This document shows, one piece after another, positions 1-64,000 of a stretch of 64,000 bases of DNA; position 1 is the first letter of the stretch; every line of letters starts with the position of its first letter. The stretch is taken from contig JBFXAY010000006.1 in assembly GCA_050183815.1 (NCBI GenBank), positions 49,208 through 113,207 on the forward strand. The letters run 5' to 3'. Both the position numbers and the translations under genes were made by a program. The DNA is from Gemmatimonadales bacterium. GTDB lineage: Bacteria; Gemmatimonadota; Gemmatimonadetes; Gemmatimonadales; GWC2-71-9. The notes beneath the pieces are model-generated. The model was not told where the DNA came from and did no database searches. It saw nothing but the letters and a program-made list of their open reading frames with translations.

Positions 1-209
1 GTCTCGGGGGGCGGCGCCCCGTCTGCGGTGCGGTTGAGATACAGCAACCGGCCTTCCGGCGAAATCAGGGCAACGTAGTACGGCAGCCCGTCGGCGAGGG
101 CCCGCCAGAGCGCCTGAGCCGCCCGGGCCGGAACCTGGTTCGCGAGGCGGCGGTCCTCGCCGGCCGGGCCGGTCTCCCTCGAGAGCGAGTTCGCGGGTCC
201 TCGGGCCAT
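1..209 (-). CDS. N-terminal ~69 codons of an unidentified protein running off the left edge (possibly the start of a PAS-type sensor)
   Basis: ATG at 209-207 (reverse complement) opens a frame with no stop down to position 1: MARGPANSLSRETGPAGEDRRLANQVPARAAQALWRALADGLPYYVALISPEGRLLYLNRTADG. It is on the same strand as the hybrid kinase gene and 32 nt downstream of it. Confidence 0.35.
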   Translation of the reverse strand, partial: MARGPANSLSRETGPAGEDRRLANQVPARAAQALWRALADGLPYYVALISPEGRLLYLNRTADGAPPPE

Positions 210-241
210 CGGACAAAGTTAGACCACGACTGCCGCGGCGC

Positions 242-3200
242 CTAGGATTCGGCTGCCCGCGCGGTCGGGGCCCACCGGGTCAGCACCGTCCGGAGCTCCT
301 CGAGTTTGATCGGTTTGGCGAGGTAGTCGTCCATCCCGGCCCGCAGGCAGCGATCCCGGTCGCCCTCCATCGCGTTGGCGGTGAGCGCCACGATCGGGAC
401 CCGGGCCTCTCGCTGGCCGTACGTCCGGATGGCGGCGGTGGCCTCGTAGCCGTCCATCACCGGCATCTGGCAGTCCATCAGGATCAGCTCGAACGGCATC
501 CGCTGCCACATCTCCACGGCTTCCTTGCCGTTGGTCGCCAGGTCGACGTGACATCCCAGCTTCGTCAGCATCTTGGCGGCCACCTTCTGGTTGACCGGGT
601 TATCGTCGACCAGCAGGACCCGCATCGGCGTCAGACCGGCTTCCGGTCCGTCCGCCGACGCCGCGAGACCTTCAGCCGGCGCCAGGTCGCACCGCGGGGC
701 CACCAGCCGCTCGAGGCTCTCGGCGAAGGTGTCGGACCGGAACGGCCGCGAGAAATAGGCGGTGTAGCCTGCGGCGGCCAGCTCGTCGGCGCGACCCCGG
801 GTACCGCCGTCGGTCACGAGGACGAGGATCGGCTCGCCGAGTTCGTTGTTGGAGCGGACCCGCGATCCGAAGTCCACCGAAAATCGTGCGTGGGGATGAT
901 AGTCCACGATGATCAGCCGGTAGGGGTCGCCGCCCGCGGCGGCCCGGTTGAGCAGATCGAAGGCCCGGGTCGGCGAGTCCGTCGCGTCGATCCGCATGCC
1001 CAGTTCCATCGCGAACTCGGCCATCACCAGCCGCTGCATCGGATTCTTGTCGAGGTAGAGCGTCCGGACGCTCTTGAGGCCGGGATTCGACGGCAGCGCC
1101 GACGCGTGCGGATCGAGCGGGAGGCGAATCGTCGCCCAGAAGGTCGACCCGCGGCCGGCCTCGCTGTTGAGTCCGACGGCCCCGCCCATCAGCTCGGCCA
1201 GTTGCTTGGAGATCGCGAGGCCGAGACCGGTCCCGCCGAACCGCCGCGTCGTGGACGCGTCGGCCTGGGAGAACTTCTGGAACAGCCGGGCGTGGTGCTC
1301 GGGCGGAATCCCGATTCCGGTGTCGGTCACGGCAAGGCGGAGCACCGCCTCGCCGCCCGTGAGTTCCTCGCCGGACACCTCGATCAGGACGTGTCCTTCG
1401 GCCGTGAACTTGATCGCGTTGCCGGTGTAGTTGAACAGGATCTGGCGGACCCGGCCCGCGTCGCCGATCACCCGGCGGGGCGTGCCCGGCGCGAACCGGG
1501 CGGCGAGCCGGAGTCCCTTCTCGCTCGCTCGAGATGCGAGGAGGTCGATGACCTCCTCGACCGCGTTCCGGAGATCGAAGGGCAGCGGTTCGAAGCTGAG
1601 CCGCCCCGCTTCGATCTTCGAGAAGTCGAGGATGTCGTTGATGATCGTGAGCAGCGACTCGCCCGAGGAACGTACCGTGGTGGCGAACTCGCGCTGCTCG
1701 GCCGTCAGGTTCGTATCGAGGAGCAGGCCCACCATGCCGATGATGCCGTTCATCGGCGTTCGAATCTCGTGGCTCATCGTGGCGAGAAACTCGCTCTTGG
1801 CCTGGGCCGCGCTCTCGGCGCGTTCCCGCGCCTCCGAGACCGCTTCCATCGAACGGGCCAGTTCCGCCGCCGTTCGCTCGGTGGCGGCCTTGGCGGTTTC
1901 CAGTTCCCGGAGGTAGCCGAGGCGCTCTTCCTCGAGGCGCTTCTGTGCGTGGATGTCGCGCAGCGTTGCGATGCAGGTTGGCACCCCGTCGAGGAAGACC
2001 CGCCGCACGGCCAGCTCCACTTCGACCATGGCGCCGTCCGGTCGGCGGATCAGCGCCTCGACCGGCTCCTCGCGCCGGGCCCACCGATCCACCAGCGGCT
2101 CGGTCGGATCGGCACCGGGGTCGACGACGATGCTGTCGACCCGCGCCCCAACCAGCTGGTCTGCCGGCCGGGCCAGGAGCCGGACGGCCGCTCCATTGGC
2201 CGACTGGATCAGGCCGTCGTGACCGACCACGAGGAGGCCATCGGCGGTCGCGTTGAAGATCTCGCGCTGGCGGGCGGCGGCCGCCGCCAGCTCATCTTGG
2301 GTCCGCCGCTGCTCCGTCACGTCCTGGAGGCTGCCGAGGTGTCCGGTGACCCGGCCCTGGAACCAGCGCGGATGAGTCCGCGCGTGGACCCACCGGACCT
2401 CTGCTGCCTGCGTCACGATCCGGAACGTCCGGTCGAGGGGCTCAGCGCTCGCGATCGCCGCCTTCCAGGCCAGCACGGTCGCTTCCCGGTCCTCCGGGTG
2501 GACGTAGCTCGCGAACCCGAATCCCTGCAGCTGGCGGGCGGCCACACCAAAGAGAGCCGCGCAGGAGTGATTGACGTAGACCGCCATTCCCGCCGCGTCC
2601 GTCGTGAAGAGGCCCACGGGACTCGAGTCCGCGATGGCGGCGGTCTCGGCTTCGGCCGCGTTCAGCCGCGCGGCGGCGCGCCGCTGGTACCCGAATGTGA
2701 GAATCCCGCCCAGGAGGATCACGGCGAGGAGGGAGCCGAATCCGAGGACGATACGCCGCGACCGCGCGACCTCGCGGCCGACCACGGCACGCCGGTACGC
2801 GATGGCGGCGACGCCCACCACCCGGCCGCCGTCGTCGCGGATCGGCTGGAGGCCGAACTCCCGGTTCCCGATCAGGACGACCGGCGCCGGGGTACCGGCC
2901 CAGGCCCGCTCGAGTTCGGCAGCCGGGGCCTCCGCGAGAAGGGTCGAATCGGCGACCGCCGCCCCACCGATCGCCCGACCGGCCCGGTCGAGCAGGTACG
3001 CGGCTTCGAAATGCGTGTCCTCGGTGAGCCACCGATTCTCCCGCTCGACGGCGGCGGCCAGAGCCGAATCGGGGAACGGCGACCCGGCTGCCTCGAAAAG
3101 CCAGGTGGCGAACTGCGGTGCCACGACGGCGACTCGGTCGGCCAACCGGGCAATGGCCAGCTGTTCGGCCCTGTGGGCGGCCAGCCAGGTAACGACGGTG

Positions 3201-3328
3201 AGGAGGAGGAAGGCTCCCGTCGCAAGCAGCCGGCTCAGAACCGGTCTTGCGACCCGGCGGAGGGTAATGGACCCCAGCAGCGCCGACGCCAGCATCAGGA
3301 CCCCGAAGAGCGGGAATTCCCCTGCCAC
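242..3328 (-). CDS. Hybrid sensor histidine kinase / response regulator (membrane sensor, PAS domains, HisKA, HATPase, pseudo-receiver, receiver)
   Basis: 1028-aa ORF. H-box SHEIRTPMNGIIGM, ATPase G-boxes GTGLGLAISK, and a C-terminal receiver (MRVLLVDDNPVNQ...LILMDCQMPVMDGYEAT...ALTANA). Confidence 0.9.
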   Translation of the reverse strand: MAGEFPLFGVLMLASALLGSITLRRVARPVLSRLLATGAFLLLTVVTWLAAHRAEQLAIARLADRVAVVAPQFATWLFEAAGSPFPDSALAAAVERENRWLTEDTHFEAAYLLDRAGRAIGGAAVADSTLLAEAPAAELERAWAGTPAPVVLIGNREFGLQPIRDDGGRVVGVAAIAYRRAVVGREVARSRRIVLGFGSLLAVILLGGILTFGYQRRAAARLNAAEAETAAIADSSPVGLFTTDAAGMAVYVNHSCAALFGVAARQLQGFGFASYVHPEDREATVLAWKAAIASAEPLDRTFRIVTQAAEVRWVHARTHPRWFQGRVTGHLGSLQDVTEQRRTQDELAAAAARQREIFNATADGLLVVGHDGLIQSANGAAVRLLARPADQLVGARVDSIVVDPGADPTEPLVDRWARREEPVEALIRRPDGAMVEVELAVRRVFLDGVPTCIATLRDIHAQKRLEEERLGYLRELETAKAATERTAAELARSMEAVSEARERAESAAQAKSEFLATMSHEIRTPMNGIIGMVGLLLDTNLTAEQREFATTVRSSGESLLTIINDILDFSKIEAGRLSFEPLPFDLRNAVEEVIDLLASRASEKGLRLAARFAPGTPRRVIGDAGRVRQILFNYTGNAIKFTAEGHVLIEVSGEELTGGEAVLRLAVTDTGIGIPPEHHARLFQKFSQADASTTRRFGGTGLGLAISKQLAELMGGAVGLNSEAGRGSTFWATIRLPLDPHASALPSNPGLKSVRTLYLDKNPMQRLVMAEFAMELGMRIDATDSPTRAFDLLNRAAAGGDPYRLIIVDYHPHARFSVDFGSRVRSNNELGEPILVLVTDGGTRGRADELAAAGYTAYFSRPFRSDTFAESLERLVAPRCDLAPAEGLAASADGPEAGLTPMRVLLVDDNPVNQKVAAKMLTKLGCHVDLATNGKEAVEMWQRMPFELILMDCQMPVMDGYEATAAIRTYGQREARVPIVALTANAMEGDRDRCLRAGMDDYLAKPIKLEELRTVLTRWAPTARAAES

Positions 3329-3660
3329 AGCTCAGATCATCCCCGGTTGTTGATTCATGTTCGAAGATGTCTTCACAGGCTGATCGGGTGGGGAAGAAGG
3401 GTCCGCCCTCCTTCGACTGAACAGGTAGAATCATCGACACCGACCGGACGGACTTTAGGGCCGGATGGCCGGGGCGGGGCAAGGTTCTTTCATGAACGGA
3501 GCCGGTTGGCGGGGCCGAGAATCTCGCCCATTCCCGAGGCCCACAGCGGGTCCCACCGCTGAAACCGGGCGTCCCATTTCCGAACAGGGTGGGCGGCACC
3601 TGGGGCATGGTGTGATTTTGTATCGTGTTGTCTATTAATGACTTACGTTCTTTGATCCGA

Positions 3661-3675
3661 CGGCACGAACATTCC
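3661..3675 (+). promoter_or_regulatory. Weak sigma-54 (-24/-12)-like element upstream of the efflux operon
   Basis: CGGCACGAACATTCC against the consensus TGGCACG-N4-TTGC. The GG and the spacing are correct, but the -12 GC reads CC. It is preceded by a 60-bp AT-rich tract (3601-3660) and lies 40 nt upstream of the GTG at 3715. Confidence 0.3.
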
Positions 3676-3714
3676 CTTTGAGGAGGCGACTGCCCGAACC
3701 AGTACGGAGCGACC

Positions 3715-4962
3715 GTGGACATCATTCGCGACAAGCCGACGAGCAAGAAAAGGATCATCATCGGGTCGGTGATCGCCGTCGGGGTGATCGGCCTCACGGC
3801 GGCCGTGATGAACCTCGACCCGGCCGTTCCGTCGGTCGATGGCGGGACCATCTACTTCGACTCCGTGGTCCGAGGCGAGATGGTCCGCGAGGTCCGGGGC
3901 CCGGGCACGCTGGTCCCCGAGGATATTCGGTGGATCACGGCCGTCACGGCCGGCCGGGTGGAGAAGATCCATCACCTGGCCGGCGTCGAGGTCGAACCGG
4001 GGACGGTGCTCCTCGAATTGGCCAATCCGGACGTCCAGATTCAAACGCTCAACGCCGACCGCCAGCTCACCGACGCCGAGGCCCAGCTCGTTACCCTCAA
4101 GACGAATCTCGAGAACAACCGGCTCAACCAGGCCTCCACGGTCGCCCAGATGAAGCAGGAGTCCGCCGATGCCCGCCGTCGGGCCGAGGCGGGGGCGGAG
4201 CTGCTCAAGAAGAACCTGATCGTGCCGCTCGACCAGCAGCAGGCGCAGGATCGCTCGGAGGCGCTGATCGAGCGGCTCCAGATCGAGGAACAGCGGCTCA
4301 AGATCCTGTCCTCGACCATCGAGGACCAGATCCGGGTCCAGGAGGAGCAGGTGGCCCGGCTCCGGTCCATCGCCCAGTTCCAGCACGGCCTCGCCGCCTC
4401 GATGACGGTGCGCGCCGGCGCCCGCGGGATCCTCCAGGAAGTGCCGTTCCAGGTGGGCCAGTACGCCCTGCCGGGTGCCACGCTTGCGAAGGTGGTTCCG
4501 ACGCCGATTCGCCTCAAGGCGGTGCTCCGGATCCCCGAGACCCAGGCCAAGGACCTGGCCCTCGGCCAGAAGGCGATGATCGACACACGCAACGGAATCG
4601 CCCCGGGAAGGATCATTAGAATGGATCCGGCCTCGATCAACGGGACGGTCACCGTGGACGTGAGTCTCGATGACGCGCCGCCGTCCGGGAGCCGGCCCGA
4701 TCTGAGCGTTGACGGCGTGATCGAGTTGGAGCGGCTGGAGAATGTCCTCCACGTCGGCCGGCCGACGATCGCGCAGCAGAACAGTCCGGGGACCGTGTTC
4801 CGGCTCGTTGACGGCGGGAAGTACGCCGAGCGGGTCCAGGTCCGGTTCGGCCGGACGTCGGTCAGCCGGGTGGAAATCGTCGAAGGCCTCGAACCCGGCG
4901 ACGTGATCATCATGTCGGACATGTCCCAGTGGGACGAGTACGACCGGGTTCGAATCAAATAG
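3715..4962 (+). CDS. HlyD/MacA-type periplasmic adaptor (membrane fusion protein) of an ABC efflux system
   Basis: 415-aa ORF with an N-terminal TM anchor, a coiled-coil hairpin (LTDAEAQLVTLKTNLE...) and barrel-sandwich/beta-barrel segments. It is the first gene of the operon with the ABC ATPase and FtsX permease. Confidence 0.85.
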   Translation: MDIIRDKPTSKKRIIIGSVIAVGVIGLTAAVMNLDPAVPSVDGGTIYFDSVVRGEMVREVRGPGTLVPEDIRWITAVTAGRVEKIHHLAGVEVEPGTVLLELANPDVQIQTLNADRQLTDAEAQLVTLKTNLENNRLNQASTVAQMKQESADARRRAEAGAELLKKNLIVPLDQQQAQDRSEALIERLQIEEQRLKILSSTIEDQIRVQEEQVARLRSIAQFQHGLAASMTVRAGARGILQEVPFQVGQYALPGATLAKVVPTPIRLKAVLRIPETQAKDLALGQKAMIDTRNGIAPGRIIRMDPASINGTVTVDVSLDDAPPSGSRPDLSVDGVIELERLENVLHVGRPTIAQQNSPGTVFRLVDGGKYAERVQVRFGRTSVSRVEIVEGLEPGDVIIMSDMSQWDEYDRVRIK

Positions 4963-5095
4963 CCGGTGAATTCGTAGGAGCAGTTCGCGGGAGGGACGGG
5001 GGTGTCGGGCCGGGTTGGTTGGATCCTCGGTTACCGGTTTCGGCGCCTCCGTTCCGCCCCATCCCCCAGGAACACCTCACAACCGTGGAGCGGCA

Positions 5096-5800
<705 letters not shown>

Positions 5801-5841
5801 GCGGCCCGGGCTCGCCGACCCACCCGTCCGGGATCACCACG

Positions 5842-8262
5842 ATGCGAGATTTCTTCCAGGACGTCCGGCTCGCCTTCCGGTCCTTCGTCCAGGCTCCGGG
5901 GTTCACCGTCGTGGCGGTGCTCTCCCTGGGCCTGGGCATCGGCTCGATGTCGACGATCTACCTCTGGACCGACCGCTTCATCCTGAATCCGCTGCCCACG
6001 GTGCCGGGCGGCGACGAGTTGACGTTCGTGCGGACCCGCGGGCCCGAGGACGCGATCTACTCGATCTCCTACCCGACCTTCAGGGACTGGTCCGAGCGGA
6101 ATCGCGCCTTTGAGGGGCTCGCGGTCATGACCCTCGAGCGCGTCGGCGTGCGGGAACGCGACGGTGAGGCCGTCGAACGCGCCTTCGCCCTGCTCGTCAG
6201 CGGCAACTACTTCGACGTGATGCAGGTCCGGGCGCTCCACGGCCGGACGTTCTATCCGGACGAGGATTCGTCGGCGGCCCAGGTGGCGGTGTTGGGGCAT
6301 GACTACTGGCAGCGCCGGTTCCGGGGAGACCCGGGGATCGTCGGCCGCGGCATCGTGATCAACGGCCAGCGGGTCGAAGTCGTCGGCGTGATGCCACCCC
6401 GGTTCGGCGGCAGCTACGTCGGCCTCGACCTCGATCTCTACCTGCCGGTCTCGAACTATCGAGCCCTCAACCTCGGGCGCAGTCGGCTCGACGACCGCGG
6501 ATCGATGTTCCTCGAGGGGATCGGGCGGCGCAAGCCGGGGATTTCCCTCGCCGATGCCCAGGCCGACATGGAACGCGTTGGCCGGGAGCTGGACGCCGAT
6601 CTTCCCGAGGCGTCGAATCATGCCGTGGTGGAGCCGCTCGATGGCCAGGGCGCGCCGTCGACCATGAAGCCGATCTTTTTCGCGCTGCTGGGCGTCACCG
6701 CGCTCGTCCTCCTCATTGCCTGCGCCAACGTCGCGAACCTGCTGCTCGCGCGGGCGGGGAGCCGGGAACGGGAAATCGCCGTACGCGCGGCCATCGGCGC
6801 CGGCCGGCTTCGGCTGATCCGGCAGCTGCTCACCGAAAGCGTCCTTCTGGCGTTGGGTGGCGCCACCGTCGGGCTGTTCCTGGCCTATCTCGGTCGCGGT
6901 GCCCTCGTCGAAATGCTCCCGCCGGCGCCGTTCCCGGTGGACTTCCGCTTCGACATGAACTACCGGGTCGTCGGCTTCGGCCTGGTCGCAGCGCTTGGCA
7001 CCGTGCTGCTCTTCGGCGTTTGGCCCGCGTTCCGCGCCACCCGGCCGGACCTCGCCCCGGTGCTGCGGTCGTTACCGAGCGGCAGCATCGCGAAGAGCGC
7101 GGCCCGCTCCGTCCTCGTGGGCGGCCAGATGGCCCTCGCCGTCGTGGCGCTCGTTTCGGCGGGTCTTTTCCTCCGGGCCATCGATCGGTCGCGCAGACTG
7201 GACCCCGGCTTCGCCAAGCCGGAGACCCTGCTGCTCGTCGACACCGATCTCTCGATCGCCGGACTCGATGGCGACAACGGGCCGCCCGCAGTGGCGGCCC
7301 TCCTCGACCGGCTCCGGTCGGTTCCCGGAGTCGTGGATGCCTCGACCGGCAGCTTCGTCCCGCTCGGGTGGTCGTGCTGCAACTCCGCCTCCGCCGAGCC
7401 GGAGGGCTACACGCCCCGCCCGAACGAGAACACCTCGGTCGTCTACTCACGGGTCAGCCCCCGGTATTTCGAGACCATGGGGATTCCCGTCCGCTCCGGG
7501 CGAACGTTTCAGGCCTCCGACGATCGAACCGCGCCGCGCGTCGTCCTCGTCAACGAGAGCTTCGTGCGCCGGTACTGGAACGGCCTCGAGCCGATCGGTC
7601 GCCGGATCCGCCAGGCCGGGGCCGACTTCACCGTCATCGGCGTGGTGGCCGATGGGAAATACCGCACCCTCGCGAGCGACCCGTTCCCGATCATCTACCG
7701 GAGCTTTGCCCAGAGTTATACCGAGGGCTTCACCATCCACGTCCGGGCGGACGGCGATCCCTCCGGGCTGGTCAACGCCCTCCGCCGCGAGTTCCTCGCG
7801 GTCAATCCGGACCTGCCGTTCCTGAGCCCGCGGACCATGCGCCAGGAAATGCAGCAGTCGACGATCGGACAGGAAATCGGATCCCGGACGCTGGCGGTGT
7901 TCGGCGCGATCGCGCTGCTGCTCGCGGCGGTGGGTGTCTACGGCGTCATGTCCTTCCTCGTGACGCAGCGGACCCGCGAGATCGGGATCCGGGTGGCCCT
8001 CGGGGCCGCCGCGGGCACCGTGAGCCGACTCGTGATCGGCCGGGGGCTCCGGATCACCTTGATCGGTGCGGCGGTCGGCGTCGTGGCGGCCCTCGGTGCC
8101 GGCCGTCTCCTTCAGGGCCTCCTCCTCGGGGTCAGCCCCGCCGATCCCCTGACCTTCGCCGCCATCGTGTTCCTGCTCGTGGCCGTGGCGGTGGTGGCTT
8201 GCCTCGTGCCGGCCCGCCGGGCAGCCCGCATCGATCCCGTCATTTCCCTCAAGGCGGAGTAG
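5842..8262 (+). CDS. Duplicated FtsX/MacB-type ABC permease (ADOP-like, two MacB_PCD + FtsX halves)
   Basis: 806-aa ORF. Two repeats of TM + large periplasmic domain + a 3-TM FtsX block are visible (REREIAVRAAIGAG... and RTREIGIRVALGAA...). Confidence 0.9.
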   Translation: MRDFFQDVRLAFRSFVQAPGFTVVAVLSLGLGIGSMSTIYLWTDRFILNPLPTVPGGDELTFVRTRGPEDAIYSISYPTFRDWSERNRAFEGLAVMTLERVGVRERDGEAVERAFALLVSGNYFDVMQVRALHGRTFYPDEDSSAAQVAVLGHDYWQRRFRGDPGIVGRGIVINGQRVEVVGVMPPRFGGSYVGLDLDLYLPVSNYRALNLGRSRLDDRGSMFLEGIGRRKPGISLADAQADMERVGRELDADLPEASNHAVVEPLDGQGAPSTMKPIFFALLGVTALVLLIACANVANLLLARAGSREREIAVRAAIGAGRLRLIRQLLTESVLLALGGATVGLFLAYLGRGALVEMLPPAPFPVDFRFDMNYRVVGFGLVAALGTVLLFGVWPAFRATRPDLAPVLRSLPSGSIAKSAARSVLVGGQMALAVVALVSAGLFLRAIDRSRRLDPGFAKPETLLLVDTDLSIAGLDGDNGPPAVAALLDRLRSVPGVVDASTGSFVPLGWSCCNSASAEPEGYTPRPNENTSVVYSRVSPRYFETMGIPVRSGRTFQASDDRTAPRVVLVNESFVRRYWNGLEPIGRRIRQAGADFTVIGVVADGKYRTLASDPFPIIYRSFAQSYTEGFTIHVRADGDPSGLVNALRREFLAVNPDLPFLSPRTMRQEMQQSTIGQEIGSRTLAVFGAIALLLAAVGVYGVMSFLVTQRTREIGIRVALGAAAGTVSRLVIGRGLRITLIGAAVGVVAALGAGRLLQGLLLGVSPADPLTFAAIVFLLVAVAVVACLVPARRAARIDPVISLKAE

Positions 8263-8325
8263 GACGATCGGCGCTCCCGGGATAGTTTCCACGGGGACCG
8301 TGACCGTCACTCCGCCAACCGACCG

Positions 8326-8999
8326 ATGATTCGCCTCGCCAACATCGAGAAGTTCTTCCAGACCGGGCCGACCCGGACCTTCGTGCTCCGCCAGGTGGAC
8401 CTGACCATCCTGCCCGGCGAGTTCGTGACCATCATGGGTCCGTCCGGCGCCGGCAAGTCCACCCTGCTCGGCATTCTCGGCATGCTCGACGCCACCTGGA
8501 GCGGGGAGTACTACTTCCTCGACGAGCCGGTCCATGCGCTCAAGCCCAAGCACCGGGCGGAGCTCAACAAGCAGTACATCGGCTTCGTGTTCCAGCAGTA
8601 CCACCTGATCGACAGTCTGACGGTTTACGAGAACATCGAGACCCCGCTGACCTACCGGGACTACGGCCGGGGTGACCGCCAGTCGATGGTGGCCGACATT
8701 CTCGACCGGTTCCAGATCGTCGGCAAGAAAGACCTGTTCCCGAACCAGTTGTCCGGCGGCCAGCAGCAGCTGGTCGGCGTGGCCCGGGCGGTGGTCGCCA
8801 AGCCACGGCTGATCCTCGCCGACGAGCCGACCGGCAACCTCCACTCGGATCAGGCCCGCGAGATCATGGAGCTGTTCACCCGGCTCAACCGGGAGGGCAC
8901 CACGATCATCCAGGTGACCCACTCGAAGGAAAACGCCCAGTACGGCAACCGGATCATCCAGCTCAAGGATGGCTGGGTCGTGGGCGAGGAACGGGTGCG

Positions 9000-9003
<4 letters not shown>
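8326..9003 (+). CDS. ABC transporter ATP-binding protein (MacB/LolD-type), copy 2
   Basis: Walker [10 protein letters not shown], signature LSGGQQQL, Walker [12 protein letters not shown]. The stop overlaps the next gene's start (GTGA). Confidence 0.9.
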
Positions 9004-10376
<1,373 letters not shown>

Positions 10377-10389
10377 ACCAGGCCGCGGG

Positions 10390-11724
10390 GTGAGGCGGCT
10401 CGCCCACGACCAGCGGATCTTCGCCCTGGCACTGCTCGCGGGGCTGCCCGCTCTCGTGGCCGCCGGCATTCTCCTCTTCCGGACCGACACCAGCGGCCTC
10501 TTTCGCTGGACCATCCTCGGCCTGCTGGCCGCCGTCTGGCTCGGCGCCGCCCGCGCCGCCCAGGTCCGGGTGGCCCGCCCGCTCCAGGTCATCGCCAACA
10601 TCGTCGCCGGCCTGCGCGAGGGCCACTTTACCATCCGGGCCCGCGCCGAAGAGGGCACTGATGTCCTCGGCGCGCTCCGCCGCGAGCTCAATCAGCTCAG
10701 CGAGACGCTCAAGGAGCAACGCCTCGGCGCGCTCGAGGCGGATGCCCTCCTCAAGCGGCTGATGGAGGAGATCGACGTGTCGGTCTTCGCCTTCGACCCC
10801 GAAGGCGTGCTCCGGGTCACCAACCGGGCCGGCGAACGTCTCCTCGGCCAGCCGAGCGAGCGGATGCTGGGCCGAACGGCGCGGTACCTCGGACTCGAGA
10901 CCTGCCTCGAGGGCGAGACCCCTCGGATCATCGAACTCACCCTGCCCGGCACCGGATCCGGGCGCTGGGAACTCCGCCGCCGGAACTTCCGGCAAGGCGG
11001 TCTTCCGCTCGAGCTCGTGGTGCTGGCGGACATCAGCCGGGTGCTCCGGTCGGAGGAACGCCAGCTCTGGCAGCGGTTTGTGCGGGTGCTGAGCCACGAG
11101 ATCAACAACTCGCTCGCTCCGATCAAGTCGGTGGCGGCCACGCTGACCGGTCTCGTGGATCGCTCCCCCCGGCCGCCGGACTGGGAAGAGGATCTCCGCA
11201 GCGGCCTCGACGTCGTGGCCGCCCGCGCCGATTCGCTGAACCGGTTCATGGCGTCCTACGCCCGCCTCGCGAAACTGCCGCCCCCGACTTTCGGGCCCGT
11301 CAGTATCGGCGCCTGGATCGCCCGGGTCGCCCCGCTCGACCAGCGGGTACCGGTCGTCGTGGAACCCGGGCCCGAACTCACCATCGAGGCCGACGCCGAT
11401 CAGCTCGACCAGCTCCTCATCAACCTGGTCAAGAACGCCATCGAGGCGTCCCTGCCGTCCGGCGGACCGGTGGAGATCGGTTGGGTCGAGCATGCCGACA
11501 CCGTCGAGGTGTCGGTCCGGGACCAGGGCCCCGGTCTGGGGTCGACGGCCAACCTCTTCGTCCCCTTCTACACCACCAAGCCCAGCGGCTCGGGGATCGG
11601 CCTCGTCTTCAGCCGCCAGGTGGCCGAGGCCCACGGCGGCCACCTCCTGGTGGCGAACCGGACCGACCGGCGCGGCGCCGAGGCCCGAATCGTTCTCCCC
11701 AAGACGGCCCGGCGGGACGCCTAG
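10390..11724 (+). CDS. Sensor histidine kinase (2 TM, HAMP, PAS, HisKA, HATPase), partner of the NtrC-type regulator
   Basis: 444-aa ORF. H-box LSHEINNSLAPI, N-box LINLVKNAIEA, G-boxes DQGPGL and GSGIGL. Confidence 0.88.
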   Translation: MRRLAHDQRIFALALLAGLPALVAAGILLFRTDTSGLFRWTILGLLAAVWLGAARAAQVRVARPLQVIANIVAGLREGHFTIRARAEEGTDVLGALRRELNQLSETLKEQRLGALEADALLKRLMEEIDVSVFAFDPEGVLRVTNRAGERLLGQPSERMLGRTARYLGLETCLEGETPRIIELTLPGTGSGRWELRRRNFRQGGLPLELVVLADISRVLRSEERQLWQRFVRVLSHEINNSLAPIKSVAATLTGLVDRSPRPPDWEEDLRSGLDVVAARADSLNRFMASYARLAKLPPPTFGPVSIGAWIARVAPLDQRVPVVVEPGPELTIEADADQLDQLLINLVKNAIEASLPSGGPVEIGWVEHADTVEVSVRDQGPGLGSTANLFVPFYTTKPSGSGIGLVFSRQVAEAHGGHLLVANRTDRRGAEARIVLPKTARRDA

Positions 11725-11727
11725 CCT

Positions 11728-11772
11728 AACGGCGGCCCGATCGGTAGCTTGAAAGCCGATCCGGCCGCCGTT
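11728..11772 (+). terminator. Long GC-rich hairpin after the kinase gene (putative terminator)
   Basis: AACGGCGGCCCGATCGG - 11-nt loop - CCGATCCGGCCGCCGTT. This is a 17-bp stem with one mismatch, starting 4 nt after the TAG stop. There is no clear U-tract. Confidence 0.5.
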
Positions 11773-11825
11773 CGTTGATGCAAGTACTTGCGGTGTAACG
11801 ATTTGGTGAACTGGACCCTGGCAGA

Positions 11826-12143
11826 ATGAAACCGGTGGTCACCCTCGGGGGATACATGGAGCAGCACGACCGGGCCGCCGCCTTCGGCGGTGCCGACGGC
11901 CGGGCCTACTCCTGCGCCCTCTACGTGGACGACGAGCCGGACGAGGCCGGACGCTTCGCCGGGTCCCTGCTGTTCGTCCGGTGGGACGAGGCCGGGGCGG
12001 CTCCGGCGGGTCACGTCGAGAGCCCGGTGCTGGCCTACGGCCGGACCCCGGAGGAAACCCGCGAGCGCCTGGGCGCTATCTCGCTGTTCGACGCCAAAGC
12101 CGCCCTCGACGAGGCGATCGGTCGCCGGCCGGAGGGTTGGTAA
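11826..12143 (+). CDS. Hypothetical protein (105 aa)
   Basis: The ORF has good third-position GC bias and ends 2 nt before the rsgA start. I recognised no motif. Confidence 0.5.
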   Translation: MKPVVTLGGYMEQHDRAAAFGGADGRAYSCALYVDDEPDEAGRFAGSLLFVRWDEAGAAPAGHVESPVLAYGRTPEETRERLGAISLFDAKAALDEAIGRRPEGW

Positions 12144-12145
12144 TC

Positions 12146-13051
12146 ATGCCCAAGCGCGGCACTGTGATGGCCCGGTCCGGGTCCACGTACCGCGTGGCCA
12201 CGCCGATGGGTGAGGTCACGGCGGTACTGCGCGGCAAGGTCAAGCGCGACGACCGCGACCGGATCGTGGTGGGTGATGTCGTCACCCTCGACCGGGTCGA
12301 CAGCCACGGCGTGGCCGGCATCACCGGCGCCGAGCCGCGCCGCAACGTGCTCGAGCGCCGGAGCCCCACCGGCCGCGCCGCCCGGCCGGTGGCCGCGAAT
12401 CTGGATCGGGTTCTCGTGCTCACGGCGGTGACCCAGCCGAAGCCGAATCCCGGTCTGATCGACCGGCTTCTCGTCATCGCCGAAGCGAACGACATCCCGG
12501 CGGGCGTCGTCATCACCAAGATCGATCTCGCCACCCACGCCGATCTCGGCGTCCGGTTCCGCAATGCCGGGTACCCGGTCTGGCCCGTCAGCATTCGGAC
12601 CGGCGAAGGCGTCGACGACCTCGCGGCCGAGATCCGGGGCCACACGACGCTGCTGACCGGTCCATCGGGCGTCGGCAAGTCGAGCCTCCTCAATCGGATC
12701 CAGCCGGGTCTGGCCCTGCCCACCGGCGAGATCTCGGCGAAGATCCAGCGCGGCAAGAACACCACGGTGTCGGCGGTGATGGTGCCGCTCGAAGCCGGCG
12801 GTTTTCTCGTCGACACACCCGGGTTCAGCGACGTCGGCCTCGCCGGGGTCGAGCCCCGCGGGCTGGCCAACTGCTTCCCGGAAATGCGCCGCTTCGTGGC
12901 CAACTGCAAGTTTCCGGATTGCCACCACGTCACCGAGCCCGGGTGTGCCGTGCGCGCGGCGGTCGACGCCGGCGAAATCGCCGACGACCGCTACCAGACC
13001 TACCGCAGTCTCCTCACCGAACTCGGAGCCGCTCCCCGCGCCTGGGAGTAG
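12146..13051 (+). CDS. rsgA: Ribosome small-subunit-dependent GTPase A
   Basis: Circularly permuted GTPase order: G4 (ITKIDL) comes before G1 (GPSGVGKSSL) and G3 (DTPGF). C-terminal zinc knuckle CKFPDCHHVTEPGC. The start is set at ATG 12146. Confidence 0.88.
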   Translation: MPKRGTVMARSGSTYRVATPMGEVTAVLRGKVKRDDRDRIVVGDVVTLDRVDSHGVAGITGAEPRRNVLERRSPTGRAARPVAANLDRVLVLTAVTQPKPNPGLIDRLLVIAEANDIPAGVVITKIDLATHADLGVRFRNAGYPVWPVSIRTGEGVDDLAAEIRGHTTLLTGPSGVGKSSLLNRIQPGLALPTGEISAKIQRGKNTTVSAVMVPLEAGGFLVDTPGFSDVGLAGVEPRGLANCFPEMRRFVANCKFPDCHHVTEPGCAVRAAVDAGEIADDRYQTYRSLLTELGAAPRAWE

Positions 13052-13093
13052 CCCGCCACGGCATCGCCTGGCGCCGGGGTGGCGACTCCGGAT

Positions 13094-13128
13094 TGACATA
13101 AACGTCTTAGGCTAAGATGTTTAGGTCA
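13094..13128. promoter_or_regulatory. 35-bp near-perfect palindrome, candidate PadR operator overlapping a TTGACA -35-like box
   Basis: TGACATAAACGTCTTAG-G-CTAAGATGTTTAGGTCA, with 15 of 17 arm positions complementary. It lies 24 nt upstream of the PadR ATG (13152). A TTGACA is at 13093-13098. Confidence 0.6.
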
Positions 13129-13151
13129 GACCGGACCGCGGAGCCGTCCCC

Positions 13152-13490
13152 ATGGCCGAATCCATCGACGTGCTGCAGGGCACGCTCGACCTCCTCATCC
13201 TCAAGGCCCTCACCTGGGGCCCGATGCACGGATTCGAGGTGTCCCGCTGGCTCCTCCGGACGACCGACGACGCCATGGCCATCGAGGAGGGCGCCCTCTA
13301 TCCGGCGCTCCACCGGATGGAGCGCCGGAAATGGCTCTCCTCGGAATGGGCCGTGACCGAACAGGGCCGCCGCGCCAAGTACTACCAGCTCACCCGGGAA
13401 GGGCGGGACCAGCTCCGGATCCAGACGACGGCCTGGCGTCGCTACGTCGCGGTGGTGGACAAGATCATGGCCGCCGCGCGCGCCCGATGA
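13152..13490 (+). CDS. PadR family transcriptional regulator
   Basis: 112 aa. Winged-helix signature LDLLILKAL..GPMHGFEV...IEEGALYPALHRMERRKWL..EW......RRAKYYQLT. ATGA overlap with the downstream permease. Confidence 0.9.
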   Translation: MAESIDVLQGTLDLLILKALTWGPMHGFEVSRWLLRTTDDAMAIEEGALYPALHRMERRKWLSSEWAVTEQGRRAKYYQLTREGRDQLRIQTTAWRRYVAVVDKIMAAARAR

Positions 13491-16147
13491 ACCGGCCACT
13501 CCGCCGGATCTTCCGGCTCGCCTCCCGGGATGACCACGCCGTCTCCGACGCCGAGGCGGAACTCGATCTCCACCAGCACCTGCTGGAGGAGGAACTGATC
13601 GGGCGGGGAATCGCCGCCGGGGAGGCCCGCCGCCAGGCCAGGGAGGCGATGGCCGGTCGTCGCCGCATCGCGGGTGAAATGGTCGCAATCGACCGCTCCG
13701 CCCGGCGGAAGACGGTCCGCGGCGAACGCCTCAGCCGCCTCGGCGCCGACCTCCGGCTCGCCGCCCGCGGGCTCCGCCGGGATCCCTGGTTCGCCTTGGC
13801 GGGAATCGTCCTCGTCGCCCTGGGTGTCGGGGCCAACGCCGGAATCTTCAGCGTGGTCAACGCCGCGTTCTTTCGGCCGCTGCCGTATCCCGCGCCGGAC
13901 CGGCTCGTCTCCGTGCTTGAGACCCGCCGGGGGCACCTGATGCGGGTCGCCGGCGCCAATTATCTCGACTGGGAAGCTCAGGCCGACGGGTTCACGGCCC
14001 TGGCGGGCTATTTCTCCTATCCGGTCGTGTTTGCCACCGGCGATCGGCCCGAACAGCTGACCCTCGCTGCCGTCTCCCGAAGCTTCGCCACCGTGCTGGG
14101 TCGCGCGCCCCGGGTCGGCCGCTGGTTCTCGGCGGATGAGGCCCGCCCCGGCGGGCCACCGGTCGTCGTCGTCTCCTGGCGGCTCTGGCGCGATCGCCTC
14201 GGCGCCGACTCGGCGGCGTTAGGCACGCCGATCCGGGTCGACGGCCGGCTTCTCCCGATCGTCGGCGTGCTGCCGCCGGAGGCGGACCTCCCGGTGGGTG
14301 CGGACCTCTGGGTGCCGCTGGAACCGTTTCTCGACGGCGCGAGCCGGACCGGCCACAACTACGACGTCGTCGGCCGGCTGCAACCGGACGTCTCAGCCGA
14401 AGCCGCCGAGCGGTCGCTCACCCTGCTGACCCGCCGGGTCACGGTGTCCGCACCGCCGAGTGAGTATCTCGCGGACGGGGTGCGGGTCTTGCCCCTCCGG
14501 GAAACGCTGCTGGGGGAGACGCCCGGCGTGCTCCGTCTGCTGCAGGCGGCCGTGGCGCTCCTCCTGCTGGTCGCGGTGCTCAACCTCGCCACCCTGCTCC
14601 TGGCCCGCGCGGCGAAGCGCCAGAGCGAGACGTCACTGATGCTCGCCCTCGGCGCCTCCGGCCGGGATCTGGCCCAGCGGTCCGTGGTCGAGAGCCTGCT
14701 GGTGACGGCGCTCGGGGCCGGTTTGGGTCTCGGCCTCTGGCTCCTGGTCCGGCCCGTGGTCACCGGTCCCGTCGTGGCGGCCGTTCGGTTCGTGCGGGAC
14801 TTGCCGCTCGACTTCAGGGTGATCGGCTTCGTGGTCGGGGTGATCGTGGCGGCGGGACTGCTGGCCGGGGTCGTGCCGGCCCTCTGGTCGGCCCGGGCCA
14901 CCGCCGGATCGTCTGCCGCGGCCGTGAATCGGTTCACCGGTGCCTCGCGGCCGATGTGGCTCCTCGTGGCCGGCGAAGTGGCCCTCACCTTTCTCCTCCT
15001 CGCGGCCGCCGGCCTGCTGGGTCGGAGCCTGGCCCGGTTGCTCGATCAGCCGCTCGGGTTCGACCCGTCCGGTCGCCTCGCGATGAGCGTGAGTCTGCCG
15101 ACGCAGGAAGGGTCCCCGTACCGCGACCACGACCGGTACCGCGGGTTCGTCACCCAGTTGCTCGACCGGGTCGCGGCGATTCCCGGCGTCGAGTCGGTCG
15201 CGGCCGGTGCGGCCCTGCCGCTCCTCGGCTCGTCTCCGGACGGCGCCGCGCGTATTCAGGGAGAGCCGTCGGATGCAGGCGGTCCGGCGGCGGTTTCGGA
15301 ACTCCGCGTGGTGAGCCCCGGCTACTTCGCCACGCTCGGTATTCCCCTCGTCGCCGGCCGCGAGTTCGAATCCGCCGACCAGCCCGGTAGCCCCTACGTG
15401 GCGGTCGTCAACGAGGCGTTCGCCCGGACCCACCTTCGCGGCGAAAGCCCCCTGGGCCGCCAGGTCCGGTTTCCGGGAATGGACTGGAGCGGGGCCGATC
15501 GGTGGGCCACCGTGGTCGGTGTCGTCGGCGACGTCCGCGAACGCGGCCCGGCGTCCCGCGCCTATCCGGCGATCTACTACACCTTCCTCCAGCGGCCGCA
15601 ACCGTACCGCGATCTCCAGGTGGCTGTCCGGCTTGGCCGAGCCGGGTCCGCGCCGGTGCTCGAGGCGATGCGCCGGACCCTCGCCGATCTCGAGCCGATG
15701 GTGCCGTTCGAGGGCCGCACGATGGACACCGCCGTCGGTGCGGCCGTCGCGGGCCCGCGGCTCCGGATGCTCGTGCTCACCGGTTTCGCCGCGATGGCCC
15801 TCTGCCTCGCGGGTGTCGGCCTCTTCGGGGTGATTGGTTTCGTGGTTCTGCAGCGGAGCCGGGAGATCGGGGTGCGGATCGCCCTCGGGGCGTCCTCCCG
15901 ACAGGTCGTCCTGATGGCACTCCGGCATGCGGCGGCGCCGGTGGCCCTCGGGCTCGGGGTGGGCGTCGCGATGGCTGTCGCCTTCAGCCGCCTGCTGCGA
16001 GGTCTCCTCTTCGGGATCTCGACCCTCGACCCGGTGGCCCTTGGCGCAGCCATGCTGGCCATCGTGGTAGTCACGCTGGTCGCCTGCATTGGGCCGATCC
16101 GGCGAGCCCTCGCGGTGGACCCGGCGCTGGCGCTGCGCCCGGAATAG
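13487..16147 (+). CDS. Duplicated FtsX/MacB-type permease (ADOP-like) with an N-terminal cytoplasmic prefix, no adjacent ATPase
   Basis: Start at ATG 13487 (overlapping the PadR stop), 886 aa. Two FtsX blocks (KRQSETSLMLALGAS... and RSREIGVRIALGAS...). It is a paralogue of 5842-8262. Confidence 0.9.
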   Translation: MNRPLRRIFRLASRDDHAVSDAEAELDLHQHLLEEELIGRGIAAGEARRQAREAMAGRRRIAGEMVAIDRSARRKTVRGERLSRLGADLRLAARGLRRDPWFALAGIVLVALGVGANAGIFSVVNAAFFRPLPYPAPDRLVSVLETRRGHLMRVAGANYLDWEAQADGFTALAGYFSYPVVFATGDRPEQLTLAAVSRSFATVLGRAPRVGRWFSADEARPGGPPVVVVSWRLWRDRLGADSAALGTPIRVDGRLLPIVGVLPPEADLPVGADLWVPLEPFLDGASRTGHNYDVVGRLQPDVSAEAAERSLTLLTRRVTVSAPPSEYLADGVRVLPLRETLLGETPGVLRLLQAAVALLLLVAVLNLATLLLARAAKRQSETSLMLALGASGRDLAQRSVVESLLVTALGAGLGLGLWLLVRPVVTGPVVAAVRFVRDLPLDFRVIGFVVGVIVAAGLLAGVVPALWSARATAGSSAAAVNRFTGASRPMWLLVAGEVALTFLLLAAAGLLGRSLARLLDQPLGFDPSGRLAMSVSLPTQEGSPYRDHDRYRGFVTQLLDRVAAIPGVESVAAGAALPLLGSSPDGAARIQGEPSDAGGPAAVSELRVVSPGYFATLGIPLVAGREFESADQPGSPYVAVVNEAFARTHLRGESPLGRQVRFPGMDWSGADRWATVVGVVGDVRERGPASRAYPAIYYTFLQRPQPYRDLQVAVRLGRAGSAPVLEAMRRTLADLEPMVPFEGRTMDTAVGAAVAGPRLRMLVLTGFAAMALCLAGVGLFGVIGFVVLQRSREIGVRIALGASSRQVVLMALRHAAAPVALGLGVGVAMAVAFSRLLRGLLFGISTLDPVALGAAMLAIVVVTLVACIGPIRRALAVDPALALRPE

Positions 16148-16156
16148 GCCGGCGCT

Positions 16157-16483
16157 CTATTCGGTCCGGGGCTTCAGCGTCCAGCGGCTGGTGTCGCGCC
16201 GGTCGACCTTGTCCATCATCCGGTCGAAGGCGGTCTGCAAGTCGATGCCTTCCCGATTGGCCATGCAGATCAGCACGAAGATGATGTCCGCCATCTCCAT
16301 CCCGAGATCGCCTTCCGGTTCGTCCTTCTTCTTCGTCTTCTGGCCGAACCGATGGTTGACCTCGCGGGCCAGTTCGCCGACTTCCTCGGTGAGCCGGGCG
16401 AGGTTCGTGAGCGGGTGGAAGTAACCCTCCTCGAACCGGGAGATCCACGCGTCGACCCGGGCCTGGCATTCGGTGAGCGACAT
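16157..16483 (-). CDS. MazG-like nucleotide pyrophosphohydrolase domain protein
   Basis: 108 aa. The EEVGELARE...EMADIIFVLICMAN pattern (EExxE...ExxD metal ligands) is typical of small MazG/YpjD-type proteins. Confidence 0.8.
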   Translation of the reverse strand: MSLTECQARVDAWISRFEEGYFHPLTNLARLTEEVGELAREVNHRFGQKTKKKDEPEGDLGMEMADIIFVLICMANREGIDLQTAFDRMMDKVDRRDTSRWTLKPRTE

Positions 16484-16487
16484 CGGT

Positions 16488-17009
16488 TCAACCCCCGCCG
16501 AGCGCCCGAATCAGCGCCTTCATGAAGGCCGGCAGGTCGGCCGGGGTCCGCGAGGAAATGAGATGGCCGTCCACGACGACCGGGCTGTCTTCCCACTGCA
16601 TCCCGGCGTTGACGAGGTCGTCCCGGATCGCGCCGACGCTGGTGCCGCGCTTGCCCCTGACGATGCCTGCCGAGATCGGAACCCAGCCGGCGTGGCAGAT
16701 GAAGGCGACCGGCTTCCCGGCCGCGAAAATTTCCCTGGTCAGGTCGAGGACCTTCGCCGACCGCCGGAGGATGTCCGGCGCGTAGCCGCCGGGAATCACC
16801 AGGCCGTCGAAATCCGCGGCGGCGAGCCCGTCCACGCTGGTGTCGACGGTCAGCGGATACCCCCGCTTGCCCTGGTAGGTCGGCTCGCCGAGGCCGGCCA
16901 CGACCGTCGTCGCCCCCTCCTCCTCGAGTCGGATCTTCGGGTACCACAGCTCCAGGTCCTCGTACCAGTTCGCGGCGAAGATCAGGATGCGTTTTCCGGT
17001 GAGCGGCAT
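16488..17009 (-). CDS. DJ-1/PfpI family protein (class I glutamine amidotransferase-like)
   Basis: Start set at the internal ATG (MPLTGKRILIFAAN...). Nucleophile-elbow motif AFICHAGW. It is 4 nt upstream of the MazG-like gene. Confidence 0.85.
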   Translation of the reverse strand: MPLTGKRILIFAANWYEDLELWYPKIRLEEEGATTVVAGLGEPTYQGKRGYPLTVDTSVDGLAAADFDGLVIPGGYAPDILRRSAKVLDLTREIFAAGKPVAFICHAGWVPISAGIVRGKRGTSVGAIRDDLVNAGMQWEDSPVVVDGHLISSRTPADLPAFMKALIRALGGG

Positions 17010-17091
17010 CGGCGCCTCGGCGTCGGTTGTGGAGTATCTTTCCCCGGGAAACATACTCCGCCGTCCAGACCCTCCACCGATTCGGACCGCC

Positions 17092-17340
17092 ATGCGCAGC
17101 CGGGACCAGATCCTCGCCAATCTCGAAACCATCTACCGCGAGTCCTACGACCGGGCCCGGGAAACCGACGACACGAAACGCATGAGCGACCTGGACTGCG
17201 CCTACGTCCGGGATCAGTTGACGATGGAGGTCCTGCTCGACATCCGGGATCTGTTCTCGGTGACCCCGGCCGCCACCAAGACCGGTGGCACCGCCCTGGA
17301 GAAACTCGAGGCCATCCGCCGCCTCACCAAGTTCCGCTGA
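17092..17340 (+). CDS. Small hypothetical protein (82 aa)
   Basis: From ATG 17092: MRSRDQILANLETIYRESYDRARETDD... It ends 11 nt before the amidohydrolase gene. No recognisable motif. Confidence 0.4.
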   Translation: MRSRDQILANLETIYRESYDRARETDDTKRMSDLDCAYVRDQLTMEVLLDIRDLFSVTPAATKTGGTALEKLEAIRRLTKFR

Positions 17341-17351
17341 TCGGAGCCCTC

Positions 17352-19001
17352 ATGTCCCCCCGCCTCCCGTTCGTCGCCGGATTCCTCCTCGCGGCGGCCT
17401 GCGCCCGGCCGTCGCCCACCGACGCGGATCTCGTGATCTTCGGCCGGATCTGGACCGGCGATCCGGCGGCGCCCGTCGCGGCGGCCCTCGCCGTGCGGGG
17501 CGATTCGATCGTGCTGACGGGCGACAGCGTCGCCGTCGTCGCCCTCGTCGGACCGGCGACCGAGGTGGTGCCGGCGCCGGGTCTCGTCACGCCCGGGCTC
17601 CTCGACGACCACGTCCACCTGTTCATGGGCGGCTTCCAGCTGGCCAGCGTCGATCTCCGGGACGCCGCCACGCCCGAGGAATTCACCCGGCGCCTCAAGA
17701 CGTTCGCGGCCACCCTCCCGCCCGGCGAGTGGATCCAGGGCGGCAGTTGGGATCACGAGCTCTGGCCGGGAACACCGCTCCCGGATCGAAGCTGGATCGA
17801 TTCGGTCACGCCGAACAACCCGGTCTTCGTCACCCGGCTCGACGGCCACATGGCGCTCGCCAATACGGCTGCGCTCGAGGCCGCCCGGATCGATCGGTCG
17901 GTCGGCACCGTGGCGGGAGGGGAGATCGTCCGCCGGGCCGACGGTGAGCTCACCGGCGTCATGAAGGACGAGGCGCAGGGCCTCGTGGGCCGGGCGATTC
18001 CCGAACCGTCCCCCGCCCAACTCGACTCGGCCCTGACCCGGGCCATGCGTCATGCCGCCGAGAAAGGCGTCACCGGGATCGCGAGCGTCTCGACGAGCTG
18101 GAGCGAGATCGCGGCGGTGCGCCGGGCCCGCGACCGCGGCGCGCTCACCTTCCGCGTCAGCAACTACACACCGCTGGCGGGCTGGCAGGCCGCGGCCGAG
18201 TCGCTCCGGGTCAACGGGCCGGGCGACGCCTGGATCCGCACCGCCGGTGTGAAGGGGCTCATCGACGGTTCGCTCGGTTCGACCACCGCCTACTTCGATG
18301 CGCCCTACGCCGATGCCCCCCGCACCGCGGGCTTCCTCACGATTCCCGAGGACTCGGCCCGGCGCTGGATCCTCGGCGCCGATTCGGCCGGCCTCCAGCT
18401 CGCCGTCCACGCGATCGGCGACCGGGCCAACGGCCTGGTGCTCGATCTCTTCGCGGAGGCGGCCGCCCGGAACGGACCGCGTGACCGCCGGTCGCGGATC
18501 GAGCACGCCCAGCACCTCCGGCCCCGGGACGTTCCCCGCTTCGCCGAACTCGGCGTGATTCCCTCGATGCAGCCCTACCACGCCGCGGACGACGGGCGGT
18601 GGGCCGAGAAACGGATCGGGCCGGTGCGGATCAAGACGACGTATGCGTTCCGGTCGCTGCTCGCCGCGGGTGCCCGCCTGACGTTCGGCTCCGACTGGAC
18701 CGTCGCCCCGCTCGACCCCCTCCTCGGGGTCGAGGCGGCGGTTACCCGCCGCACCATCGACGGCGCGAAGATCTTCGTGCCTGAGGAGCGGATCACCGTC
18801 GACCAGGCGCTCCGGGCCTACACCGTCGAGAACGCGTACGCGATGTACCTCGATGGCGTCGTCGGCCGCCTCGCTCCCGGGCTCAAGGCGGATCTCGTGA
18901 TCTTCGATCGGGACCTGCTCACGATGCCGGTCGATTCGATCCCCGCCGCCCGCGTGCTCCGGACCATGGTCGGCGGCCGAACCGTCTACCGGGCGCCATG
19001 A
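17352..19001 (+). CDS. Amidohydrolase family metal-dependent hydrolase (YtcJ-like), lipoprotein/secreted
   Basis: Start at ATG 17352 with a signal peptide (MSPRLPFVAGFLLAAACARPS). Metal-binding HxH (DDHVHLF), later HAIGD and EHAQH motifs. Confidence 0.85.
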   Translation: MSPRLPFVAGFLLAAACARPSPTDADLVIFGRIWTGDPAAPVAAALAVRGDSIVLTGDSVAVVALVGPATEVVPAPGLVTPGLLDDHVHLFMGGFQLASVDLRDAATPEEFTRRLKTFAATLPPGEWIQGGSWDHELWPGTPLPDRSWIDSVTPNNPVFVTRLDGHMALANTAALEAARIDRSVGTVAGGEIVRRADGELTGVMKDEAQGLVGRAIPEPSPAQLDSALTRAMRHAAEKGVTGIASVSTSWSEIAAVRRARDRGALTFRVSNYTPLAGWQAAAESLRVNGPGDAWIRTAGVKGLIDGSLGSTTAYFDAPYADAPRTAGFLTIPEDSARRWILGADSAGLQLAVHAIGDRANGLVLDLFAEAAARNGPRDRRSRIEHAQHLRPRDVPRFAELGVIPSMQPYHAADDGRWAEKRIGPVRIKTTYAFRSLLAAGARLTFGSDWTVAPLDPLLGVEAAVTRRTIDGAKIFVPEERITVDQALRAYTVENAYAMYLDGVVGRLAPGLKADLVIFDRDLLTMPVDSIPAARVLRTMVGGRTVYRAP

Positions 19002-19570
19002 GGCTCGTCGGTCGGACGGTATTTCTCGGACTCCTGGCGCCGGTCCTGGGTGCCGCGCTCGGATACCTCGTCGCGGCCACCGGCAGCGGCCAGTCGGCGG
19101 CCGGCGCCTGGCCCTATGCGATCGGCGCGACGCCGCTCGCGGCCCTTTTCGGCGCGCTGGCGGCGCGGCTCGACGGGCCACCGGTGTCCCGCAGCCTCGG
19201 TGTCGCCGGGGCCCTTCTCGCGCTGGCGGCAGCCCTCGTCACCGCGCTCGTGATGGCCACGATCCGTTTCCGCCTCGCCGGGGCCACCGGGCTGGTGGCG
19301 CCCGCTGCCCTCGTCGCGACGCAGGAATTCCACCTCCTGGCGGGACTCCTGCCGGCGCTCGCCCTGGTCGGCTGGCGGCTGGGTACCACCCGCCGGAAGG
19401 CCTTGGCCCTGCCCGCGTCGGGAGCCGTCGGGATCGCCGGCGCCGTGGCGGCCGGCCCGAGCCTCATTCTCACCGCGGCGGTCGGCCGGGTCCTGCCCCT
19501 GTCGCCGCCGTTGCTCGCCCTGCTCTTCGTCGCCCTCGTCGTCATCGCGTCCTGGCCCCGGCGGGCGTGA
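18998..19570 (+). CDS. Hypothetical integral membrane protein (190 aa, about 5 TM)
   Basis: ATGA overlap with the amidohydrolase stop. Ala/Leu/Gly-rich hydrophobic segments throughout. Confidence 0.55.
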   Translation: MRLVGRTVFLGLLAPVLGAALGYLVAATGSGQSAAGAWPYAIGATPLAALFGALAARLDGPPVSRSLGVAGALLALAAALVTALVMATIRFRLAGATGLVAPAALVATQEFHLLAGLLPALALVGWRLGTTRRKALALPASGAVGIAGAVAAGPSLILTAAVGRVLPLSPPLLALLFVALVVIASWPRRA

Positions 19571-19739
19571 CGGCGAGGCCGGCCCGCCCGCCGATTTCCC
19601 TCTGAACGAGGCGGCTCCGACCGGGTGCAGGGCTCTGCAGTTCCGCCTCGCGCCCTCCGGCGGCGACGGCTAAATTGCGCGGGCTGCTCCGGACCGTTTT
19701 CCGTCCGGCTTCCGAACCAAACCCGAGCCACGGAATCTC

Positions 19740-21866
19740 ATGGCAACGCGCGCATCCAGTCGGGCCAGGACCGCTTCCCGCCTCGAAAAGGCCGACCTGC
19801 TCGACCTCTACAAGACGATGCTGCTGTCCCGCCGCATCGACGACAAGGAGATCCAGCTCAAGCGCCAGAACAAGATCTTCTTCCAGATCTCCGGCGCGGG
19901 CCACGAAGCGGTGCTCGCGGCGGCGGCCCGGATTCTCCGACCCGGCTCGGACTGGTTCTACCTCTACTACCGCGATCGGGCCCTCTGCCTGGGCCTCGGC
20001 ATGACGGCGACGGAGATGCTCCTCAGCGCTGTCGGCGCGGCCGACGACCCCAATTCGGGCGGCCGCCAGATGCCGTCGCACTGGGGCCACAAGGATCTCA
20101 ACATCGTGTCGGTGTCGAGTCCCACCGGCACCCAATTCCTCCAGGCCGTTGGCGCCGCCGAGGCGTGGGTCCGGCTCAGCGAAAACGACCAGGTGCCCGG
20201 CCGCGAGCAGATGATCGCCGGGGACGAAGTGGTCCTCTGCACCACCGGCGACGGCACCACCAGCGAGGGCGAGTTCTGGGAGTCGCTCAACACGGCCTGC
20301 AACCTCAAACTGCCGGTCGTCTACCTGGTCGAGGACAACGGGTACGCCATCTCGGTCCCGGTCGAAGTCAACACGGCTGGCGGCTCGATCTCGAAGCTCC
20401 TCACCGGCTTCCCGGGGCTCTTCATCCAGGAAGTCGACGGCTGCGATCCGCTCGCGTCCTACGATGTGATGCAGAAGGCCATCGAGTACGCGCGCCAGCG
20501 CAAGGGCCCGGCCCTGGTCCACGCCCACGTCATCCGCCCGTACAGCCACTCGCTCTCCGACGACGAGGTCAACTACAAGCCGACCGCCGAGCGGGAGGCC
20601 GAGGCCAACCGGGATCCGGTGTTTGCCTTTCCGCGGTACCTGGTGGAGCAGGGGATTGCCACCGAGGCCGAGATCGAGCTGATCAAGAAGGCCGTCGAGG
20701 ACGAAGTCGAGGTGGCGACCGCCACCGCGCTGGCCTCGCCCCAGCCGCCGGTGTCGTCGATCTACCAGTATGTCTACTCGCCGGACGTCGATCCCACGTC
20801 GGAGCAGTTCGACACCGAGGACGATCCCCGCTTCTCGGGCGATCCGACCACCATGGTGGATCTCCTCAACATCTGCATGAAGGACGAGATGGCCCGCGAT
20901 CCCCGGGTCCTCGTCTTCGGCGAGGACGTCGCCGACGTGAGCCGGGACCAGTACCTCGGCGACGTGAAGGGCAAGGGCGGCGTCTTCAAGGTGACCTGGG
21001 GGCTGCAGAAGGCCTTTGGCGCCAACCGGGTCTACAACTCGCCGCTGGCGGAGGCCAACATCGTGGGCCGGGCCATCGGCCTCGCCACCCGGGGGCTCAA
21101 GCCGGTCGTCGAGATCCAGTTCTTCGACTACATCTGGCCCGCCTACATGCAGCTCCGCAACGAGCTCGCGATTCTCCGGTGGCGCTCGAACAACGCCTGG
21201 CCGGCGCCCGTGGTCGTCCGGGTGACCTACGGCGGCTATCTCAAGGGCGGCGCGCCGTACCACAGCCAGACCGGGGCGTCGGTGTTCACGTCGGTGCCCG
21301 GGCTCCGGGTCGTCTGCCCGGCCACCGCACTCGACGCCAACGGCCTGCTCCGCACCGCGATCCGGTGCGAGGATCCGGTGCTGTTCCTCGAGCACAAGCA
21401 CCTCTATCGCCAGACCTACAACAAGGCGCCGAATCCCGGCCCGAACTTCATGATCCCGTTCGGCAAGGCGCGGGTCGTACGCGAAGGCACCGATCTGACG
21501 GTCGTCACCTACGGAGCCACCGTCCAGCGCTCACTCGTGGCCGCGAAGGCGCTCGAGGAGGAACAGGGCCGGTCGGTCGAGGTGATCGATCTCCGCACCC
21601 TCTCCCCGGTGGACTGGGAAACCATCTTCCAGTCGATCCGCAAGACGAACCGGGCCCTGGTCGTCTACGAGGACGGTCTGTCGTGGGGCTACGGTGCCGA
21701 GATCGCGGCCCGGATCGCCGACGAGGCGTTCGCCTGGCTCGATGCTCCGGTCCGCCGGGTGGCGGCCACCGATACCTTCGTGGCGTACGCGCCGGAGCTC
21801 GAAGACGTCATCCTGCCCCAGGTCGAAAGCATCAAGGCGGCGATGGAAGGAACCCTGCAGTTCTGA
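19740..21866 (+). CDS. 2-oxoacid dehydrogenase E1 component, fused alpha/beta subunits (TPP-dependent)
   Basis: 708 aa. The alpha part carries the TPP motif ([15 protein letters not shown]). The beta part is transketolase-like ([17 protein letters not shown]...). Confidence 0.9.
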
Positions 21867-22435
21867 TGCGGCGCTTCTTCCTGGTCACCCACCGCTGGCT
21901 GGGTCTCGGCGCGGCGCTGTTTCTCACGCTCGCCGGGGTGTCCGGCATGCTCCTGGTCTGGAGCGACTCCGAGACCCTCGAGATGTTCCACAAGCGTCTC
22001 TTCCTCGGCGAATTCGGGGAATGGCTGCTGATCGCGAGCACCGCGATCTTCCTCTTCCTGGCCGTCGGCGGCGTGGTGCTCTGGTGGCGCCGGAAGATTC
22101 TCACCATTCGCGGCGGCCGCGGCTGGTGGCGTACCCTCTTCGACCTCCATCACGCCCTCGGCATGATCGCGATCGTCGTGACCCTGCTCATCGCGGGGAC
22201 CGGGATCGGGATCGTGATCGAGGAAGAGGAGCACGAAAGGGAGGCCCGGGTCTCCCGCGAAGAGGAACGGGTCCGGGAAGAGGACGAGGCCCTCTACCGG
22301 CTCCACACCGGACGGACCTTTCCCCCGCCCCTCAAGGTCGTCTGGGCGCTGGCATCCCTTTCCTTCGGGATCCAGGCGCTCTCCGGATTCTTCATGTGGT
22401 GGAAGCCCCAGCAGGGGCAGGGCGGCGAGAGCTGA
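21866..22435 (+). CDS. PepSY-associated TM helix-type membrane protein
   Basis: The ATG at 21866 overlaps the E1 stop (TGATG). The N-terminus [32 protein letters not shown] is typical of PepSY_TM proteins. Confidence 0.65.
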   Translation: MRRFFLVTHRWLGLGAALFLTLAGVSGMLLVWSDSETLEMFHKRLFLGEFGEWLLIASTAIFLFLAVGGVVLWWRRKILTIRGGRGWWRTLFDLHHALGMIAIVVTLLIAGTGIGIVIEEEEHEREARVSREEERVREEDEALYRLHTGRTFPPPLKVVWALASLSFGIQALSGFFMWWKPQQGQGGES

Positions 22436-22458
22436 CCGGCGCCGCCTAACGGCGCCGG
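22436..22458. terminator. Hairpin between convergent genes (possible bidirectional terminator)
   Basis: CCGGCGCCG-CCTAA-CGGCGCCGG, a 9-bp perfect stem that overlaps the last codons of the methyltransferase gene. Confidence 0.35.
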
Positions 22459-23243
22459 CAGATCATCAGCTCGGTACTCGGGCTCTCGGACCGGTTCCGG
22501 ACCAGGTTCCGTTCGACGGGATAGAGGATCCGGCCGAGGAGGCCCCCCAGTCGGTCGCTCACCACCGCGGGCGACACCAGCGCCGTCCACGCCCACCGGA
22601 CCAGTCGCGAGCGGGTATCCGCAGGATAATTCATCAGGACGAACATCGGGACGCGGCCGACGATGTCGAATCCGGCCTGGTCGAGCGCGGCCGTGATCTC
22701 GGCCAGGGATCGGCTCACCTGATGGGTGACCCGGATCGTCGGCTGATGGATGAAGTTGTCCGACCAGAGAAAAACGCCGCCCGGCTTGAGCAGCCCTGCC
22801 AGATTGGCCAGGGCCCGCGCGTAAGCCGCGTCGTCGACGATGTGGAACAGGACATCGAAGGCGCTCACGGCGTCGAACCGGCCGGCCTCGTCGGCCAGCG
22901 GGCCCGTGAACGGCGCCCCGATGTCGGCCCGGAGAAACCGCCCGGCGGGAAACCGGGCCGCCAGCCGCTCGACCGCCACGTCGGTCAGGTCCACGCCGGT
23001 GACCTCGGCACCGCGGGCCAGCCACCGCTCCACGTAGAACCCGGTCCCCGACCCGACGTCCACCACCCGGTGACCGGCACCGAGCCCCAGGTCGTCGGCG
23101 ACCCGGTCGAAGACCTCTCCGCGAACCCGGTACATCCACTCGTTGAACCGGCGGCCCAGCCGCAAATAACCGACGCCTTCGAGATTGAAGTGATCCCGAA
23201 GGCGTCGTTCCCAGTAATCCTGCGCGGCAAACGGCTGCGTCAA
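22446..23243 (-). CDS. Class I SAM-dependent methyltransferase
   Basis: 265 aa. Motif I VVDVGSGTGFY, with post-I and motif II blocks. The TTG start overlaps the kinase stop (TTGA). Confidence 0.85.
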   Translation of the reverse strand: MTQPFAAQDYWERRLRDHFNLEGVGYLRLGRRFNEWMYRVRGEVFDRVADDLGLGAGHRVVDVGSGTGFYVERWLARGAEVTGVDLTDVAVERLAARFPAGRFLRADIGAPFTGPLADEAGRFDAVSAFDVLFHIVDDAAYARALANLAGLLKPGGVFLWSDNFIHQPTIRVTHQVSRSLAEITAALDQAGFDIVGRVPMFVLMNYPADTRSRLVRWAWTALVSPAVVSDRLGGLLGRILYPVERNLVRNRSESPSTELMICRRR

Positions 23244-25183
23244 CTAGTCGCCTCTTTGATCTCGCTCGCGGCCGCGATCAAGTGATCGACGTCGCGCGAG
23301 AGCGCCCGGGCCGCCTGCGTGGCCTGGGTCAGGTCGCCGACGACGCCGCCCACGCCCGCGGAGCGGACCCGGATCAGATCGAACCGCACGTTCTGCATCG
23401 CCAGCACGCTCGACTCGAGCCGGTCGGCGATGGCCTGGCGCCGGTTGGACAGCTCCGACGCCGTCCGGAACTGCTGCTCCAACAACCGGAATTGCCGATC
23501 CCGCTCATCGGTCTGCGGCTGGTTCGAGAGATCCTCGAGTCGGGCCTTGATCTGGTCCGGCGCTTCGGTCGTGAAGCCCTGGTCGAGGTCGTTGAGCGTC
23601 TTGGCCAGGTCCATGGCCCGCGAGTAGAGCGCCTCGGTGGTTTCTACCACTTCCGGCAGCAACTCGCGGTCGGCGGCCGGCAGCCGCTGCATCATGCCGA
23701 GGATTGCCGCGCGGTCCTTGTGGACCTGGTCGACCTTGTCGAAGTGCGCCCCGAACTCCGCCGCCCGCGGCGGGCCGATGGTCCGCCGGGCCTTGCCCTT
23801 GCCGGATGCCGCCTGGATCGCGTCGGGGGCCGGAGGGCGGTCCAGCACGTCCCGCCAGCTGTAGCCCGCCTGCCAGAGTTGGGCGTAGCTCTTGAGCAGC
23901 GGGAAACCCATCACCGCGGCCGGCAGCAGGAACCAGGGTCCGTCGCCCACGGCCACGTTGAGAAGGAGACAGCCGCCGGTAACCGCGGCCCACCGGGCGA
24001 ACTGGTCCCGGACCCGCTGGACGATCTTCGGCTCGCCGGTATCCGGCACCGGCATCGTCTCGTCCCGGCTGTCGCGGCGGATCCATTCACCCCGCTCGTT
24101 CCGGACCCACTGGCCGCCGCCGAGCGAGGCGGGCCGCTGGGCCTGGCTCGGCCGCGGCGCCAACGGCGCCCGGCCGGCGGCGCCGCCGGCCAGCCGCTGC
24201 GGCGATCGGTAGGGGCTCGACGGCCGCGGCCGCGTGGAACCGCCGGACGGCCGCCGCATCTCACGGCTCGACGTCGCGGCGGGCCGGTACCCGGTTACGG
24301 TCCGGCTCTCGAGCGCACGGCGGAGCGCATCGGCCGTGGGCCAGCGGCTCTCCGGATCTTTTTCCAGGCACCGGGCCACCGCGAGCGACAGATCCTCCGG
24401 TACCTCGGGACGCGACAGATGCAGCACCGGGGCGGGCTCGGTGATCTGCTTCATCAGAATCCCGGCGACCGTCGGGGCGTTGAACGGCAACTCGCCGGTC
24501 AGCATCTGGTACGTCACCACGCCGAGGCTGTAGATGTCCGACCGGCCGTCGATCTCGCGCTCGCCGGCGGCCTGCTCGGGGCTCATGAACTGGGGCGTGC
24601 CGATCGCCACCCCGACACCGGTGAGCGTCGCCCCCGACGAACCGGACACCGCCTTGGCGATCCCGAAGTCGGTGACCATGACCCGCCCGCGGGTTCCCTC
24701 GAGAAGGACGTTGTCCGGCTTGATGTCGCGATGGATGATCGAGAGGCTGTGGGCGGCGGAGAGAGCGTCGGCCGTTTCCTTCATGATCCGGCGGGCTTCG
24801 TCCGGAGGGAGCTTGCCGCGGCGCTTGATCCGGCCCCCAAGCGACTCGCCCTCGACGTACCCCATGACGAAATACACGAGACCGGCGCCGTCGCCGACGT
24901 CGTGGATTGGCACGATATGCGGATGACTCAGCCGCGCAGCGGTCTGCGCCTCGCGGGTGAATCGTTCTCGAATGTCTTTCTGAAAGGCGAGCTCCGGCGG
25001 CAGCACTTTGATGGCCACCCGCCGGTGAAGACGTTCGTCACGCGCCCGGAAGACGACCCCCATGCCGCCGCGACCGATTTCGCCTTCGATCGTGTACGCT
25101 TCGCCCAACGCCTCCTTGAGACGCTGGGCCAGCGGCCGATCACTCGAGTCGTTCGGTTCGGTCATCCCTTTGGCACGTTCCAA
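23240..25183 (-). CDS. Ser/Thr protein kinase (Hanks type) with 2 TM and a C-terminal coiled-coil domain
   Basis: 647 aa. GRGGMGVV, VAIK, HRDIKPDN, DFG, SPE motifs. There is a Pro/Arg-rich linker, then a hydrophobic hairpin. Confidence 0.92.
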   Translation of the reverse strand: MERAKGMTEPNDSSDRPLAQRLKEALGEAYTIEGEIGRGGMGVVFRARDERLHRRVAIKVLPPELAFQKDIRERFTREAQTAARLSHPHIVPIHDVGDGAGLVYFVMGYVEGESLGGRIKRRGKLPPDEARRIMKETADALSAAHSLSIIHRDIKPDNVLLEGTRGRVMVTDFGIAKAVSGSSGATLTGVGVAIGTPQFMSPEQAAGEREIDGRSDIYSLGVVTYQMLTGELPFNAPTVAGILMKQITEPAPVLHLSRPEVPEDLSLAVARCLEKDPESRWPTADALRRALESRTVTGYRPAATSSREMRRPSGGSTRPRPSSPYRSPQRLAGGAAGRAPLAPRPSQAQRPASLGGGQWVRNERGEWIRRDSRDETMPVPDTGEPKIVQRVRDQFARWAAVTGGCLLLNVAVGDGPWFLLPAAVMGFPLLKSYAQLWQAGYSWRDVLDRPPAPDAIQAASGKGKARRTIGPPRAAEFGAHFDKVDQVHKDRAAILGMMQRLPAADRELLPEVVETTEALYSRAMDLAKTLNDLDQGFTTEAPDQIKARLEDLSNQPQTDERDRQFRLLEQQFRTASELSNRRQAIADRLESSVLAMQNVRFDLIRVRSAGVGGVVGDLTQATQAARALSRDVDHLIAAASEIKEATS

Positions 25184-25526
25184 TCGGCGAAACGTTGAAG
25201 CCGCAAGAGCTTACCAATTTCGCTCAAGCGGGCCCCGAGGGCAACCGTTCGAGTCGTGCTGGCATACTCTCCCGGCACCTGGCTGAGGTCCAGCCAATCT
25301 GGCATGTTCGACGGACCGTCACATGGCGTAGGGGCAGGCTTCGTACCACGATTTTTCGACCCCCGATGGGACGCCGAATCGACAACCGACGCCGCGACAA
25401 TAGCTTAACCCAAACCGGGCCGGCACGGCACGGCGGATGCCCAACATGGTTCCAACCGCGTCGCCGCGGAGGACGAACTCGCGCCCCCCGCGCCGATCGA
25501 CGCTATCAGTACGGAAGGTGCCAGCC

Positions 25527-28064
<2,538 letters not shown>

Positions 28065-28085
28065 AGGCGAAGGTGCCTGAACGCG

Positions 28086-28114
28086 AACGGGGCCGGCGAT
28101 GCGCCGGCCCCGTT
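28086..28114. terminator. Perfect 13-bp GC-rich hairpin between convergent lon and the GGDEF gene (bidirectional terminator candidate)
   Basis: AACGGGGCCGGCG-ATG-CGCCGGCCCCGTT, 22 nt after the lon stop. Confidence 0.6.
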
Positions 28115-28137
28115 CCGCTTCCGATCCGGCCCGTCGC

Positions 28138-29736
28138 TCAGACCGGTGCCAGGGCCTGATCCCGGCCCGCATGCTTCGCGGCCTGGAGTGCCTTGTTGGC
28201 CGCGCGGAGCACCTCGGTGGCATCCGCTCCGTGATCGGGATAACACGCCACGCCCGCGCTCACCCGCACCGGAATCGTCACGCCCCCGACCTGAACCGGC
28301 GCCGCCGCGATGGCCGCCCGGACCTTGTTGGCCACCATCACGGCGTCCTCCACCCGGCAGCGGCGGATCAGCGCCGCGAACTCTTCGCCGCCCATTCGGG
28401 CAGTGAGGTCGCTGGCGCGGATCGTCGTCGCGAGACTTCGGGCCACCCGGAGGAGGACCGCATCGCCGGCGTGCTGGCCGTGCTGCTCGTTGACCCGCCG
28501 GAGATGGTCGACGTCGAAGGTGAGATAGGCCACCTGCTCGTTGTTCCGCCGGGCGATCCCGATGGCCCGCTCGAGCTCGTCGGTCAGCGCCTCCTGGTTG
28601 AGGAGACCGGTGGCCTCGTCGCGGTGGGCCGCGCTCCGGATCGCCCGGCTCCGGTCGATCCGGGCCGCGATCGCATGGAGCAGGTGCGCCGGCGGGGTGT
28701 TCTTCGACTGGACGTCGTCCGCACCCGCGCGAATGGCCGCAAGACGATCGGCGTCCGACAGGTCGTTCCCGAGGACGATCACGGGCGTGAGCCGGTGTCC
28801 CGGCTGGTGGCGGAGCCAGCGGATCACCGCGGGCGCGGTGGTTTCCCGGAGCCGCCAGTCCACCACGACGGCGTCCCAATGGCCCTCCTCGACGGCGGAG
28901 CGGGCGCCCGCGATCGATTCGGTCACCTTGGCGTCGACCTGAACGCCCTCGAGGGCGCCGACGAGCCCGCGGACCTCCGGCTCGGAGTGATCCACGATCA
29001 GCACGGACCGCGGTGCCGTCGCCGATCGGCCGAGGGCCCGGGCGAAGGCCACCAACTCCCGGTCGGCGTGGCCGGCCGGAATCACCGCATCCACGCTGGC
29101 GAACGGGTGGAACAGCGGATCGATGGGCTGCGACGCTTCGACCAGGACGACGGCCCCGGGGCGCACCGGGCCGGGCTGGCCCCAGGCCGCGACCAGTGAC
29201 CGCATGTCCTCGCCGTCTTCGGCCAGGATCACCGCCAGGTCGGGGCGCTCGGAGACCGGGATCTCGGTTGGCTCGAAGCCGAGCGGCTTGCGGTCGACCA
29301 CGTACTGGGCGTCGCGCAGCAGCGTTTCGATGTCGTCCCGCCGGCTGCCGGCCGACCCGAGTACGAGCGCGCGCCAGCCGAACGCCGCGGCCGCCGGTGG
29401 CTCGAGCGTCGGCAGTCCCAGCGCCAACGCCGCCCGGTCGAACGATGCCGCGATCTGGCGGATCATGTTCTCCACCGTGGCCGCCCCGTCGGGACGCGGG
29501 TCAGGATGTTCGGTGAGCCAGGCTTCGGCGCCCCGGGCCAGCGACGTGATCTCGGGGAAGCCGTAGCTTCCGCCCGATCCCGCGAGCCGGTGGAAACGAG
29601 ACTTGAGCGAGACCGCGGCGTCAGGCTCGCCGGCCTGCACGGCCGCGAGGTCCTTCCGCAGCTCGGCCAGCCGCGCGGGCGCCTCCGACAGATACTCGCG
29701 CCGGAGTTCTTCGTAGAAATCCGCGGCGCCGCTCAT
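28138..29736 (-). CDS. Hpt - degenerate receiver - receiver - GGDEF diguanylate cyclase
   Basis: 532 aa. N-terminal Hpt (FHRLAGSGGSYGF), receiver (VLIVDHSE...VVVDWRL), GGDEF domain with an RxxD-like I-site region and a GGEEF active site. Confidence 0.88.
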   Translation of the reverse strand: MSGAADFYEELRREYLSEAPARLAELRKDLAAVQAGEPDAAVSLKSRFHRLAGSGGSYGFPEITSLARGAEAWLTEHPDPRPDGAATVENMIRQIAASFDRAALALGLPTLEPPAAAAFGWRALVLGSAGSRRDDIETLLRDAQYVVDRKPLGFEPTEIPVSERPDLAVILAEDGEDMRSLVAAWGQPGPVRPGAVVLVEASQPIDPLFHPFASVDAVIPAGHADRELVAFARALGRSATAPRSVLIVDHSEPEVRGLVGALEGVQVDAKVTESIAGARSAVEEGHWDAVVVDWRLRETTAPAVIRWLRHQPGHRLTPVIVLGNDLSDADRLAAIRAGADDVQSKNTPPAHLLHAIAARIDRSRAIRSAAHRDEATGLLNQEALTDELERAIGIARRNNEQVAYLTFDVDHLRRVNEQHGQHAGDAVLLRVARSLATTIRASDLTARMGGEEFAALIRRCRVEDAVMVANKVRAAIAAAPVQVGGVTIPVRVSAGVACYPDHGADATEVLRAANKALQAAKHAGRDQALAPV

Positions 29737-30419
29737 CGGGCCCCCCGGAAGGAGTCGAGTACCCGATGGGCCGAGGCGATGTGGACCGCGTCGGTGCCCC
29801 AGTGACCCGACACGGCATCACCGGTGCGGGCGGCGATCAGCGCGCCGCGCTGATCGATGACGGCCACCAGCGGCTCGCCCGGCCAGTCGGAGACCGGCGC
29901 GATCGTGGCCACGGTGGCAAACGGCAGTTCGATGGTGCCCATGGTCCCAAGCTCCAGTGCCACCCCCCCGGCGGCCGCTTTTCTGAGCGCCGGCGTAAGG
30001 GCCGGGAACCCGTCCCCCGGGACGAGTGCCCTGACCTTCGCTTCGGCGCGGGCGATCTCGTGCGACAGCAACTGCAAGGCGCCCCGGGTCGAGTCGATCT
30101 CGACCAGGGTCGGACTTGGGGGTACCGAGATCTGGTCGAGGACCGCCGACAGTGTGTCGAGGGCCTGCGCTTGAGTATCGACAATGCGGGCAATAAGTGT
30201 AGCGGGCGGTTCGGGCCGGTAGCGCTTGGGACGCCCCGGCTCGACCCGGGCGGCGCCCTTCTGGACCAGTCCCTCGAGCGCGCTGTAGGCGTTGGCCCGG
30301 GCCAGACCGGCGGCCCGGGCAATCGCATAGCCGGTCCCGGGGCCGCCCCGGACGAGCACCTCGTAGGCGAGGCTCTCGGTGGGGGTGAACCCGAAGCCGG
30401 TCAAATCGAGCGAGGACAT
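29733..30419 (-). CDS. TrmB-like transcriptional regulator (winged HTH + C-terminal domain)
   Basis: Start set at ATG 30419 (MSSLDLTGFGFTPTESLAYEVLVRGGPGTGYAIARAAGLARANAYSALEGLVQKG), a TrmB-type N-terminal HTH. ATGA overlap with the GGDEF gene. Confidence 0.7.
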   Translation of the reverse strand: MSSLDLTGFGFTPTESLAYEVLVRGGPGTGYAIARAAGLARANAYSALEGLVQKGAARVEPGRPKRYRPEPPATLIARIVDTQAQALDTLSAVLDQISVPPSPTLVEIDSTRGALQLLSHEIARAEAKVRALVPGDGFPALTPALRKAAAGGVALELGTMGTIELPFATVATIAPVSDWPGEPLVAVIDQRGALIAARTGDAVSGHWGTDAVHIASAHRVLDSFRGAR

Positions 30420-30424
30420 CTGCC

Positions 30425-31462
30425 TCAGGCGAACTCCAGCGACCAGCCGAGGAGCTTGGCGATCATCGCCAACCGGAACGTCACATCCACCGCCCGGGAC
30501 TCGGGGCTCTTGCCGTCGCCGTAGAGCGGGTACCAGTGGTAGGTGAATTTGTTGGTCGCCTTGGGCAGCGCCTTGAGCCCCTTCGGCTGCCAGACCCCCC
30601 GGTCGTCGCAATCAGCCAGCAGCCGGGCCAGGACCTTGGAGGCGGTGGGCGCCGTATGCAGCGCGCCGAGCCGGGCCAGCAGTTCGATCGTGTAGAGGGC
30701 GAGCGGGATGTCCTTGGCGTTCCCCTTCGAATCGGCGTCGATCGGATCGCCGAGGAGGAAGGCGTCGGGCTTGAACGACTTCTTCCCGACCATGATCGTG
30801 AAGGCCTTCTTCGGCGCTGACTGCGACAGGTACTGGCCCAGCCGCTCGGTGAAGCCGGCCCGCTCCCGCTGGAGGTTCGGGAGCGACGCGATCATCGCGA
30901 CCGAATACCAGGTCGGCGGATGCGCCTCGGGATCGAGCACCGTCTTGCCCGACACCCGGGCGAACGGCTTCTCCGCGAGGGGGCTGCGGAGGAACGCCGA
31001 GACGTTCGAGGCGATCTTGTGGGCGGCCCCCCGGATCCGCGGGTCTTCCTGATACCCCGCTTCCGCCAACGCGGCGGTGGCCGCCTCGCGGTAGTGCTCC
31101 CGAACCCATTCGATCGGGTCGGCGCCCTCCTTGGCGAACTTCTGGTGCTCGAACAGCAGCCCTGGATCATCGTCCCGGGAGAGGATCCGGAACAGCACCC
31201 GCTCAGCCAGTTTGAACGACCGCGCCGAATGCGGCACGCCGAGCTGGATGAGACGGCGGTACTGTGGAACCGTGCCGATTTCCTTGATCCCATCCTTGGC
31301 GGACGGGGCGAGGCCGAGGAGGTTCCCGCCCCAGACGCCCGTGTCTTTCTGTTTCTTGACGACGGCCTGGGTGGTCTTGGCCGCCAGGATGGCCGCGCCA
31401 AGCGACTCGATGGTCTCGGGCGGGACCAGACCGGGAGCGGCGAACTCCTCGTAGGCCCGCAA
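30425..31462 (-). CDS. Conserved-looking hypothetical protein (at least 345 aa), start uncertain
   Basis: Long ORF with coding-like composition. No motif recognised. The ORF-track start is a TTG, and the frame stays open another 43+ codons upstream without an ATG, GTG or TTG. Confidence 0.6.
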   Translation of the reverse strand: MRAYEEFAAPGLVPPETIESLGAAILAAKTTQAVVKKQKDTGVWGGNLLGLAPSAKDGIKEIGTVPQYRRLIQLGVPHSARSFKLAERVLFRILSRDDDPGLLFEHQKFAKEGADPIEWVREHYREAATAALAEAGYQEDPRIRGAAHKIASNVSAFLRSPLAEKPFARVSGKTVLDPEAHPPTWYSVAMIASLPNLQRERAGFTERLGQYLSQSAPKKAFTIMVGKKSFKPDAFLLGDPIDADSKGNAKDIPLALYTIELLARLGALHTAPTASKVLARLLADCDDRGVWQPKGLKALPKATNKFTYHWYPLYGDGKSPESRAVDVTFRLAMIAKLLGWSLEFA

Positions 31463-31592
31463 CTTGATCGTATCGTTCCCATGCTCGAGCAGCCAGCCGA
31501 GCGGAACACGGTGCTGGGTGGGCAGTTCCAGAATACGCTCCCGGGTCAGGGGATGGCCAATTGGAGCGAAAACGGCGCGAAAATAGTAGTTG

Positions 31593-32525
31593 TTACTGGG
31601 GAATACTAGTGGGATGCCGGGATGTGTTCGGGCAGGAGGGGTCGTCGGCGAAGGCCTTGATGGTTGAGGTAACTGTATCTGGTATCTCGACTTGCGGCCT
31701 GTGAAGTGCCCCGGAAAACGTCACCAGAGTTCCGCAGGAAAGGGTCGCCAGCACGCTGTCGGCGATGGCGAACGGGATCACCGGATCGAGGGTTCCCCAG
31801 AGGAGGAGGACCGGAACGCGGATCTCGGCGAACCGGTCGCGAAGGGCCCGGAAGTCGAATTCCTCGAGCACCCGGCTGGCGCTGTGCTGATAGGCGGAGT
31901 CGCCCATCAAGGTGTAGCCGGCCAGCGAGTCGGGCTCACCCAGCCACGCCTCGTCGTGCTCGGGCAGGACGAACGCCCGGCTCGACAGGTACCACCCGAT
32001 GGCCCGCGCCTTTCCGGGCGACATCGAGTCGGCGATCCCGCCAAGGCCCACGGCCCACCCCGCCGGTGCAATCAGCACGGCGGCTACGATGCGCTTCGGT
32101 CGGGCCAGCGCGAGCGACGCAGCCAGCTCGCCCCCCATCGAATGCCCCACGACCACGATCGGCCCGGTGGTCCAGCGGTCGACGAAATCGGCCAGCCGGT
32201 CGGTCATCGCGGCCAGTGTGTAGGGGCCATTCACCTTGCTGCTGCCGCCGAACCCGGGAAGATCGACGGCCACCACGGCGTGATGCAGGGCCAGCGGGTC
32301 GAGCACCGCCCGCCAGGTGAAGAGCGACTCGCCGAAACCATGAAGCAGCAGCAGGGTGGTGTCGCCCTGGCCCGCCCGTACCGTGCGCAGGACGGCATCG
32401 CCGGCCGGCAGCCACTCGGCTTCGTGGACGGGCGTTGTCGACCGGGGTCGGTCGAGCAGGAAGACGAGTCCGGCCAGTGCCGGCGCCGCCAGCCACCAGA
32501 GTCGGAGTCTCAACGGGCGGGGCAT
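31593..32525 (-). CDS. Alpha/beta-fold hydrolase, secreted or membrane-anchored
   Basis: 310 aa. HGFGES oxyanion region, nucleophile elbow GHSMGG, N-terminal signal/anchor. Confidence 0.88.
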   Translation of the reverse strand: MPRPLRLRLWWLAAPALAGLVFLLDRPRSTTPVHEAEWLPAGDAVLRTVRAGQGDTTLLLLHGFGESLFTWRAVLDPLALHHAVVAVDLPGFGGSSKVNGPYTLAAMTDRLADFVDRWTTGPIVVVGHSMGGELAASLALARPKRIVAAVLIAPAGWAVGLGGIADSMSPGKARAIGWYLSSRAFVLPEHDEAWLGEPDSLAGYTLMGDSAYQHSASRVLEEFDFRALRDRFAEIRVPVLLLWGTLDPVIPFAIADSVLATLSCGTLVTFSGALHRPQVEIPDTVTSTIKAFADDPSCPNTSRHPTSIPQ

Positions 32526-33400
32526 TCGAGCAGGGTTATCGGACCCGGCCGGGACCGGGCTTCGCTGGTGAGCAGCAGCGTGGAGTCATTCCACCAGGTG
32601 ATTCCCTCGCCGAGCGGCTCGAGTCCGCCGACGAAACAGTTGGCTGCAGGATGGGCCGGCAGGAAGCCGGCCCGCTCCGCGCCGGTGAAGATATGGACCT
32701 CGCGATAGGTCCGCACCGCCAGCCGCTCCCCGTCCGGCGACAGTGTGGCGTCGGTCACCACCCCGCCGGGAGGCCGGCCCGCGACGATCGGCAGCGTCCA
32801 GAACGGTTCGGCGGTGATCCGGGCGCTGCCCCAGCTTTCGGCCGGGATCCGGAATGCCTCGATCGTGCCTTCCCATCCCTTCGAAATGATCGCGGCCTCG
32901 CCGCCGGCGCCGACGACGAGGGCCTCGGCGTCGCGGGGACCGGATCGGTAGCGTATCTCGAGCGAATCGCGGATCCGGATGGTGCCGGCCGCCAGTTCCG
33001 CGGCGGTGGGTTCGATCGCCCGGTACAGCGTGACTTGCTTGTGGCGGGCGCCGTTGTCGCCGATGTCGGCGATGTAGAGGCAGGTGGTATCGCCGCACGG
33101 CCCGCTCGCGAGCGCTTCCCAATCCCGGTTGCGGATCGGAGGTCGCACGGTGCCGACGATCGTGCCGAGGGTGTCGAGCAGGTAGAGGACGCTGGGATTC
33201 CCGGAATCGTTGAGCGTCCAGAAGCGGCCCGGATACCCGCGCGACGCGGCGGCGCCCGAGGCCTCGGGGAGGGCCGCCCGCGGCAGCACGCCGGGCTGGC
33301 GGATGCGCTCGGCCGCCAAGTCTCCGGGGGGCGCGTCGTGGCAGCCGGCCAGCACCAACGCCATCGCGGCGGCGATGCGGCGCGCCCGGCGGCCGCTCAC
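32510..33400 (-). CDS. Putative lipoprotein, probably beta-propeller-like, function unknown
   Basis: The GTG at 33400 overlaps the PQQ-dehydrogenase stop (GTGA). Lipobox LVLAGC. Motif CGDTTCLYIADIGDN. Only the last 297 codons of the 841-aa track ORF are used. Confidence 0.65.
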   Translation of the reverse strand: MSGRRARRIAAAMALVLAGCHDAPPGDLAAERIRQPGVLPRAALPEASGAAASRGYPGRFWTLNDSGNPSVLYLLDTLGTIVGTVRPPIRNRDWEALASGPCGDTTCLYIADIGDNGARHKQVTLYRAIEPTAAELAAGTIRIRDSLEIRYRSGPRDAEALVVGAGGEAAIISKGWEGTIEAFRIPAESWGSARITAEPFWTLPIVAGRPPGGVVTDATLSPDGERLAVRTYREVHIFTGAERAGFLPAHPAANCFVGGLEPLGEGITWWNDSTLLLTSEARSRPGPITLLECPAR

Positions 33401-35160
33401 GGGGTGAGGCCGAACACCGTCACCACGCCCCCGGGCGGGGCGATCGAGGCGATGTCCGGAAACGGTCCGCCGGTGCCGCCGATCCAGCCGCCGATGCCTG
33501 AGTACACGGCGACGTACTGGCGTCCCGCAGCATCCGCGAACGACACCGGATTGCCGATGATGCCCGAGGGCGTCTTGAAGCGCCACAGTTCGAGACCGGA
33601 TGTCTGGTCGACCGCCTTGAGCCAGCCGTCCATGGTGCCGTAGAACACCAGCCCGCCGGCCGTGGTGAGCGTCCCGCCGGTTACCGGATACCGTTCCGGT
33701 ACCTGCCACGCCACCGAGCCCCGCGTCGCGTCCCACGCCACCAACCGGCCCTGGCTCGGTCCCGGCACCGGTGACATCGATATCGTGGCCCCGGCGTACA
33801 ACTGACCTGCGGTGTAGGTGACGGCTTTCGGCGTCAGGTCCATGCAGAGGTCGGTGGTCGGTACGTAGAAGAGACCGGTACGCGGCGACCAGGAGGCGGC
33901 CTGGAGACCCTTGGCGCCCGCCGCGGCGGGGCAGATGCCCGCCGTCTTGCCGGTGCCCTGCCGGTACTTCGCCGCGAGCACGGGCTCGCCGCTCGGATGG
34001 TCGATCCGGGAGGCCCAGTTCAGCGGACCGAACCGTTCGGCAATGAGGATCCGCCCGGTCGTCCGGTCGATAGTGTAGGCGAAGCCGTTGCGATCGAAAT
34101 GCACCAGAGCCTTCACCGCCCGGCCGCCGATCGTCAGGTCGACGAGCAGGCTCTCGTTGGAGGCGTCGTAGCCCCATTCGTCGTGCGGGGTGAGCTGCAG
34201 CGCCCAGCGGACCCGGCCCGTGGCGGCCGAGCGGGCGAAGATCGTGTTGCCCCACTTGTTCGCGCCCGGTCGCTGGGCCGCGTTGTAGGTCCCCGGATGA
34301 TCGGTTCCGTAGAAGATGAGATCGAGGCCCGGATCGTAGGAGATCCAGCCCGATGCGGTCGCGCCGCCGTGCTGCCACTCGGCGCCGGTCCAGGTGGACA
34401 CGCCGAGATCGATCCCGCGATGCGACGCGTAGTTCGAGTTCGCTTCGCCGTCGATGAGGACGTCCGCGTCCGGCCCGGTGTGCCACGCCCGCCAGACGAG
34501 CCGTCCGGTGAGCGCGTCGTAGGCACTCATTTGGCCCCGGACGCCGTACTCGGCCCCCGCCGTGCCCACGATCACGAGATCCTTGACGACGAGCGGCGCC
34601 CCCGGCATGGTACCGCCGGATCGCCAGTCGGTGTTCTTCACCCGCCAGATTTCCCGGCCGGTCCGGGCGTCGAGTCCCGCGATCTCGCCGTGCAGGAGGG
34701 GAACCAGGACCACGCCCTTCGGATGGTAGGCGAGACCCCGGGTCCCGGCGTCGCGCCAGCCGGTCGGGAGCTTGAGCCGCGCGACGGCCGCCGGGACGGC
34801 GTACCGCCATCGCACCGGATGGCCTGGCACCGTCAGGTCCACCGCCGCGACCGTGTTGGGAAACGGGCCAAGTACGTACATGGTGCCGTCGACGATGAGC
34901 GGGTTGCCCTCGTGCGGGCCCGGGATGCCCGGGTCGAACGTCCAGAGCGGTTTGAGTCCCGCGACGTTTGCCGGCGTCAGGCGGTCGAGCCGGCTGAAGC
35001 GGGTCAGGGCGAGGTCGCCGCCGGGTGTAGGCCAATCCGCGCCGGCGCCGGGTTCGGCCGCCGCCGTCGTGGTCTGACCCCGCGCCGGGTTCGCCGCCAC
35101 GGTGAGGAAGCCGGCGATCGATAGCGCCGTTGCCCGGATGGTCCGCCCGCCGTTGCTCAA
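33397..35160 (-). CDS. PQQ-dependent dehydrogenase, methanol/ethanol-family beta-propeller (divergent)
   Basis: 587 aa with a signal peptide. Family blocks GAEYGVRG, GANKWGNT, TPHDEW, W-motif repeats, and a C-terminal GIGGW. See findings for the missing Cys-Cys and Asp. Confidence 0.88.
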   Translation of the reverse strand: MSNGGRTIRATALSIAGFLTVAANPARGQTTTAAAEPGAGADWPTPGGDLALTRFSRLDRLTPANVAGLKPLWTFDPGIPGPHEGNPLIVDGTMYVLGPFPNTVAAVDLTVPGHPVRWRYAVPAAVARLKLPTGWRDAGTRGLAYHPKGVVLVPLLHGEIAGLDARTGREIWRVKNTDWRSGGTMPGAPLVVKDLVIVGTAGAEYGVRGQMSAYDALTGRLVWRAWHTGPDADVLIDGEANSNYASHRGIDLGVSTWTGAEWQHGGATASGWISYDPGLDLIFYGTDHPGTYNAAQRPGANKWGNTIFARSAATGRVRWALQLTPHDEWGYDASNESLLVDLTIGGRAVKALVHFDRNGFAYTIDRTTGRILIAERFGPLNWASRIDHPSGEPVLAAKYRQGTGKTAGICPAAAGAKGLQAASWSPRTGLFYVPTTDLCMDLTPKAVTYTAGQLYAGATISMSPVPGPSQGRLVAWDATRGSVAWQVPERYPVTGGTLTTAGGLVFYGTMDGWLKAVDQTSGLELWRFKTPSGIIGNPVSFADAAGRQYVAVYSGIGGWIGGTGGPFPDIASIAPPGGVVTVFGLTP

Positions 35161-35231
35161 GCCCGTCTACCTTCCTGAAGCAGGTGTAAGGGTATCCGGT
35201 GGTCCCCCCTCGTCAATCCCGGCGGTGTGAC

Positions 35232-36587
35232 ATGGAGCAGTTGCTGCATCGAACGGCCGACCTCGCCGCGCGCTATCTCGCGTCGCTCGACCACCGTCCG
35301 GTGAAACCGCCCCTCGACGCCGTGGCGGCGCTGGCGGAACTCGACGTTCCGATGCCGGCAGCCGGGACGCCGTCGGAGACGGTGCTCGAGGAGCTCGATC
35401 GGGTCGGCTCCCCGGCCACCGTGGCCAGTGCGGGCGGTCGGTTCTTCGGCTTCGTCGTCGGCGGGGCATTACCCGCGACCGTTGCCGCCAACTGGCTCGC
35501 GACGGCGTGGGACCAGGAGGCCGGCATGGCCGCCACCTCACCCGCTACGGTCGCGATCGAGGCCGTGGCGCACCGCTGGCTGCTGGAGTTGTTCGAGCTG
35601 CCCGCCGACACCGCCACCGCGTTCGTCACCGGCGCCACCATGGCCAACTTCACGGCGCTGGCGGCGGCCCGGCACGCGGTCCTTGCCCGGGCGGGCTGGA
35701 ACGTGGAGGCGGATGGACTCTTCGGCGCGCCGCCGGTGACCGTCATCGTCGGCGAGGAAGTCCACCCGACCCTGCGCAAAGCGCTCGGTTTGCTGGGCCT
35801 CGGCCGGAATCGCGTCGTGACCGTAGCCGCTGATGGCCAGGGCCGGATGCGCCCTGAGGCACTCCCGCCGATCGCCGGGCCGACGATCGTCTGCGTCCAG
35901 GCCGGCAACGTCAACAGCGGCAACTCGGATCCGATCGGCCGGATCGCGGACGTCGTCGGCACCCGGGCCTGGATTCACGTCGACGGCGCCTTCGGGCTCT
36001 GGGCGGCGATCTCCCCCGAAACCCGGGCGCTCGTCGCCGGCTACCAGCGGGCGTCGTCGTGGGCCACCGACGGTCACAAATGGCTCAACGTGCCCTACGA
36101 TTCCGGCTACGCGCTGGTCCGCGATGGCGCGGCGCTGCGAGCGGCGATGGCGCTGTCGGCCGCCTACCTCCCGAGCGGCGCGGGTCGCCAGCCGGATCAT
36201 TTCACCCCCGAGCTGTCCCGCCGCGCCCGCGGCGTGGAAACCTGGGCCGCGCTTCGGGCCCTCGGCCGCGACGGCGTCCGTGAATTGGTCGAGCGATGCT
36301 GCCGGCTCGCCCGGCGTTTCGCGGCCGGCCTCGAAGCCGCCGGCTACCCACCGCTCAACGACGTGGTCCTCAACCAGGTCTGCGTGCCGTTCGGCGACGA
36401 GGCGACGACCGATCGGGTGGTGGCGCTGGTCCAGGACTCCGGCGAATGCTGGTGCGGGGGAACGACCTGGCGGGGACGGCGGGCGATGCGGATCAGCGTC
36501 TCGTCGTGGGCCACGACCGAGGCCGACGTCGACCGGAGCCTACGGGCGATTCTCGCGGCGGCCGCCGCGGTCCGCGGCGACGGCTGA
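35232..36587 (+). CDS. Pyridoxal-phosphate-dependent decarboxylase (group II, aspartate aminotransferase fold)
   Basis: Start at ATG 35232. PLP-lysine motif SWATDGHKWLNVPYDSG. 451 aa. Confidence 0.85.
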   Translation: MEQLLHRTADLAARYLASLDHRPVKPPLDAVAALAELDVPMPAAGTPSETVLEELDRVGSPATVASAGGRFFGFVVGGALPATVAANWLATAWDQEAGMAATSPATVAIEAVAHRWLLELFELPADTATAFVTGATMANFTALAAARHAVLARAGWNVEADGLFGAPPVTVIVGEEVHPTLRKALGLLGLGRNRVVTVAADGQGRMRPEALPPIAGPTIVCVQAGNVNSGNSDPIGRIADVVGTRAWIHVDGAFGLWAAISPETRALVAGYQRASSWATDGHKWLNVPYDSGYALVRDGAALRAAMALSAAYLPSGAGRQPDHFTPELSRRARGVETWAALRALGRDGVRELVERCCRLARRFAAGLEAAGYPPLNDVVLNQVCVPFGDEATTDRVVALVQDSGECWCGGTTWRGRRAMRISVSSWATTEADVDRSLRAILAAAAAVRGDG

Positions 36588-37706
36588 ATCGGCAGGCGCG
36601 GTCCGGGCGGCGGCCAGCCGCGCCAGCCGACGCGTCGCCGCTTCCTCCGACTCGAAGATGCCGGCCTGATACCGCGACCCCGGATTCCAGAGCACCCACG
36701 AGCGGACCCCCAGCTCCTCCGCCGCACGGATCTGTTCCCGGACCTCGAAGACCCCGTAGCGCGGCGCTCCGAGGGTGAACGACTGCAGGTAGGGTCGGAT
36801 CTCGGCGACCCGGTCCGCCCGGATCGCCGCCGAGCGGCGCAGGCCGTCCTGCAGCGCCCGCCGGACCATGTGGTACGGTGCGCTGTTGGGATGGCTGGCC
36901 CCGTAGACGCCCCGCTGATAGTGACTCGGGTAGACCATCGGCAGCACCACGTCGGCGGTGGTGACCAGGTCCTCCCACAACTGTCCGATTCCCATGTCAT
37001 CGACCGCGGTGGTCGTCAGGCCGAAGATGTCGATCGTGAACGGGACGCCGAAGGCCCGGGTCCGGTGGCCGATGAGCGTGAGATTGCGGGCGACGCCGTC
37101 GCGGGTCGACTCGCCTTCGCGGCGGGCCGGAAAGACGGCCGTCGCCATCCGGCTGCGGGGCTCGTCGGGAAAGCGGACGTAGTCGTACTGGATTTCGTCG
37201 AATCCGATCGCGGCCGCCTCGCGGGCCAGCTGGGCCGCGTAGACCCAGACGGAGTCGTTGAACGCGTCGACCCAGTTGGTGCCCTTCCGGTCGGTCCACA
37301 GCGAGCCGTCGTCCTTGCGGATGGCCCATTCGGGCTTGTTCCGGGCCAGGAGCGGATCCTTCGCGACCACGATCCGCGCAACGGTCCGGATGCCGCGTTG
37401 CTTGATCTCGTGGAGGCGGCGAGCTGCATCGCGGGCCCGAAGCTGCTTGTTGGCGCCGATCGCGATCGCGGTCGGAACGGTGGAGCGATAGGTGAGGTAC
37501 CCGGTGTCGTCTTTGACGTCGATCACCAGGGCATTGATCTCGGTCGTGTCGGCGAGGCGAACCAGGTCCCAGATTCGCGAAGTGCCGAAGGCCCACGCAT
37601 TCACATAGAGCGCCCGCCACGGGCCGCCCGGTGCCGGCTGCGCGGCGGCCGGAGCGGCCAGCATCAGCCCCACAAGGGCGATCAGTCGGGACGGCGCGCG
37701 GGACAT
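36540..37706 (-). CDS. Putative glycoside hydrolase-like TIM-barrel protein (COG1306/GHL type), secreted
   Basis: 388 aa with a signal peptide. The YVNAWAF...INALVIDVKDDTGYLTY block is typical of this uncharacterised hydrolase-like family. Confidence 0.7.
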   Translation of the reverse strand: MSRAPSRLIALVGLMLAAPAAAQPAPGGPWRALYVNAWAFGTSRIWDLVRLADTTEINALVIDVKDDTGYLTYRSTVPTAIAIGANKQLRARDAARRLHEIKQRGIRTVARIVVAKDPLLARNKPEWAIRKDDGSLWTDRKGTNWVDAFNDSVWVYAAQLAREAAAIGFDEIQYDYVRFPDEPRSRMATAVFPARREGESTRDGVARNLTLIGHRTRAFGVPFTIDIFGLTTTAVDDMGIGQLWEDLVTTADVVLPMVYPSHYQRGVYGASHPNSAPYHMVRRALQDGLRRSAAIRADRVAEIRPYLQSFTLGAPRYGVFEVREQIRAAEELGVRSWVLWNPGSRYQAGIFESEEAATRRLARLAAARTAPADSAVAADRGGRRENRP

Positions 37707-38428
37707 CCGAACGTGTCTACCTCGGTGCCGGCCGGAGTGGCCGGGCAGCGATCGAGCCCGTCGAGCACGCCATCGCCGTCGCTATCCGTGGGGCAGCCCC
37801 GGCTGTCCACCAGCGCTCCCCGGGGCGTGGCGGGGCACCGGTCCCGTCGATCGGGAATCTGATCGAGGTCGCTGTCCGGACCATCGCCGCTCGGCGTCCG
37901 GTTCACGCCGGTGAGGAAGGTGACGCCGACGCTCGCGCCGAACGACGTGTAGCGATACACGGGGCGGGTCCGCACCATCCCCTCGCCGCGCAACTGGGCC
38001 GTGCCGGCCAGAGGCAGGCGAAAGCCGAGACCTCCCGAAGCGGCGCCGTGGGTCGGACATACGGTCGTGTTGAAGATGCAGCCGGAGTGGCGGATCAGAC
38101 CGTAGCCGCCGCGAACGTACACCGTGCCGCTCCCGGCCTTCACATTGAACAGCACGTTTCCGGCGAGATACCGGAGCGTAAACGTGTTGTCCACCGCCGA
38201 ATTGTGGGGGCGGGTCATGTCGAACTGGCCCTCCAGTTCGAACCCGGCGGGCAGCCAGATCCCCAGCCGGGTTCCCGCGCCGACGGCCCGGAGTCCGTCG
38301 AGCGTCGTCGTCTTATTGTGCCAGACGCCCAGCGCGGACACCTCCAACGTCCCGGCGCGCTGGGCCGACGCATTTTCGAACACCCCGCTCAGCGCGAGAG
38401 TGGCGAGGACTGCGGACGAGAAGCGCAT
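37682..38428 (-). CDS. Outer-membrane beta-barrel protein with thrombospondin type-3 (Ca-binding) repeats, no OmpA C-terminal domain
   Basis: Start at ATG 38428 with a signal peptide (MRFSSAVLATLALSGVFENASAQ), an 8-strand-like barrel, then DSDLDQIPDRRDRCP...DSDGDGVLDGLDRCP repeats. The ORF ends right after the repeats. Confidence 0.75.
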   Translation of the reverse strand: MRFSSAVLATLALSGVFENASAQRAGTLEVSALGVWHNKTTTLDGLRAVGAGTRLGIWLPAGFELEGQFDMTRPHNSAVDNTFTLRYLAGNVLFNVKAGSGTVYVRGGYGLIRHSGCIFNTTVCPTHGAASGGLGFRLPLAGTAQLRGEGMVRTRPVYRYTSFGASVGVTFLTGVNRTPSGDGPDSDLDQIPDRRDRCPATPRGALVDSRGCPTDSDGDGVLDGLDRCPATPAGTEVDTFGCPARRPD

Positions 38429-38489
38429 AACGTTATAGATAGGGAACTTACCGGTGCCCGGCAAGCAGCCGATCGGCGGCGCTCCGCTC

Positions 38490-38518
38490 TTGGCGGCAGT
38501 AGCCGAGGGCGCTAGCAT
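38490..38518 (+). promoter_or_regulatory. Sigma-70-like promoter candidate for the Rdx-pfkA unit
   Basis: TTGGCG-N17-TAGCAT, 43 nt upstream of ATG 38561. Confidence 0.3.
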
Positions 38519-38560
38519 ACCGGCTTCCGAAGCGTTTCTCGCAGCCATGCCGGAGGGACA

Positions 38561-38791
38561 ATGCAGGTTTCGATCCAGTACTGCGTCGCCTGAAACTACG
38601 AACCGCGGGCCGCCAGGCTGGCGGCCGAACTCAAGGAGGCGTTTCCGGACGTCGATATCAAGAAGGTTCCGTCGAGCGGCGGGGTCTTCGAGGTGACGGT
38701 CGACGGGACGCTGCTGTTCTCGAAGAAGGCGCTAGGTCGGCACGCCGGGCCCGGTGAGGTGCTCGAGCTGATTCGGAGCCGGCCGCACTAG
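38561..38791 (+). CDS. SelW/SelT/SelH (Rdx) family selenoprotein, with in-frame TGA 38591-38593 read as Sec (CVAU motif)
   Basis: From ATG 38561 (GGAGGG SD): MQVSIQYCVA-U-NYEPRAARLAAELKEAFPDVDIKKVPSSGGVFEVTVDGTLLFSKKALGRHAGPGEVLELIRSRPH-TAG. This matches the Rdx fold signature (CxxU near the N-terminus, FEV.V.G.L.FSK). A hairpin lies 14 nt after the TGA. Confidence 0.8.
38608..38626 (+). promoter_or_regulatory. SECIS-like hairpin downstream of the Rdx TGA
   Basis: GGCCGCC-AGGCU-GGCGGCC: a 7-bp GC stem (plus a possible A-U closing pair) with a G-containing loop. Confidence 0.5.
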
Positions 38792-38806
38792 GGCGGGGGA
38801 GATCGG

Positions 38807-39952
38807 ATGCGTATCGCGATTTCGACCGGCGGCGGCGACGCTCCGGGCCTCAACGCCGTCATCCGGGCGGTCGTCCTGTCCGCGCACCAGCGCGGCTGGG
38901 AATGCTTCGGCATTCGCCGGGGATACGACGGACTCTACCGGCGGGGCGGCGGACTGCGCTACGCCTACAACAAGCCGTACGAAGGACCCGACCGCCGCCG
39001 CGAGCCGCTCGGCGGTCTCATGCCCCTCGGCCCGAAAGAGGTCCGGGGCATCACTCACCTCGGCGGCACGATTCTGGGCACCAGCAACCGGGGCAACCCG
39101 TTTTCCTGGCCGACCCGGCTCCCCGACGGATCGATCCAGGAAGTCGATCGCTCGGACGAACTGGTCGAATCCTTCCGGGCGCATGGGCTCGACGCCCTGG
39201 TGGCCATTGGCGGCGACGGCAGTCTGACCATCGCCCACGGGCTCTGGAAGAAAGGCATTCCGGTCGTCGGGGTCCCGAAGACGATCGACAATGACGTCGT
39301 CGGGACCGAGGCGACGTTCGGTTTCGACACGGCCGTGTCCACGGCGACTGAAGCGCTCGACAAGGTGCACACCACGGCGGAAAGCCACGACCGGGTCATG
39401 GTCGTCGAGCTGATGGGCCGCTATGCCGGATGGATTTCCCTCCACAGCGGTCTCTCGGGCAGCGCCGACGTCATCCTGATTCCCGAGATTCCGTTCGACA
39501 TCGACAAGGTCTGCGAGAAGATCCGGGCCCGCGAACGCGCCGGCCGCAATTTCTCGATCGTGGTCGTGGCGGAAGGGGCCCGGCCGATCGGCGGCCGCGC
39601 CGCCCTCCTCGAGGAAGCGAAGCTCGGCTCCGTCGAACGGCTCGGCGGCATGGCGGCGCAGGTGGCCGCGCTGATCTCGGAACGAACGGGCAAGGAAACC
39701 CGGAGTCTCGTCCTCGGCCACCTCCAGCGGGGCGGGTCGCCGACCACCTTCGACCGGCTGCTGGCGCTCCGCTTCGGCTCGGCCGCGGTGCGGGCCATCG
39801 GCGAGGAAGCGTTCGGCACCGTCGTGGTGTTCACCCCGCCGACGGTCAGCCGCCGTCCGATCGCCGACGTGATGGGCCGGCAGAAGACCGTGCCCCTCGA
39901 CAGCGGCATCATTCTTACCGCCCGGAACCTCGGCATCTCCTTCGGCGACTGA
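38807..39952 (+). CDS. pfkA: ATP-dependent 6-phosphofructokinase
   Basis: 381 aa. GGGDAPGLNAVIRAVV, IGGDGS, PKTIDND, MGR motifs. GDGS rather than GDDS suggests ATP dependence. Confidence 0.92.
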   Translation: MRIAISTGGGDAPGLNAVIRAVVLSAHQRGWECFGIRRGYDGLYRRGGGLRYAYNKPYEGPDRRREPLGGLMPLGPKEVRGITHLGGTILGTSNRGNPFSWPTRLPDGSIQEVDRSDELVESFRAHGLDALVAIGGDGSLTIAHGLWKKGIPVVGVPKTIDNDVVGTEATFGFDTAVSTATEALDKVHTTAESHDRVMVVELMGRYAGWISLHSGLSGSADVILIPEIPFDIDKVCEKIRARERAGRNFSIVVVAEGARPIGGRAALLEEAKLGSVERLGGMAAQVAALISERTGKETRSLVLGHLQRGGSPTTFDRLLALRFGSAAVRAIGEEAFGTVVVFTPPTVSRRPIADVMGRQKTVPLDSGIILTARNLGISFGD

Positions 39953-39961
39953 CCGCCTGCC

Positions 39962-40306
39962 TCAGGATTTCACGAAGGGAGTGGCCGGGCCCCGGAGCGA
40001 CGACCCGGGGCCCGGTTGCCAAGTGACCTGGGTTTCGATCAACGCGGCCACCTCGAGATCCTTGCCGGTGATTCCCCCGGCGCTGTGGGTCGACAGCGAG
40101 ATCGTGACGGCCGGCCAGGTCACCAGTACGTCGGCGTGGTGGTCCGCCGCCTCGCAGACGAACGCCACCGCTCCGGCCACGAGCATCGATCCGCGCCAGC
40201 CATCGGTCTCGAAGCGGCGCACGATCCGGCCGCCATCGGCCTTCCACCGGGGCAGTCCCACCAGGCCGGTGGCCAGCTCCTCCGGCGTCAGTCGCGTCTC
40301 ACTCAT
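39962..40306 (-). CDS. phhB: 4a-hydroxytetrahydrobiopterin (pterin-4a-carbinolamine) dehydratase
   Basis: Start at ATG 40306 (MSETRLTPEELA...). Signature FVCEAADHHADVLVTWPAVTISLSTHSAGG (DHHP-type motif). Confidence 0.85.
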   Translation of the reverse strand: MSETRLTPEELATGLVGLPRWKADGGRIVRRFETDGWRGSMLVAGAVAFVCEAADHHADVLVTWPAVTISLSTHSAGGITGKDLEVAALIETQVTWQPGPGSSLRGPATPFVKS

Positions 40307-40832
40307 GGGTCCTCCCTTCGGGGGCGAGTTCCGTCTCGAACCGGCCGCTCTGGCCGGGTCCTTCCTCGACGTCAACGGTGACCCGCGTGACCCCCGCCGC
40401 ACCTTCCCGGCGAAGGCCGGCTACGACCTCCCCGGTGAGGAAGCAGGCAAGGAGTTCGGCGGTCGTGTCCTGGACTGGGACGATCGCCACGTGGGCGGTG
40501 GGGAAGACGAAGCGGCGGCTCCCCCGGTAGTGAACCGCGGTGGCGTCGCCCGCCTGGTGGACCGAGACCGCGGGATTCTCGCCGGGAACCAGGACCCGGT
40601 GGTCGATCCGGTCGATCACCGGCCGGAGCACCTTCTTCACCACGGCAAAATCCACCACGAAGCCGCTCGCCTGGTCGACTGACCCTTCGACTACGACCGT
40701 GACCACGTAATTGTGGCCATGGAGGGCTTCGCACTTATGGCCGGGGATCGTCAGGAAGTGCGCGGCGGAAAAGGTCAGGTAGTCTTTCGATACCGAAACC
40801 GAGAACCGTCCGGGAAGCCGGGAACCCGTCAT
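40299..40832 (-). CDS. 6-pyruvoyl-tetrahydropterin / 6-carboxy-tetrahydropterin synthase family protein
   Basis: 177 aa. FSAAHFL...GHKCEALHGHNY (Zn-binding His residues and catalytic Cys). ATGA overlap with the MFS gene stop. Confidence 0.85.
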   Translation of the reverse strand: MTGSRLPGRFSVSVSKDYLTFSAAHFLTIPGHKCEALHGHNYVVTVVVEGSVDQASGFVVDFAVVKKVLRPVIDRIDHRVLVPGENPAVSVHQAGDATAVHYRGSRRFVFPTAHVAIVPVQDTTAELLACFLTGEVVAGLRREGAAGVTRVTVDVEEGPGQSGRFETELAPEGRTHE

Positions 40833-42157
40833 CTGGCGTGCTCCGCCCGCCAGGCTTCGACTCCCGCGGCGGCGCGCCGGAACGGAGCCAGGGTCAGGAA
40901 GAAGGTGACGGCGGCGACCACCAGACCGGCGACGGTCACCACCAGAATCGAACGGCCGATCAGCATGTCGTCACCGAAGACGTAGTCGGTCAGTGCCGCC
41001 ACGAGCAGCGGGCCGAAGGTCTGACCGATGAGGTTGACGACCAGAAGGTAGACGGCGGACGTCTGTGCCCGCATCGGGACCGGAGAGATTTCCTGGATAG
41101 CCGCCGCCGCCGCGCCGAACCCGAACGAGGCGAAGAAGGTAGATGGAATCAGCGCCCACGAGACGATCGACGTCGGCGCGAAGAGGAAGAGGAAGGCCGA
41201 AGCGAGCTCGCCGGTGATGCCGATCAGTCCGATCCGGATCTTGGCATCGGCGTAGCCGCGACGGGCCAGCCAGTCGCCCAGCAAGCCGCCGATCACCACG
41301 CCGGCCACGCCGAACGTCGCCGTCCAGAGGCCGTAGGTCAGCCCGACCTGTCGCGGCGTCCAGCCGTGGATTCGCTGCAACCAGGTCGGCACCCAGTAGG
41401 CCCACGAGTAGTTCACCAGCGCGATGGCCGCGAAGCCGAAGTTGTGGCCGGCGAAAGCGCCCAGGTGCCGCCGCACGTAGGCGACCACGCCGGCGACCGG
41501 AACCGGATCGACGGGACCGCTCGCCATGCCGCCCCGCCGCGGCTCCTTGAGCGTGGCGACCCAGAGCGACATCAGGAGACCGGGAATGCCGATGGCGAGG
41601 AACACAACCTGCCAGGCCCGGAGCGAACCCAGCACGGGCAGGACGACGGCGGCGTCGCCGCTCACCCGGCCGGTGATCCAGCCGCCCAGCATCAGCGCCA
41701 GGCCGCTCCCGAGATAGATCCCCAGCGAGTAGATGCCGATCGCGGCGCCGAGACGGTCCTTCGGGAAGTAGTCGGCGATCATCGAGTAGGCCGGTGGCGA
41801 GAGCCCGGCTTCGCCGACACCGACGCCCACCCGCGCGAGGAACAGCTGCCAGTAGTTCCGGGCCAGGCCGCAAAACGCCGTCATCACGCTCCAGGTCGCG
41901 ATCGCCCAGGCAATGATCGTTCGGCGGCTCATGCGGTCGGCCAGGCGGCCGATCGGGAGGCCGAGGACGCTGTAGAAGACGGCGAACGACAGCCCCATGA
42001 GGAGGCTCATTTGGGTGTCGCTGATGCCAAGGTCTCGACGGATCGGCGTCACCATCAGTGCGATGATCTGACGGTCGATGAACGACGAGACGTAGGCGAT
42101 CATCAGGACCGCGACCACATACCAGGAGTACCACGATCGGTCAGCCGGCCGGCTCAC
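40829..42157 (-). CDS. MFS transporter (12 TM)
   Basis: 442 aa. The MFS loop motif GRLADRMSRR between TM2 and TM3, hydrophobic throughout. Confidence 0.88.
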   Translation of the reverse strand: MSRPADRSWYSWYVVAVLMIAYVSSFIDRQIIALMVTPIRRDLGISDTQMSLLMGLSFAVFYSVLGLPIGRLADRMSRRTIIAWAIATWSVMTAFCGLARNYWQLFLARVGVGVGEAGLSPPAYSMIADYFPKDRLGAAIGIYSLGIYLGSGLALMLGGWITGRVSGDAAVVLPVLGSLRAWQVVFLAIGIPGLLMSLWVATLKEPRRGGMASGPVDPVPVAGVVAYVRRHLGAFAGHNFGFAAIALVNYSWAYWVPTWLQRIHGWTPRQVGLTYGLWTATFGVAGVVIGGLLGDWLARRGYADAKIRIGLIGITGELASAFLFLFAPTSIVSWALIPSTFFASFGFGAAAAAIQEISPVPMRAQTSAVYLLVVNLIGQTFGPLLVAALTDYVFGDDMLIGRSILVVTVAGLVVAAVTFFLTLAPFRRAAAGVEAWRAEHAR

Positions 42158-42400
42158 GGGCCGGTGCGCTCCGGCGCGATCTCTCTCGCTGTCACCACCA
42201 CCTCCTCATGACGCCGCCACCCGGTTGCCGGTGGTCGAACAACGTAGCCGCTTTGGGCACGGTTTTCCCCGGCCCGGCCTGCTCCGGCGACCGTCCCGGA
42301 CTCGGCCGGTGTCCATTTCAGGGGAATCGGCGTCCACGATTGAGGACACCATGACGGAGCTCGAAATCGTCAAGTTGTTGTCAAATAACAGCTTTGATGT

Positions 42401-42416
42401 TGGCACGCTCCTCGCA
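42401..42416 (+). promoter_or_regulatory. Sigma-54 promoter candidate (-24/-12)
   Basis: TGGCACGCTCCTCGCA against TGGCACG-N4-TTGCA. GG/GC spacing is exact, with one mismatch in the -12 box. It lies 59 nt upstream of GTG 42475 and is preceded by a 40-bp AT-rich tract containing a TCAA-N4-TTG IHF-like core. Confidence 0.6.
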
Positions 42417-42474
42417 TTTCAGCTCTTCGGAGACGAACCACAAACAGTCCGAACGACCGGACGAGGAGGCCACC

Positions 42475-42957
42475 GTGAAAGGACGCCATCAGGTACTCGC
42501 ATACGGACTCGCCCTGGCAGCACTGGCGACGTTTTCGGGCCGGGCCGAGGCGCAGCGGGTTTCCGCCCACATCAGAATCGGGGGCGGACCGGTGTCGGGT
42601 ACGGTGCACGTCGGTGACTATCCTCGTCCGCGCCGGGTCGTCTACACGCGGGTCTTCCCGCGGCGGGTTTCGATCGAACGCCGGGCCCTCGACGCCCGAC
42701 GAATCCGCAACGCCCGCGTCGTCGTTCTCTACTACGATCGGGACTGCGACCTGTACTTCGATCGGTATCGTAGGGGTCTCGTCGAGGTTCGGGTGTATCA
42801 GGAGAGGGACCGCTTCTATCGGCTCGACCCGCGGGATCGTCGCTGGGATCGGGATCGGGGCCGCGATCGGGACCGGGACCGGTATGACCGGCGGGATGAT
42901 CGGGATCGGCGCGACCGAGATGACGATTACGGCGCCTGGGAGCACGACCATCACTAG
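42475..42957 (+). CDS. Secreted hypothetical protein with a C-terminal Arg/Asp dipeptide-repeat tail and His-rich end
   Basis: GTG 42475, with GAGGAGG 7 nt upstream. Signal peptide (KGRHQVLAYGLALAALATFSGRAEAQ). Tail RDRRWDRDRGRDRDRDRYDRRDDRDRRDRDDDYGAWEHDHH. Confidence 0.6.
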   Translation: MKGRHQVLAYGLALAALATFSGRAEAQRVSAHIRIGGGPVSGTVHVGDYPRPRRVVYTRVFPRRVSIERRALDARRIRNARVVVLYYDRDCDLYFDRYRRGLVEVRVYQERDRFYRLDPRDRRWDRDRGRDRDRDRYDRRDDRDRRDRDDDYGAWEHDHH

Positions 42958-43067
42958 CTCCCGCGCATCACAGTAGCAGTAGGGTCAGCCAACCCTTCCC
43001 TTTGAGCCCCCTTGCTCAGACCAACGGCTGATCCAGTACACCCGAGGCTCCCAGCCGAGGGTCAGGG

Positions 43068-43098
43068 CAACCCCGCGACGGCGGGGTTGTTCTGTTTT
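43068..43098 (+). terminator. Rho-independent terminator
   Basis: CAACCCCGC-GACG-GCGGGGTTG, followed by TTCTGTTTTCGT. It lies 110 nt after the RD-rich gene stop. Confidence 0.65.
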
Positions 43099-43167
43099 CG
43101 TCTCCGGGCTCCCGCCGCTCGTCGCCCGGGGTGACATTTCCGCAACGCACCGTCTCGAGGTCAGGTC

Positions 43168-43791
43168 ATGGTCGGATTGCTCGCCGTCGCCGTTCTCTGT
43201 ACCGCCCCTCCGGCGGGGGCCGCCGCCGCCGATTCGCTGGCCGCTCTCTATCAGCAGGGCCGGTCGTGGACGGAGTTCCTGGCCGGGGCCAACGCCCGCC
43301 GCGACGCCTGGGTGGGCAACTATCGGGATGGCGAAGCCGACTCGGCCGCCGTCCAACGGGTCCGGCAGCTGGCGGGTCGCTGGCGGCTGCTCGTCGTAGC
43401 CGAGGACTGGTGCTCCGATTCGGTCAACACGTTGCCCTACGTCGCTCGGCTGGCCGAGGCCGGCTCCGCGCTCGAGATCCGCATCATTGGCTCGGCGGTG
43501 GGCCGCGCGGTGATGGCGAGCCACCCCACGCCGGACGGGCGAGCGGCAACGCCGACGATGATCGTCATCGACGAGGAGGGTCGCGAGGCGGGCTGTTTCG
43601 TCGAGCGTCCGGCAGCGCTGCGAGCATGGCTCGCGGCGGGCGGCGGCCGGAACAAGGCGGAGTGGTATCGCGAGGATCGCGGCCGTTCCACCGTGACCGA
43701 CCTGCTCGACCAGCTTGGAGCGGCGTCAGCGCGCCGGCTCGACGGGCCGAACCCGGACGGTGAGGCCGGATACCGCTGCACCGTCCGCTGA
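43168..43791 (+). CDS. Thioredoxin-fold family protein (Thioredoxin_9-like), secreted, degenerate active site WCSDS
   Basis: 207 aa with a signal peptide. The LLVVAEDWCSDSVNTLPYVARLAE block is typical of this family. Confidence 0.7.
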   Translation: MVGLLAVAVLCTAPPAGAAAADSLAALYQQGRSWTEFLAGANARRDAWVGNYRDGEADSAAVQRVRQLAGRWRLLVVAEDWCSDSVNTLPYVARLAEAGSALEIRIIGSAVGRAVMASHPTPDGRAATPTMIVIDEEGREAGCFVERPAALRAWLAAGGGRNKAEWYREDRGRSTVTDLLDQLGAASARRLDGPNPDGEAGYRCTVR

Positions 43792-46278
43792 AGCCGCCAA
43801 GGTGAACCGCAGCGCCTCGGCGGCAAGGCCGAGGCGCTGACCGGTGGCCGGGTCGAGCGACAGCTCGTACTCGCCGGGCCGGATCCCCATCGCGTAGAAC
43901 TCCCCGTCGCTGAAGCTGACGATTCGGCGTATCTGTCCCGTGCCGAGATGCCGGAGGACCAGGGTCACGCCCGGTGCCCCGGCCGAGTCGGCGCGGAGGA
44001 CCTTGCCGTCGATGACGCCGCCGGGTGCGATGGGAATGTCGACGATGCGGTACCGATTCGGTCCCGGCTCGACCGCCACGGCAGCCCGGGTCGGGACCCA
44101 GAGCGGTGAGGCGAGCGTGGCCGAGTCGACCGCCACCACGGCCGGTTCATAGGGCGTGACGTTCCAGAGGCGATACTCGCCCCGCGCGTCGGAGACCCGG
44201 GTTTCGAGGCCGACGCTTACCCGGACGTTGGGAAGCAGGGGTTCGCCGTCGTCGAGGCGTTCGTTGCCGTTCTCGTCGAGGAACACCCGCCCGGCGACGC
44301 CCGCGCGCTCGACGGAGGGACCGGCCGAGAGTTGGACCCGGCCGGCCTGGCGGTCGAGCAGGACCGAGCCCTGGACGTACTGGCTCGCGGTCGTGCCGGT
44401 CCGGCGGGCCGCCATCGTCGCGAACGCCCGCACCGTCTGGAGGTTGGCGGCGACGTTGACGCTGAGCAGCGGACCCTGCAGGGCGCTCCACCCGCCACCG
44501 GCCTCGAGCCGCACCGAGCGGGAGAGATTCCGGCCGGCGAAGACCGTGACGGCCGACGGCCGGAGTGACGACTCGGCCTCGACGAAGAAGCGCGCGGTGG
44601 CGGCGCCGAGCACCGGTCCGAGGCTGCGGAGCGGAAGCAGATAGCCGTTGACCTCGAAGCTGGTCCGCCGCGCCGGGCCGCCGCCCGCCCCGCGCTGCCA
44701 TCGCACGGCCGGCAGCAGTTGCAGTTCGTGGTATTGAACGGCACCGCCGAGGCGTCCGCTCGTCAGCGTCCCGGTTTCCGTTCTGATCAGATCGACGCCG
44801 CCCTCCACGAACCAGTCGCCCGATCCGTCGGCGGGGCGGTAGAGGCCGGTGAACGTGACCTGCTCACGGCGGCCCGGTACGGTGACGATCGGATCCGCCA
44901 CCCCGCGGGCGAAGCGAGTGGCTTCGATGCCGAGTGCGAGGCCGACGTTGGGTTCGAACCGGAGGGCGGTCCGCGCGATCGCATGGCCCACCACCTCGGC
45001 TTGTACGCCGAAGGCGTTGCCCACCGAGCCGACGATCCCCGCGTATGGGTGGAAGAGGTTGCCCACGGAATCCGGTCGCCAGAAGCGATCGAGGCCGGCC
45101 TGGGCGGTCCATCGGGTCGAGAGGCCGTAGCGGACGTCGGCGTTCGCGGTGGCATCGCAACGGTCGGTGCGGCAGGCGCCGAGCGAGGCACCGTACTCGA
45201 CCCGGCCGGCGCGGACCCGGTTGGCGTCGACCCGGTGGGCCCGGCTGAAGCGGCGGACCTCGCCGAACGGTCCGTAGGCGATGAATTCGACCGCGTTCTC
45301 GCCGTAGGCGATCGGCGCGTCGATGGAGTACTGCCCGAGGGCGTTCACGGAGTCGTACGCGAGCAGGCGGCCGCCGCGGTAGGCCTCGACCTCCCAGCCG
45401 GGTCCGAGGTTTCCCGTGAAGGCGACCTCACCCAGGTCGTTGGGCCGAAGCCACGGCGCGTTGCCGATGGTAAGGCCGCGAACCGAGCGGGGCCGGGGTC
45501 CGGAGCTGACGCCGTCGCCGAGGCGGGCTTGGGCAAGCCAGGGATTGTTCCGCCAGGTCCCGGCCCAGGCGACGTCGGTGCGGGGGCCGCCGGTTGCCGC
45601 GGTGCCGCTTTGTACGGCCGCAGTGAAGGAGCCGCCGAAGAGGTCGAGGCCCAGGGCGGTCGAATAGGCAGCGTTGCGGAGGCTGGTGCCCGCGGGCGCG
45701 AACACGCCGTAGTCAACGACGAGGCCATCGATGGCGCGGCGCGGTTCGGCGAGCAGCGGGGCCTCGATCGGCCCATCCCCGCGGCTCGCCGCTGTCCGGC
45801 GACGCCACTCGCGGGTGATCCGCACGGCGAGCGGCAGCGCGGAGGGGTCGACCAGTGTGGCCGTCAGGTCGGGCCAGTTGACGTTCCAGTCACCCTGGAG
45901 GAGCTGGCCCAGGACCGTGGCGGCGAGGAACCATTCCCCGTTCTGCCGGAATAGCTGCGTGGCCGCGAACGGCCATTCCCGCTCCGCGCGACGCACGGTG
46001 CCGCGGACCGGATCGATCGTGAGCGAAACGCCCGACGGTTGCAACACGGCGACGAAGCGGTCCTCGCGAACCCGCGCCTCGACCTCGGCGAGTTCGAGTA
46101 CCGCGCCGACCGGGAGCAGGGCGTCATTGCCCTGGCGGAAGGCGGGAAGGGTACGCGAGGCGAGTCGACCGAGGGCCACCTCGAGGATCACCGGCTCGGG
46201 GGCCGAATCCCGCGCAACGCTTTGCAGCGTCAGGGGCGCGACCGGGAGGATCGCGAGGACGAAGCCGAGCGCGATCAC
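43726..46278 (-). CDS. Usher-like outer-membrane fimbrial assembly protein with C-terminal CarboxypepD_reg/SdrD-B-like Ig domains
   Basis: 850 aa. The GTG overlaps the chaperone stop (GTGA). Middle block RSVRGLTIGNAPWL...GNLGPGWEVEAYRGGRLLAYDSVNALGQYSIDAPIAYGENAVEFIAYGPFGEVRR resembles an usher plug/barrel segment. C-terminal domains RVFLDENGNERLDDGE... and GVIDGKVL.... Confidence 0.65.
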   Translation of the reverse strand: MIALGFVLAILPVAPLTLQSVARDSAPEPVILEVALGRLASRTLPAFRQGNDALLPVGAVLELAEVEARVREDRFVAVLQPSGVSLTIDPVRGTVRRAEREWPFAATQLFRQNGEWFLAATVLGQLLQGDWNVNWPDLTATLVDPSALPLAVRITREWRRRTAASRGDGPIEAPLLAEPRRAIDGLVVDYGVFAPAGTSLRNAAYSTALGLDLFGGSFTAAVQSGTAATGGPRTDVAWAGTWRNNPWLAQARLGDGVSSGPRPRSVRGLTIGNAPWLRPNDLGEVAFTGNLGPGWEVEAYRGGRLLAYDSVNALGQYSIDAPIAYGENAVEFIAYGPFGEVRRFSRAHRVDANRVRAGRVEYGASLGACRTDRCDATANADVRYGLSTRWTAQAGLDRFWRPDSVGNLFHPYAGIVGSVGNAFGVQAEVVGHAIARTALRFEPNVGLALGIEATRFARGVADPIVTVPGRREQVTFTGLYRPADGSGDWFVEGGVDLIRTETGTLTSGRLGGAVQYHELQLLPAVRWQRGAGGGPARRTSFEVNGYLLPLRSLGPVLGAATARFFVEAESSLRPSAVTVFAGRNLSRSVRLEAGGGWSALQGPLLSVNVAANLQTVRAFATMAARRTGTTASQYVQGSVLLDRQAGRVQLSAGPSVERAGVAGRVFLDENGNERLDDGEPLLPNVRVSVGLETRVSDARGEYRLWNVTPYEPAVVAVDSATLASPLWVPTRAAVAVEPGPNRYRIVDIPIAPGGVIDGKVLRADSAGAPGVTLVLRHLGTGQIRRIVSFSDGEFYAMGIRPGEYELSLDPATGQRLGLAAEALRFTLAASADGAAVSGLTVRVRPVEPAR

Positions 46279-47117
46279 GGGAGGACGACGGTCGCTTCGG
46301 TGCTGGAGGCCGCGGCCTGGACCAGTTGTTCCGGCGGAAGATCGGTGCGATCGGTGCGGAATTCGAGGCGGAGGCGGTAGCGGCCGGCGGCCGCGGTGCC
46401 GAGGGGCAGGGCGAACCGGGGTTCAGCCTCGGTGTAGATCGCGATCGGGGCCGAGAACCGGCCCGCCACGCCACCGCGTTCGTCGAGCAGCGTGCCGGAG
46501 ACGGTGCCGATGAAGGCGGCGTTGCCCTGCCGGACCAGGCGGGTCCGGACCAGCAGCGAATCGCCCTGACGTTCGGCCGTCGGCGGTTCGGCGGTGATGC
46601 CGGTCGAGACCCCGCCTTTGCGGTACTGGAGCGGGATGATGGTCCGGACCTCGAGATTCAGGCCGACCGTGATGCCGGCCGGTGCAGAGTCGGCGAGCGT
46701 GACCGGTGCCTGGCCACCCCGCGCCGTGATCATGATCCGGCTCCAGTACTCGCCGTCGGCGAGGTTGGCCGGCGGACGGCCGAGGAGCCGCACCGTCTGA
46801 CGCTCGAGGGGGCCGATGACCATTCGACGGGGGTAGGCCTCGATCCATTCTGCGGCGGAGCGGCGGTCGCCGGTTCCGGGCGGAGTGGCAAGTTCGAAGT
46901 CGCCGGCCGAGTCGGTGACCGGATAGCCGAAGAAGGTGGAGATTGAGATCTCCGCCGGTTCCGACCCGGGATTGTAGAGCGTGATCGAGGCGCTGCGGGT
47001 CCGGTGGTCGACCACCACCGCGTGCGGAGCGACGAGCACGCCCTGGGCCGCCGCCCGTTCGGGCGCGAGGCCGGCAAGCAGCCCGGCCGCGAGTACGGGG
47101 AGCAGGACGGCCTTCAT
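46275..47117 (-). CDS. PapD-like periplasmic fimbrial chaperone
   Basis: Start at ATG 47117 with a signal peptide (MKAVLLPVLAAGLLAGLAPERAAAQG). Two Ig-like halves. The block ...ITLYNPGSEPAEISIS...YPRRMVIGPLERQTVRLL resembles the chaperone 'PP.f.L.P...q.vRi' block. Confidence 0.65.
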   Translation of the reverse strand: MKAVLLPVLAAGLLAGLAPERAAAQGVLVAPHAVVVDHRTRSASITLYNPGSEPAEISISTFFGYPVTDSAGDFELATPPGTGDRRSAAEWIEAYPRRMVIGPLERQTVRLLGRPPANLADGEYWSRIMITARGGQAPVTLADSAPAGITVGLNLEVRTIIPLQYRKGGVSTGITAEPPTAERQGDSLLVRTRLVRQGNAAFIGTVSGTLLDERGGVAGRFSAPIAIYTEAEPRFALPLGTAAAGRYRLRLEFRTDRTDLPPEQLVQAAASSTEATVVLP

Positions 47118-47575
47118 CAGAAAACCGTTACCGTGAGTACGACGGTGTTGGTGTAGGTACCGACCGGCTGGTTGGCGGCCGGTTGGACCGTGCCGCCGAG
47201 CCAGATGTTCGCATCGGCGCTCGTCACCATCGTGTAGTTGACGTTGCTGTTCGGATTGAAGAATGCGGGCAGGCTCGTCGGCCCCGTGCCCTGGGCCATC
47301 GCATCGTTCGGGCCGAAGCGGATGCGCATCTGGGCCCCGCCCGGGCCATTGAGCCGGCTCGGCAGCGTGAGACGGATCCGGATCCGGGTCCCGATGCCCG
47401 GTGTGCTGAAGTAGAATTGACCACTGCGGACCGGGTCGGTCGGGCTGACCGATTGGTCGACTCCCTGGAGCACGGGACCGAAATCCAGATCGCGGACGCC
47501 CTGCACGACCAGCTGCGCCGAACACGGCGCAGCGGTCATGACGAGGGTCAGCAGAGCGAGACTCGATCTCGGCAT
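47117..47575 (-). CDS. Csu/SCPU- or DUF4402-like fimbrial subunit 2
   Basis: Start at ATG 47575 with a signal peptide. DLDFGPVLQG near the N-terminus and a C-terminal GTYTNTVVLTVTVF signature. The stop overlaps the chaperone start (TGATG). Confidence 0.7.
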   Translation of the reverse strand: MPRSSLALLTLVMTAAPCSAQLVVQGVRDLDFGPVLQGVDQSVSPTDPVRSGQFYFSTPGIGTRIRIRLTLPSRLNGPGGAQMRIRFGPNDAMAQGTGPTSLPAFFNPNSNVNYTMVTSADANIWLGGTVQPAANQPVGTYTNTVVLTVTVF

Positions 47576-47667
47576 CGGGGCGTGGTGCGCTCGGGTCGGG
47601 CCCGGGCGGACTGCCGGCAAACATAGTCAGCACCCGCCGGGCGCGAGCCGGAGCAGGATCCCAGGCC

Positions 47668-48180
47668 TTAGAAGTACGTCAGGGTCATCGTCACCGTGTT
47701 GGTGTACGTCCCGACGGCCTGACCGGCCGCGGGCGACACCGTGGCGCCGACGAACACCCAGAGCCGGCCGGTACCGGTCACGTTGCCGAAGCTCGTGGCC
47801 GTAGTGCCCGCCATGTTGGCGATGGCGGTGCAGCCGCTGGTGTTGACGGCCGCCGCCTGGTTGTAGCAGCCGGTCCAGGTGCCGATCGGCAGGTTGTTCG
47901 CCCCGTTCACGAGGTTCGCCGGCAGCGTGAAGTTGATGTTGACCGGTGCGTTGACCGTGCCGGTCGCGTCGAACCGGCCGGCCGCGGCCGCGGTCGAGGC
48001 GATCGTGGCGGGCGTGCCCTGGAGCACGATGCCGAAGTCGAGGTCCTGGCCGGCCGCGATCGTGATCGGCTGGCGGACGACGGCTCGGGCGTTGATGGTG
48101 CCGTTGGTCTGGGCGGCAGCCGCGGAGGCCAGGCTCAAGCCGGCGGCGACAGCGACCGATACTCGGGTGAAGATACGCAT
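47668..48180 (-). CDS. Csu/SCPU- or DUF4402-like fimbrial subunit 1 (likely the major subunit)
   Basis: Start at ATG 48180 (MRIFTRVSVAVAAGLSLASAAAAQ). DLDFGIVLQG and a C-terminal GTYTNTVTMTLTYF. It is a paralogue of 47117-47575. Confidence 0.75.
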   Translation of the reverse strand: MRIFTRVSVAVAAGLSLASAAAAQTNGTINARAVVRQPITIAAGQDLDFGIVLQGTPATIASTAAAAGRFDATGTVNAPVNINFTLPANLVNGANNLPIGTWTGCYNQAAAVNTSGCTAIANMAGTTATSFGNVTGTGRLWVFVGATVSPAAGQAVGTYTNTVTMTLTYF

Positions 48181-48265
48181 GGTGCCCTGCTCCCTCTGTC
48201 GGATGTTCGGGTTCGCTTTCCTGGTTCGGGGAGTGGCCGCTCCGCCGAACTGACTGAGGGAGGGG

Positions 48266-48280
48266 GCAACCGGCGTGCCA
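48266..48280 (-). promoter_or_regulatory. Consensus sigma-54 promoter of the fimbrial operon
   Basis: The minus strand reads TGGCACGCCGGTTGC, an exact match to TGGCACG-N4-TTGC. It lies 86 nt upstream of ATG 48180, and an AT-rich (~40% GC) tract sits immediately upstream (48290-48365). Confidence 0.7.
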
Positions 48281-48387
48281 GCGAAATTCAGGTGTGAACA
48301 TCGAAGTCGCTTTATCGGGATTGAGATTTGTAATGCGTTGTCACGTATACTTTTATAGAGTGGACTAGGTGTCCGATTCCTGGCCAT

Positions 48388-48738
48388 TTGATGAAGCCAT
48401 TCCTGCCCCCTTCTGAGGCAATTGGGGCCGTTCGGCCCCAAACGCCCGAGCCCGGGGTCCGGCGTCGGTTTGGCGTGTTTCTCGGCCTTGCCGCGGTGGG
48501 ATTTCTGCCGGCGGCGGCGCAGGCGCAGGCCGGTTCGCGGGCGCTTCAGGCCCGGGTGGTCGTGGTCCGGCCGGAGGCTGGGGCGGGTCAGCTGGCGGTG
48601 GCTCGGTCGCTCGCCCTGTCGGCGTCAGCCCGCCGGGTCGAGGCGGGTCTGGCGACGGTGATTTCCTCCCGCCGGGCGGCGGCTCCGGCCCCCGGGGACC
48701 GGCCCCGCGTCATCACGATTCAGTTCCTCCGCAACTAG
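48388..48738 (+). CDS. Hypothetical small secreted protein (116 aa), uncertain
   Basis: The ORF has a signal-like segment (FGVFLGLAAVGFLPAAAQAQA). It is divergent from the fimbrial operon and upstream of cysD. No motif recognised. Confidence 0.35.
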   Translation: MMKPFLPPSEAIGAVRPQTPEPGVRRRFGVFLGLAAVGFLPAAAQAQAGSRALQARVVVVRPEAGAGQLAVARSLALSASARRVEAGLATVISSRRAAAPAPGDRPRVITIQFLRN

Positions 48739-48811
48739 CGCCGTTCCATTGCCGGCCGGGCCTCGGTCCCGAGTCGGCGCGGTATATTCCCGCCATGGCG
48801 ATCGAGTCGCG

Positions 48812-49711
48812 ATGACGGACCGGGAAAACCATCTCGATGTCCTGGAGGCGGAGGCGGTTTTCGTCCTGCGGGAAGTGGCGGCCGAGGTGGAACGGGCCGC
48901 CCTGCTGTTTTCGGGGGGCAAGGATTCCACGGTCCTCCTGCACCTGGCCCGGAAGGCGTTCGCGCCCGCGCGGGTTCCGTTCGCCCTTCTGCATGTCGAT
49001 ACCGGACACAACTTCGACGAGGTGATCGCGTTCCGGGACATGGTCGCCCGGGGGCACCGGCTGATGGTTGCGTCGGTGCAGGACTCGATCGATGCCGGCC
49101 GGGTTCGCGAGGAGCGTGGGCCCCGGAGCAGCCGCAACCGGCTCCAGTCGGTCACCCTCCTCGATGCAGTGGCGGAGCACCGGCTGGGCGCCCTGATCGG
49201 CGGCGCACGGCGCGACGAGGACAAGGCCCGGGCCAAGGAGCGGGTGGCGAGCATCCGGGACGAGTTCGGGCAGTGGAATCCCCGCCAGCAGCGGCCGGAA
49301 CTCTGGCAACTCTACAATCTCCGCCATCGGGCCTCGGAGCACCTTCGGATCTTTCCGCTCTCCAACTGGACCGAGCTGGACGTCTGGCGGTATGTGGAAC
49401 GGGAAGGGATCGAGCTGCCGTCGCTCTACTTTGCGCACCGGCGCGAGGTGTTCCGGCGGGACGGGATGTGGTTCGCCGCGATCGCGGCGGTCGAGCGGCT
49501 GCCGGGAGAGGTCGTGGAGACGCGGAGCGTGCGGTTCCGGACCGTCGGGGACGCCACCTGCACCGGCGCGGTCGAATCGGAGGCTGCTACCGTTGCGGCG
49601 GTGATCGCCGAGATCGCCGCCTCGCGCCTGACGGAACGGGGTGCCACCCGGGCCGACGACCGGATCAGCGACGCGGGGATGGAAGACCGGAAGCGCGAGG
49701 GGTACTTCTGA
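48812..49711 (+). CDS. cysD: Sulfate adenylyltransferase subunit 2
   Basis: Start at ATG 48812. PAPS-reductase-fold P-loop FSGGKDS and conserved ...HVDTGHNF..., ...WNPRQQRPELW... blocks. Confidence 0.93.
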   Translation: MTDRENHLDVLEAEAVFVLREVAAEVERAALLFSGGKDSTVLLHLARKAFAPARVPFALLHVDTGHNFDEVIAFRDMVARGHRLMVASVQDSIDAGRVREERGPRSSRNRLQSVTLLDAVAEHRLGALIGGARRDEDKARAKERVASIRDEFGQWNPRQQRPELWQLYNLRHRASEHLRIFPLSNWTELDVWRYVEREGIELPSLYFAHRREVFRRDGMWFAAIAAVERLPGEVVETRSVRFRTVGDATCTGAVESEAATVAAVIAEIAASRLTERGATRADDRISDAGMEDRKREGYF

Positions 49712-50982
49712 TGGACCTCCTCCGCCTCGCCACGGCCGGCTCGGTCGATGACGGCAAGAGCACTCTGATCGGCCGCCTCCTCTTCGACACCCGTCAGATC
49801 CTCGACGACCAGCTCGCGGCGGTCGAACAGAGCAGCCGGGAGCGGGGCTTCGACTACGTCAACCTGGCGCTGCTGACCGACGGTCTCCGGGCCGAGCGGG
49901 AGCAGGGGATCACGATCGACGTCGCGTACCGGTATTTCGCGACGCCGCGGCGGAAGTTCATCATCGCGGATACGCCGGGACACGTGCAGTACACCCGGAA
50001 CATGGTCACCGGCGCCTCGACCGCGGATGTGGCGCTGGTGCTGGTCGATGCGCGGAAGGGACTGGTCGAGCAGTCCCGCCGCCACGCGCTGATCGCGTCG
50101 CTCCTCGGGGTGCGGCATCTCGTGGTCTGCGTCAACAAGATGGATCTGGTGGACTATTCCGCCTCAGTTTTCGACGCGATCCGGGAGGAATTCGGCCGGT
50201 TCGCCGCCCGGCTCGAATTCGGTGACGTCGTCTTTGTCCCGATTGCGGCGCTGCACGGCGACAACGTGGCCGAGAAGTCGGACCGGATGCCGTGGTACGA
50301 GGGACCGAGCCTGCTCTGGCATCTCGAGAACGTGTACATCGCGTCGGACCGGAACCTCATCGATGCCCGGTTCCCGGTGCAGGGCGTGATCCGGCCGATG
50401 ACGGGCGAACACCACGACTATCGGGGCCTCACGGGTCAGGTCGTGGCCGGGGTGTTTCGTCCCGGCGACGAGATCATGGTGCTGCCGGCCCGCCAAGTGA
50501 CCCGGATCGCCGGCATCGACCTGGGAGGGCAGCCGCGCGACGAGGTCCGCGCGCCGGTCTCCGCCACACTGCGGCTGGCGGACGACCTCGACGTCGGCCG
50601 GGGGGATCTGATCTGCCGGCCGAACAACGCCCCGGAGGTGAGTCAGGCCGTTGAAGCGATGGTGTGCTGGTTCAGCGACCGGCCGATGACGGGCGGCGCC
50701 ACGTACACGCTCAAGCACACGACGCGGTCGGCCCGGGCCCGGATCGACACGCTCCGGTACCGGCTCAACGTCAACTCACTCTCGCGGGAGGAAGGCGCCC
50801 CCGAACTCGGTCTCAACGACATCGGCCGGGTGCTGCTCCGCACGGCGACCCCGATCTGCTACGACGAGTATCGCCGCAACCGGGCCACCGGGAGTTTCAT
50901 TCTCATCGACGAGACGACCCTGGACACCGTCGGCGCCGGGATGATCATCGGGCCGGCGGTGGAATCGGCCGGGTCGCCGTAG
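49711..50982 (+). CDS. cysN: Sulfate adenylyltransferase subunit 1 (GTPase), with no fused APS kinase
   Basis: The ATG at 49711 overlaps the cysD stop. G1 GSVDDGKST, G3 DTPGH, G4 NKMD. 423 aa. Confidence 0.93.
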   Translation: MDLLRLATAGSVDDGKSTLIGRLLFDTRQILDDQLAAVEQSSRERGFDYVNLALLTDGLRAEREQGITIDVAYRYFATPRRKFIIADTPGHVQYTRNMVTGASTADVALVLVDARKGLVEQSRRHALIASLLGVRHLVVCVNKMDLVDYSASVFDAIREEFGRFAARLEFGDVVFVPIAALHGDNVAEKSDRMPWYEGPSLLWHLENVYIASDRNLIDARFPVQGVIRPMTGEHHDYRGLTGQVVAGVFRPGDEIMVLPARQVTRIAGIDLGGQPRDEVRAPVSATLRLADDLDVGRGDLICRPNNAPEVSQAVEAMVCWFSDRPMTGGATYTLKHTTRSARARIDTLRYRLNVNSLSREEGAPELGLNDIGRVLLRTATPICYDEYRRNRATGSFILIDETTLDTVGAGMIIGPAVESAGSP

Positions 50983-52345
50983 TAGCGATCTCCGCCTCCG
51001 CCGGGGAGCCCCGACCCGAGCGCCTGAGCCAGCTGGTGTAGAGGGTGTCGCCGATGATCAACCGGCGCACCACAACGGCGAACACCACGGCCAGCATCAG
51101 CGGTAGCAGGAGGCCATAGTCGCGGGTCACCTCGAAGACGAAGAGAATCCCGGTGATCGGCGCGCCGGTAGCCGCCGCCAGCATGGCTCCCATTCCCACC
51201 ACGACGTAGGCGCTGGTTTCGATCGGCAGGTTCGGAAAGCCGATGCCGAAGAGCCCGGCGACGGCGCTCCCGACCAGCGCTCCGGTAAAGAGCGAGGGCG
51301 CAAACACCCCACCGGACCCACCGGTATTGAGCGTGACCGCCGTGGCAATCACCTTGCCGACCGCCAGTACCAGCGCCAGGTACCACGGCAGCATGATGAT
51401 GCTGTCGAGGTGGATCTCGGTGCTGCCGCGGCTCGCGAGGAGGCCGCCCGACGCCGTCACAATGAGCCCGACGATGATGCCGCCCAGCCACGGCCGGAGC
51501 TGGGGGTGGACCTGGCGGCGCCAGCGATGGCGCGCGAGGGTGTCCTCGAGCCGGACGAAGAAGCCGGCGACCAGGCCGGCGGCGATTCCGAGGACCGGGA
51601 AGAAGACGAGGATCTCCCGGTAGAAGGTGTAGCCGGCCGCTACTGGCGTCGGGAATGCGGGGTGCGGGCCAAGAATCGCCGACGAAAAGACGGCTGCCGT
51701 GACGCTGCTGATCACGACCGGCGCGAATGCCACCGTCGAAAACGATTTGAGGATCTCCTCGAGCGCGAAGAACGCACCGGCGAGCGGGGCGTTGAAGGCC
51801 GCCGCGATGCCGGCGGCCGCGCCGGCTCCCACGAGGACCCTGGTCCGGGCGACCCGCAGCCGGAGCCGCTGGGCGAGTTGGGAACCGAGCACCGCCCCGA
51901 GCACCGCAATCGGCGCCTCGGCGCCGGCCGAACCGCCGCCGCTGATCGTGACGGCCGAGGCCACGGTCTTGGCGGCGGCCGGCCGGGCCGGCAACTGGCC
52001 CGAGCGGGAGGTGACGGCGGTGTAGACGTCGGGGATATTGAGGCCGTCGTAGGAATCGCCGAGGCGGCGGACGATCCACGCCGCGAGGGCCACCCCGGCG
52101 CCGGTCAGCAGCGGCCGATAGAACCATTCGCCGCCCCACGCGAGGCGCTTCACGGGCCAGGCGAAGATGCCGGAGTAGGCCAGGGCCAGCAATTTGTAGA
52201 ACAGCGCCGCCGCGAGCGCGCCGAGGATGCCGGTGAGCACCGCCAGGCCGAGGATGACGACGTCTTCTGATGACGGTTCCCGCTGGATCCGGCGGAGGAA
52301 CAGCACCCAGGTGCGGCGGACCTGGTAGGTGATCGTCGGGAGCAC
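50945..52345 (-). CDS. ClC-family voltage-gated chloride channel / Cl-/H+ antiporter
   Basis: 466 aa. Selectivity-filter-like motifs GSAGAEAP (GSGIP-like), GGVFAPS (G(K/R)EGP / GxFxP family blocks), 10+ TM. Confidence 0.85.
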   Translation of the reverse strand: MLPTITYQVRRTWVLFLRRIQREPSSEDVVILGLAVLTGILGALAAALFYKLLALAYSGIFAWPVKRLAWGGEWFYRPLLTGAGVALAAWIVRRLGDSYDGLNIPDVYTAVTSRSGQLPARPAAAKTVASAVTISGGGSAGAEAPIAVLGAVLGSQLAQRLRLRVARTRVLVGAGAAAGIAAAFNAPLAGAFFALEEILKSFSTVAFAPVVISSVTAAVFSSAILGPHPAFPTPVAAGYTFYREILVFFPVLGIAAGLVAGFFVRLEDTLARHRWRRQVHPQLRPWLGGIIVGLIVTASGGLLASRGSTEIHLDSIIMLPWYLALVLAVGKVIATAVTLNTGGSGGVFAPSLFTGALVGSAVAGLFGIGFPNLPIETSAYVVVGMGAMLAAATGAPITGILFVFEVTRDYGLLLPLMLAVVFAVVVRRLIIGDTLYTSWLRRSGRGSPAEAEIATTATRPIPPPAR

Positions 52346-52347
52346 CG

Positions 52348-52890
52348 CTACCGCTCCGACTCGAGTTCGACCCCGAGGCCGTCCGCGATCCGGTTGACGT
52401 ACGCGAAGTAGGCGACGATCACGCAGGCGTCGTGGATGGCCCGGTCGTCGAGGCCCGCGGTCCGGAGCGCGACGATATCGCCCGCGGTGACGCCGGCGGG
52501 CCGCTGCGTGAGCCGCTCAGCGTAGCGCACGAGCGCTTGTTCGGCGGGATCCAGGTCGGCGGCCGCGGCCGCGGCCTCGGTCTGGAGGGCGGCCACCAGG
52601 GCGTCCTGCCGGTCCTTCGGCAGTCCCTCCGCGGCGAGCAGCTGACGGAGACCCGCTCCGTGGTGGTGAATTCAATACCGGCATTCGTTGAGCGCCGACA
52701 CCCGGACCGCGAGAATTTCGCGGGTCCGCCGGGACAACGGGCCGGGCCCGTGCATGGCCGTGCGGTAAAGGTCGAAGTGGTTGCGCATCGCCGCCGGGTG
52801 AATGGCGTGGATCTGGATGATGTTGTCCGGATCGGGCACCCGGGCTTCGGGGTCCAGCTCGGAATCGGGGCGATAACGGATGAAAGCCAT
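52348..52890 (-). CDS. AhpD/carboxymuconolactone-decarboxylase-family peroxidase-related selenoprotein, with in-frame TGA 52674-52672 read as Sec (CRYU motif)
   Basis: Two same-frame track ORFs (52672-52890 and 52348-52596) join through a single TGA: ...ILAVRVSALNECRY-U-IHHHGAGLRQLLAAEGLPKDRQDALVAALQTE... The TGA sits at the second Cys of the family N.C.YC...H motif. A hairpin lies 11 nt downstream. Confidence 0.8.
52645..52661 (-). promoter_or_regulatory. SECIS-like hairpin downstream of the AhpD-like TGA
   Basis: Minus-strand RNA ACGGAG-CGGGU-CUCCGU: a 6-bp stem with a 5-nt G/U loop, starting 11 nt after the UGA. Confidence 0.5.
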
Positions 52891-52980
52891 GGCGGGACGG
52901 TTCGGGTTCCGTGGAAACTAGTCCCCATCGGGGCCTTCGCCTACCTTCCCGTCTCTCTCCTTCCGACTCGAGGCACTCCG

Positions 52981-53502
52981 ATGACCAGACTGCTGGCGCT
53001 CGTGGTACTTGGCGCGGTGCTTCCGGCGACCGTGGCAGCGCAAGGAGCCGAGGCGCGCCTTCGGGAACTCAAGATCACCCTGCCCGAGGTCGCTCCGCCG
53101 CTGGCCAATTACCTGCCGGCCGTCCGGTCCGGAAACCTTGTGTTCCTGGCGGGGCACGGCCCGGCGCAGCCCTGGGGGCCGACGGCCACGGGAAAGGTCG
53201 GCCGCGACCTCACGGTGGAGCAGGGCTACGAGGCGGCGCGCAACGTCGGGATCAACTTGCTGGCCTCGCTCAAGGCCGAGGTCGGCAGCCTCGACAAGGT
53301 CAGGCGGATCGTGAAGGTGCTGGGGATGGTCAACTCCGCCGAGGGTTTCGGCCAGCAGCCCGAGGTGATCAACGGGTTTTCCGATCTCATGGTGTCGGTC
53401 TTCGGGCCGCGCGGCAAACACGCCCGCTCGGCCGTGGGCATGGCGGCGCTGCCGCGCGGCCTGTCGGTCGAGATCGAGATGATCGTCGAAGTCGAGCCGT
53501 AG
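52981..53502 (+). CDS. RidA/YjgF/L-PSP family protein with an N-terminal signal peptide
   Basis: Start at ATG 52981 (MTRLLALVVLGAVLPATVAAQG). C-terminal RSAVGMAALPRGLSVEIEMIVEV signature. Confidence 0.85.
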   Translation: MTRLLALVVLGAVLPATVAAQGAEARLRELKITLPEVAPPLANYLPAVRSGNLVFLAGHGPAQPWGPTATGKVGRDLTVEQGYEAARNVGINLLASLKAEVGSLDKVRRIVKVLGMVNSAEGFGQQPEVINGFSDLMVSVFGPRGKHARSAVGMAALPRGLSVEIEMIVEVEP

Positions 53503-53517
53503 GCCGGGCGCGCCCGG

Positions 53518-56091
53518 GTGCATCCGTCCCGCGATCATCAGCTGCCGGTCGACCCGGCTGCGTACCGGGCCGCGCGGCATCCGCGCGGCCGGGTGATCGT
53601 CATCGCCCCGACCCGGGCCGCCTGCGAGACGATCGAGCTGGCCCTCGGGACCGAAATCGAAACCCTGCTGATGCGGGAGCACGGCCCGACGCTGGTGGAC
53701 TGGGCCGAGCGGCGGCAGGCATTCGGGATCGTGGCCGGCACCGGGACCGGGAAGACGCTGGCGGTCCGGCCGATCGCGCAGGCCCTGTTGGGCGAGAGTC
53801 TTCGGTACGGGGTGGTGAACCGGGAACGGGAGGCCACCCCCGAAACGCCGACCTGGAACGTGGTCGTCGTCACCACGGGCATCGCGCGGCGGTGGTTCCA
53901 GGATGAGCTGATCTCCGGCCGCGACACGTTGGTCGTGGACGAGATTCACCAGACGTCCGCCGAACTGGAACTCTGCCTGGCGCTCGGAAAGCGGGCCGGG
54001 TGCCGGTTCATCTGGCTCTCCGCCACGGTCGATCCATCCTTCTATTCGAGCTATCTCCGGAGCGACCATGTCCTCGAGACCAGTGCCTTCGACCCCGCCC
54101 TCCGGGCCCGCGTCGAGGTGGTGGCCAAGGACGTCGACGACTTTCTCGACGAGCGCTACATCCGGAAGATCATTCGGGAGGGGCGCGGCGTGGCCGTGTT
54201 CGTGCCGACCCGGGCCGAAGTCGAACGGCTGGCCGGCAAACTCGGCGCCCGGTGGAACCGGCTCAACGCCGCGTTCTATCATGGCGGCGAGCCGATCCGG
54301 GTGATCCGGCCGTTTCTCGAAGGCCAGGTCGAGAAACCGTTCCTGCTGGCGATGACGGCCGCCGGCCAGTCGGCGATCAACGTGCCCGGACTCGACACCG
54401 TGGTGATCTACGACGCCCGCTATGGCAACGTGGTCGACCGCGGGCGCAACGTGCTCCACCGGCTCTATCTCGGTGCCAACGAGATCCTCCAGATGGCCGG
54501 GCGGGTGCATGGCCGGGTAGCCCGGGGCGAGGTGTCCATTCTGACGAACCGGCCGCTCCGGTTCCAGGACCTCCGCCCGACCCCGCCCGACTTCCAGTTG
54601 GCCGGTGACGCCGAGCGGGTGGCGCTGACTTGTGCCGCGATCGGGGTCGACGCCACGGATCTGGAACTGCCCGTGCCGCTCGACAAGGTGGCCTATCGCC
54701 GGGCGCTCGAAGTTCTGACGACCCGCGGTCTGGTGGCCGGCGGACGGCTCACCGATTTCGGCCGCGACGTCGAGGCGATGCCGGTCGAGCGGCCGTGGGG
54801 CGAACTGCTGGTGAAAGCCGATCCGCAACTCGCGCCGGTCCTCGCGGTCGCGGCCAGCGTGGACTCGCTCCATCGGATGACCAGGGAAGACCGGGACCTG
54901 CATGGGGTCGCGGTGCCCGGGAGCGACCACCTCACGACCTACAACATCTACGCCGAGGCCGTCAACCGGTTCGGGTCGGTCGGCAAGGTCTACGGGCTCG
55001 AGCGCCATCTGTTCGGGGACGGCTTCGACGAATGGGCCGAGGAACGCGGCGTGCTGGCCAAAGCGATCGAGGACGCGGCGATGGGCATGGCGTCGATCTA
55101 TCGCTCGCTCGAGCTGGGCCTGCCGCGCGGTCTCCCCTATGCGACCAAGGATCTTCGCCAGCGGTTCGTCGAGTTGGTCGCGGAGGTGATGCCGTTCGAC
55201 CTGGTGATCGACGAGGAGACGGCCGACGGGCAGGACGCCCGGGTGTCGAAGACGTCGCTCGCGGGAACCTGGGGGGCGATCGCCGGATCGATCCGGTACT
55301 TCGCCGACCGGTTCGGGACTCCGCGGGCGTCGATCGAGGGGACGACGATTCCGCTCGATCTGGTCCGCCGCTTTGCGATTCGGGGCAACCCCGTCGTGGC
55401 CGTGGCCGGACCGCGAAAGCATCAGGGGTTCATCGTGACGCACACGCTGAGCTACCACGGCTTCGAACTCGAGACGATCGACGAGCCGTTGTCGGGCCAG
55501 GTCCCCGAGGCCCTCCGGGCGAGCGCCGTCGATGCCCTCGTGGACGGACTGGTCGAGGGAAGCGTTGCCCACGCCGATCATGGGCGCGTCCGGCGGGCGG
55601 TGCGATCGCTGGACGAGTACTGGCGGCGGTCCGGCGGATCGGAGCCCGCGGTGGCGCCGGACCGGATTCGTGAGGCCCTCCGTGCCGAACTCGAGGGGGT
55701 GGACAGCTGGCGGGCGTTCCAGGGCCGAAGCCTCGACCTCGATGCCGAGCGGTTCCTGCCGGCCGGGCGCCGGGCCGCGCTGGACGCCTTGCCGGGTACC
55801 ATCCATCTCCTTGGCGATGCCACGGCACTCGAGTACGCGATCGAGCGCGGTCAGGGCGTGGTGCGCCTTCGGCTGCGGGAGGGGCAGGCCCGGCGGCTCA
55901 ATCCAGGCCACCTTCCGGATTTCGACCGGCCGGTCCGGTTCCTGGTGGCCCGGGGCGGCGAGGCGCCGCTGGAAGCGGAGAGTCTCGAGGCGTTGGGGGC
56001 GTTGCTCCGGAAGCCCTCACCGAAGGTCCATCCTCATCGCCACCGCAAGCAGAAGCGCCGGATTCCGAAGCCGGGCCGGCGGCGAAGGTAG
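53518..56091 (+). CDS. DEAH/RHA-like superfamily-2 ATP-dependent helicase (DEIH box) with a long C-terminal extension
   Basis: 857 aa. Motif I AGTGTGKT, II VVDEIHQ, III LSAT, V/VI TAAGQSAINVPG...QMAGRVHGR. Lys/Arg-rich C-terminal tail. Confidence 0.8.
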   Translation: MHPSRDHQLPVDPAAYRAARHPRGRVIVIAPTRAACETIELALGTEIETLLMREHGPTLVDWAERRQAFGIVAGTGTGKTLAVRPIAQALLGESLRYGVVNREREATPETPTWNVVVVTTGIARRWFQDELISGRDTLVVDEIHQTSAELELCLALGKRAGCRFIWLSATVDPSFYSSYLRSDHVLETSAFDPALRARVEVVAKDVDDFLDERYIRKIIREGRGVAVFVPTRAEVERLAGKLGARWNRLNAAFYHGGEPIRVIRPFLEGQVEKPFLLAMTAAGQSAINVPGLDTVVIYDARYGNVVDRGRNVLHRLYLGANEILQMAGRVHGRVARGEVSILTNRPLRFQDLRPTPPDFQLAGDAERVALTCAAIGVDATDLELPVPLDKVAYRRALEVLTTRGLVAGGRLTDFGRDVEAMPVERPWGELLVKADPQLAPVLAVAASVDSLHRMTREDRDLHGVAVPGSDHLTTYNIYAEAVNRFGSVGKVYGLERHLFGDGFDEWAEERGVLAKAIEDAAMGMASIYRSLELGLPRGLPYATKDLRQRFVELVAEVMPFDLVIDEETADGQDARVSKTSLAGTWGAIAGSIRYFADRFGTPRASIEGTTIPLDLVRRFAIRGNPVVAVAGPRKHQGFIVTHTLSYHGFELETIDEPLSGQVPEALRASAVDALVDGLVEGSVAHADHGRVRRAVRSLDEYWRRSGGSEPAVAPDRIREALRAELEGVDSWRAFQGRSLDLDAERFLPAGRRAALDALPGTIHLLGDATALEYAIERGQGVVRLRLREGQARRLNPGHLPDFDRPVRFLVARGGEAPLEAESLEALGALLRKPSPKVHPHRHRKQKRRIPKPGRRRR

Positions 56092-56143
56092 GCAGGGCCG
56101 GCGTCGTCTCCCAGCCACGGGCAATGACACCAAGGAGCGGCAG

Positions 56144-57631
56144 ATGAGTGCGCGACCCCTCATGAGAACCCCGGCCGGTTGGGCCGCCTCGCTGGCCGGA
56201 TCGGTGATCCTGGCCGGGTGCGCCGGCGGGGCCTCGATGCCGGCGGCCGATGCCGCCCGAATGAACCGGATCGTCGGCAATCTCCGGCCACCGGTCGTCG
56301 TCGAAGGCACGACCCCGGCGACCTATCGGCTCGACGACCGACTCGCCCGTCATCGTGTGCCCGGTGTCTCGATTGCCGTGGTGGACAGCGGCCGGATCGT
56401 GTGGGCCCACGGCTTCGGCCTCAAGGAAGCCGGCACCGCCGACTCGGTGACCGCGGCCACGCTGTTCCAGGCGGCCTCGATCTCGAAGCCGGTCACCGCG
56501 ACCGCGATGCTGCGACTCGTCGAGCAAGGCACGCTGTCGCTGGACGAACCGGTGAATCGTTATCTCAAGTCGTGGCAGGTCCCCGAGAACCGCTTCACCG
56601 CGCTGGCCCCGGTTACGCTCCGGCGGATCGTCAGTCACTCTGCCGGCCTCACGGTACACGGCTTTCCCGGCTACGCCGTCACCGACTCGATTCCCTCCGT
56701 CGGGCAAGTTCTCGACGGGCTCAAGCCGGCCAACACGGCCCCGGTGCGGGTCGACACGGTTCCCGGCGCGATCTGGCGCTATTCGGGTGGCGGCACCACG
56801 GTGATGCAGCTGCTCCTGACGGATGTGACCGGCGAGGCGTTCCCCGCGCTCATGCAGCGGCTCGTGCTCGGCCCCGTGGGCATGACCTCGAGCGGCTACG
56901 ACCAGCCGCTGCCCGAGGCTCGGCGGGGCGTGGAGTCGGCGGCGCACGATCGCACCGGCGCCGTGATTGCGGGCCGCTGGCATGTCTATCCCGAAATGGC
57001 GGCCGCCGGTCTCTGGACCACGCCGACGGATCTGCTCAGATGGGCCATGGCCATCGCGGCGGCGAGGGCCGGCCGCGATTCGTCGCTGCTGTCGCCCCGG
57101 ATGGCCACCGCAATGCTCACGCTGCAGCACGGCACCTCCGGTCTTGGCCCGATGCTCACCGGGGCCGGCCGCTCGTTCCGGTTCGGCCACGGGGGAGCCA
57201 ACGAGGGTTTCCGCTGCGATCTGGTCTATTTCCCCGAGACCGGGCAAGGTGCTGCCGTGATGAGCAACGGCGACAACGGCGGGGCCCTGGTTCAGGAGGT
57301 GATGCTCGCGATCGCGGCGGAGTACGGGTGGCCCGACTACGGACCGAAGAAGCTCACGCTGATTTCCCGGCCGGCGAGCGAGTTCGCGCCGTTCCTGGGC
57401 CGGTTCTCGATCACCGAACCGCAGGCGGTCACCATCGAGGTCAGCGCCGACGGCGACAAGTTGTTCGTCGAAGCGGCGGGTGTCATGCCGCGGTCCGAGG
57501 TCGGTTTCGTTGCAGCCGACCGGGTTGCGAGTCTCGAGTCGGGCGACGAATTGACGTTCGTGCTCGACCGCCGCGGTGCCGCGAGCGCGATTCGCTTCGC
57601 GGGTTACACCTTCGAGCGGGACCGGCGGTGA
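56144..57631 (+). CDS. Serine hydrolase (class C beta-lactamase / PBP4*-like family), lipoprotein
   Basis: Start at ATG 56144 (AGGAG SD), lipobox LAGC, and the S-x-x-K motif ASISKPVT. Confidence 0.88.
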   Translation: MSARPLMRTPAGWAASLAGSVILAGCAGGASMPAADAARMNRIVGNLRPPVVVEGTTPATYRLDDRLARHRVPGVSIAVVDSGRIVWAHGFGLKEAGTADSVTAATLFQAASISKPVTATAMLRLVEQGTLSLDEPVNRYLKSWQVPENRFTALAPVTLRRIVSHSAGLTVHGFPGYAVTDSIPSVGQVLDGLKPANTAPVRVDTVPGAIWRYSGGGTTVMQLLLTDVTGEAFPALMQRLVLGPVGMTSSGYDQPLPEARRGVESAAHDRTGAVIAGRWHVYPEMAAAGLWTTPTDLLRWAMAIAAARAGRDSSLLSPRMATAMLTLQHGTSGLGPMLTGAGRSFRFGHGGANEGFRCDLVYFPETGQGAAVMSNGDNGGALVQEVMLAIAAEYGWPDYGPKKLTLISRPASEFAPFLGRFSITEPQAVTIEVSADGDKLFVEAAGVMPRSEVGFVAADRVASLESGDELTFVLDRRGAASAIRFAGYTFERDRR

Positions 57632-58611
57632 GCGACGCCGGCCCGGTCCCGACGCTCGAGGCCCTGACGCCGGAGTGTCTCGCCGCGGCCCGGCAGCGGA
57701 TCGCCGGGCGGGTCGTCAGGACGCCGCTGATCCGGTGGTACGATACGACGGACGACCGCGAGGTCTGGCTCAAGCTCGAGACCCTCCAGCCGATCGGGTC
57801 GTTCAAGTTGCGCGGGGCGACGAGCGTGTTGACGTCGGTCGCGCCGGAGGTCCTGGCGGGCGGGGTCGTCACGGCGAGCGCCGGCAACATGGCGCAGGGC
57901 GTGGCCTGGGGTGCCCGCGAACTCGGCGTGCCGTGCACGGTCGTGGTACCCGACCACGCGCCGGTCACCAAGCTCAAGGCGATCGAGCGCCTGGGCGGCC
58001 GGGTCATCCGGATCGGATTCGACGCCTGGTGGCGGGTGCTCGAGGACCGCCGTTTCGAAGGTGCGCCGGGCTTCTTCGTGCACCCCGTGGCCGATACGGA
58101 GGTGATCGCCGGGAACGCCTCGATCGGATTCGAGATCGCCGAGGACCTGCCCGAGGTCGACCTGGTCCTGGTGCCGTTCGGCGGGGGCGGGCTGTCGAGC
58201 GGGATTGCCGCGGCGCTCCGGCAGGCGGCTCCGGCGGCCCGGGTGCTGGCCGTCGAGCCGGAAACCGCCGCCCCGTTCGGCGCCTCGCTCGCGGCCGGGC
58301 GGCCGGTGTCGTTCGACTACCAGCCCAGCTTCATCGACGGCTCGGGAGGCAAGAGCGTCCTGCCCGCGATGTGGCCGATCGCGCGGGCTCTGCTGGCCGG
58401 CGCGGTAGCGGTCAGCCCCGCCGAGGCGGCCGACGCCGTCCGACTGCTGGCGGAGCGGGCCCGCGTGGTGGCCGAAGGAGCCGGCGCGCTGGCACTGGCG
58501 GCGAGCCGGTCGGAGGTATCGGCCGGCCGCCGGATCGTCTGCATCGTGTCGGGCGGGAACATCGATGCGGGGCGGCTGGCCGCGATTCTCGGCGGCCAGG
58601 TCCCGCGCTGA
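57628..58611 (+). CDS. PLP-dependent threonine/serine ammonia-lyase-like enzyme (Trp-synthase beta fold)
   Basis: The GTG at 57628 overlaps the preceding stop. PLP-lysine motif GSFKLRGA and a glycine loop GGGGLSSG. Confidence 0.85.
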   Translation: MSDAGPVPTLEALTPECLAAARQRIAGRVVRTPLIRWYDTTDDREVWLKLETLQPIGSFKLRGATSVLTSVAPEVLAGGVVTASAGNMAQGVAWGARELGVPCTVVVPDHAPVTKLKAIERLGGRVIRIGFDAWWRVLEDRRFEGAPGFFVHPVADTEVIAGNASIGFEIAEDLPEVDLVLVPFGGGGLSSGIAAALRQAAPAARVLAVEPETAAPFGASLAAGRPVSFDYQPSFIDGSGGKSVLPAMWPIARALLAGAVAVSPAEAADAVRLLAERARVVAEGAGALALAASRSEVSAGRRIVCIVSGGNIDAGRLAAILGGQVPR

Positions 58612-58615
58612 GCGG

Positions 58616-58963
58616 CTACTTCACGAACTTCTCGTAGGTCTCCTGGTCGAACCCCACCAGCAGCGTCCGGCCCTTTCGTACGGTCGGCGCCCGGAGGTTT
58701 CCGCTCGGTCCGACGAGGACCGCGGCCAGGTCTGCCCGGGAAGGCTGATCCCGCTTGAGATCGAAGTGAAGCACCTTCCGGCCCTTGGTGACGTACAGGT
58801 GGTCGATGCCCTCGAGCACGGCGAGGGCCTGCTTGCCGGGAATGGTCCGCTTCTTCGCGTCCACCGTTTCGGTGACGGTGGCGTCATGCTGCGCAAGGAA
58901 CCCTTGCGTACGTTTGCAGCTGATTCACCCGGGGCGCAGGTACGCCCAATCGACTTTCGGCAT
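58616..58963 (-). CDS. ArsC/Spx/YffB-fold selenoprotein, with in-frame TGA 58927-58925 read as Sec (UISC motif)
   Basis: From ATG 58963: MPKVDWAYLRPG-U-ISCKRTQGFLAQHDATVTETVDAKKRTIPGK...LRAPTVRKGRTLLVGFDQETYEKFVK. The track ORF (58616-58864) is only the C-terminal part, in the same frame. The TGA aligns with the first Cys of the fold's N-terminal CxxC/CxxS. A hairpin lies 17 nt downstream. Confidence 0.78.
58892..58908 (-). promoter_or_regulatory. SECIS-like hairpin downstream of the ArsC-like TGA
   Basis: Minus-strand RNA CGCAAGG-GUU-CCUUGCG (or a 6-bp stem with a GGUUC loop), flanked by an outer GCUG/CAGC helix. Confidence 0.5.
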
Positions 58964-59010
58964 GGCGGTCTCGTTCAGGTTGTCGGGGTCGGCGCGCCGC
59001 GGCGCGGCCG

Positions 59011-60084
59011 TCAGGGCTGTGGCGTGGGCCGCCCGCCCGGTTTCCATTCCGGTTTGGGACCGTCCGCGAGGATCCGCACCGCGGCGGCGGCCGCGTCGAT
59101 GACCCGGGCAAAATGGTCGCGGTCGACCCGGCTGATTTCGTCGCTGGGCCGGTGATAGTCCTCGTGCATGTTGAACGTCGACAAGGTATGCGCGACGATG
59201 CCCTTGAGGGCGAACTGATAGTTGTCGCTCCGGCGGAAGAAGTTTTGGGCCGGCCGGCGATCAGGCCCGATCGGAAGGCCCGCTGCCGCGAGCGCCTCTC
59301 CCATCGTGCTTCGTTCGTACCCGGTCAGCCACGCCCGGCCCGGTCCGCCGGCGAGCGAATCAGGACGGCCGATCATTTCGATCTCGAGGTTGGCCACCAT
59401 CTGGTCGAGGGGGCGGACCGGATGGTCCGAGAACCATCGCGCGCCGAGGAGGCCGGATTCCTCGCCGATCCAGGTCGCGAAGACGAGGGTCCGCCGCGGC
59501 CGCGGTCCGCGGGCAATCTGCCGGGCGATTTCCAGGACGGCCACCACCCCTGACGCGTCGTCGTCCGCCCCGTTGTAGATCGAGTCGCCGTTGACGGGGG
59601 CGCGAATACCGACGTGGTCGTAATGCGCTCCAATCAGCACGTATTCGTCCGCGAGTGCCGGATCCGCTCCCGCGATCAGGCCGACGACGTTCGACCCCGG
59701 GAGCCGGTCCGCGGCCGGGAACGAGTCGCGCGCCGCGAAGCTTGCCGCCACCATCGGTCCCCGGACGGTTCGCTCCTGGCCGCCATTGCGGAACGTGCGA
59801 CTCGCCATGACCAGCGGCACGCGCTGGTGGAAGCCACTGTCGCCGGCCGGGGTGAGGCCAGCCCCGCGCATTTCCTCCGCGATGATGCGGGCGGCCGATA
59901 CTGCGCCCGGACGGCCCGTGGCCCGGCCCGCCAGCGAGTCGTCGGACAGGGTGGCGAGGAGCCGGTAGGCCGCGCCCGGGTCGGTCATCGGCTGAGACGG
60001 AGCGGCGTGGCCCCCGCAGGCCGCGAGCAGGAGCACGGCGGCGGGCCAGGAGCGGGTGGGCAATGTCAGGTTCGGAAAGGTCAT
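59011..60084 (-). CDS. M28 family zinc aminopeptidase, lipoprotein
   Basis: Start at ATG 60084 (MTFPNLTLPTRSWPAAVLLLAACGG). Metal-ligand blocks IGAHYDHVG, GADDDASG, EESGLLGA. Confidence 0.88.
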   Translation of the reverse strand: MTFPNLTLPTRSWPAAVLLLAACGGHAAPSQPMTDPGAAYRLLATLSDDSLAGRATGRPGAVSAARIIAEEMRGAGLTPAGDSGFHQRVPLVMASRTFRNGGQERTVRGPMVAASFAARDSFPAADRLPGSNVVGLIAGADPALADEYVLIGAHYDHVGIRAPVNGDSIYNGADDDASGVVAVLEIARQIARGPRPRRTLVFATWIGEESGLLGARWFSDHPVRPLDQMVANLEIEMIGRPDSLAGGPGRAWLTGYERSTMGEALAAAGLPIGPDRRPAQNFFRRSDNYQFALKGIVAHTLSTFNMHEDYHRPSDEISRVDRDHFARVIDAAAAAVRILADGPKPEWKPGGRPTPQP

Positions 60085-60277
60085 CGAGGTATCGTCAGGG
60101 TTCGGTCGGCGGCGGGCCAACGAGCCAGCGTCCGGCATGCCCGAGGCCGCGCTTCGCCGTGCGGACGTGGATCGTAAACGGGGTGGGTCGCCGGCGGCAC
60201 CGCCGTCCCGGAAGCGATGCCGGCGGCACGTCCCTCCGCTTGGGCGGCAGCCGACGCGCCGGCCGACGCCCCGCCGG

Positions 60278-61225
60278 TCATTCGTCCGGCGGCCCACCGG
60301 CGGCCGCGACCTGTCCGGGCTTGATCTTCCCGGCGTCGAGGCGTCCGGCGGCCGCCGTCATCTTCTCGATGATCTCGTCGGGATCCATCTTCGCGCCGCG
60401 CTTGAAGCGGATCGGATTGATCCGGGCGATCACGAAGGCCTTGAGATAGGGACTCTCGAGCCCTCGGGCCCTCAGTTCCGCCACCTTCTCCACGACGGCA
60501 GCGTCGAGCGCCAGCAGGCGCTCGGCCCGTTCCCGGCGGGTGGCGAGCGATTTGGAGAGCCGGGCGGCGGAGAACGACTCGGTGCGTTTGAGGACCGGAT
60601 GGTACGCCCCGCCCGAAAACCGGCCGTTCAGCTGGTAGCAGGCTCCGAGCGTCAGCAGGGCGGGCTCCTCGAACTCGGTCTCGTACTCCCGTTCCGGTCG
60701 GTCGTCGAGCGCACTCAGCGCCTCGGCGAGGCGGATCACTTCGAGGGCCCGTTCCCGGACATTGTGGGCCTTCTCGGTGTTGAGCACCAGGATCCGGTGG
60801 GCCACCGACTGGTCCGGCACCACGATCGCGAGCACCGCGCGGGCGCCCAGCTGCCGCATGGCCGCGAGCCGGTGGTTGCCGTTCGGCGTCCAGTAGCGGC
60901 CGTCCGCGGTCCGGACGGCTACGACCGGGTCGATGAACCGTCCGAGCCGGTCGATCGCGTCGGCGAGCCGGGCCACATGGGTCGGCGAGAGATCCCGCTG
61001 GTACGGCGTCGGCTCGACCCGGTCGAGGGGCAGGGCCGCCAGCAGCTGCCAGTGGCCACCGAGCGGCTCGCGGTAGTTGCCGACCACCGCGCCCCCGTCG
61101 GCCTCCACTTGGGTGGCCAGCGTCTCGAGGGCCGCCGGCGGCTTTCCGGATCCCACCGCGGCCGCCGTCAGACCCCGGGGTTCGGGCGCTTCCTTGCGTT
61201 TCTTGCGCGGGCGGGCGGTGGCCAT
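60278..61225 (-). CDS. ParB/Srx-fold N-terminal domain protein (orphan, no parA nearby)
   Basis: Start at ATG 61225 with a Lys/Arg-rich N-terminus. ParB-like block TPYQRDLSPTHVARLADAI...NGNHRLAAM. Confidence 0.75.
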   Translation of the reverse strand: MATARPRKKRKEAPEPRGLTAAAVGSGKPPAALETLATQVEADGGAVVGNYREPLGGHWQLLAALPLDRVEPTPYQRDLSPTHVARLADAIDRLGRFIDPVVAVRTADGRYWTPNGNHRLAAMRQLGARAVLAIVVPDQSVAHRILVLNTEKAHNVRERALEVIRLAEALSALDDRPEREYETEFEEPALLTLGACYQLNGRFSGGAYHPVLKRTESFSAARLSKSLATRRERAERLLALDAAVVEKVAELRARGLESPYLKAFVIARINPIRFKRGAKMDPDEIIEKMTAAAGRLDAGKIKPGQVAAAGGPPDE

Positions 61226-61370
61226 GGACGCTCCGGTCCGGTGGTGGGGCAGGCTCCAATAATACGTTGCCGGCGGAAGGCAGCGGCAGGCGGTCCCTGC
61301 GCCCGGACGGGGAACCGTGAAGGCCGGTCCCGGCCCGTCGTGAAGACTCCTCCACGGTCCGCGGGCCCAT

Positions 61371-61399
61371 TTGACAAGGACTTGGGGGGGCGGCACTAT
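61371..61399 (+). promoter_or_regulatory. Sigma-70-like promoter candidate for the EF-G paralogue
   Basis: TTGACA-N17-CACTAT, 32 nt upstream of GTG 61431. Confidence 0.3.
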
Positions 61400-61430
61400 C
61401 ACGCGTATCACAATCACGAGGGGGGTGCCC

Positions 61431-63479
61431 GTGAAGACCTACGGCTCGGATGCGATTCGGAACGTGGCGTTCGTGGGGCACGGCGGGTCCGGGAAGACGA
61501 CCCTGATCGACGCCCTCGCCTTCGTCTCCGGCTCGAGCCGGCGCCACGGCTCCATCAAGGACGGCACCACCCTCACCGACACCTCCCCCGACGAAATCGA
61601 CCGCAAGCATTCCATCAGTCTGGGAATCGGCTTCGCGGAGTGGCAGGATACGAAGATCAACATGCTCGACACGCCGGGCTTCCTCGACTTCTACGGCGAG
61701 GTCGCATCGGCCCTGTCCGTGGCGGACGCCGCGGTCGTGGTGCTGAGCGGGACGAGCGGCGTCGAGGTGGGCACCGAGAAGGTCTGGGAGCACTGCGATC
61801 ACCTGCATCTGCCCCGGATCCTGTTCGTGTCCCAGCTCGACAAGGAGCACGCCAATTTCGAGAAGGTCTTCGACGACGTGAAGGAACACCTCACGCCGAA
61901 GGTGCTCCCGGTCGAGATCCCCGTCGGCAACGGGGCCGAGTTCAAAGGCATCATCAACCTGTTCACCGGCCTCTGCCAGACCTTCACGGGCGGCTCGAAG
62001 ACCGGCGAGTTCGAGGAAGGGCCGATTCCGGAGGAATACCGCGAGGTGTTCGACCGGTACATGGACCAGTTCACCGAGGCCGTCGCCGCCACCGATGATG
62101 CGCTGATCGAGAAGTTCCTGGGCGGCGAGAAACTCTCCCGCGAGGAAATCGTCCCCGCCATGAAACGTGCGATCCAGGCGGGCGAGATCGTGCCGCTCTT
62201 CTGCGGCAGCGGCGAACTGATCATGGGCGTCCGGACCCTGCTGACGGAGATGGTCGAGCTGTTCCCGTCGCCCGCCGAGGTGGCGCCGCCGGCCGAGGGG
62301 CCGCTGGTGGGCCGGGTCTTCAAGATCATGTCGGAGCCCCACGTCGGCGACGTGAGCCTGTTCCGTCTCTATACGGGGTCGATCAAGAACGGCGAGGAGG
62401 TCTGGAATCACGAGCACAACGTGGCCGAGAAGCTGGGGCATCTGTCGGTGCAGCAGGGCCGCGAGCGGTTCGAGATTCCCGATCTCGCCGCCGGCGACAT
62501 CGGCTCGGTCGCCAAGTTGCGCGACACGCACACCAACGACACCTTCTGCCGCAAGGATCACCCGGTCCACCTCGAACCGATCGAATTCCCCGAGGCGGAG
62601 GCGACGTCGGCCGTGGTCGTGAAGCAGCGGGGGGAGGAGGACAAGCTCGCCGCCGGGCTTCACAAGCTCCACGAAGAGGATCCCACCTTCCACTTCGAGT
62701 ACAACTCGGAACTGGGGCAGACCCTGATCCACGGCCTCGGGGAGCGCCATTTCGACATCCTCCTTGGCCGGCTGCAGCGCAAGTACGGGGTGCATGCCGA
62801 GCTGGCCCGCCCGAGGGTGGCGTATCGGGAAACCATCAAGGGCATGGCGGAAGGGCAGGGGAAGCACAAGAAGCAGTCGGGCGGCCGCGGCCAGTACGGC
62901 GACTGCTGGATCCGGCTTGCACCGTTGGCGCGCGGCTCGGGCTACGAGTTCATCGACAGCATCGTTGGCGGCGTGATCCCCGGCAAATTCATTCCTGCCG
63001 TGGACCGCGGGATCCAGGAGGCCGCGGCCCGGGGGTCACTCGCCGGCTATCCTCTGGTGGATTTCCGGGCCGAGTGTTTCGACGGGAGCTACCACGACGT
63101 CGACTCGAACGAAATGTCGTTCAAGATGGCCGGGATTCTCGCCTTCCGGAACGTGGCTCCGAAGGCGCGGCCGGTCCTGCTCGAGCCGATCATCGCGGTG
63201 GACATCTTCACGCCCAACGAGATGCTCGGCGACGTGCTCGGCGACCTGAGTCCGCGGCGGGGCCAGATCCTCACCACGGAGGCGGTGGGCCGCCTGACCA
63301 GGGTGAGCGCCCTGGTGCCGCAGGCGGAACTGTACAAGTACTCCACCAACCTGCATTCGATCACGCACGGCCGGGGCACCCACAAGGAGCGCTTCCACGG
63401 GTACGCCGAGGCACCGGCGGAGGTCGCGGCCAAGGTGGCGGCGGACAACAAGGACAAACTCAAGCACGACGAGGACTGA
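61431..63479 (+). CDS. Elongation factor G paralogue (EF-G2-like) with degenerate G3/G4 motifs
   Basis: GTG 61431 (GAGGGGGG SD). G1 GHGGSGKTT, G3 DTPGFLDF, G4 position SQLD. EF-G domains II-V are recognisable (e.g. HKKQSGGRGQYGD). Confidence 0.88.
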   Translation: MKTYGSDAIRNVAFVGHGGSGKTTLIDALAFVSGSSRRHGSIKDGTTLTDTSPDEIDRKHSISLGIGFAEWQDTKINMLDTPGFLDFYGEVASALSVADAAVVVLSGTSGVEVGTEKVWEHCDHLHLPRILFVSQLDKEHANFEKVFDDVKEHLTPKVLPVEIPVGNGAEFKGIINLFTGLCQTFTGGSKTGEFEEGPIPEEYREVFDRYMDQFTEAVAATDDALIEKFLGGEKLSREEIVPAMKRAIQAGEIVPLFCGSGELIMGVRTLLTEMVELFPSPAEVAPPAEGPLVGRVFKIMSEPHVGDVSLFRLYTGSIKNGEEVWNHEHNVAEKLGHLSVQQGRERFEIPDLAAGDIGSVAKLRDTHTNDTFCRKDHPVHLEPIEFPEAEATSAVVVKQRGEEDKLAAGLHKLHEEDPTFHFEYNSELGQTLIHGLGERHFDILLGRLQRKYGVHAELARPRVAYRETIKGMAEGQGKHKKQSGGRGQYGDCWIRLAPLARGSGYEFIDSIVGGVIPGKFIPAVDRGIQEAAARGSLAGYPLVDFRAECFDGSYHDVDSNEMSFKMAGILAFRNVAPKARPVLLEPIIAVDIFTPNEMLGDVLGDLSPRRGQILTTEAVGRLTRVSALVPQAELYKYSTNLHSITHGRGTHKERFHGYAEAPAEVAAKVAADNKDKLKHDED

Positions 63480-63480
63480 C

Positions 63481-64000
63481 GTGGAACGGCCCCTGATCAT
63501 CGGCGTCGTCGGGGGCTCGGGGTCCGGCAAGACCACGGTGGCCCGGGGCATCTATGAAGCCCTGGGCCTCGACGCCGCGTTTCTCGATCAGGATGCCTAC
63601 TACAAGGACCTGGCGCACCTGCCGTTCGAAGAGCGGGTCCGGTTCAACTTCGACCACCCGGATGCCTTCGACACCGATCTCCTGGTGAGTCACATCGAGA
63701 GCCTTCGGGACGGGCGGATCATCGAGAAGCCGACCTACGACTTCGCGGCCCACACGCGCGCCGCCGCCCGGATTCCGGTCGAGCCGCGCGAGGTCCTGAT
63801 CGTCGACGGGATCATGCTGTTCGCCGATGCGCGCCTTCGGGCGCTTTTCGACATCAAGGTGTTCGTCGACGTGGCGGATGACATCCGATTCATCCGCCGG
63901 TTGCGCCGCGACGTCGAGGAGCGGGGGCGGAACATGAACGGGGTCATCCGCCAGTACCTCGATACCGTCCGGCCGATGCATCTCGAGTTCGTCGAACCCT
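63481..64000 (+). CDS. udk: Uridine kinase, 5' part (runs off the right edge)
   Basis: GTG 63481: VERPLIIGVVGGSGSGKTTVARGIYEALG...DQDAYYKD...FDHPDAFD...ILIVDGIMLF. This is an open-ended frame not listed in the ORF track. Confidence 0.9.
   Translation, partial: MERPLIIGVVGGSGSGKTTVARGIYEALGLDAAFLDQDAYYKDLAHLPFEERVRFNFDHPDAFDTDLLVSHIESLRDGRIIEKPTYDFAAHTRAAARIPVEPREVLIVDGIMLFADARLRALFDIKVFVDVADDIRFIRRLRRDVEERGRNMNGVIRQYLDTVRPMHLEFVEP

Follow-up and report, generated by a model that had tools for sequence, protein, structure and literature searches.

Does the reading frame that opens with ATG at 38561-38563 on the forward strand of the window (the whole 64-kb stretch of DNA analysed here) end at the TGA codon at 38591-38593, or does it run on through this codon to the TAG at 38789-38791? 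The evidence set out below makes it very likely that 38561-38791 (+) is a genuine Rdx/SelW-like selenoprotein gene, in which the UGA is recoded by a SECIS and which forms the first cistron of an rdx-pfk unit. In such a gene the UGA would be read as selenocysteine, giving the active-site motif Cys8-x-x-Sec11, and a hairpin at 38608-38626 would act as a bacterial SECIS, bringing SelB-GTP-Sec-tRNASec to the ribosome, as can be inferred from the established bacterial mechanism.

Re-reading of the coordinates from the sequence confirmed the start, in-frame TGA, stop and translation originally predicted for this hidden gene. It comprises 76 codons, including the UGA at codon 11, plus the TAG, and its translation runs MQVSIQYCVA, the TGA codon, and then NYEPRAARLAAELKEAFPDVDIKKVPSSGGVFEVTVDGTLLFSKKALGRHAGPGEVLELIRSRPH up to the stop. 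The Cys codon TGC (38582-38584) opens the CxxU motif TGC GTC GCC TGA (38582-38593, +), which translates as Cys8-Val-Ala-Sec11. A Shine-Dalgarno-like GGAGGG (38552-38557, +) is separated from the ATG by 3 nt, rather than by the 5 nt given in the original prediction. On the other side of the gene a spacer of 15 nt (GGCGGGGGAGATCGG; 38792-38806, +), which includes the ribosome-binding site GGGGGAG, leads from the TAG to the ATG at 38807 of a phosphofructokinase gene, pfk (38807-39952, +), encoding 381 aa.

The list of open reading frames does contain, as had been stated, an ORF of 80 aa in another frame (38454-38696) that overlaps rdx, but this is not its only cover; a spurious antisense ORF (38732-39721) also overlaps the region, and a same-frame remnant of 32 aa begins within rdx at GTG 38693. 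Upstream lies a divergent ORF, 37682-38548 (-), with matches to the TSP3 repeat and to an OmpA-like anchor. Its true start probably lies not at 38548 but at 38428, where the encoded sequence (MRFSSAVLATLALSG...) is signal-peptide-like, and with the start revised in this way a relatively AT-rich intergenic region of 132 nt (38429-38560), probably divergent, is left to accommodate the putative rdx-pfk promoter. A promoter scan of 38300-40100 returned no sigma-70 consensus or promoter-like site.

Profile searches with the 76-residue product, in which U was written as C, place it firmly in the Rdx family. The Pfam Rdx model PF10262 is matched with E=6.7e-22 and 77.9 bits (cut-off 22.6) over profile positions 1-73 of 74, and two NCBIfam models are also matched above their cut-offs: NF041051, 'SelT/SelW/SelH family (seleno)protein', with 101.3 bits against 88, and TIGR02174, CXXU_selWTH, with 71.5 bits against 34.2. 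All three matches span the TGA and cover nearly the full length of the product, and the family membership that had been proposed from the letters of the DNA is thereby upheld. Sequence matches in the PDB comprise Atu0228 (2fa8, E=2.8e-13), MIEN1, SAV_2001 and mouse SelW (2npb).

The fold was examined on a proxy, P0001, which is the closest full-length database relative and is 72% identical to the window protein. Its structure model (pLDDT 88.2) has the elements E-H-E-E-E-H-H, that is, a β-α-β-β-β-α order, in which β1 comprises residues 2-8 and α1 residues 13-27, with the CxxU position in the β1-α1 loop. The best PDB matches of this model are all SelW-related, with TM values of 0.86-0.89 and an rmsd of about 1.4 Å. 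Judged by this 72%-identical proxy, the rdx product is a thioredoxin-fold Rdx/SelW-like protein; it is most likely a thiol/selenol oxidoreductase. The bacterial Rdx structures of the Cys type (Atu0228 2fa8, PA 2oka, P. fluorescens 2obk, Bordetella 2ojl, SAV_2001 3dex and Vibrio 2p0g) have this same fold, within the TM and rmsd ranges given for the proxy, and carry CxxC in the same place; they differ in having Cys for Sec, in their length of about 80-105 residues with extensions, and in being encoded without a SECIS. Mammalian selenoprotein W (2npb) and MIEN1 (2ljk) likewise share the Rdx fold and the CxxU/CxxC motif, but their identity is about 25-30% and the eukaryotic SECIS is of another type, located in the 3' UTR.

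The simplest reading of the TGA is that it is a true stop, the locus then being a pseudogene, or a former CxxC Rdx gene in which a nonsense change or an error of sequencing created the stop, with nothing functional beyond codon 10. Standard gene callers treat the codon in just this way; moreover, no Sec machinery was seen in the window, and about 109 of the best 120 protein-database relatives are fragments of 52-65 aa that start after the TGA, with a few full-length entries among the remainder. A comparison at the DNA level argues strongly against such a reading. When one genome per species was scanned, 80 related loci were obtained, mostly from Gemmatimonadales MAGs, with others from Acidobacteriota, Planctomycetota, Desulfopila, Myxococcota, Actinomycetota and further groups. 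In 80/80 of these loci, and hence in several phyla, a TGA occupies the aligned CxxU codon, with the same start and the same frame, and the protein is strongly conserved on both sides, xIxYCxx preceding the TGA and NYxPRAxxLAAEL...GGVFEV..DG...FSK following it in frame. The alignment thus crosses the TGA in every relative, in agreement with the prediction that the frame continues past a TGA placed at the second redox position. GC3 in the rdx frame is similar on the two sides of the codon (0.90 upstream, 0.86 downstream), and the hairpin that follows the TGA co-evolves, as described below. No nonsense mutation, sequencing error or decaying pseudogene can account for a TGA that is conserved in 80 of 80 loci with a conserved protein on both sides, and we regard a true stop as having almost no probability.

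The full-length database entries are of three kinds: true Cys forms, in which TGT stands in the same alignment column as the TGA of the window; entries in which TGA has been translated as W; and a single entry with CGA (Arg). The W entries number at least two, P0003 and P0008, in both of which the Sec codon appears as W; in the DNA of the locus L085 this codon is TGA. The CGA belongs to the pfk-linked gene at 698-922 of L086, a 1-kb contig of GCA_033612675.1, in which the hairpin is intact and the pfk start overlaps the gene. This CGA might reflect a recent loss of function, an error in the assembly or a variant that is tolerated, and its sequence suggests that the Sec residue can occasionally be lost or misread. 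Among the fragments (P0011-P0120), many begin at an internal Leu or Met of LAAELK.

If the UGA is recoded as Sec, a SECIS should be found close behind it. Bacterial SECIS elements are described as stem-loops that lie within the ORF just 3' of the UGA and carry a G in a small apical loop (PMC1088965), and the sequence at 38608-38626 (+), within the CDS, fits these published features. Its 7-bp stem, formed by the arms GGCCGCC (38608-38614) and GGCGGCC (38620-38626), begins 14 nt after the TGA and closes a 5-nt loop, AGGCT (38615-38619). Folding of the single sequence was one of the checks proposed for the original prediction; the z-scores around the TGA are -2.05 for 45 nt, -0.68 for 63 nt and 0.05 for 90 nt, which are not significant on their own. 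Since these values are not decisive, we turned to the comparison with relatives, using an ungapped alignment of 81 sequences (A1) from -6 to +54 around the TGA.

In this alignment G 38616 and U 38619 of the loop are invariant, 94.8% of the cells of the 7-bp stem are paired in standard fashion, and five of the seven pairs show changes on both sides; none of 500 shuffles reached any of the five observed measures. Such figures have to be weighed against the possibility that the hairpin is no SECIS, being instead a by-product of the GC-rich Ala codons (GCC GCC ... GCG GCC) that encode a helix RAAxLAAEL. The arms do consist of Ala codons in a genome of 69.5% GC, the peptide is conserved, and the shuffle control of the stem leaves the phylogenetic relatedness of the sequences in. 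A second control, in which the 3' arm was slid by 1-3 columns with relatedness retained, brought pairing down to 18-63%. Two synonymous third-codon positions covary in the outermost pair (24-42), which occurs as AU 31, GC 30, CG 4 and UA 1 times.

Inner compensations in three loci are informative as well. In L025 the arms read GCCATC/GATGGC (codons GCC ATC ... ATG GCT, Ala-Ile/Met-Ala), in L042 GCCTCC/GGAGGC (GCC TCC ... GAG GCC, Ala-Ser/Glu-Ala) and in L074 GCTTCC/GGAAGC (GCT TCC ... GAA GCT, Ala-Ser/Glu-Ala), so that in each case two residues are altered together and pairing is kept. Compensations that change two amino acids at once imply that selection maintains the RNA structure even at some expense to the protein. 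The converse is seen in the TGT forms (L081-L084, representing two independent Cys sequences), where the peptide is nearly the same (RAAALAAEI) but the arms are non-complementary and there is no loop G; locally these genes fold less stably or in another register, at -8.8 kcal/mol for L081-L083 and -12.5 for L084, compared with -16.9 for the window. We conclude from these sequence comparisons that the hairpin is an RNA structure under selection, and that its origin as a mere consequence of Ala codons is highly improbable. The prediction of a hairpin at the position of a SECIS is therefore well borne out, with the pairing and the loop G kept in the TGA forms and lost in these two Cys sequences.

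The SECIS of E. coli fdhF is an in-CDS stem-loop immediately 3' of the UGA, with G and U in its apical loop. The loop GGUCU found in many of the relatives resembles the GGUC of fdhF. The invariant loop G here, however, lies at +26 from the U of the UGA, compared with G23 in fdhF, and the hairpin of the window family has neither a conserved bulged U nor an evident lower helix.

A selected hairpin behind a conserved TGA leaves the question of what is inserted at this codon, and whether the host decodes Sec at all. The UGA might be read through in some other way, either because TGA has become a sense codon (for Trp or Gly, in the manner of codes 4 and 25) or because it is suppressed by a near-cognate tRNA, for Trp or for Cys, while the hairpin does no more than slow termination. 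The W given for the codon in P0003 and P0008 would accord with this, though the codon in L085 really is TGA, as would the outcome of the search for Sec machinery. That search combined SelA/SelD motif scans, tblastn with an approximate E. coli SelD query, ARAGORN and Pfam; in the 64-kb window it found no selA, selB, selD or tRNA-Sec (motif scans, tRNA search, and Pfam on 40 ORFs), and in about 0.9 Mb of related DNA no Sec machinery genes or tRNA-Sec either. ARAGORN did report a 96-nt 'tRNA-Glu(ctc)' at 1474-1569 (-), which was considered as a tRNA-Sec and rejected as almost certainly a false positive; Rfam gives no tRNA match for it, and its position falls within a CDS, in the part of a hybrid histidine-kinase gene (242-3328, -; 1028 aa) that encodes HisKA/HATPase.

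The use of TGA elsewhere in the window speaks against a reassigned code. TGA terminates 19 of the 30 Pfam-supported genes and is absent from their 14,234 sense codons; as an ordinary terminator that does not occur in sense positions, it indicates a standard genetic code. When the window was scanned for read-through, two more in-frame TGAs came to light, both on the redox residue of families known to use Sec. The first is in an AhpD/CMD-like selenoprotein gene at 52348-52890 (-), which matches TIGR01926 with 111.8 bits (cut-off 81.8). Its TGA (52672-52674) lies in the motif NECRY-U-IHHHG (CxxU), and a hairpin, ACGGAG-CGGGU-CUCCGU (52645-52661), starts 10 nt after the UGA. TGA is found in 37 of 39 metagenomic relatives, the two most distant having TGC or TGT. 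The gene is antisense to the N-terminal part of an ORF at 52432-53502 (+), the true start of which is probably much further downstream, its RidA/YjgF domain covering residues 207-353 only.

The second is an ArsC/Spx-like selenoprotein gene at 58616-58963 (-), with its TGA at 58925-58927 in the motif G-U-ISC-KR (UxxC). It matches NF041106, 'ArsC family (seleno)protein', with 135.9 bits (cut-off 85), and a hairpin, CGCAAGG-GUU-CCUUGCG (58892-58908), starts 16 nt downstream of the UGA. The protein's nearest relative, from a Gemmatimonadales MAG, is 94% identical and bears the NCBI name '(seleno)protein [Gemmatimonadales bacterium]'; for most relatives, the 102 aa behind the TGA are all that is on record. 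The gene lies 47 nt downstream of an M28 peptidase gene (59011-60297, -).

The three in-frame TGAs of the window thus all stand at the redox position of a Sec family, namely CxxU in Rdx, CxxU in the AhpD-like protein and UxxC in the ArsC-like protein, and each is followed at SECIS distance by a hairpin with a G-containing apical loop. A Trp or Gly at the catalytic position of the CxxC motif, moreover, would inactivate the Rdx protein. We therefore consider read-through with a residue other than Sec very improbable, and favour recoding of the UGA as selenocysteine. With three independent recoding sites in 64 kb, the host very likely decodes Sec, and on these sequence features the source organism, a Gemmatimonadales-type soil or freshwater bacterium, very probably uses selenocysteine. 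About 525 kb of Gemmatimonadales flanks were also scanned and contained no further convincing selenoprotein gene, so that we do not propose an unusually large selenoproteome.

The rdx gene belongs to a long-established family of prokaryotic selenoproteins (PMC1088965, PMC1794560), for which NCBI already provides '(seleno)protein' models. In the Sargasso Sea data set, SelW-like proteins were described as more abundant than any other selenoprotein family (PMC1088965), and they are also found in Deltaproteobacteria, Clostridia and Symbiobacterium (PMC1794560). In common with these proteins (PF10262, TIGR02174, NF041051), the window protein has the same domain, the same length class and a CxxU motif with Sec in second place, and its gene likewise has a SECIS directly downstream with G in a small apical loop; it differs in its Gemmatimonadales-like host and in its tight and conserved coupling to pfk. 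A literature search found no paper specifically on Sec use or on the selenoproteome of Gemmatimonadetes/Gemmatimonadota.

For such a family the main value of the present analysis lies in correcting annotation, as rdx and the two other selenoprotein genes of the window are invisible to ordinary ORF callers, and most database relatives are either N-terminally truncated, without the catalytic motif, or translated with the wrong code. The 81 sequences also give a comparative picture of the SECIS of the SelW-like family. The one point that is modestly new is the lineage-specific pairing of rdx with pfk.

The product of the downstream gene belongs to the phosphofructokinase family (PF00365, E=6.4e-104), as its original label pfkA implied, but on the phosphoryl donor the profiles point in two directions. 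The protein passes NF002872, for the ATP-PFK subfamily, with 364 bits against a cut-off of 253, yet its best subfamily match is to TIGR02483, PFK_mixed, with 413.9 bits, just under the cut-off of 430.55. It carries the motifs GGDG and PKTIDND, which we take to be a mixed Gly/Lys signature of the PFK specificity residues. The rdx-linked PFKs (from the window and L001-L080) share this mixed signature, together with an insertion of about 35 residues, relative to the profiles, near positions 40-72.

The proximity of the two genes is conserved. Of the 80 loci, 54 have a PFK start no more than 100 nt downstream of rdx, as detected by regular expression, and for 41 of them the gap is at most 17 nt or the genes overlap; a further locus, L064 (Longimicrobiales), was missed by the expression but confirmed as pfk-linked by Pfam. 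By taxon label, the linkage is found in 54 of 58 evaluable Gemmatimonadota loci and in essentially none of about 20 loci outside this phylum, the exception being a 1.7-kb contig from a Methylomirabilota bin. In the window, where pfk follows on the same strand after the 15 nt that had been predicted, a scan of 38300-40100, which includes the rdx-pfk junction, found no terminator-like site. The prediction that rdx and pfk share one operon and one transcript is well supported by these features of sequence and arrangement. Here rdx would be the first cistron, and pfk probably the second gene, of a two-gene unit conserved in Gemmatimonadota, a conservation which indicates that the two proteins are probably co-expressed.

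Whether the two proteins also act together is a more speculative matter. The conserved, often overlapping arrangement of rdx and pfk offers a concrete and testable lead to the function of bacterial SelW-like proteins, though a lead only. Cys236 of the window PFK, in the sequence DKVCEKI, is conserved in 49 of 51 rdx-linked PFKs and corresponds to a residue that is presumably Val in E. coli PfkA; this conservation may be taken as a weak lead towards a redox interaction with Rdx. The proposal that in Gemmatimonadota the SelW-like selenoprotein serves PFK as a redox partner of its own, coupled to it in translation and acting for example on Cys236, is in our judgement unlikely. Were it true, glycolytic flux would depend on selenium or on thiol-redox status, and a bacterial SelW-like protein would for the first time have a concrete function. 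A literature search found no report of a bacterial Rdx-PFK link. In mammals, the reported partners of SelW are glutathione and PKM2, and the SelW-PKM2 interaction (PMC10943047) can serve as an analogy only.

Other lineages show other neighbours. In all five of the Acidobacteriota loci L058, L061, L072, L075 and L078, a proline dehydrogenase gene, encoding about 300 aa, lies directly 3' of the TGA-containing Rdx gene, the gap ranging from -4 to +69 nt, and PF01619 was confirmed for the enzymes of L058 and L075. After pfk, this is the second lineage-specific partnering of Rdx with an enzyme of catabolism. If the PFK partnership were true, the pairing with proline dehydrogenase would be a parallel case, Rdx being attached in both to catabolic entry enzymes. 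In L066 a peroxiredoxin is found 292 nt downstream of the Rdx gene. The four Cys-form loci (L081-L084) and one TGA-form locus from Gemmatimonadota (L042) have the same large, unrelated gene 3' of Rdx; in L042 it spans 2161-4725 and encodes 854 aa, with the N-terminus ...PPTGRVIVIAPTRAACETIELA..., and has no Pfam match at E <= 1e-5. In the window itself, the region 3' of pfk (39962-40832, -) encodes a pterin-4a-carbinolamine dehydratase and a 6-pyruvoyl-tetrahydropterin synthase, followed by an MFS transporter, and this small pterin-related cluster is convergent with pfk.

Follow-up and report, generated by a model that had tools for sequence, protein, structure and literature searches.

Three predicted selenoprotein genes with in-frame UGA codons and SECIS-type hairpins in about 20 kb of a Gemmatimonadales genome

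The window, the whole 64-kb stretch of DNA analyzed here, comes from a bacterium of the Gemmatimonadales, an abundant soil lineage, and contains three small genes within about 20 kb that are each interrupted by one in-frame TGA: an Rdx/SelW-like gene (G1), an AhpD-like gene (G2), and an ArsC/Spx-like gene (G3). In all three, the TGA occupies the position of a redox cysteine and precedes a hairpin whose loop contains a G (Table 1). The reading frame is open on either side of the TGA in homologues of each gene, and the coding signal runs on through it. A preliminary description of this DNA had singled out a span whose outer coordinates, 38561 and 58963, are the start codons of G1 and G3. Its proposal of true recoding of the three TGAs at redox-Cys sites is upheld for CVAU, CRYU, and UISC at the places given, and its guess of a Gemmatimonadota/Acidobacteriota-like host agrees with the closest relatives, which are Gemmatimonadales MAGs.

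Table 1. Positions of the three TGA-interrupted genes, their predicted recoding elements, and the adjoining phosphofructokinase gene in the window
Feature	Positions	Strand	Details
G1, Rdx/SelW-like predicted selenoprotein gene	38561..38791	+	76 aa, motif C8-V-A-U11; translation, profiles
G1, predicted Sec codon UGA	38591..38593	+	TGA in 80/80 homologous genome loci
G1, putative SECIS hairpin GGCCGCC-AGGCU-GGCGGCC	38608..38626	+	starts 14 nt after UGA; covariation
Phosphofructokinase gene (pfk), directly 3' of G1	38807..39952	+	Pfam PFK 6.4e-104
G2, AhpD-like (COG2128/TIGR01926, CMD fold) predicted selenoprotein gene	52348..52890	-	180 aa, motif C70-R-Y-U73-x3-H (CRYUIHHH)
G2, predicted Sec codon UGA	52672..52674	-	TGA in 40/42 loci with locatable active-site motif
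G2, putative SECIS hairpin ACGGAG-CGGGU-CUCCGU	52645..52661	-	starts 10 nt after UGA
G3, ArsC/Spx-like predicted selenoprotein gene	58616..58963	-	115 aa, motif U13-I-S-C16
G3, predicted Sec codon UGA	58925..58927	-	TGA in 8/8 Sec-form loci
G3, putative SECIS, upper hairpin CGCAAGG-GUU-CCUUGCG (58892-58908) on lower stem GCUGC/GCAGC	58887..58920	-	conserved in Sec forms; upper hairpin starts 16 nt after UGA

G1 belongs to the SelT/SelW/SelH (Rdx) family, as a full-length match above curated cutoffs with an N-terminal CxxU motif. It scores 77.9 bits against Pfam Rdx (PF10262; 6.7e-22, cutoff 22.6), 101.3 bits against NF041051, "SelT/SelW/SelH family (seleno)protein" (cutoff 88), and 71.5 bits against TIGR02174 (cutoff 34.2). 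The nearest solved structure is that of Atu0228 (2fa8), in which the second cysteine of the CxxC motif aligns with U11. A ribosome-binding site, GGAGGG, is located 5 nt 5' of the ATG. The homologous loci, all with TGA, span Gemmatimonadota, Acidobacteriota, Planctomycetota, Desulfobacterota, Myxococcota, and Actinomycetota, and Sec forms are likewise reported to outnumber Cys forms in the Rdx/SelW family (PMC1794560). In the alignment of the stem, 94.8% of cells are paired and compensatory changes are observed in five of the seven pairs, values reached by none of 500 shuffles; shifted registers drop to 18–63% paired. The G and U of the loop are invariant, and the loop contains AGG, which makes up 1.6% of the Arg codons of the window. 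Similar to known SelW-like/Rdx bacterial selenoproteins, G1 encodes about 75 residues with an N-terminal CxxU and a putative SECIS directly past the UGA. There is no essential difference from that family; the particulars of G1 are its lineage, Gemmatimonadales, and its tight pairing with the downstream pfk gene.

G2 matches Pfam CMD (PF02627; 4.8e-12, 46.1 bits, cutoff 23) and TIGR01926, "peroxidase-related enzyme" (111.8 bits, cutoff 81.8), and this above-cutoff profile match, combined with a CxxUxxxH motif in the CMD fold, places it in the latter family. It lies outside the NCBI AhpD-type model NF041238, "AhpD_rel_CFYUT (seleno)protein," which it matches only in part of 357 positions and with a score of 66 bits (cutoff 175); the names carried by the G2 subgroup at NCBI are "hypothetical protein" or "peroxidase." The published AhpD-like Sargasso Sea family (Zhang et al. 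2005, PMC1088965) has a CxxU motif, as does G2, where it sits in a CMD/AhpD fold and is followed by His. Solved homologues are 3c1l, 6k40, and 2oyo, and in the alignment with 3c1l, the only one printed, CRYUIHHH is matched with CYYCLTAH. Cys-form homologues carry CRYC or CAYC, and U73 aligns with a cysteine in the homologues P0129, P0130, L122, and L125.

The 42 loci compared for G2 are those in which the active-site motif is located, including the window itself and the sister locus L001; the two without TGA carry TGC or TGT, and both of these Cys forms are devoid of the hairpin. Every Sec-form homologue of G2 has a 5–8-bp hairpin with a G-containing loop, offset by 12–18 from the U of the UGA. 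The arms of this hairpin vary by subgroup (for example, ACGGAG/CUCCGU, GCGGCGG/CCGCCGC, UGGGGAG/CUCCUCA, and CCGCCGCG/UGCGGCGG) and its register moves by a few nucleotides from one subgroup to another, with the position and the G-loop constant. The hairpin of G2 includes the rare codons GGA (8.6%), GGT (10.5%), and CGT (4.4%), and it is absent from the minimum-energy fold of the 60-mer.

G3 is a member of NF041106, "ArsC family (seleno)protein," which it matches over the full length of the model (positions 1–107 of 107; 135.9 bits, cutoff 85) with U in the N-terminal redox motif. The match to Pfam ArsC (1e-4, 23.0 bits) falls just below the cutoff of 24. Because the nearest solved structures are Spx regulators, and these match weakly (27 bits, with CxxC aligned with UISC), arsenate-reductase activity is not established for G3. 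A glutaredoxin-coupled ArsC arsenate reductase was considered and would fit poorly with the sub-cutoff Pfam match, the closeness to Spx, and the genes nearby, among which no ars genes are found; the neighbors encode a PLP-dependent enzyme and an M28 peptidase. As in NF041106 (ArsC_rel_Se_1) and the ArsC-like selenoproteins of Zhang et al. (2005, 2006), the predicted Sec of G3 is in the N-terminal redox motif, which reads UxxC in G3, whereas UxxS is reported for the Sargasso "arsenate reductase" family (PMC1088965).

Full-length homologues of G3 carry CITC, CISC, or CKTC, and U13 aligns with a cysteine in P0002, P0006, P0008, L131, and L132. The TGA is kept in L001, L002–L005, L128, L129, and L130 and the Cys forms L131 and L132 have TGC in its place; the eight Sec-form loci include the window itself and the four near-identical loci L002–L005. 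The upper hairpin is present in all Sec forms, down to 55–63% protein identity, and is preserved at synonymous sites. It is disrupted in both Cys forms despite a similar peptide, in one of them at the syntenic position. Rare codons are again found in the hairpin: CAA (8.5% of Gln codons) and CTT (4.3% of Leu codons).

Comparison with the E. coli fdhF-type SECIS and its partner SelB shows that the hairpins of G1, G2, and G3 are likewise located within the coding sequence, 10–16 nt past the UGA, with a small apical loop that has a conserved G and U (GGUCU, AGGCU, CGGGU, or GUU). The differences are the drifting register of the G2 hairpin and the lack of an Rfam match; binding of the three hairpins by SelB is predicted. 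The G-loop hairpins noted in the preliminary description are of bacterial SECIS type, with stems of 6–7 bp, loops of 3–5 nt, and starts 10–16 nt after the UGA. No Rfam SECIS family is matched, and a search of the window with Rfam gave nothing at gathering thresholds and chance matches only at E <=10; this negative carries little weight, the models being taken as narrow.

In DNA of about 70% GC, a hairpin alone is weak evidence. Among the 1283 TGA trinucleotides of the window, 9.7% are followed by a hairpin as good as that of G2, 3.5% by one as good as that of G3, and at most about 2% by one as good as that of G1. Folding energy was dropped as a criterion, since the z-scores of the 60-mers (-0.7, +1.0, and -1.7 for G1, G2, and G3, respectively) are unremarkable and not significant in GC-rich DNA, and covariation and codon usage were used instead. 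Each of the three hairpins draws on codons that this genome seldom uses. Conservation and covariation among homologues are the decisive evidence: in orthologous loci, the comparison on which the preliminary description had staked its reading, the TGA is kept and the hairpin is conserved or covaries in the Sec forms of G1, G2, and G3. In the sister genome, GCA_041390225.1, the orthologues of G2 and G3 have the gene order, TGA, and hairpins seen in the window. The comparison demonstrates a recoding signal together with its evolutionary conservation.

The density of such genes had been taken to mean that Sec is used widely in the genome, an extrapolation that finds no support in the flanks of relatives. 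When high-GC loci totalling 0.83 Mb, about 0.6 Mb of them flanks of G1 homologues, were scanned crudely, essentially no further selenoprotein candidates came up; the three genes in 20 kb are therefore a local concentration from which no extrapolation follows. Codon-score scans of the window for more genes with in-frame TGA picked up G2 and G3 and, apart from these, nothing but antisense artefacts; with no more than 10 codons ahead of its UGA, G1 goes unnoticed in such scans.

Such a concentration could be functional, with G1, G2, and G3 forming a co-regulated or co-inherited "selenoprotein island" whose closeness is not incidental. The count of three genes in 20.4 kb, set against essentially none in about 0.6 Mb of relatives' flanks, speaks for it. 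So does the sister genome (contig JAWKQK010000017.1, syntenic), in which the orthologues of G2 and G3 keep their relative positions. Several observations nevertheless make an island improbable. The genes lie on different strands, and the gaps of 14 kb and 6 kb are filled by unrelated genes, which encode PFK, PTPS, an MFS transporter, a pilus-like DUF4402 cluster, CysD/CysN, a ClC channel, RidA, a helicase, a beta-lactamase-fold protein, and a PLP enzyme. Furthermore, the Gemmatimonadales genome L131 has a Cys-form G3 orthologue and no G2 at the syntenic site, and in none of the 80 G1 loci is a G2 or G3 homologue found within 5 kb of G1. Rather than forming a functional unit, G1, G2, and G3 sit in the midst of unrelated housekeeping genes, and their proximity is a local chromosome feature of the lineage.

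A reading of the UGAs as a standard amino acid, in which a suppressor or reassigned tRNA for Trp, Gly, or Cys, or context-dependent read-through, would decode the codon with no selenium involved, is very improbable. Its support comes from database entries in which the codon of G2 is translated as W (P0121, P0124, and P0125) or R (P0134), and from the window itself, which contains no Sec machinery (none of selA, selB, selC, and selD). The W entries probably reflect an alternative genetic code applied by gene callers to contigs of about 1 kb. A 96-nt "tRNA-Glu" reported by ARAGORN at 1474–1569 is taken as a false positive and not as selC, being located within a histidine-kinase coding sequence and lacking Rfam support; neither tRNA-Sec nor the SelD N-terminal motif is found in the roughly 1 Mb of loci searched. 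Against a standard amino acid, two thirds of the window genes end in TGA (32 of the 48 genes of at least 100 aa); TGA is the main stop codon, and UGA is therefore not reassigned genome-wide. Moreover, the recoded UGAs are found solely at the catalytic cysteine of redox folds, a G-loop hairpin at SECIS spacing is the signature of SelB-dependent decoding, and NCBI curated models class G1-type and G3-type proteins as selenoproteins. The remaining reading puts the TGAs down to errors of sequencing or assembly or to inactivating mutations, with the genes being Cys forms or pseudogenes. It would account for the single in-frame stop per gene and for the known Cys-form homologues of G2 and G3, but its probability is negligible and it is refuted in practice by the same-codon TGA in independent assemblies (80/80 for G1, 40/42 for G2, and all Sec-form loci for G3), the intact frame on both sides, the conserved or covarying hairpin that follows, and the coding signal past the TGA.

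Given the comparative data, the only reasonable reading is Sec decoding: the in-frame UGA of each gene almost certainly encodes Sec. With high confidence, G1, G2, and G3 can thus be described as three independent, functional selenoprotein genes of this Gemmatimonadales bacterium, in which UGA is predicted to be translated as Sec by way of a SECIS hairpin. By analogy with the E. coli fdhF paradigm, a SelB·GTP·Sec-tRNASec complex would bind the hairpin within the coding sequence, and the ribosome would insert Sec instead of terminating. The alignments of U with redox cysteines, both in the profile matches and in the CxxC motifs of the solved homologues of all three proteins, suggest that Sec takes the place of one cysteine in a CxxC-type redox center. 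It would replace the second cysteine in the Rdx/SelW-like G1 (CxxU) and the AhpD-like G2 (CxxUxxxH) and the first in the ArsC/Spx-like G3 (UxxC). The products should be selenol/thiol oxidoreductases with a higher reactivity than their Cys homologues, a biochemical function that we infer, as we do selABCD genes in parts of the genome outside the window.

G1 and the pfk gene, which are 15 nt apart, are probably parts of the same operon. An Rdx-pfk pair on the same strand, separated by -10 to +100 nt, is found in 54 of 60 Gemmatimonadota loci, as compared with 1 of 20 loci from other phyla, and no mention of the pairing was found in a literature search. There is a modest chance that the adjoining phosphofructokinase has the Rdx/SelW-like selenoprotein as its dedicated regulator or redox partner. 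The function of bacterial SelW-like proteins was described as unclear in 2005 (PMC1088965), and such a partnership, if true, would be the first functional handle on them.

All three families are on the bacterial selenoprotein lists of 2005–2006 (Zhang et al. 2005, PMC1088965; Zhang et al. 2006, PMC1794560), and bacterial selenoproteins number 57,630 in a 2026 database. The earlier suggestion of an under-annotated, poorly described selenoproteome does not hold overall, with the families already listed in 2005–2006 and dedicated NCBI (seleno)protein models covering G1 and G3, and survives for the G2 type only. Indeed, a Gemmatimonadales G3 orthologue of 94% identity, in the sister genome, is already named "ArsC family (seleno)protein" at NCBI. 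Misannotation still appears to affect G2-type proteins alone, whose NCBI entries are truncated tail fragments named "hypothetical protein" or "peroxidase." Truncation of G2 and G3 by ordinary gene callers, also foreseen, is evident from their database homologues, which are mostly tails of 102 aa and about 104 aa, respectively, that start just past the UGA; gene calling splits G2 of the sister genome into fragments of 72 and 60 aa. In G1, translation from the first start codon past the UGA would yield 32 aa only, a remnant short enough that a caller would probably skip it, and the gene may thus be missed entirely, as had been claimed.

Since the recognition of these families as bacterial selenoproteins dates back to 2005–2006, the find is a routine annotation gain and no discovery, and it leaves the known concepts of Sec recoding and of the families unchanged. 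Its practical value lies in annotation: G1, G2, and G3 need a Sec codon entry (transl_except). A modest separate point is that present annotation pipelines may systematically overlook the soil-lineage Sec subgroup of AhpD-like (TIGR01926-type) proteins. Across Gemmatimonadota, Acidobacteriota, and Planctomycetota, members of this subgroup (CxYU-x-HHH) are still deposited as truncated fragments named "hypothetical protein," and many genes would therefore be recovered by a (seleno)protein model of its own. No paper was found that addresses selenium incorporation in any Gemmatimonadota; mentions of the phylum together with Sec, tRNASec, or sel genes are incidental, and the phylum does not occur in the supplements of Peng et al. 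(2016). On the data presented here, the Gemmatimonadales, a lineage for which no selenium paper was found, must decode Sec.

Translation of the window in six frames, with TGA read as U, located the three TGA-interrupted motifs claimed in the preliminary description, all at the positions reported there (Table). Selenocysteine (Sec, U) decoding is very probably the right reading of the three TGAs. For the family searches against Pfam and NCBIfam, U was replaced by C in the query proteins. Among homologues of solved structure, the U motif aligns with the CxxC of the Rdx protein Atu0228 in the case of the Rdx/SelW-like gene G1, with that of Mlr4105 in the case of the AhpD-like gene G2, whose structural matches also include AhpD-type entries, and, in a weak match, with that of Spx in the case of the ArsC/Spx-like gene G3.

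Table. Features of the window with their family matches, hairpins (start counted from the UGA) and neighbouring genes.
Feature	Position	Strand	Description	Pfam match	NCBIfam match	Hairpin	Neighbours
G1	38561-38791	+	MQVSIQYCVAU..., 76 aa, U11	Rdx, 6.7e-22	NF041051 'SelT/SelW/SelH family (seleno)protein', 101 bits (cutoff 88)	GGCCGCC-AGGCU-GGCGGCC, 14 nt	TSP3-repeat protein gene and pfk
G2	52348-52890	-	...NECRYUIHHHGAG..., 180 aa, U73	CMD, 4.8e-12	TIGR01926 'peroxidase-related enzyme', 112 bits (cutoff 82)	ACGGAG-CGGGU-CUCCGU, 10 nt	ClC channel and RidA genes
G3	58616-58963	-	MPKVDWAYLRPGUISCK..., 115 aa, U13	ArsC, 1e-4, marginally under threshold	NF041106 'ArsC family (seleno)protein', 136 bits (cutoff 85)	CGCAAGG-GUU-CCUUGCG, 16 nt, atop a lower 5-bp stem	PLP-dependent enzyme and M28 peptidase genes
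Rdx-pfk pair	38561-39952		gap 15 nt
Cluster between G1 and G2	43726-48180	-	850-aa CarboxypepD_reg protein; 280-aa protein without Pfam match; two DUF4402-like secreted proteins, matches just under Pfam threshold
cysD and cysN	48812-50982	+	sulfate adenylyltransferase genes, ~1.4 kb from G2
ORF opposite G2	52432-53502	+	sole domain RidA/YjgF, from residue 207
ARAGORN call	1474-1569	-	96-nt 'tRNA-Glu(ctc)'
PAS/histidine-kinase/receiver coding sequence	242-3328		1028 aa

A hairpin is present after each UGA, as had been described from the sequence. In the window, of which ~69% is GC, a hairpin of G2 quality follows 9.7% of the 1283 TGA trinucleotides, one of G3 quality 3.5%, and one of G1 quality at most ~2%, and the 60-nt folds after the three UGAs have ordinary z-scores. 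Structure alone separates the three hairpins from chance only moderately, so the case for Sec has to be made from comparative data. Codon usage agrees with it, in that the hairpins draw on codons seldom used in this genome: CAA accounts for 8.5% of Gln codons, CTT for 4.3% of those for Leu, CGT and AGG for 4.4 and 1.6% of those for Arg, and GGA and GGT for 9-10% each of those for Gly. Genome-wide reassignment of UGA is ruled out, because TGA is the normal terminator of the window, ending 32 of the 48 genes with 100 aa or more.

Among 185,579 species-representative genomes, a search for G1 homologues yielded 80 loci, 60 of them labelled Gemmatimonadota and the others Acidobacteriota, Planctomycetota, Desulfobacterota (including the isolate Desulfopila aestuarii DSM 18488), Myxococcota, Actinomycetota, and others. 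TGA occupies the CxxU position in all 80. In an ungapped alignment (A1), 94.8% of the cells of the 7-bp stem are paired, five of the seven stem pairs show double (compensatory) changes, and loop nucleotides 2 (G) and 5 (U) are invariant. The observed stem values were matched by none of 500 column shuffles, and with the 3′ arm displaced by 1-3 nt, pairing fell to 18-63%.

For G2 and G3, protein searches returned 426 and 256 matches, mostly tails of ~104 aa starting one residue after U and of 102 aa starting after U, respectively, which bears out the proposal that ORF callers truncate two of the genes. The G2-type tails, from Vicinamibacterales, Acidobacteriota, and Planctomycetota, are named 'hypothetical protein' or 'peroxidase' at NCBI. 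The few full-length G2 homologues carry C, W, or R at the U position; W is found in three and R (motif CFYR in the protein entry) in one of the entries P0121, P0124, P0125, and P0134, and the W residues are taken to reflect the use of an alternative genetic code in translating TGA on ~1 kb contigs. A metagenome scan yielded 42 loci, and the active-site motif could be located in 42 sequences when these were pooled with the window and the sister-genome locus L001; the active-site codon is TGA in 40 and TGC or TGT in two. In all of the Sec forms, a hairpin of 5-8 bp whose loop contains G starts at an offset of 12-18 from the U of UGA. Its arms differ by subgroup (ACGGAG/CUCCGU, GCGGCGG/CCGCCGC, UGGGGAG/CUCCUCA, UCGGCC/GGCCGA, and CCGCCGCG/UGCGGCGG), and thus the structure is maintained while nucleotide and peptide sequence change. 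No comparable hairpin is found at that site in the two Cys forms.

Full-length 115-aa matches of G3 carry CITC, CISC, or CKTC. The Sec-form DNA comes from Gemmatimonadales, Methylomirabilis-type, and Verrucomicrobia-type contigs, in which the TGA is kept and the hairpin ACGCAAGG-GUU-CCUUGCG is near-invariant at 55-67% protein identity; an A-to-G change in one locus leaves the pair intact as G·U. The hairpin is lost in two Cys forms that encode a near-identical peptide (KRAQGFI and KRTQEFLA).

The closest relatives of all three genes are in Gemmatimonadales metagenome-assembled genomes, and the first guess of a Gemmatimonadota/Acidobacteriota-like host was therefore correct. For G1, several Gemmatimonadales genomes encode proteins of 77-79% identity; for G3, a protein of 94% identity is encoded in GCA_041390225.1, the genome of L001, which shares the gene order from EF-G to CysD with the window and has G2 and G3 with identical TGA and hairpins. 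In L131, from another Gemmatimonadales metagenome-assembled genome (GCA_054606335.1), the syntenic G3 beside the M28 peptidase gene (2799-3146) has Cys at the Sec position (CITC) and lacks the SECIS hairpin, and a thioredoxin-like gene stands in place of the AhpD-like gene beside RidA (10773-13146). L131 shows Sec/Cys exchange and gene loss within Gemmatimonadales, as described for bacterial selenoproteomes generally (PMC1794560).

Nothing suggests that G1, G2, and G3 form a functional unit, since their neighbours are unrelated genes and they occupy both strands. The cluster that separates G1 from G2 may be a chaperone-usher-like surface-fibre locus. A ClC channel gene lies between cysD/cysN and G2, an arrangement conserved in L001. 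The ORF opposite G2 is a spurious long ORF, of a kind typical of 70% GC DNA; from the position of its domain and a signal-peptide-like start (MTRLLALVVLG...) at ~52984, the real gene does not overlap G2. Pfam annotation of nearly all predicted genes in the window, all but short calls and one 806-aa gene, revealed no SelA, SelB, SelD, or SelU. The single ARAGORN call is a false positive and not selC, lying within the PAS/histidine-kinase/receiver coding sequence and having no Rfam tRNA match.

The density of three genes in 20 kb had been taken to suggest wide use of Sec. A crude scan required a redox motif with an in-frame TGA, a GC3 coding signal to either side of it, and a hairpin; the sequence scanned was 0.83 Mb of high-GC loci, mostly flanks of G1 homologues. 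Many positive controls were recovered, with sensitivity estimated at between a third and a half. The scan gave essentially no further convincing selenoprotein candidates, with one exception, and the three genes are thus not representative of genome-wide density. The exception, on metagenome contig Ga0136627_1003340 (L090) at ~1051 (+), is the ORF of a CooC/ParA-like ATPase, in which the TGA falls within the motif GAGUMCGAH and precedes the hairpin ATGCCGC-GGT-GCGGCAT; an AhpD-like selenoprotein gene has this ORF ~1.5 kb upstream of it. None of the 80 G1 loci has a G2 or G3 homologue within 5 kb.

By the mechanism of Escherichia coli, SelB·GTP·Sec-tRNASec would bind the in-frame hairpin, and the UGA would be decoded as Sec. 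Sec would substitute for the second Cys of CxxC in G1, for the second Cys in G2, with a conserved His at +4, and for the first Cys in G3. The G2 site presumably corresponds, by analogy, to the second active-site Cys of Mycobacterium tuberculosis AhpD. The proteins likely function in thiol/selenol-disulfide oxidoreduction or in the detoxification of peroxides. For G3, the ArsC label should not be taken to mean arsenate reductase, because its surroundings contain no ars genes and, among solved structures, Spx regulators come closest.

SelW-like (CxxU), AhpD-like COG2128 (CxxU), and arsenate-reductase/ArsC-like proteins were all in the Sargasso Sea selenoproteome of 2005 (PMC1088965) and also appear in the 25-family bacterial set of Zhang et al. 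2006 (PMC1794560). In BSepDB (2026), 16,621 species contribute 57,630 bacterial selenoproteins, which fall into 111 families. The suggestion of an under-annotated selenoproteome holds for the G2 subgroup only, the one annotation gap documented: whereas G1 and G3 are covered by NCBI '(seleno)protein' models, G2 fails the closest AhpD-related one (NF041238; 66 bits, cutoff 175), and its subgroup is stored as fragments in public records. G1-G3 add members to selenoprotein families that are already well known and do not constitute a novel kind of feature; in the host lineage, at least one of these families is recognised in public annotation.

Among the 80 G1 loci (L006-L085), a phosphofructokinase gene lies downstream of the G1-type gene on the same strand in 54 of the 60 Gemmatimonadota loci, at a gap of -10 to +100 nt, and such a same-strand pair occurs in only one of the 20 loci outside this phylum. 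A literature search combining the two terms found no paper linking selW-like genes and pfk. The pair looks like a conserved operon-like arrangement in Gemmatimonadota and is the most interesting by-product of the analysis.

Follow-up and report, generated by a model that had tools for sequence, protein, structure and literature searches.

Classical pilins of chaperone-usher systems carry a glycine at position -14 and a penultimate tyrosine at their C-terminus. The archaic (sigma-class) pili are the chaperone-usher class known outside Proteobacteria (PMC10104325), and their pilin CsuA/B ends in a C-terminal phenylalanine, Phe152 (PMC4654587). On the regulatory side, sigma-54 has been tied in many phyla to control of the cell exterior, flagella and pili included (PMC3162934; see also PMC7170775). 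Here we analyse a four-gene operon in a stretch of 64,000 nucleotides (the window), which is in our judgement quite likely to be a minimal chaperone-usher fibre system of Gemmatimonadales transcribed from a sigma-54 promoter.

Operon layout and protein families

The operon lies on the minus strand and comprises genes for subunit 1 (47668-48180; 170 aa, ATG start), subunit 2 (47117-47575; 152 aa), a PapD-like chaperone (46275-47117; 280 aa) and an usher (43726-46278; 850 aa, GTG start). An AGGGAG Shine-Dalgarno sequence stands 10-15 nt before the ATG of subunit 1, the stop of subunit 2 overlaps the chaperone start in TGATG, and the chaperone stop overlaps the GTG start of the usher in GTGA; reading frames and junctions agree with the four genes originally predicted at 43726-48180. 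Subunit 1 is likewise followed by subunit 2, the chaperone and the usher, in that order, in 80 loci from species genomes of Gemmatimonadales/Gemmatimonadota, and an identical copy of the operon occurs in NCBI assembly GCA_050248255.1. Conservation of the flanking genes ends at the closest relatives, and in some genomes (L065, L078) a third DUF4402 gene is inserted between chaperone and usher. Because the homologues with named sources all belong to Gemmatimonadales/Gemmatimonadota genomes, the host is non-proteobacterial, as had been supposed. In public annotation the machinery is labelled "hypothetical".

The proposals that the 280-aa protein is an Ig-fold chaperone and the 850-aa protein an outer-membrane beta-barrel usher both agree with AlphaFold2 models searched with Foldseek. 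The chaperone model (pLDDT 89.7) has a PapD-like fold of two all-beta domains, and its top matches in the PDB are almost all chaperone-usher chaperones (E 1e-8 to 1e-7, probability 1.0), among them YadV, Caf1M, FimC, CsuC and CfaA. The usher model (pLDDT 81.2) aligns over ~750-925 columns with full-length FimD (E 3.8e-28) and with PapC (E 4e-23), and it also matches the isolated translocation pores 2vqi and 3ohn; it comprises an N-terminal domain, a beta-barrel into which a plug region is inserted and, at the C-terminus, two beta-sandwich domains that are SdrD_B-like and CarboxypepD_reg-like. The window copies of both proteins are unmatched by the Pfam chaperone and Usher models. Among orthologues, PapD_N is weakly matched in 20 of 45 chaperones (E ~0.01), and the ushers match CarboxypepD_reg (41/41) and SdrD_B (38/41), with Usher PF00577 found in only 4/41 (E ~0.01). 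Alignment of the family profiles by hhalign with E. coli FimD, FimC and FimA gave no significant result (probability <=2%). As the sequence signal from Pfam and hhalign is weak, the assignment rests on the predicted structures, which support a chaperone and an usher of the chaperone-usher type; the machinery, though of this known kind, is highly diverged.

Both small proteins have the features first noticed in them, namely signal peptides, a DLDFG.VLQG block and the C-terminal signature GTYTNTV(T/V)(M/L)T(L/V)T(Y/V)F, and they are 35% identical over the core. Their likeness to DUF4402 proved to be family membership: all 41 scanned family members match this domain across the whole model (best E 1.4e-9), with subunits 1 and 2 of the window at E 1.2e-4 (23.2 bits) and E 2.1e-4 (22.4 bits), below the Pfam cut-off of 25.2, and precomputed annotation places PF14352 on most subunit orthologues. 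The label Csu-like holds only loosely, given marginal Pfam matches to SCPU and Usher and no CsuE-type adhesin. SCPU is weakly matched by 6 of the 41 members (E 0.07 or worse; E 0.32 for subunit 2 of the window), and some subunit orthologues bear the JGI label 'spore coat protein U-like'. Nothing relevant was found when the subunit profiles were compared with PDB sequences.

The two subunits differ at their N-termini. Subunit 1 possesses an extension of ~14 residues (T-I-N-A-R-A-V-V-R-Q-P) with alternating hydrophobic positions, which its orthologues carry throughout and in which A31, A33 and V35 are nearly invariant. The distance from the mature N-terminus to LDFG is 21-22 residues in subunit 1 and 7-8 in subunit 2, and the extension is missing from every subunit-2 orthologue with a correctly located LDFG motif. 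At the other end the family has an invariant G157 and a nearly invariant Y169; in subunit 1 of the window these residues occupy -14 and -2, and the last residue is Phe. Subunit 2 shares the LDFG core and the C-terminal chaperone-binding motif of subunit 1. We infer that subunit 1, a DUF4402-family protein whose extension is donor-strand-like, is the major pilin, with a presumed pilin fold and putative donor-strand exchange. Subunit 2 has no such extension and is therefore probably the tip, or first-assembled, subunit. The original prediction that a separate tip adhesin is absent stands in that the operon contains no two-domain adhesin gene, but subunit 2 is better read as a single-domain tip without a donor strand.

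The promoter and other non-coding elements

An exact sigma-54 -24/-12 consensus had been reported 86 nt upstream of the first gene, and it proved unique in the window. The element, TGGCACGCCGGTTGC, lies at 48280-48266 on the minus strand and ends 86 nt before the ATG at 48180; TGGCAC-N5-TTGC has no second match in the 64 kb, for which shuffles give a chance expectation of 0.02 (any match in 2 of 100 shuffles). YGGCAY-N5-TTGC recurs in 74/74 related loci with upstream sequence, each time 65-95 nt before the subunit-1 start. On both strands of the 80 loci, two more copies precede extra subunit-1 paralogues and a single match is stray. The GG and TTGC, at canonical -24/-12 spacing, are invariant across loci and the spacer is free to vary. 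Because it keeps the same position in 74/74 orthologous loci, the site is, on comparative sequence grounds, a strict phylogenetic footprint for which a chance match is ruled out, and the operon is predicted to be RpoN-dependent. No sigma-70-type consensus promoter was found in 43000-48800.

The window also encodes, on the plus strand, an NtrC-type sigma-54 activator (9000-10376; Sigma54_activat E 1e-64, Response_reg, HTH_8), whose loop reads GAFTDA versus the canonical GAFTGA, and an adjoining sensor kinase (10390-11724; HATPase_c, HisKA, PAS). This pair (9000-11724) shows that the genome uses sigma-54, and might tentatively be put forward as the cognate regulator. In L074 an orthologue of the activator with 71% identity is located 1.2 kb away from a pilin paralogue that is sigma-54-driven, and in L065 one lies ~4.4 kb upstream of the operon; an activator is found within 6 kb in 2/80 loci, and none is consistently linked to the operon. 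A gene for RpoN was not found in the 64-kb window; Gemmatimonas aurantiaca carries a sigma-54 gene (PMC3162934 supplement).

Directly upstream of the promoter on the minus strand is the AT-rich tract that had been described there, with 43% GC at 48281-48400 versus 69.5% in the whole window. The same trend holds for 73 anchored upstream regions (72 related loci and the window), where GC is 44-53% at -100 to -20 versus ~70% further upstream, and the tract may act as a DNA-bending or looping region. Some 145-160 nt upstream of the -24 element the inverted repeat GGGGCCG-TT-CGGCCCC (48424-48440, no strand) is a candidate enhancer, that is, an activator-binding site. L001-L004 and L006, the closest relatives, keep GGGGCC-N4-GGCC(CC) at the same position, and other clades have different palindromes upstream of the promoter; this one palindrome is the only candidate activator-binding site definable for the clade of the window. 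The transcription start is predicted near 48254 from promoter geometry. In the 5' UTR, folding predicts a stem-loop at 48224-48250 (minus strand; GGCGGAG-CGGCCA-CTCCCC region) that is no better than shuffles (z -0.9, single window sequence); GGGGAG-CGGCCA-CTCCCC is kept in the closest relatives, and L007 and L012 retain the pairing with a different stem sequence.

A long hairpin (47576-47667, minus strand) separates the major pilin gene from the remaining operon. In the window it has an MFE of -47.6 kcal/mol (z -2.3) and the apical loop UAUGUU at 47620-47625, the conserved loop being usually UAUCUU. Of 72 loci, 93% have a strongly structured spacer at the corresponding place (median z -3.8), and TATCTT or a near variant forms the hairpin apex in all 49 of the 73 examined spacers that have it, borne on two unrelated stem sequences. 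There is no Rfam match for the hairpin. This stable hairpin probably raises the pilin message over the assembly-gene message.

Assembly scheme and competing readings

We propose that sigma-54 RNA polymerase would bind TGGCAC-N5-TTGC at 48266-48280 and that the start near 48254 would need an ATP-dependent enhancer-binding activator, which, bound upstream, would contact the polymerase across the AT-rich tract; the hairpin behind the subunit-1 gene would then leave more pilin message than assembly-gene message. Sec signal peptides would export all four products, the 280-aa chaperone would capture the DUF4402 subunits in the periplasm, and the 850-aa usher would provide both the pore in the outer membrane and the platform for assembly. 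Through its ~14-residue extension, in which small hydrophobic residues alternate, subunit 1 would form head-to-tail polymers by donor-strand exchange. Subunit 2, as an acceptor body lacking the extension, could cap only the distal end and would likely be assembled first. The operon products would in this way form a fibre.

The promoter part of this scheme would be mistaken if YGGCAY-N5-TTGC were the binding site of another factor and transcription began at an unrecognised promoter of a different type. The promoter types of Gemmatimonadota are without experimental characterisation, and rpoN was not seen in the window; yet the invariant positions are exactly those of the -24/-12 consensus, at canonical spacing around a variable spacer, and the element stands on the sense strand at a set distance from the start codon in every one of the 74 loci. 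Its duplication along with extra pilin genes, the sigma-54 activator in the window, the presence of rpoN in Gemmatimonas and the lack of a sigma-70-like consensus near the operon further argue against another factor, which we regard as highly improbable.

Alternatively, the chaperone-usher machinery might export the DUF4402 subunits to build no discrete pilus but a polyadhesin that is thin and flexible, a layer resembling a capsule, or a coat. Named examples of such an outcome are Caf1/F1 antigen and the Myxococcus spore coat protein U. Such a product would suit an operon whose only subunits are two small single-domain proteins and which lacks a lectin-type adhesin of two domains, the faint SCPU or 'spore coat protein U-like' signal in some sources, and a chaperone that matches Caf1M, an assembler of a capsule-like polymer, about as well as FimC. 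However, the alternating-hydrophobic extension of subunit 1 implies linear polymerisation through donor strands, and at the molecular level such a polymer is still a fibre; this reading differs from ours in morphology and not in mechanism. Also, we know of no sporulation in Gemmatimonadota. We consider it distinctly unlikely. It is unlikely, too, if a little less so, that subunit 2 is not a tip but an accessory working in the periplasm or with the usher, a minor subunit of an alternative kind, or a protein that terminates or anchors assembly. The tip role is based only on the missing N-terminal extension, and the third DUF4402 gene in L065 and L078 means that roles may exceed two fixed ones. 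Against this, under donor-strand exchange an acceptor body without a donor strand fits the distal end only, subunit 2 has the same chaperone-binding motif and LDFG core as subunit 1, and known terminator subunits such as PapH retain the donor strand. We therefore keep subunit 2 as the probable tip.

Comparison with known systems

With the type 1 (Fim) and P (Pap) pili of E. coli the locus shares predicted structure, the usher model matching FimD, PapC and the pores, and the chaperone FimC, PapD and YadV. The pilin C-terminus also has Gly at -14 and a penultimate Tyr, and, as in the Fim system, the major pilin gene comes first and a hairpin follows; behind fimA of E. coli K-12 the small RNA FimR2 is annotated in the 3'-UTR. 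In contrast, there is no detectable sequence similarity to FimD, FimC or FimA (hhalign probability <=2%), subunits are far fewer, the host is from another phylum, and predicted sigma-54 control takes the place of an invertible switch or Lrp/Dam control.

The promoter arrangement recalls the sigma-54/PilR promoters of type IV pilins, where likewise the major pilin gene stands directly behind the -24/-12 element and an NtrC-family activator would be needed, but the machine regulated here is a chaperone-usher system. RpoN-driven chaperone-usher pili in such a high-GC non-proteobacterial background had been put forward as undescribed; a limited literature search turned up no report of a chaperone-usher operon directly behind a sigma-54 promoter. 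Sigma-54 control of surface appendages as such is known (PMC3162934).

The archaic Csu (Acinetobacter baumannii) and CupE (Pseudomonas aeruginosa) systems have the same parts: small pilins, a PapD-like chaperone and an usher. The likeness to Csu extends to the putative N-terminal donor strand of ~13 residues and the C-terminal Phe of the major pilin (PMC4654587), to CsuC among the structural matches of the chaperone, and to the faint SCPU signal in the subunits. Unlike Csu and CupE, however, the subunits here fall in DUF4402 and not in SCPU (E 0.07 or worse), the usher of the window goes unrecognised by Pfam Usher, with SdrD_B and CarboxypepD_reg as the models matched by its C-terminal domains, and there are neither minor pilins nor a two-domain tip adhesin of the CsuE/CupE6 type, in place of which stands a single-domain subunit without a donor strand. 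The operon also lies behind a sigma-54 promoter, and we know of no direct sigma-54 promoter for csu or cupE. Finally, DUF4402 (PF14352) is still entered in Pfam as a domain of unknown function. Both operon subunits and 41/41 scanned relatives fit this family, and because its members are encoded here next to a chaperone and an usher in an operon that is conserved, our analysis suggests that proteins of this branch of DUF4402, at least, act as pilins.

Operon organization and distribution

The window contains the four minus-strand open reading frames on which the original prediction of a sigma-54-driven chaperone-usher (CU) operon was built, namely those for subunit 1 (47668-48180, 170 aa), subunit 2 (47117-47575, 152 aa), a PapD-like chaperone (46275-47117, 280 aa) and an usher (43726-46278, 850 aa), and both the TGATG and GTGA overlaps at their junctions can be read in the sequence. 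All four products have visible N-terminal hydrophobic signal-like segments; hence, the cluster displays the organization typical of CU systems, with overlapping or tightly spaced genes and Sec signal-like segments on every component. The start of subunit 1 was placed at the ATG at 48180; an AGGGAG ribosome-binding site and comparison with orthologue N-termini both support this choice. Two longer frames, one of 257 aa over subunit 1 and another of 452 aa over subunit 2 and the chaperone, were dismissed as high-GC artefacts.

Gene order in the sequence subunit 1, subunit 2, chaperone and usher is common to the examined related loci (here numbered L001-L080), barring truncations at contig ends. 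These are the best 80 of the 170 places with a confirmed chaperone relative in a scan that took one genome per species, and all 80 come from Gemmatimonadota. Variations on this theme include an extra subunit-1 paralogue upstream of the operon with its own sigma-54 promoter (L044, 4005-4595; L074, 3749-4334) and a third DUF4402 gene inserted between the chaperone and usher genes (L065, 6813-7337; L078, about 6912-7316). The flanking cysD/cysN, Thioredoxin_9 and MFS genes were excluded from the system, their synteny being limited to the closest relatives, and the four genes therefore constitute a module of their own. When 1.84 billion representative proteins from metagenomes were searched with a profile, about 1,870 clusters of the usher family at 50% identity were recovered (E < 1e-30), and those chaperone and usher homologues that carry source names belong to Gemmatimonadales or Gemmatimonadota metagenome-assembled genomes. 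A tblastn search of PLSDB plasmids with subunit 1 gave no match. An identical copy of the operon is present in the NCBI assembly GCA_050248255.1, where, as in most other records, the products are labeled "hypothetical protein", "carboxypeptidase-like regulatory domain-containing protein" or "DUF4402 domain-containing protein"; hints of "PapD" and "spore coat protein U-like" occur only in JGI COG-based names.

Several features were noted in the surroundings of the operon. The usher gene shares its last 66 nt (43726-43791) with the 3' end of a convergent Thioredoxin_9-family gene on the plus strand (43168-43791), and no terminator-like site was found between the two. Beyond it, a plus-strand gene (42394/42463-42957) codes for a secreted protein without a Pfam match, whose C-terminal tail is extremely rich in Arg and Asp (RDRDRDR repeats); relatives of this protein follow the usher in 12 related loci. 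On the other side, a divergent plus-strand frame (48388/48475-48738) encodes a small secreted protein of 87-116 aa with a signal peptide but no recognizable family; it lacks a Pfam match, has weak relatives in only four loci (L001, L003, L015 and L021) and was likewise placed outside the system.

Chaperone, usher and pilin-like subunits

Sequence searches were nearly silent on the assembly proteins. The window copy of the 280-aa chaperone matched nothing in Pfam or NCBIfam; the 850-aa usher matched CarboxypepD_reg in Pfam (residues 756-807), together with two weak chance-level hits, and nothing in NCBIfam, with PF00577 (Usher) not being detected. Phmmer searches of PDB sequences with both proteins gave no relevant match. 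We therefore built orthologue alignments (45 chaperones and 41 ushers), predicted structures with AlphaFold2 and compared these with the PDB using Foldseek. The chaperone model (pLDDT 89.7) consists of two all-beta domains, and its PDB matches are almost without exception CU chaperones, drawn from every class and including YadV, Caf1M, FimC, SafB, DraB, CupB2, EcpB, CfaA and CsuC (E 1e-8 to 1e-7, probability 1.0). In its predicted fold this protein is hence the periplasmic two-domain Ig-like (PapD-like) chaperone of a CU system.

The usher model (pLDDT 81.2) retrieved full-length FimD (E 3.8e-28) and PapC (E 4e-23), in alignments of about 750-925 columns, as well as the isolated translocation pores of PapC and FimD (2vqi, 3ohn; E 1e-14 to 1e-13). 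From the N-terminus, it comprises a beta domain (~28-142), a helix, a run of long barrel strands, roughly 22-24 by an approximate count on the model, and two C-terminal beta-sandwiches; the barrel run is interrupted at ~250-345 by a small beta domain in the position of the usher plug. The predicted structure thus reproduces the N-terminal domain, plugged barrel and C-terminal domains of outer-membrane ushers. Structure prediction had been named as a test that could refute the claims that the 280-aa protein is an Ig-fold chaperone and the 850-aa protein a beta-barrel usher, and both withstood it. Weak signals in the orthologue sequences agree with these models, PapD_N being detectable in 20 of the 45 chaperones (best E 0.012; none for the window copy) and PF00577 in 4 of the 41 ushers (best E 0.008). 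The C-terminal sandwiches of the usher correspond to SdrD_B (38 of 41 orthologues) and CarboxypepD_reg (all 41). Alignment of the family profiles to E. coli FimD, FimC and FimA with hhalign was not significant, a comparison in which the single-sequence templates limit power. Taken together, the faint Pfam echoes and the lack of significant hhalign scores point to a very diverged branch of the CU pathway.

Both small proteins carry the features ascribed to them in the original prediction, i.e. a signal peptide, an LDFG block and a C-terminus of the form GTYTNTV...T(Y/V)F, and they share ~35% identity over their core. In the window, subunit 1 and subunit 2 score 23.2 and 22.4 bits against DUF4402 (PF14352), whose gathering cut-off is 25.2, and the match of subunit 1 spans the whole model (positions 1-129). 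All 41 relatives scanned match this family (best E 1.4e-9), most carry PF14352 in precomputed annotation, and orthologues at 50-55% identity exceed the cut-off. Although the window subunits fall ~2-3 bits short of the strict threshold, their sequences are thus clearly homologous to DUF4402 by transitivity. Against the spore coat protein U family (SCPU, PF05229), subunit 2 reached only E 0.32, subunit 1 had no match, and 6 of the 41 relatives gave hits (best E 0.068). Profiles of the subunit family found nothing relevant among PDB sequences; the only hits, a weak one at E 0.0013 to a carbohydrate-binding module and another at E 0.85 to a biofilm surface protein, were judged to be chance or compositional matches. 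From their sequences we infer that the subunits probably adopt an Ig-like, strand-deficient fold.

The two subunits differ in the segment that precedes this core. In subunit 1 there are ~21-22 residues between the signal peptide and the LDFG motif and in subunit 2 only 7-8, a difference that holds in every locus with both N-termini readable. The extension of subunit 1 shows alternating small hydrophobic residues (I-N-A-x-A-x-V-x-Q-P), of which A31, A33 and V35 are nearly invariant. In CU systems, a neighboring subunit has its fold completed by such an N-terminal extension, the donor strand (PMC4654587, PMC10104325). As subunit 2 has the body without the extension, the distal end would be its sole possible position, and we accordingly read subunit 1 as the putative polymerizing pilin and subunit 2 as a putative single-domain tip subunit that would be assembled first. 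The original prediction had stated that no separate tip-adhesin gene is present; this stands in that there is no two-domain adhesin, and needs amendment in that subunit 2 may itself form the tip. A Cys in the signal peptide raised the prospect of subunit 2 being a lipoprotein, which we rejected because this residue is absent from most orthologues. The subunits end with an invariant Gly at position -14, a penultimate Tyr and then a Phe; the Gly(-14)/penultimate-Tyr arrangement is what we take to be the classical chaperone-binding motif of pilins. The terminal Phe parallels Phe152 of CsuA/B, the carboxylate of which is held within the cleft of the chaperone (PMC4654587). In archaic chaperones an Arg of the F1 strand and a Tyr/Arg pair of domain 2 provide this anchor (PMC4654587), and in the present family the invariant residues R110, R114, Y228, R196 and R257 are candidates for such a role.

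The predicted sigma-54 promoter and the post-pilin hairpin

The exact sigma-54 consensus reported for this operon, TGGCACGCCGGTTGC, occupies minus-strand positions 48280-48266 and ends 86 nt from the ATG, and the AT-rich tract described before it is equally evident, the 120 nt upstream having 43% GC vs 69.5% for the whole window. TGGCAC-N5-TTGC has this single match in 64 kb, with 0.02 expected from shuffles. No sigma-70-type consensus promoter was found within 43000-48800. All 74 related loci with upstream sequence have YGGCAY-N5-TTGC in sense orientation, at a distance of 65-95 nt from the start codon of subunit 1; GG and TTGC never change in these sites, and no such constraint is seen on the five-base spacer. 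On both strands of the 80 loci the pattern was found elsewhere just three times, twice directly upstream of the subunit-1 paralogues of L044 and L074 and once as a stray occurrence. Both the placement of the consensus and its conservation around a varying spacer are those of a sigma-54 promoter, and we regard this conservation as the strongest new result of the analysis.

All clades show AT enrichment between about -100 and -20. Strong palindromes situated 50-110 nt upstream of the -24 element differ between clades: one clade has TTCAAGGTGT-N11-ACACCTTGAA, another CGTC-N9-11-GACG, and that of the window has GGGGCC-N4-GGCCCC, a candidate activator site at 48424-48440. These elements look like activator-binding enhancer sites that may have diverged from clade to clade, the promoter remaining constant. 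The window itself codes for an NtrC-type activator (9000-10376, plus strand; Sigma54_activat E 1e-64) with a receiver, an AAA+ sigma-54-interaction domain and a Fis-type HTH, which is adjoined by a PAS sensor kinase, the pair (9000-11724, plus strand) being 38 kb from the operon. Its sigma-54-contacting loop reads GAFTDA, vs the canonical GAFTGA. A 71%-identical orthologue is found in L074 (1169-2530, minus strand), 1.2 kb from the sigma-54-driven DUF4402 pilin paralogue, and another in L065 (near 400, minus strand), ~4.4 kb from the operon. This proximity offers only a hint that the activator might be functionally linked to the operon. The 64-kb window does not contain rpoN. Almost all LPS-bearing diderm bacteria possess sigma-54 (PMC3162934), and Gemmatimonas aurantiaca T-27 has an orthologue (PMC3162934 supplement). 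Just downstream of the predicted transcription start near 48254, the 5' UTR includes a stem-loop, GGGGAG-CGGCCA-CTCCCC (48224-48250, minus strand), that the closest relatives conserve; one mismatch interrupts the stem in the window copy, and L007 and L012 maintain the pairing through another stem sequence.

The 92-nt spacer between subunit 1 and subunit 2 (47576-47667, minus strand) is predicted to form a long hairpin (-47.6 kcal/mol, z -2.3). As the spacers were not alignable by MAFFT and RNAalifold, the hairpin was analyzed by per-sequence folding and loop anchoring. Of 72 loci, 93% have strong predicted structure in the corresponding spacer, the median z being -3.8 relative to mononucleotide shuffles. 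TATCTT or a near variant is found in 49 of 73 spacers, including that of the window, where it is TATGTT (RNA loop UAUGUU), and in all 49 the motif forms the predicted apex of the hairpin; the loop is common to two unrelated stem sequences. A search of Rfam with 47000-48800 gave no family matches.

The simplest reading is that the hairpin acts as a partial terminator or 3'-end stabilizer, raising the level of pilin message over that of the assembly genes. Such an excess of pilin message is usual in CU operons. Conservation of the loop in the face of divergent stems suggests a more specific role than this, and the element could be a 3'-UTR small RNA or a protein-binding loop. The annotated small RNA FimR2 of E. 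coli K-12 sits in the equivalent position after fimA. Alternatively, the hairpin could embed an internal promoter with TATCTT as its -10 box.

Comparison with known systems

The observation behind the original prediction is confirmed by these results, and its interpretation is supported. CU assembly, its occurrence outside Proteobacteria and the control of surface structures by sigma-54 are already established. What is new is the lineage and the extent of divergence, the machinery having been missed by the Pfam and NCBIfam searches tried, along with what we read as DUF4402 pilins and a tip subunit devoid of a donor strand. To these may be added an apparently strict, clade-wide sigma-54 wiring and a conserved predicted hairpin after the pilin gene. 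In the open-access literature searched, we found no mention of DUF4402, Gemmatimonadetes and "chaperone-usher" were co-mentioned only in passing, and no CU operon with a direct sigma-54 promoter came to light, such absences being weak evidence. A phylum-wide ecogenomic and genome survey of Gemmatimonadota lists type IV pili as the only appendages (PMC10581226).

Standard annotation overlooks the operon, offering "hypothetical" or "carboxypeptidase regulatory-like" for the chaperone and usher at NCBI and a DUF for the subunits in Pfam. With the operon recognized, Gemmatimonadota would gain a predicted organelle for adhesion or biofilm formation, part of DUF4402 would have a suggested function, and very diverged chaperone and usher sequences would become available to studies on the evolution of the CU pathway. 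Members of this phylum are abundant in soils and waters, with only a handful having been cultured. Strict sigma-54 wiring would imply that expression is switched on by a signal acting through an activator, and would add a CU system to the surface structures under sigma-54. A more far-reaching proposal, which we put forward tentatively and consider rather unlikely to hold as a whole, is that the operon is the first recognized member of a separate CU clade, spread across Gemmatimonadota and lying outside the classical, alternative and archaic classes. Such a clade would be marked by pilins of the DUF4402 family, by a single-domain tip subunit that has no donor strand and by CarboxypepD_reg and SdrD_B domains at the C-terminus of the usher. 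The proposal would also assign the first function to DUF4402, hard-wire the clade to sigma-54 and an NtrC-type two-component system, and make the UAUCUU-loop hairpin a functional RNA, be it a FimR2-like 3'-UTR small RNA or a protein-binding site.

With respect to the classical Fim system, hhalign comparisons using single-sequence templates revealed no sequence similarity to the operon proteins. The archaic Csu/CupE class has SCPU-family pilins, whereas the subunits of this operon are not SCPU, with 41 of 41 relatives matching DUF4402. Csu/CupE systems also possess a two-domain tip adhesin (CsuE/CupE6-like), in contrast to which the only subunits here are two single-domain proteins of 152-170 aa; no further subunit paralogues are encoded elsewhere in the window. 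CU clades are formally defined by usher phylogeny. In the modeled folds of its chaperone and usher, as in its gene organization, the operon nevertheless has the features by which CU systems are defined at both the fold and the operon level, and would be expected to work like a CU pilus. It thereby extends known mechanisms to a new lineage and does not overturn the current understanding of them.

Follow-up and report, generated by a model that had tools for sequence, protein, structure and literature searches.

We analysed a 64,000-nt stretch of DNA from a Gemmatimonadales bacterium (hereafter the window), which carries on its minus strand, at 52890-52348, a gene for an AhpD-like protein interrupted by an in-frame stop codon. 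Read from the ATG at 52890 to the TAG at 52350-52348, the frame comprises 180 sense codons, and its single internal stop is the TGA at 52674-52672, codon 73. A mechanical list of open reading frames breaks the gene in two, into a 72-aa ORF (52672-52890) whose C-terminus is ...SALNECRY and an 82-aa ORF in the same frame that starts at the GTG at 52596. The 75 nt that separate the TGA from this GTG (25 codons, IHHHGAGLRQLLAAEGLPKDRQDAL) are free of stops, and the joined reading is ...RVSALNEC-R-Y-[TGA]-I-H-H-H-G-A-G-L-R... A preliminary description of the locus had proposed just such a split gene, with ORFs of 72 and 82 aa, a stop-free gap of 75 nt, and NECRY followed by the TGA and a His-rich segment (N-E-C-R-Y-[TGA]-I-H-H-H); reading the frame verified each coordinate as well as the joined sequence.

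The gene is followed closely on the same strand by a 466-aa ORF for a ClC-family chloride channel/antiporter (50945-52345), whose GTG at 52345 starts 2 nt after the TAG. Pfam Voltage_CLC is recorded for the ClC protein on an identical contig in the Logan assemblies, and NCBIfam ClcA/ClcB-like matches to the ORF fall below cutoff. On the other side, a RidA/YjgF-family gene (52981-53502, plus strand) is divergent from the AhpD-like gene.

Coding character does not change at the TGA. High third-position GC is a coding signal in a window of 69.5% GC, and GC3 stays high through the stop (0.81 before it, 0.90 after it). When U is replaced by C, residues 23-175 of the 180-residue product match the NCBIfam profile TIGR01926 ('peroxidase-related enzyme') with 111.8 bits, above its cutoff of 81.8, and this alignment runs continuously across the TGA. 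The same translation also matched Pfam CMD (PF02627). Five solved AhpD-like structures, 3c1l, 6k40 (DR1765), 2oyo, 2pfx and 2prr, were found with E values from 1e-22 to 1e-13, and the fold assignment is based on these sequence matches. In all five, the second Cys of the N-x-C-x-Y-C motif is found opposite the TGA. The equivalog TIGR00777, which represents AhpD of the M. tuberculosis type, scored 20.6 bits against a cutoff of 192 (E = 3e-4), and the PA0269 structure 2o4d gave only a remote match (E = 1.6e-3). The preliminary description had assigned the product to the AhpD/CMD 'peroxidase-related' family, to be checked by aligning the 180-aa product (U to C) with family models, and had placed the TGA at the second Cys of a CxxC. 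The TIGR01926 score and the CMD match bear out the former, and the alignments with Cys homologues and with the solved structures uphold the latter.

A pair of separate small genes, one for a 72-aa protein ending ...NECRY and one for an independent protein from the GTG at 52596, is what both the mechanical ORF list and public gene calls display. We consider the likelihood of such a pair practically negligible, since the alignments to one profile and to five solved structures pass over the TGA without a break, and since the 25 codons between the TGA and that GTG include the invariant H76, H77, G80 and L81. Moreover, the first start after the TGA varies in relatives and is often the very next codon, giving fragments of ~104 aa. 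The start of the joined frame lies exactly 72 codons before the TGA in 81/81 family members (the window gene plus 80 genome loci).

The TGA itself is widely conserved. It occupies the position of codon 73 in 80/80 of the best related loci from one-genome-per-species contigs, which span 12 named phylum-level groups: Gemmatimonadota (27 loci), Acidobacteriota (25), Planctomycetota (7), Chloroflexota (5), Neomarinimicrobiota (4), Eisenbacteria (2), and one each from Calditrichaceae, Ignavibacteria, Zixiibacteriota, SAR324, Synergistaceae and Gammaproteobacteria, with 4 loci unclassified. In a metagenome scan that was seeded with Cys forms, the same codon was TGA in 27 loci and TGC or TGT in 51. 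As read from these alignments, this pairing of Sec and Cys at codon 73 is the pattern expected of real selenoproteins. The preliminary description had suggested looking for Cys codons here in relatives, and had noted that orthologues ending consistently at NECRY would speak against a selenoprotein; the orthologues instead either keep the TGA or carry TGC/TGT. Public protein databases reflect the split in their own way: of the 120 best-matching database entries, 96 begin 1-2 residues past the TGA column and are fragments of ~104 aa, while the column itself holds W in 8, Cys in 9 and Arg in 1 (P0014). The W in these eight homologues presumably results from gene calling under a code in which TGA is Trp.

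We also considered that the gene might be a pseudogene, or that the TGA might be a sequencing or assembly error replacing TGC or TGT, in which case no full-length protein would be made. Gene callers do split the gene into the 72-aa and 82-aa ORFs, Cys homologues exist, and one database homologue has Arg. However, all 80 genome loci and 27 metagenome loci share the TGA, and the protein sequence is conserved on either side of it; therefore it is not an error; a miscall confined to 52672-52674, which the preliminary description had raised as a concern, is answered by the same finding. The independent Logan assembly SRR27751815 has the same 72-aa and 82-aa split, next to a ClC protein identical to that of the window. 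High coding GC3 persists past the TGA, and a positional hairpin, described below, accompanies TGA forms and not Cys forms. An error or a pseudogene is thus extremely improbable, and conservation has effectively refuted it already.

The residues around the TGA form a recognisable AhpD active site. Codons 58-77 (52660-52719, minus strand) correspond to the catalytic helix-turn-helix and show the AhpD proton-relay pattern E58-x11-C70-x-Y72-U73-x3-H77. The proton-relay residues are E36, C48, Y50, C51 and H55 in PA0269 and E118, C130, H132, C133 and H137 in M. tuberculosis AhpD (PMC3141380), and the spacing of E58, C70, Y72, U73 and H77 is identical to that in both proteins. Across the 81 sequences R57, E58, S65, N68, C70, Y72, the TGA, H76, H77 and L81 are invariant.

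Next to selenocysteine, the other way of obtaining one protein from this frame would be for the UGA to be read through as Trp, Gly or Cys, by a reassigned code or by near-cognate suppression. The eight database homologues with W would fit such read-through, as would the lack of Sec machinery in the window, where ARAGORN detected no tRNA-Sec in the 64 kb and no SelA-, SelB- or SelD-like ORF was recognised among the ORF translations. Yet TGA serves as the ordinary stop in 55/81 family genes and in most window ORFs, which excludes a reassigned genetic code. The affected site is the redox-active Cys, at which exchange of Sec and Cys is the known pattern (PMC1088965), selection acts on a SelB-type hairpin spaced from the UGA as in fdhF, and the window contains another gene that belongs to a recognised selenoprotein family. 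Read-through with an amino acid other than Sec is, on this evidence, very improbable.

The second gene, at 58963-58616 on the minus strand and ~6 kb away, is split in the same manner and reads M-P-K-V-D-W-A-Y-L-R-P-G-[TGA 58927-58925]-I-S-C-K... Its joined product scored 135.9 bits against a cutoff of 85 with NF041106, 'ArsC family (seleno)protein', and its UGA is followed by the hairpin GCAAGG-GUU-CCUUGC (z = -2.0). When the 64-kb window was scanned for TGA-split genes, the AhpD-like gene and this ArsC-like gene were the only credible candidates. The preliminary description had counted the AhpD-like gene as the second selenoprotein of the window, and the ArsC-family gene was indeed found as well. 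Because two independent members of curated selenoprotein families occur in one window, the organism very likely decodes Sec.

The sole ARAGORN call in the window, a 96-nt 'tRNA-Glu' within a histidine-kinase ORF, is probably a false positive. The EF-Tu-like ORF beside the ClC gene is CysN. The family-library profile scan covered six ORFs near the selenoprotein gene.

Downstream of the UGA we located the putative SECIS hairpin ACGGAG-CGGGU-CUCCGU (52661-52645, minus strand), with stems at 52661-52656 and 52650-52645 and the loop CGGGU at 52655-52651. It occupies nt 14-30 counted from the U of the UGA and begins 11 nt after the codon, exactly as the preliminary description had it. Within it, the sequence GGUCU (52653-52649, nt 22-26) contributes G23, a candidate SelB contact, to the apical loop. 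This GGUCU falls within the coding sequence for the catalytic helix.

The hairpin is the minimum-energy fold of the local 35 nt (-7.3 kcal/mol), but 73/200 shuffles of these 35 nt fold as well or better (z = -0.14). A test of 71 nt was not significant either (z = +1.59), nor was local folding energy compared with synonymous-codon resamples, for the window gene or for the genome set; the GC-rich codons of HHHGAGLR fold about equally well in alternative ways. RNAalifold returned no consensus structure for the 81-sequence alignment. In Rfam searches nothing in the 64 kb passed the gathering thresholds, and the hits obtained near the site with E values of up to 10 did not exceed chance. In a single sequence the hairpin is thus indistinguishable from chance, and the support for a SECIS is comparative and position-specific.

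That support comes from several features of the family. In the gapless alignment of 81 sequences, the six pairs joining nt 14-19 with nt 25-30 are paired in 92% of cells; shifting the partners by 1-3 nt lowers this to 28-51%. Few changes in the main register are truly compensatory (one pair, three cells). G23, C25 and U26 are invariant, while nt 24 is variable (T/G/A/C) and a bulged U17 is not conserved. Codon choice is strongly biased in the stems: Gly at U+5 is encoded by GGA or GGG in 72/72 cases (background 40%), Ala at U+6 by GCG in 65/68 (background 38%), Leu at U+8 by CTC in 72/81 (background 36%) and Arg at U+9 by CGT in 65/80 (background 9%). In the loop, by contrast, the Gly codon is unconstrained at its third base (T 37, G 22, A 13, C 8). 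Divergent Sec forms rebuild their stems around the GGUCU core, as in CCGGCGC-GGUCU-GCGCCGG, AGCCGC-GGUCU-GCGGCU and GCGGAG-GGU-CUCCGC. When we scored sequences for a hairpin of at least 5 bp with a loop containing nt 22-23, it occurred in 95% of the Sec forms from genomes and 93% of those from metagenomes, as against 20% of the Cys forms and ~30% of resamples in which the same proteins were given synonymous codons. These comparisons indicate that selection maintains the hairpin in Sec forms but not in Cys forms. SECIS prediction, which the preliminary description had suggested as a check, was positive in the comparative positional test, and negative for the single sequence, which folds no better than shuffles, and for RNAalifold.

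The preliminary description had further proposed an operon with the ClC gene and called it an unusual functional pairing. The 2-nt adjacency of TAG and GTG stands, and co-transcription of the two genes in this genome is plausible: they lie on the same strand, an SD-like GGAG is found ~9 nt before the ClC GTG within the end of the upstream gene, and the TAG/GTG junction contains no terminator or promoter motif. The pairing, on the other hand, is absent from all 160 related loci. A search reaching 4 kb to either side of the 80 genome loci, and 1.5 kb at 80 metagenome loci, found no ClC homologue, tblastn of ClC, RidA, helicase, CysD, CysN and the ArsC-like protein against the same loci gave no relevant match, and all-against-all clustering of flanking ORFs detected no neighbour common to more than 10/80 loci. 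The adjacency therefore carries no evidence of functional pairing. From these surveys ClC is a neighbour specific to this genome, not a conserved partner, and the AhpD-like selenoprotein family behaves as a stand-alone gene.

The two genes could nevertheless form a functional system, for example for redox control of anion transport or for chloride-linked oxidant defence. The likely co-transcription is in favour of this, but with no ClC near any of the related loci and no widely shared neighbour we regard it as very unlikely. A narrower version, in which the AhpD-like selenoprotein was recruited into a translationally coupled ClC unit in this lineage, strikes us as very unlikely too; if true, it would link selenol redox chemistry to anion transport, through redox gating or defence against chlorine-derived oxidants. 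The ClC adjacency is a residual oddity that comparison does not support. As to other partners, no peroxiredoxin gene is adjacent in the window, and the flanking ORFs of the 80 loci include no conserved gene that would hint at a substrate.

Altogether, we hold with high confidence that 52890-52348 is one intact gene for a 180-residue AhpD-like selenoprotein (TIGR01926, CMD superfamily), in which the UGA at codon 73 would be decoded as Sec with the hairpin as its SECIS, and which would have a redox oxidoreductase role. Direct support comes from a single gene spanning the TGA, from retention of the TGA as opposed to Cys codons, from a position-specific hairpin in TGA forms, and from conservation of the active site. 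Sec insertion, the redox chemistry, and the physiological substrate and reductant are what we infer from these. In this model the in-CDS hairpin would bring SelB with its Sec-tRNA(Sec) to a ribosome at the UGA, with G22-G23-U24 in the apical loop of a short bacterial SECIS. U73 would replace the second Cys of the CxxC, the equivalent of Cys133 of M. tuberculosis AhpD, and the protein would most likely cycle between a selenol/thiol state and a C70-U73 selenenyl-sulfide. A selenol/thiol oxidoreductase of this type is most likely, being the best-supported reading of the analysis. Its role may lie in defence against oxidative stress, as a disulfide/hydroperoxide oxidoreductase that either reduces a peroxiredoxin-type partner or itself reduces peroxides as a weak peroxidase. 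Among characterised homologues DR1765 (PDB 6k40) is the closest; according to PMC8945050, citing Zhao et al. 2020, cells that lose it become sensitive to H2O2, and the cysteines of its CxxC are important for complementation. We found no biochemical study of any Sec-containing member in the AhpD-like literature cited here.

The main value of these results lies in annotation, as automatic gene calling cuts one intact selenoprotein gene into pieces of 72 and 82 aa. The same mis-annotation is systematic in public data, where 96/120 best database hits are C-terminal fragments past the Sec codon and 8 have a spurious Trp. The results also mark the source organism as a very likely user of Sec, with at least two predicted selenoproteins in 64 kb, and show a Sec clade that retains the Sec codon in all 80 best species genomes. 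They leave existing knowledge of selenoproteins unchanged.

We compared the gene and its hairpin with known systems, starting with the SECIS of E. coli fdhF (read from NC_000913), whose upper stem-loop spans nt 15-31 and in which G23/U24 and the bulged U17 are SelB determinants (PMC8659212). GGUCU lies at nt 22-26 in both elements, with G23 in the apical loop, and to this extent the 'fdhF-like geometry' of the preliminary description is accurate. In other respects the two differ: the element described here has a pentaloop, CGGGU, closed by G19-C25, whereas fdhF has the tetraloop GGUC, and it is shorter and weaker, with a variable nt 24 in place of U24 and without the bulged U17 or a conserved lower stem.

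As a protein, the product resembles M. tuberculosis AhpD and PA0269 in the E-x11-C-x-(H/Y)-C-x3-H spacing, but M. tuberculosis ahpD is paired with ahpC and its product reduced by lipoamide, whereas no ahpC or lipoamide-enzyme gene is linked to the gene in the window. DR1765 (6k40), 3c1l, 2oyo, 2pfx and 2prr match over the full length and share the N-x-C-x-Y-C-x-x-H-[GA] helix. These solved forms have Cys at the second position and require no SECIS, and the residues that follow differ as well, the Sec clade having H-H-G-A-G-L-R where the Cys forms have others (e.g. A-V-S-H-G-A-A-L-R).

The closest counterpart is the AhpD-like CxxU family. Its selenoproteins (COG2128) were described in 2005 from the Sargasso Sea, with 27 sequences for which SECIS elements were predicted (PMC1088965); 'AhpD-like 1', with 299 sequences, later ranked fourth in abundance among the prokaryotic selenoprotein families of the GOS data (PMC2398784), and a 2026 review of prokaryotic selenoproteomes lists an 'AhpD-like protein, TIGR01926, CxxU' (PMC13188914). 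The published surveys drew mostly on marine metagenomes (Zhang, Fomenko and Gladyshev 2005; Zhang and Gladyshev 2008). The gene described here shares with this family the TIGR01926 profile, a single Sec per protein at the second Cys, a downstream SECIS with a G in its loop, and the common occurrence of Cys homologues. We see no difference in kind, this copy being distinguished by the abutting ClC gene and its high-GC genome. Judged by its sequence, the gene displays every testable defining feature of the AhpD-like CxxU family and would thus encode a selenoprotein of a known kind.

The AhpD-like selenoprotein family is systematically mis-annotated in public data. Among the 120 best database matches to the product of the window's AhpD-like gene, 96 are C-terminal fragments of about 104 aa that start directly after the Sec codon, and these carry the names 'hypothetical protein' or 'peroxidase'. 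A further eight are full-length entries with Trp at the Sec position, the result of TGA having been read as Trp. NCBI MAG records occur among the mis-annotated entries (e.g. P0045, P0065 and P0079). In one close homologue, the 165-aa ENA protein P0014 encoded on a 1-Mb contig, the Sec position is occupied by Arg (…NDCFY-R-INHHGAG…). This Arg would be consistent with a TGA to CGA change, and may reflect either an error or a variant that is inactive.

We found a variant SECIS register, at nt 13–33 after the TGA, in four loci from Planctomycetota/Pirellulaceae (L061, L065, L066 and L075) and three from metagenomes (L124, L125 and L146). These loci have Arg (CGC) in place of an Ala codon, and the rebuilt stem reads GCCGC-GGUCU-GCGGC, the entire loop being GGUCU. 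The protein sequence following Sec (H-x-R-G-L-R) is altered jointly with the RNA stem.

In the window, genes for the sulfate adenylyltransferase subunits CysD and CysN (48749–50982, plus strand; both well above NCBIfam cutoffs) are convergent to the ClC gene and lie about 1.4 kb from the AhpD-like gene. ATP sulfurylase also activates selenate, so finding them beside this gene in an organism that uses Sec is curious; they are not present at the related AhpD-like selenoprotein loci. On the other side, a RidA/YjgF-family gene (52981–53502, plus strand; Pfam YjgF_endoribonc on the Logan contig identical to this region) is divergent from the AhpD-like gene across a 90-bp intergenic region. Its product has an apparent N-terminal signal-like segment (MTRLLALVVLGAVLPATVAAQG), and its adjacency to the AhpD-like family is not conserved elsewhere.

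ARAGORN called a 96-nt 'tRNA-Glu (ctc)' at 1474–1569 on the minus strand. The called stretch falls inside a gene for a 1028-aa hybrid histidine kinase (245–3328, minus strand), where it encodes the peptide ...LSFEPLPFDLRNAVEEVIDLLASRASEKGLRLAA...; the call is not a tRNA-Sec and almost certainly represents a false positive.

A second selenoprotein gene, of the ArsC family, lies at 58616–58963 on the minus strand, with an in-frame TGA at 58927–58925, and is presumably the 'first' selenoprotein implied by the preliminary description. It reads MPKVDWAYLRPG-[TGA]-ISCKRTQ..., giving a UxxC motif. GCAAGG-GUU-CCUUGC, a hairpin that also has a lower stem, follows the UGA (–14.2 kcal/mol, z = –2.0). The joined product matches NF041106, 'ArsC family (seleno)protein', with 135.9 bits against a cutoff of 85.
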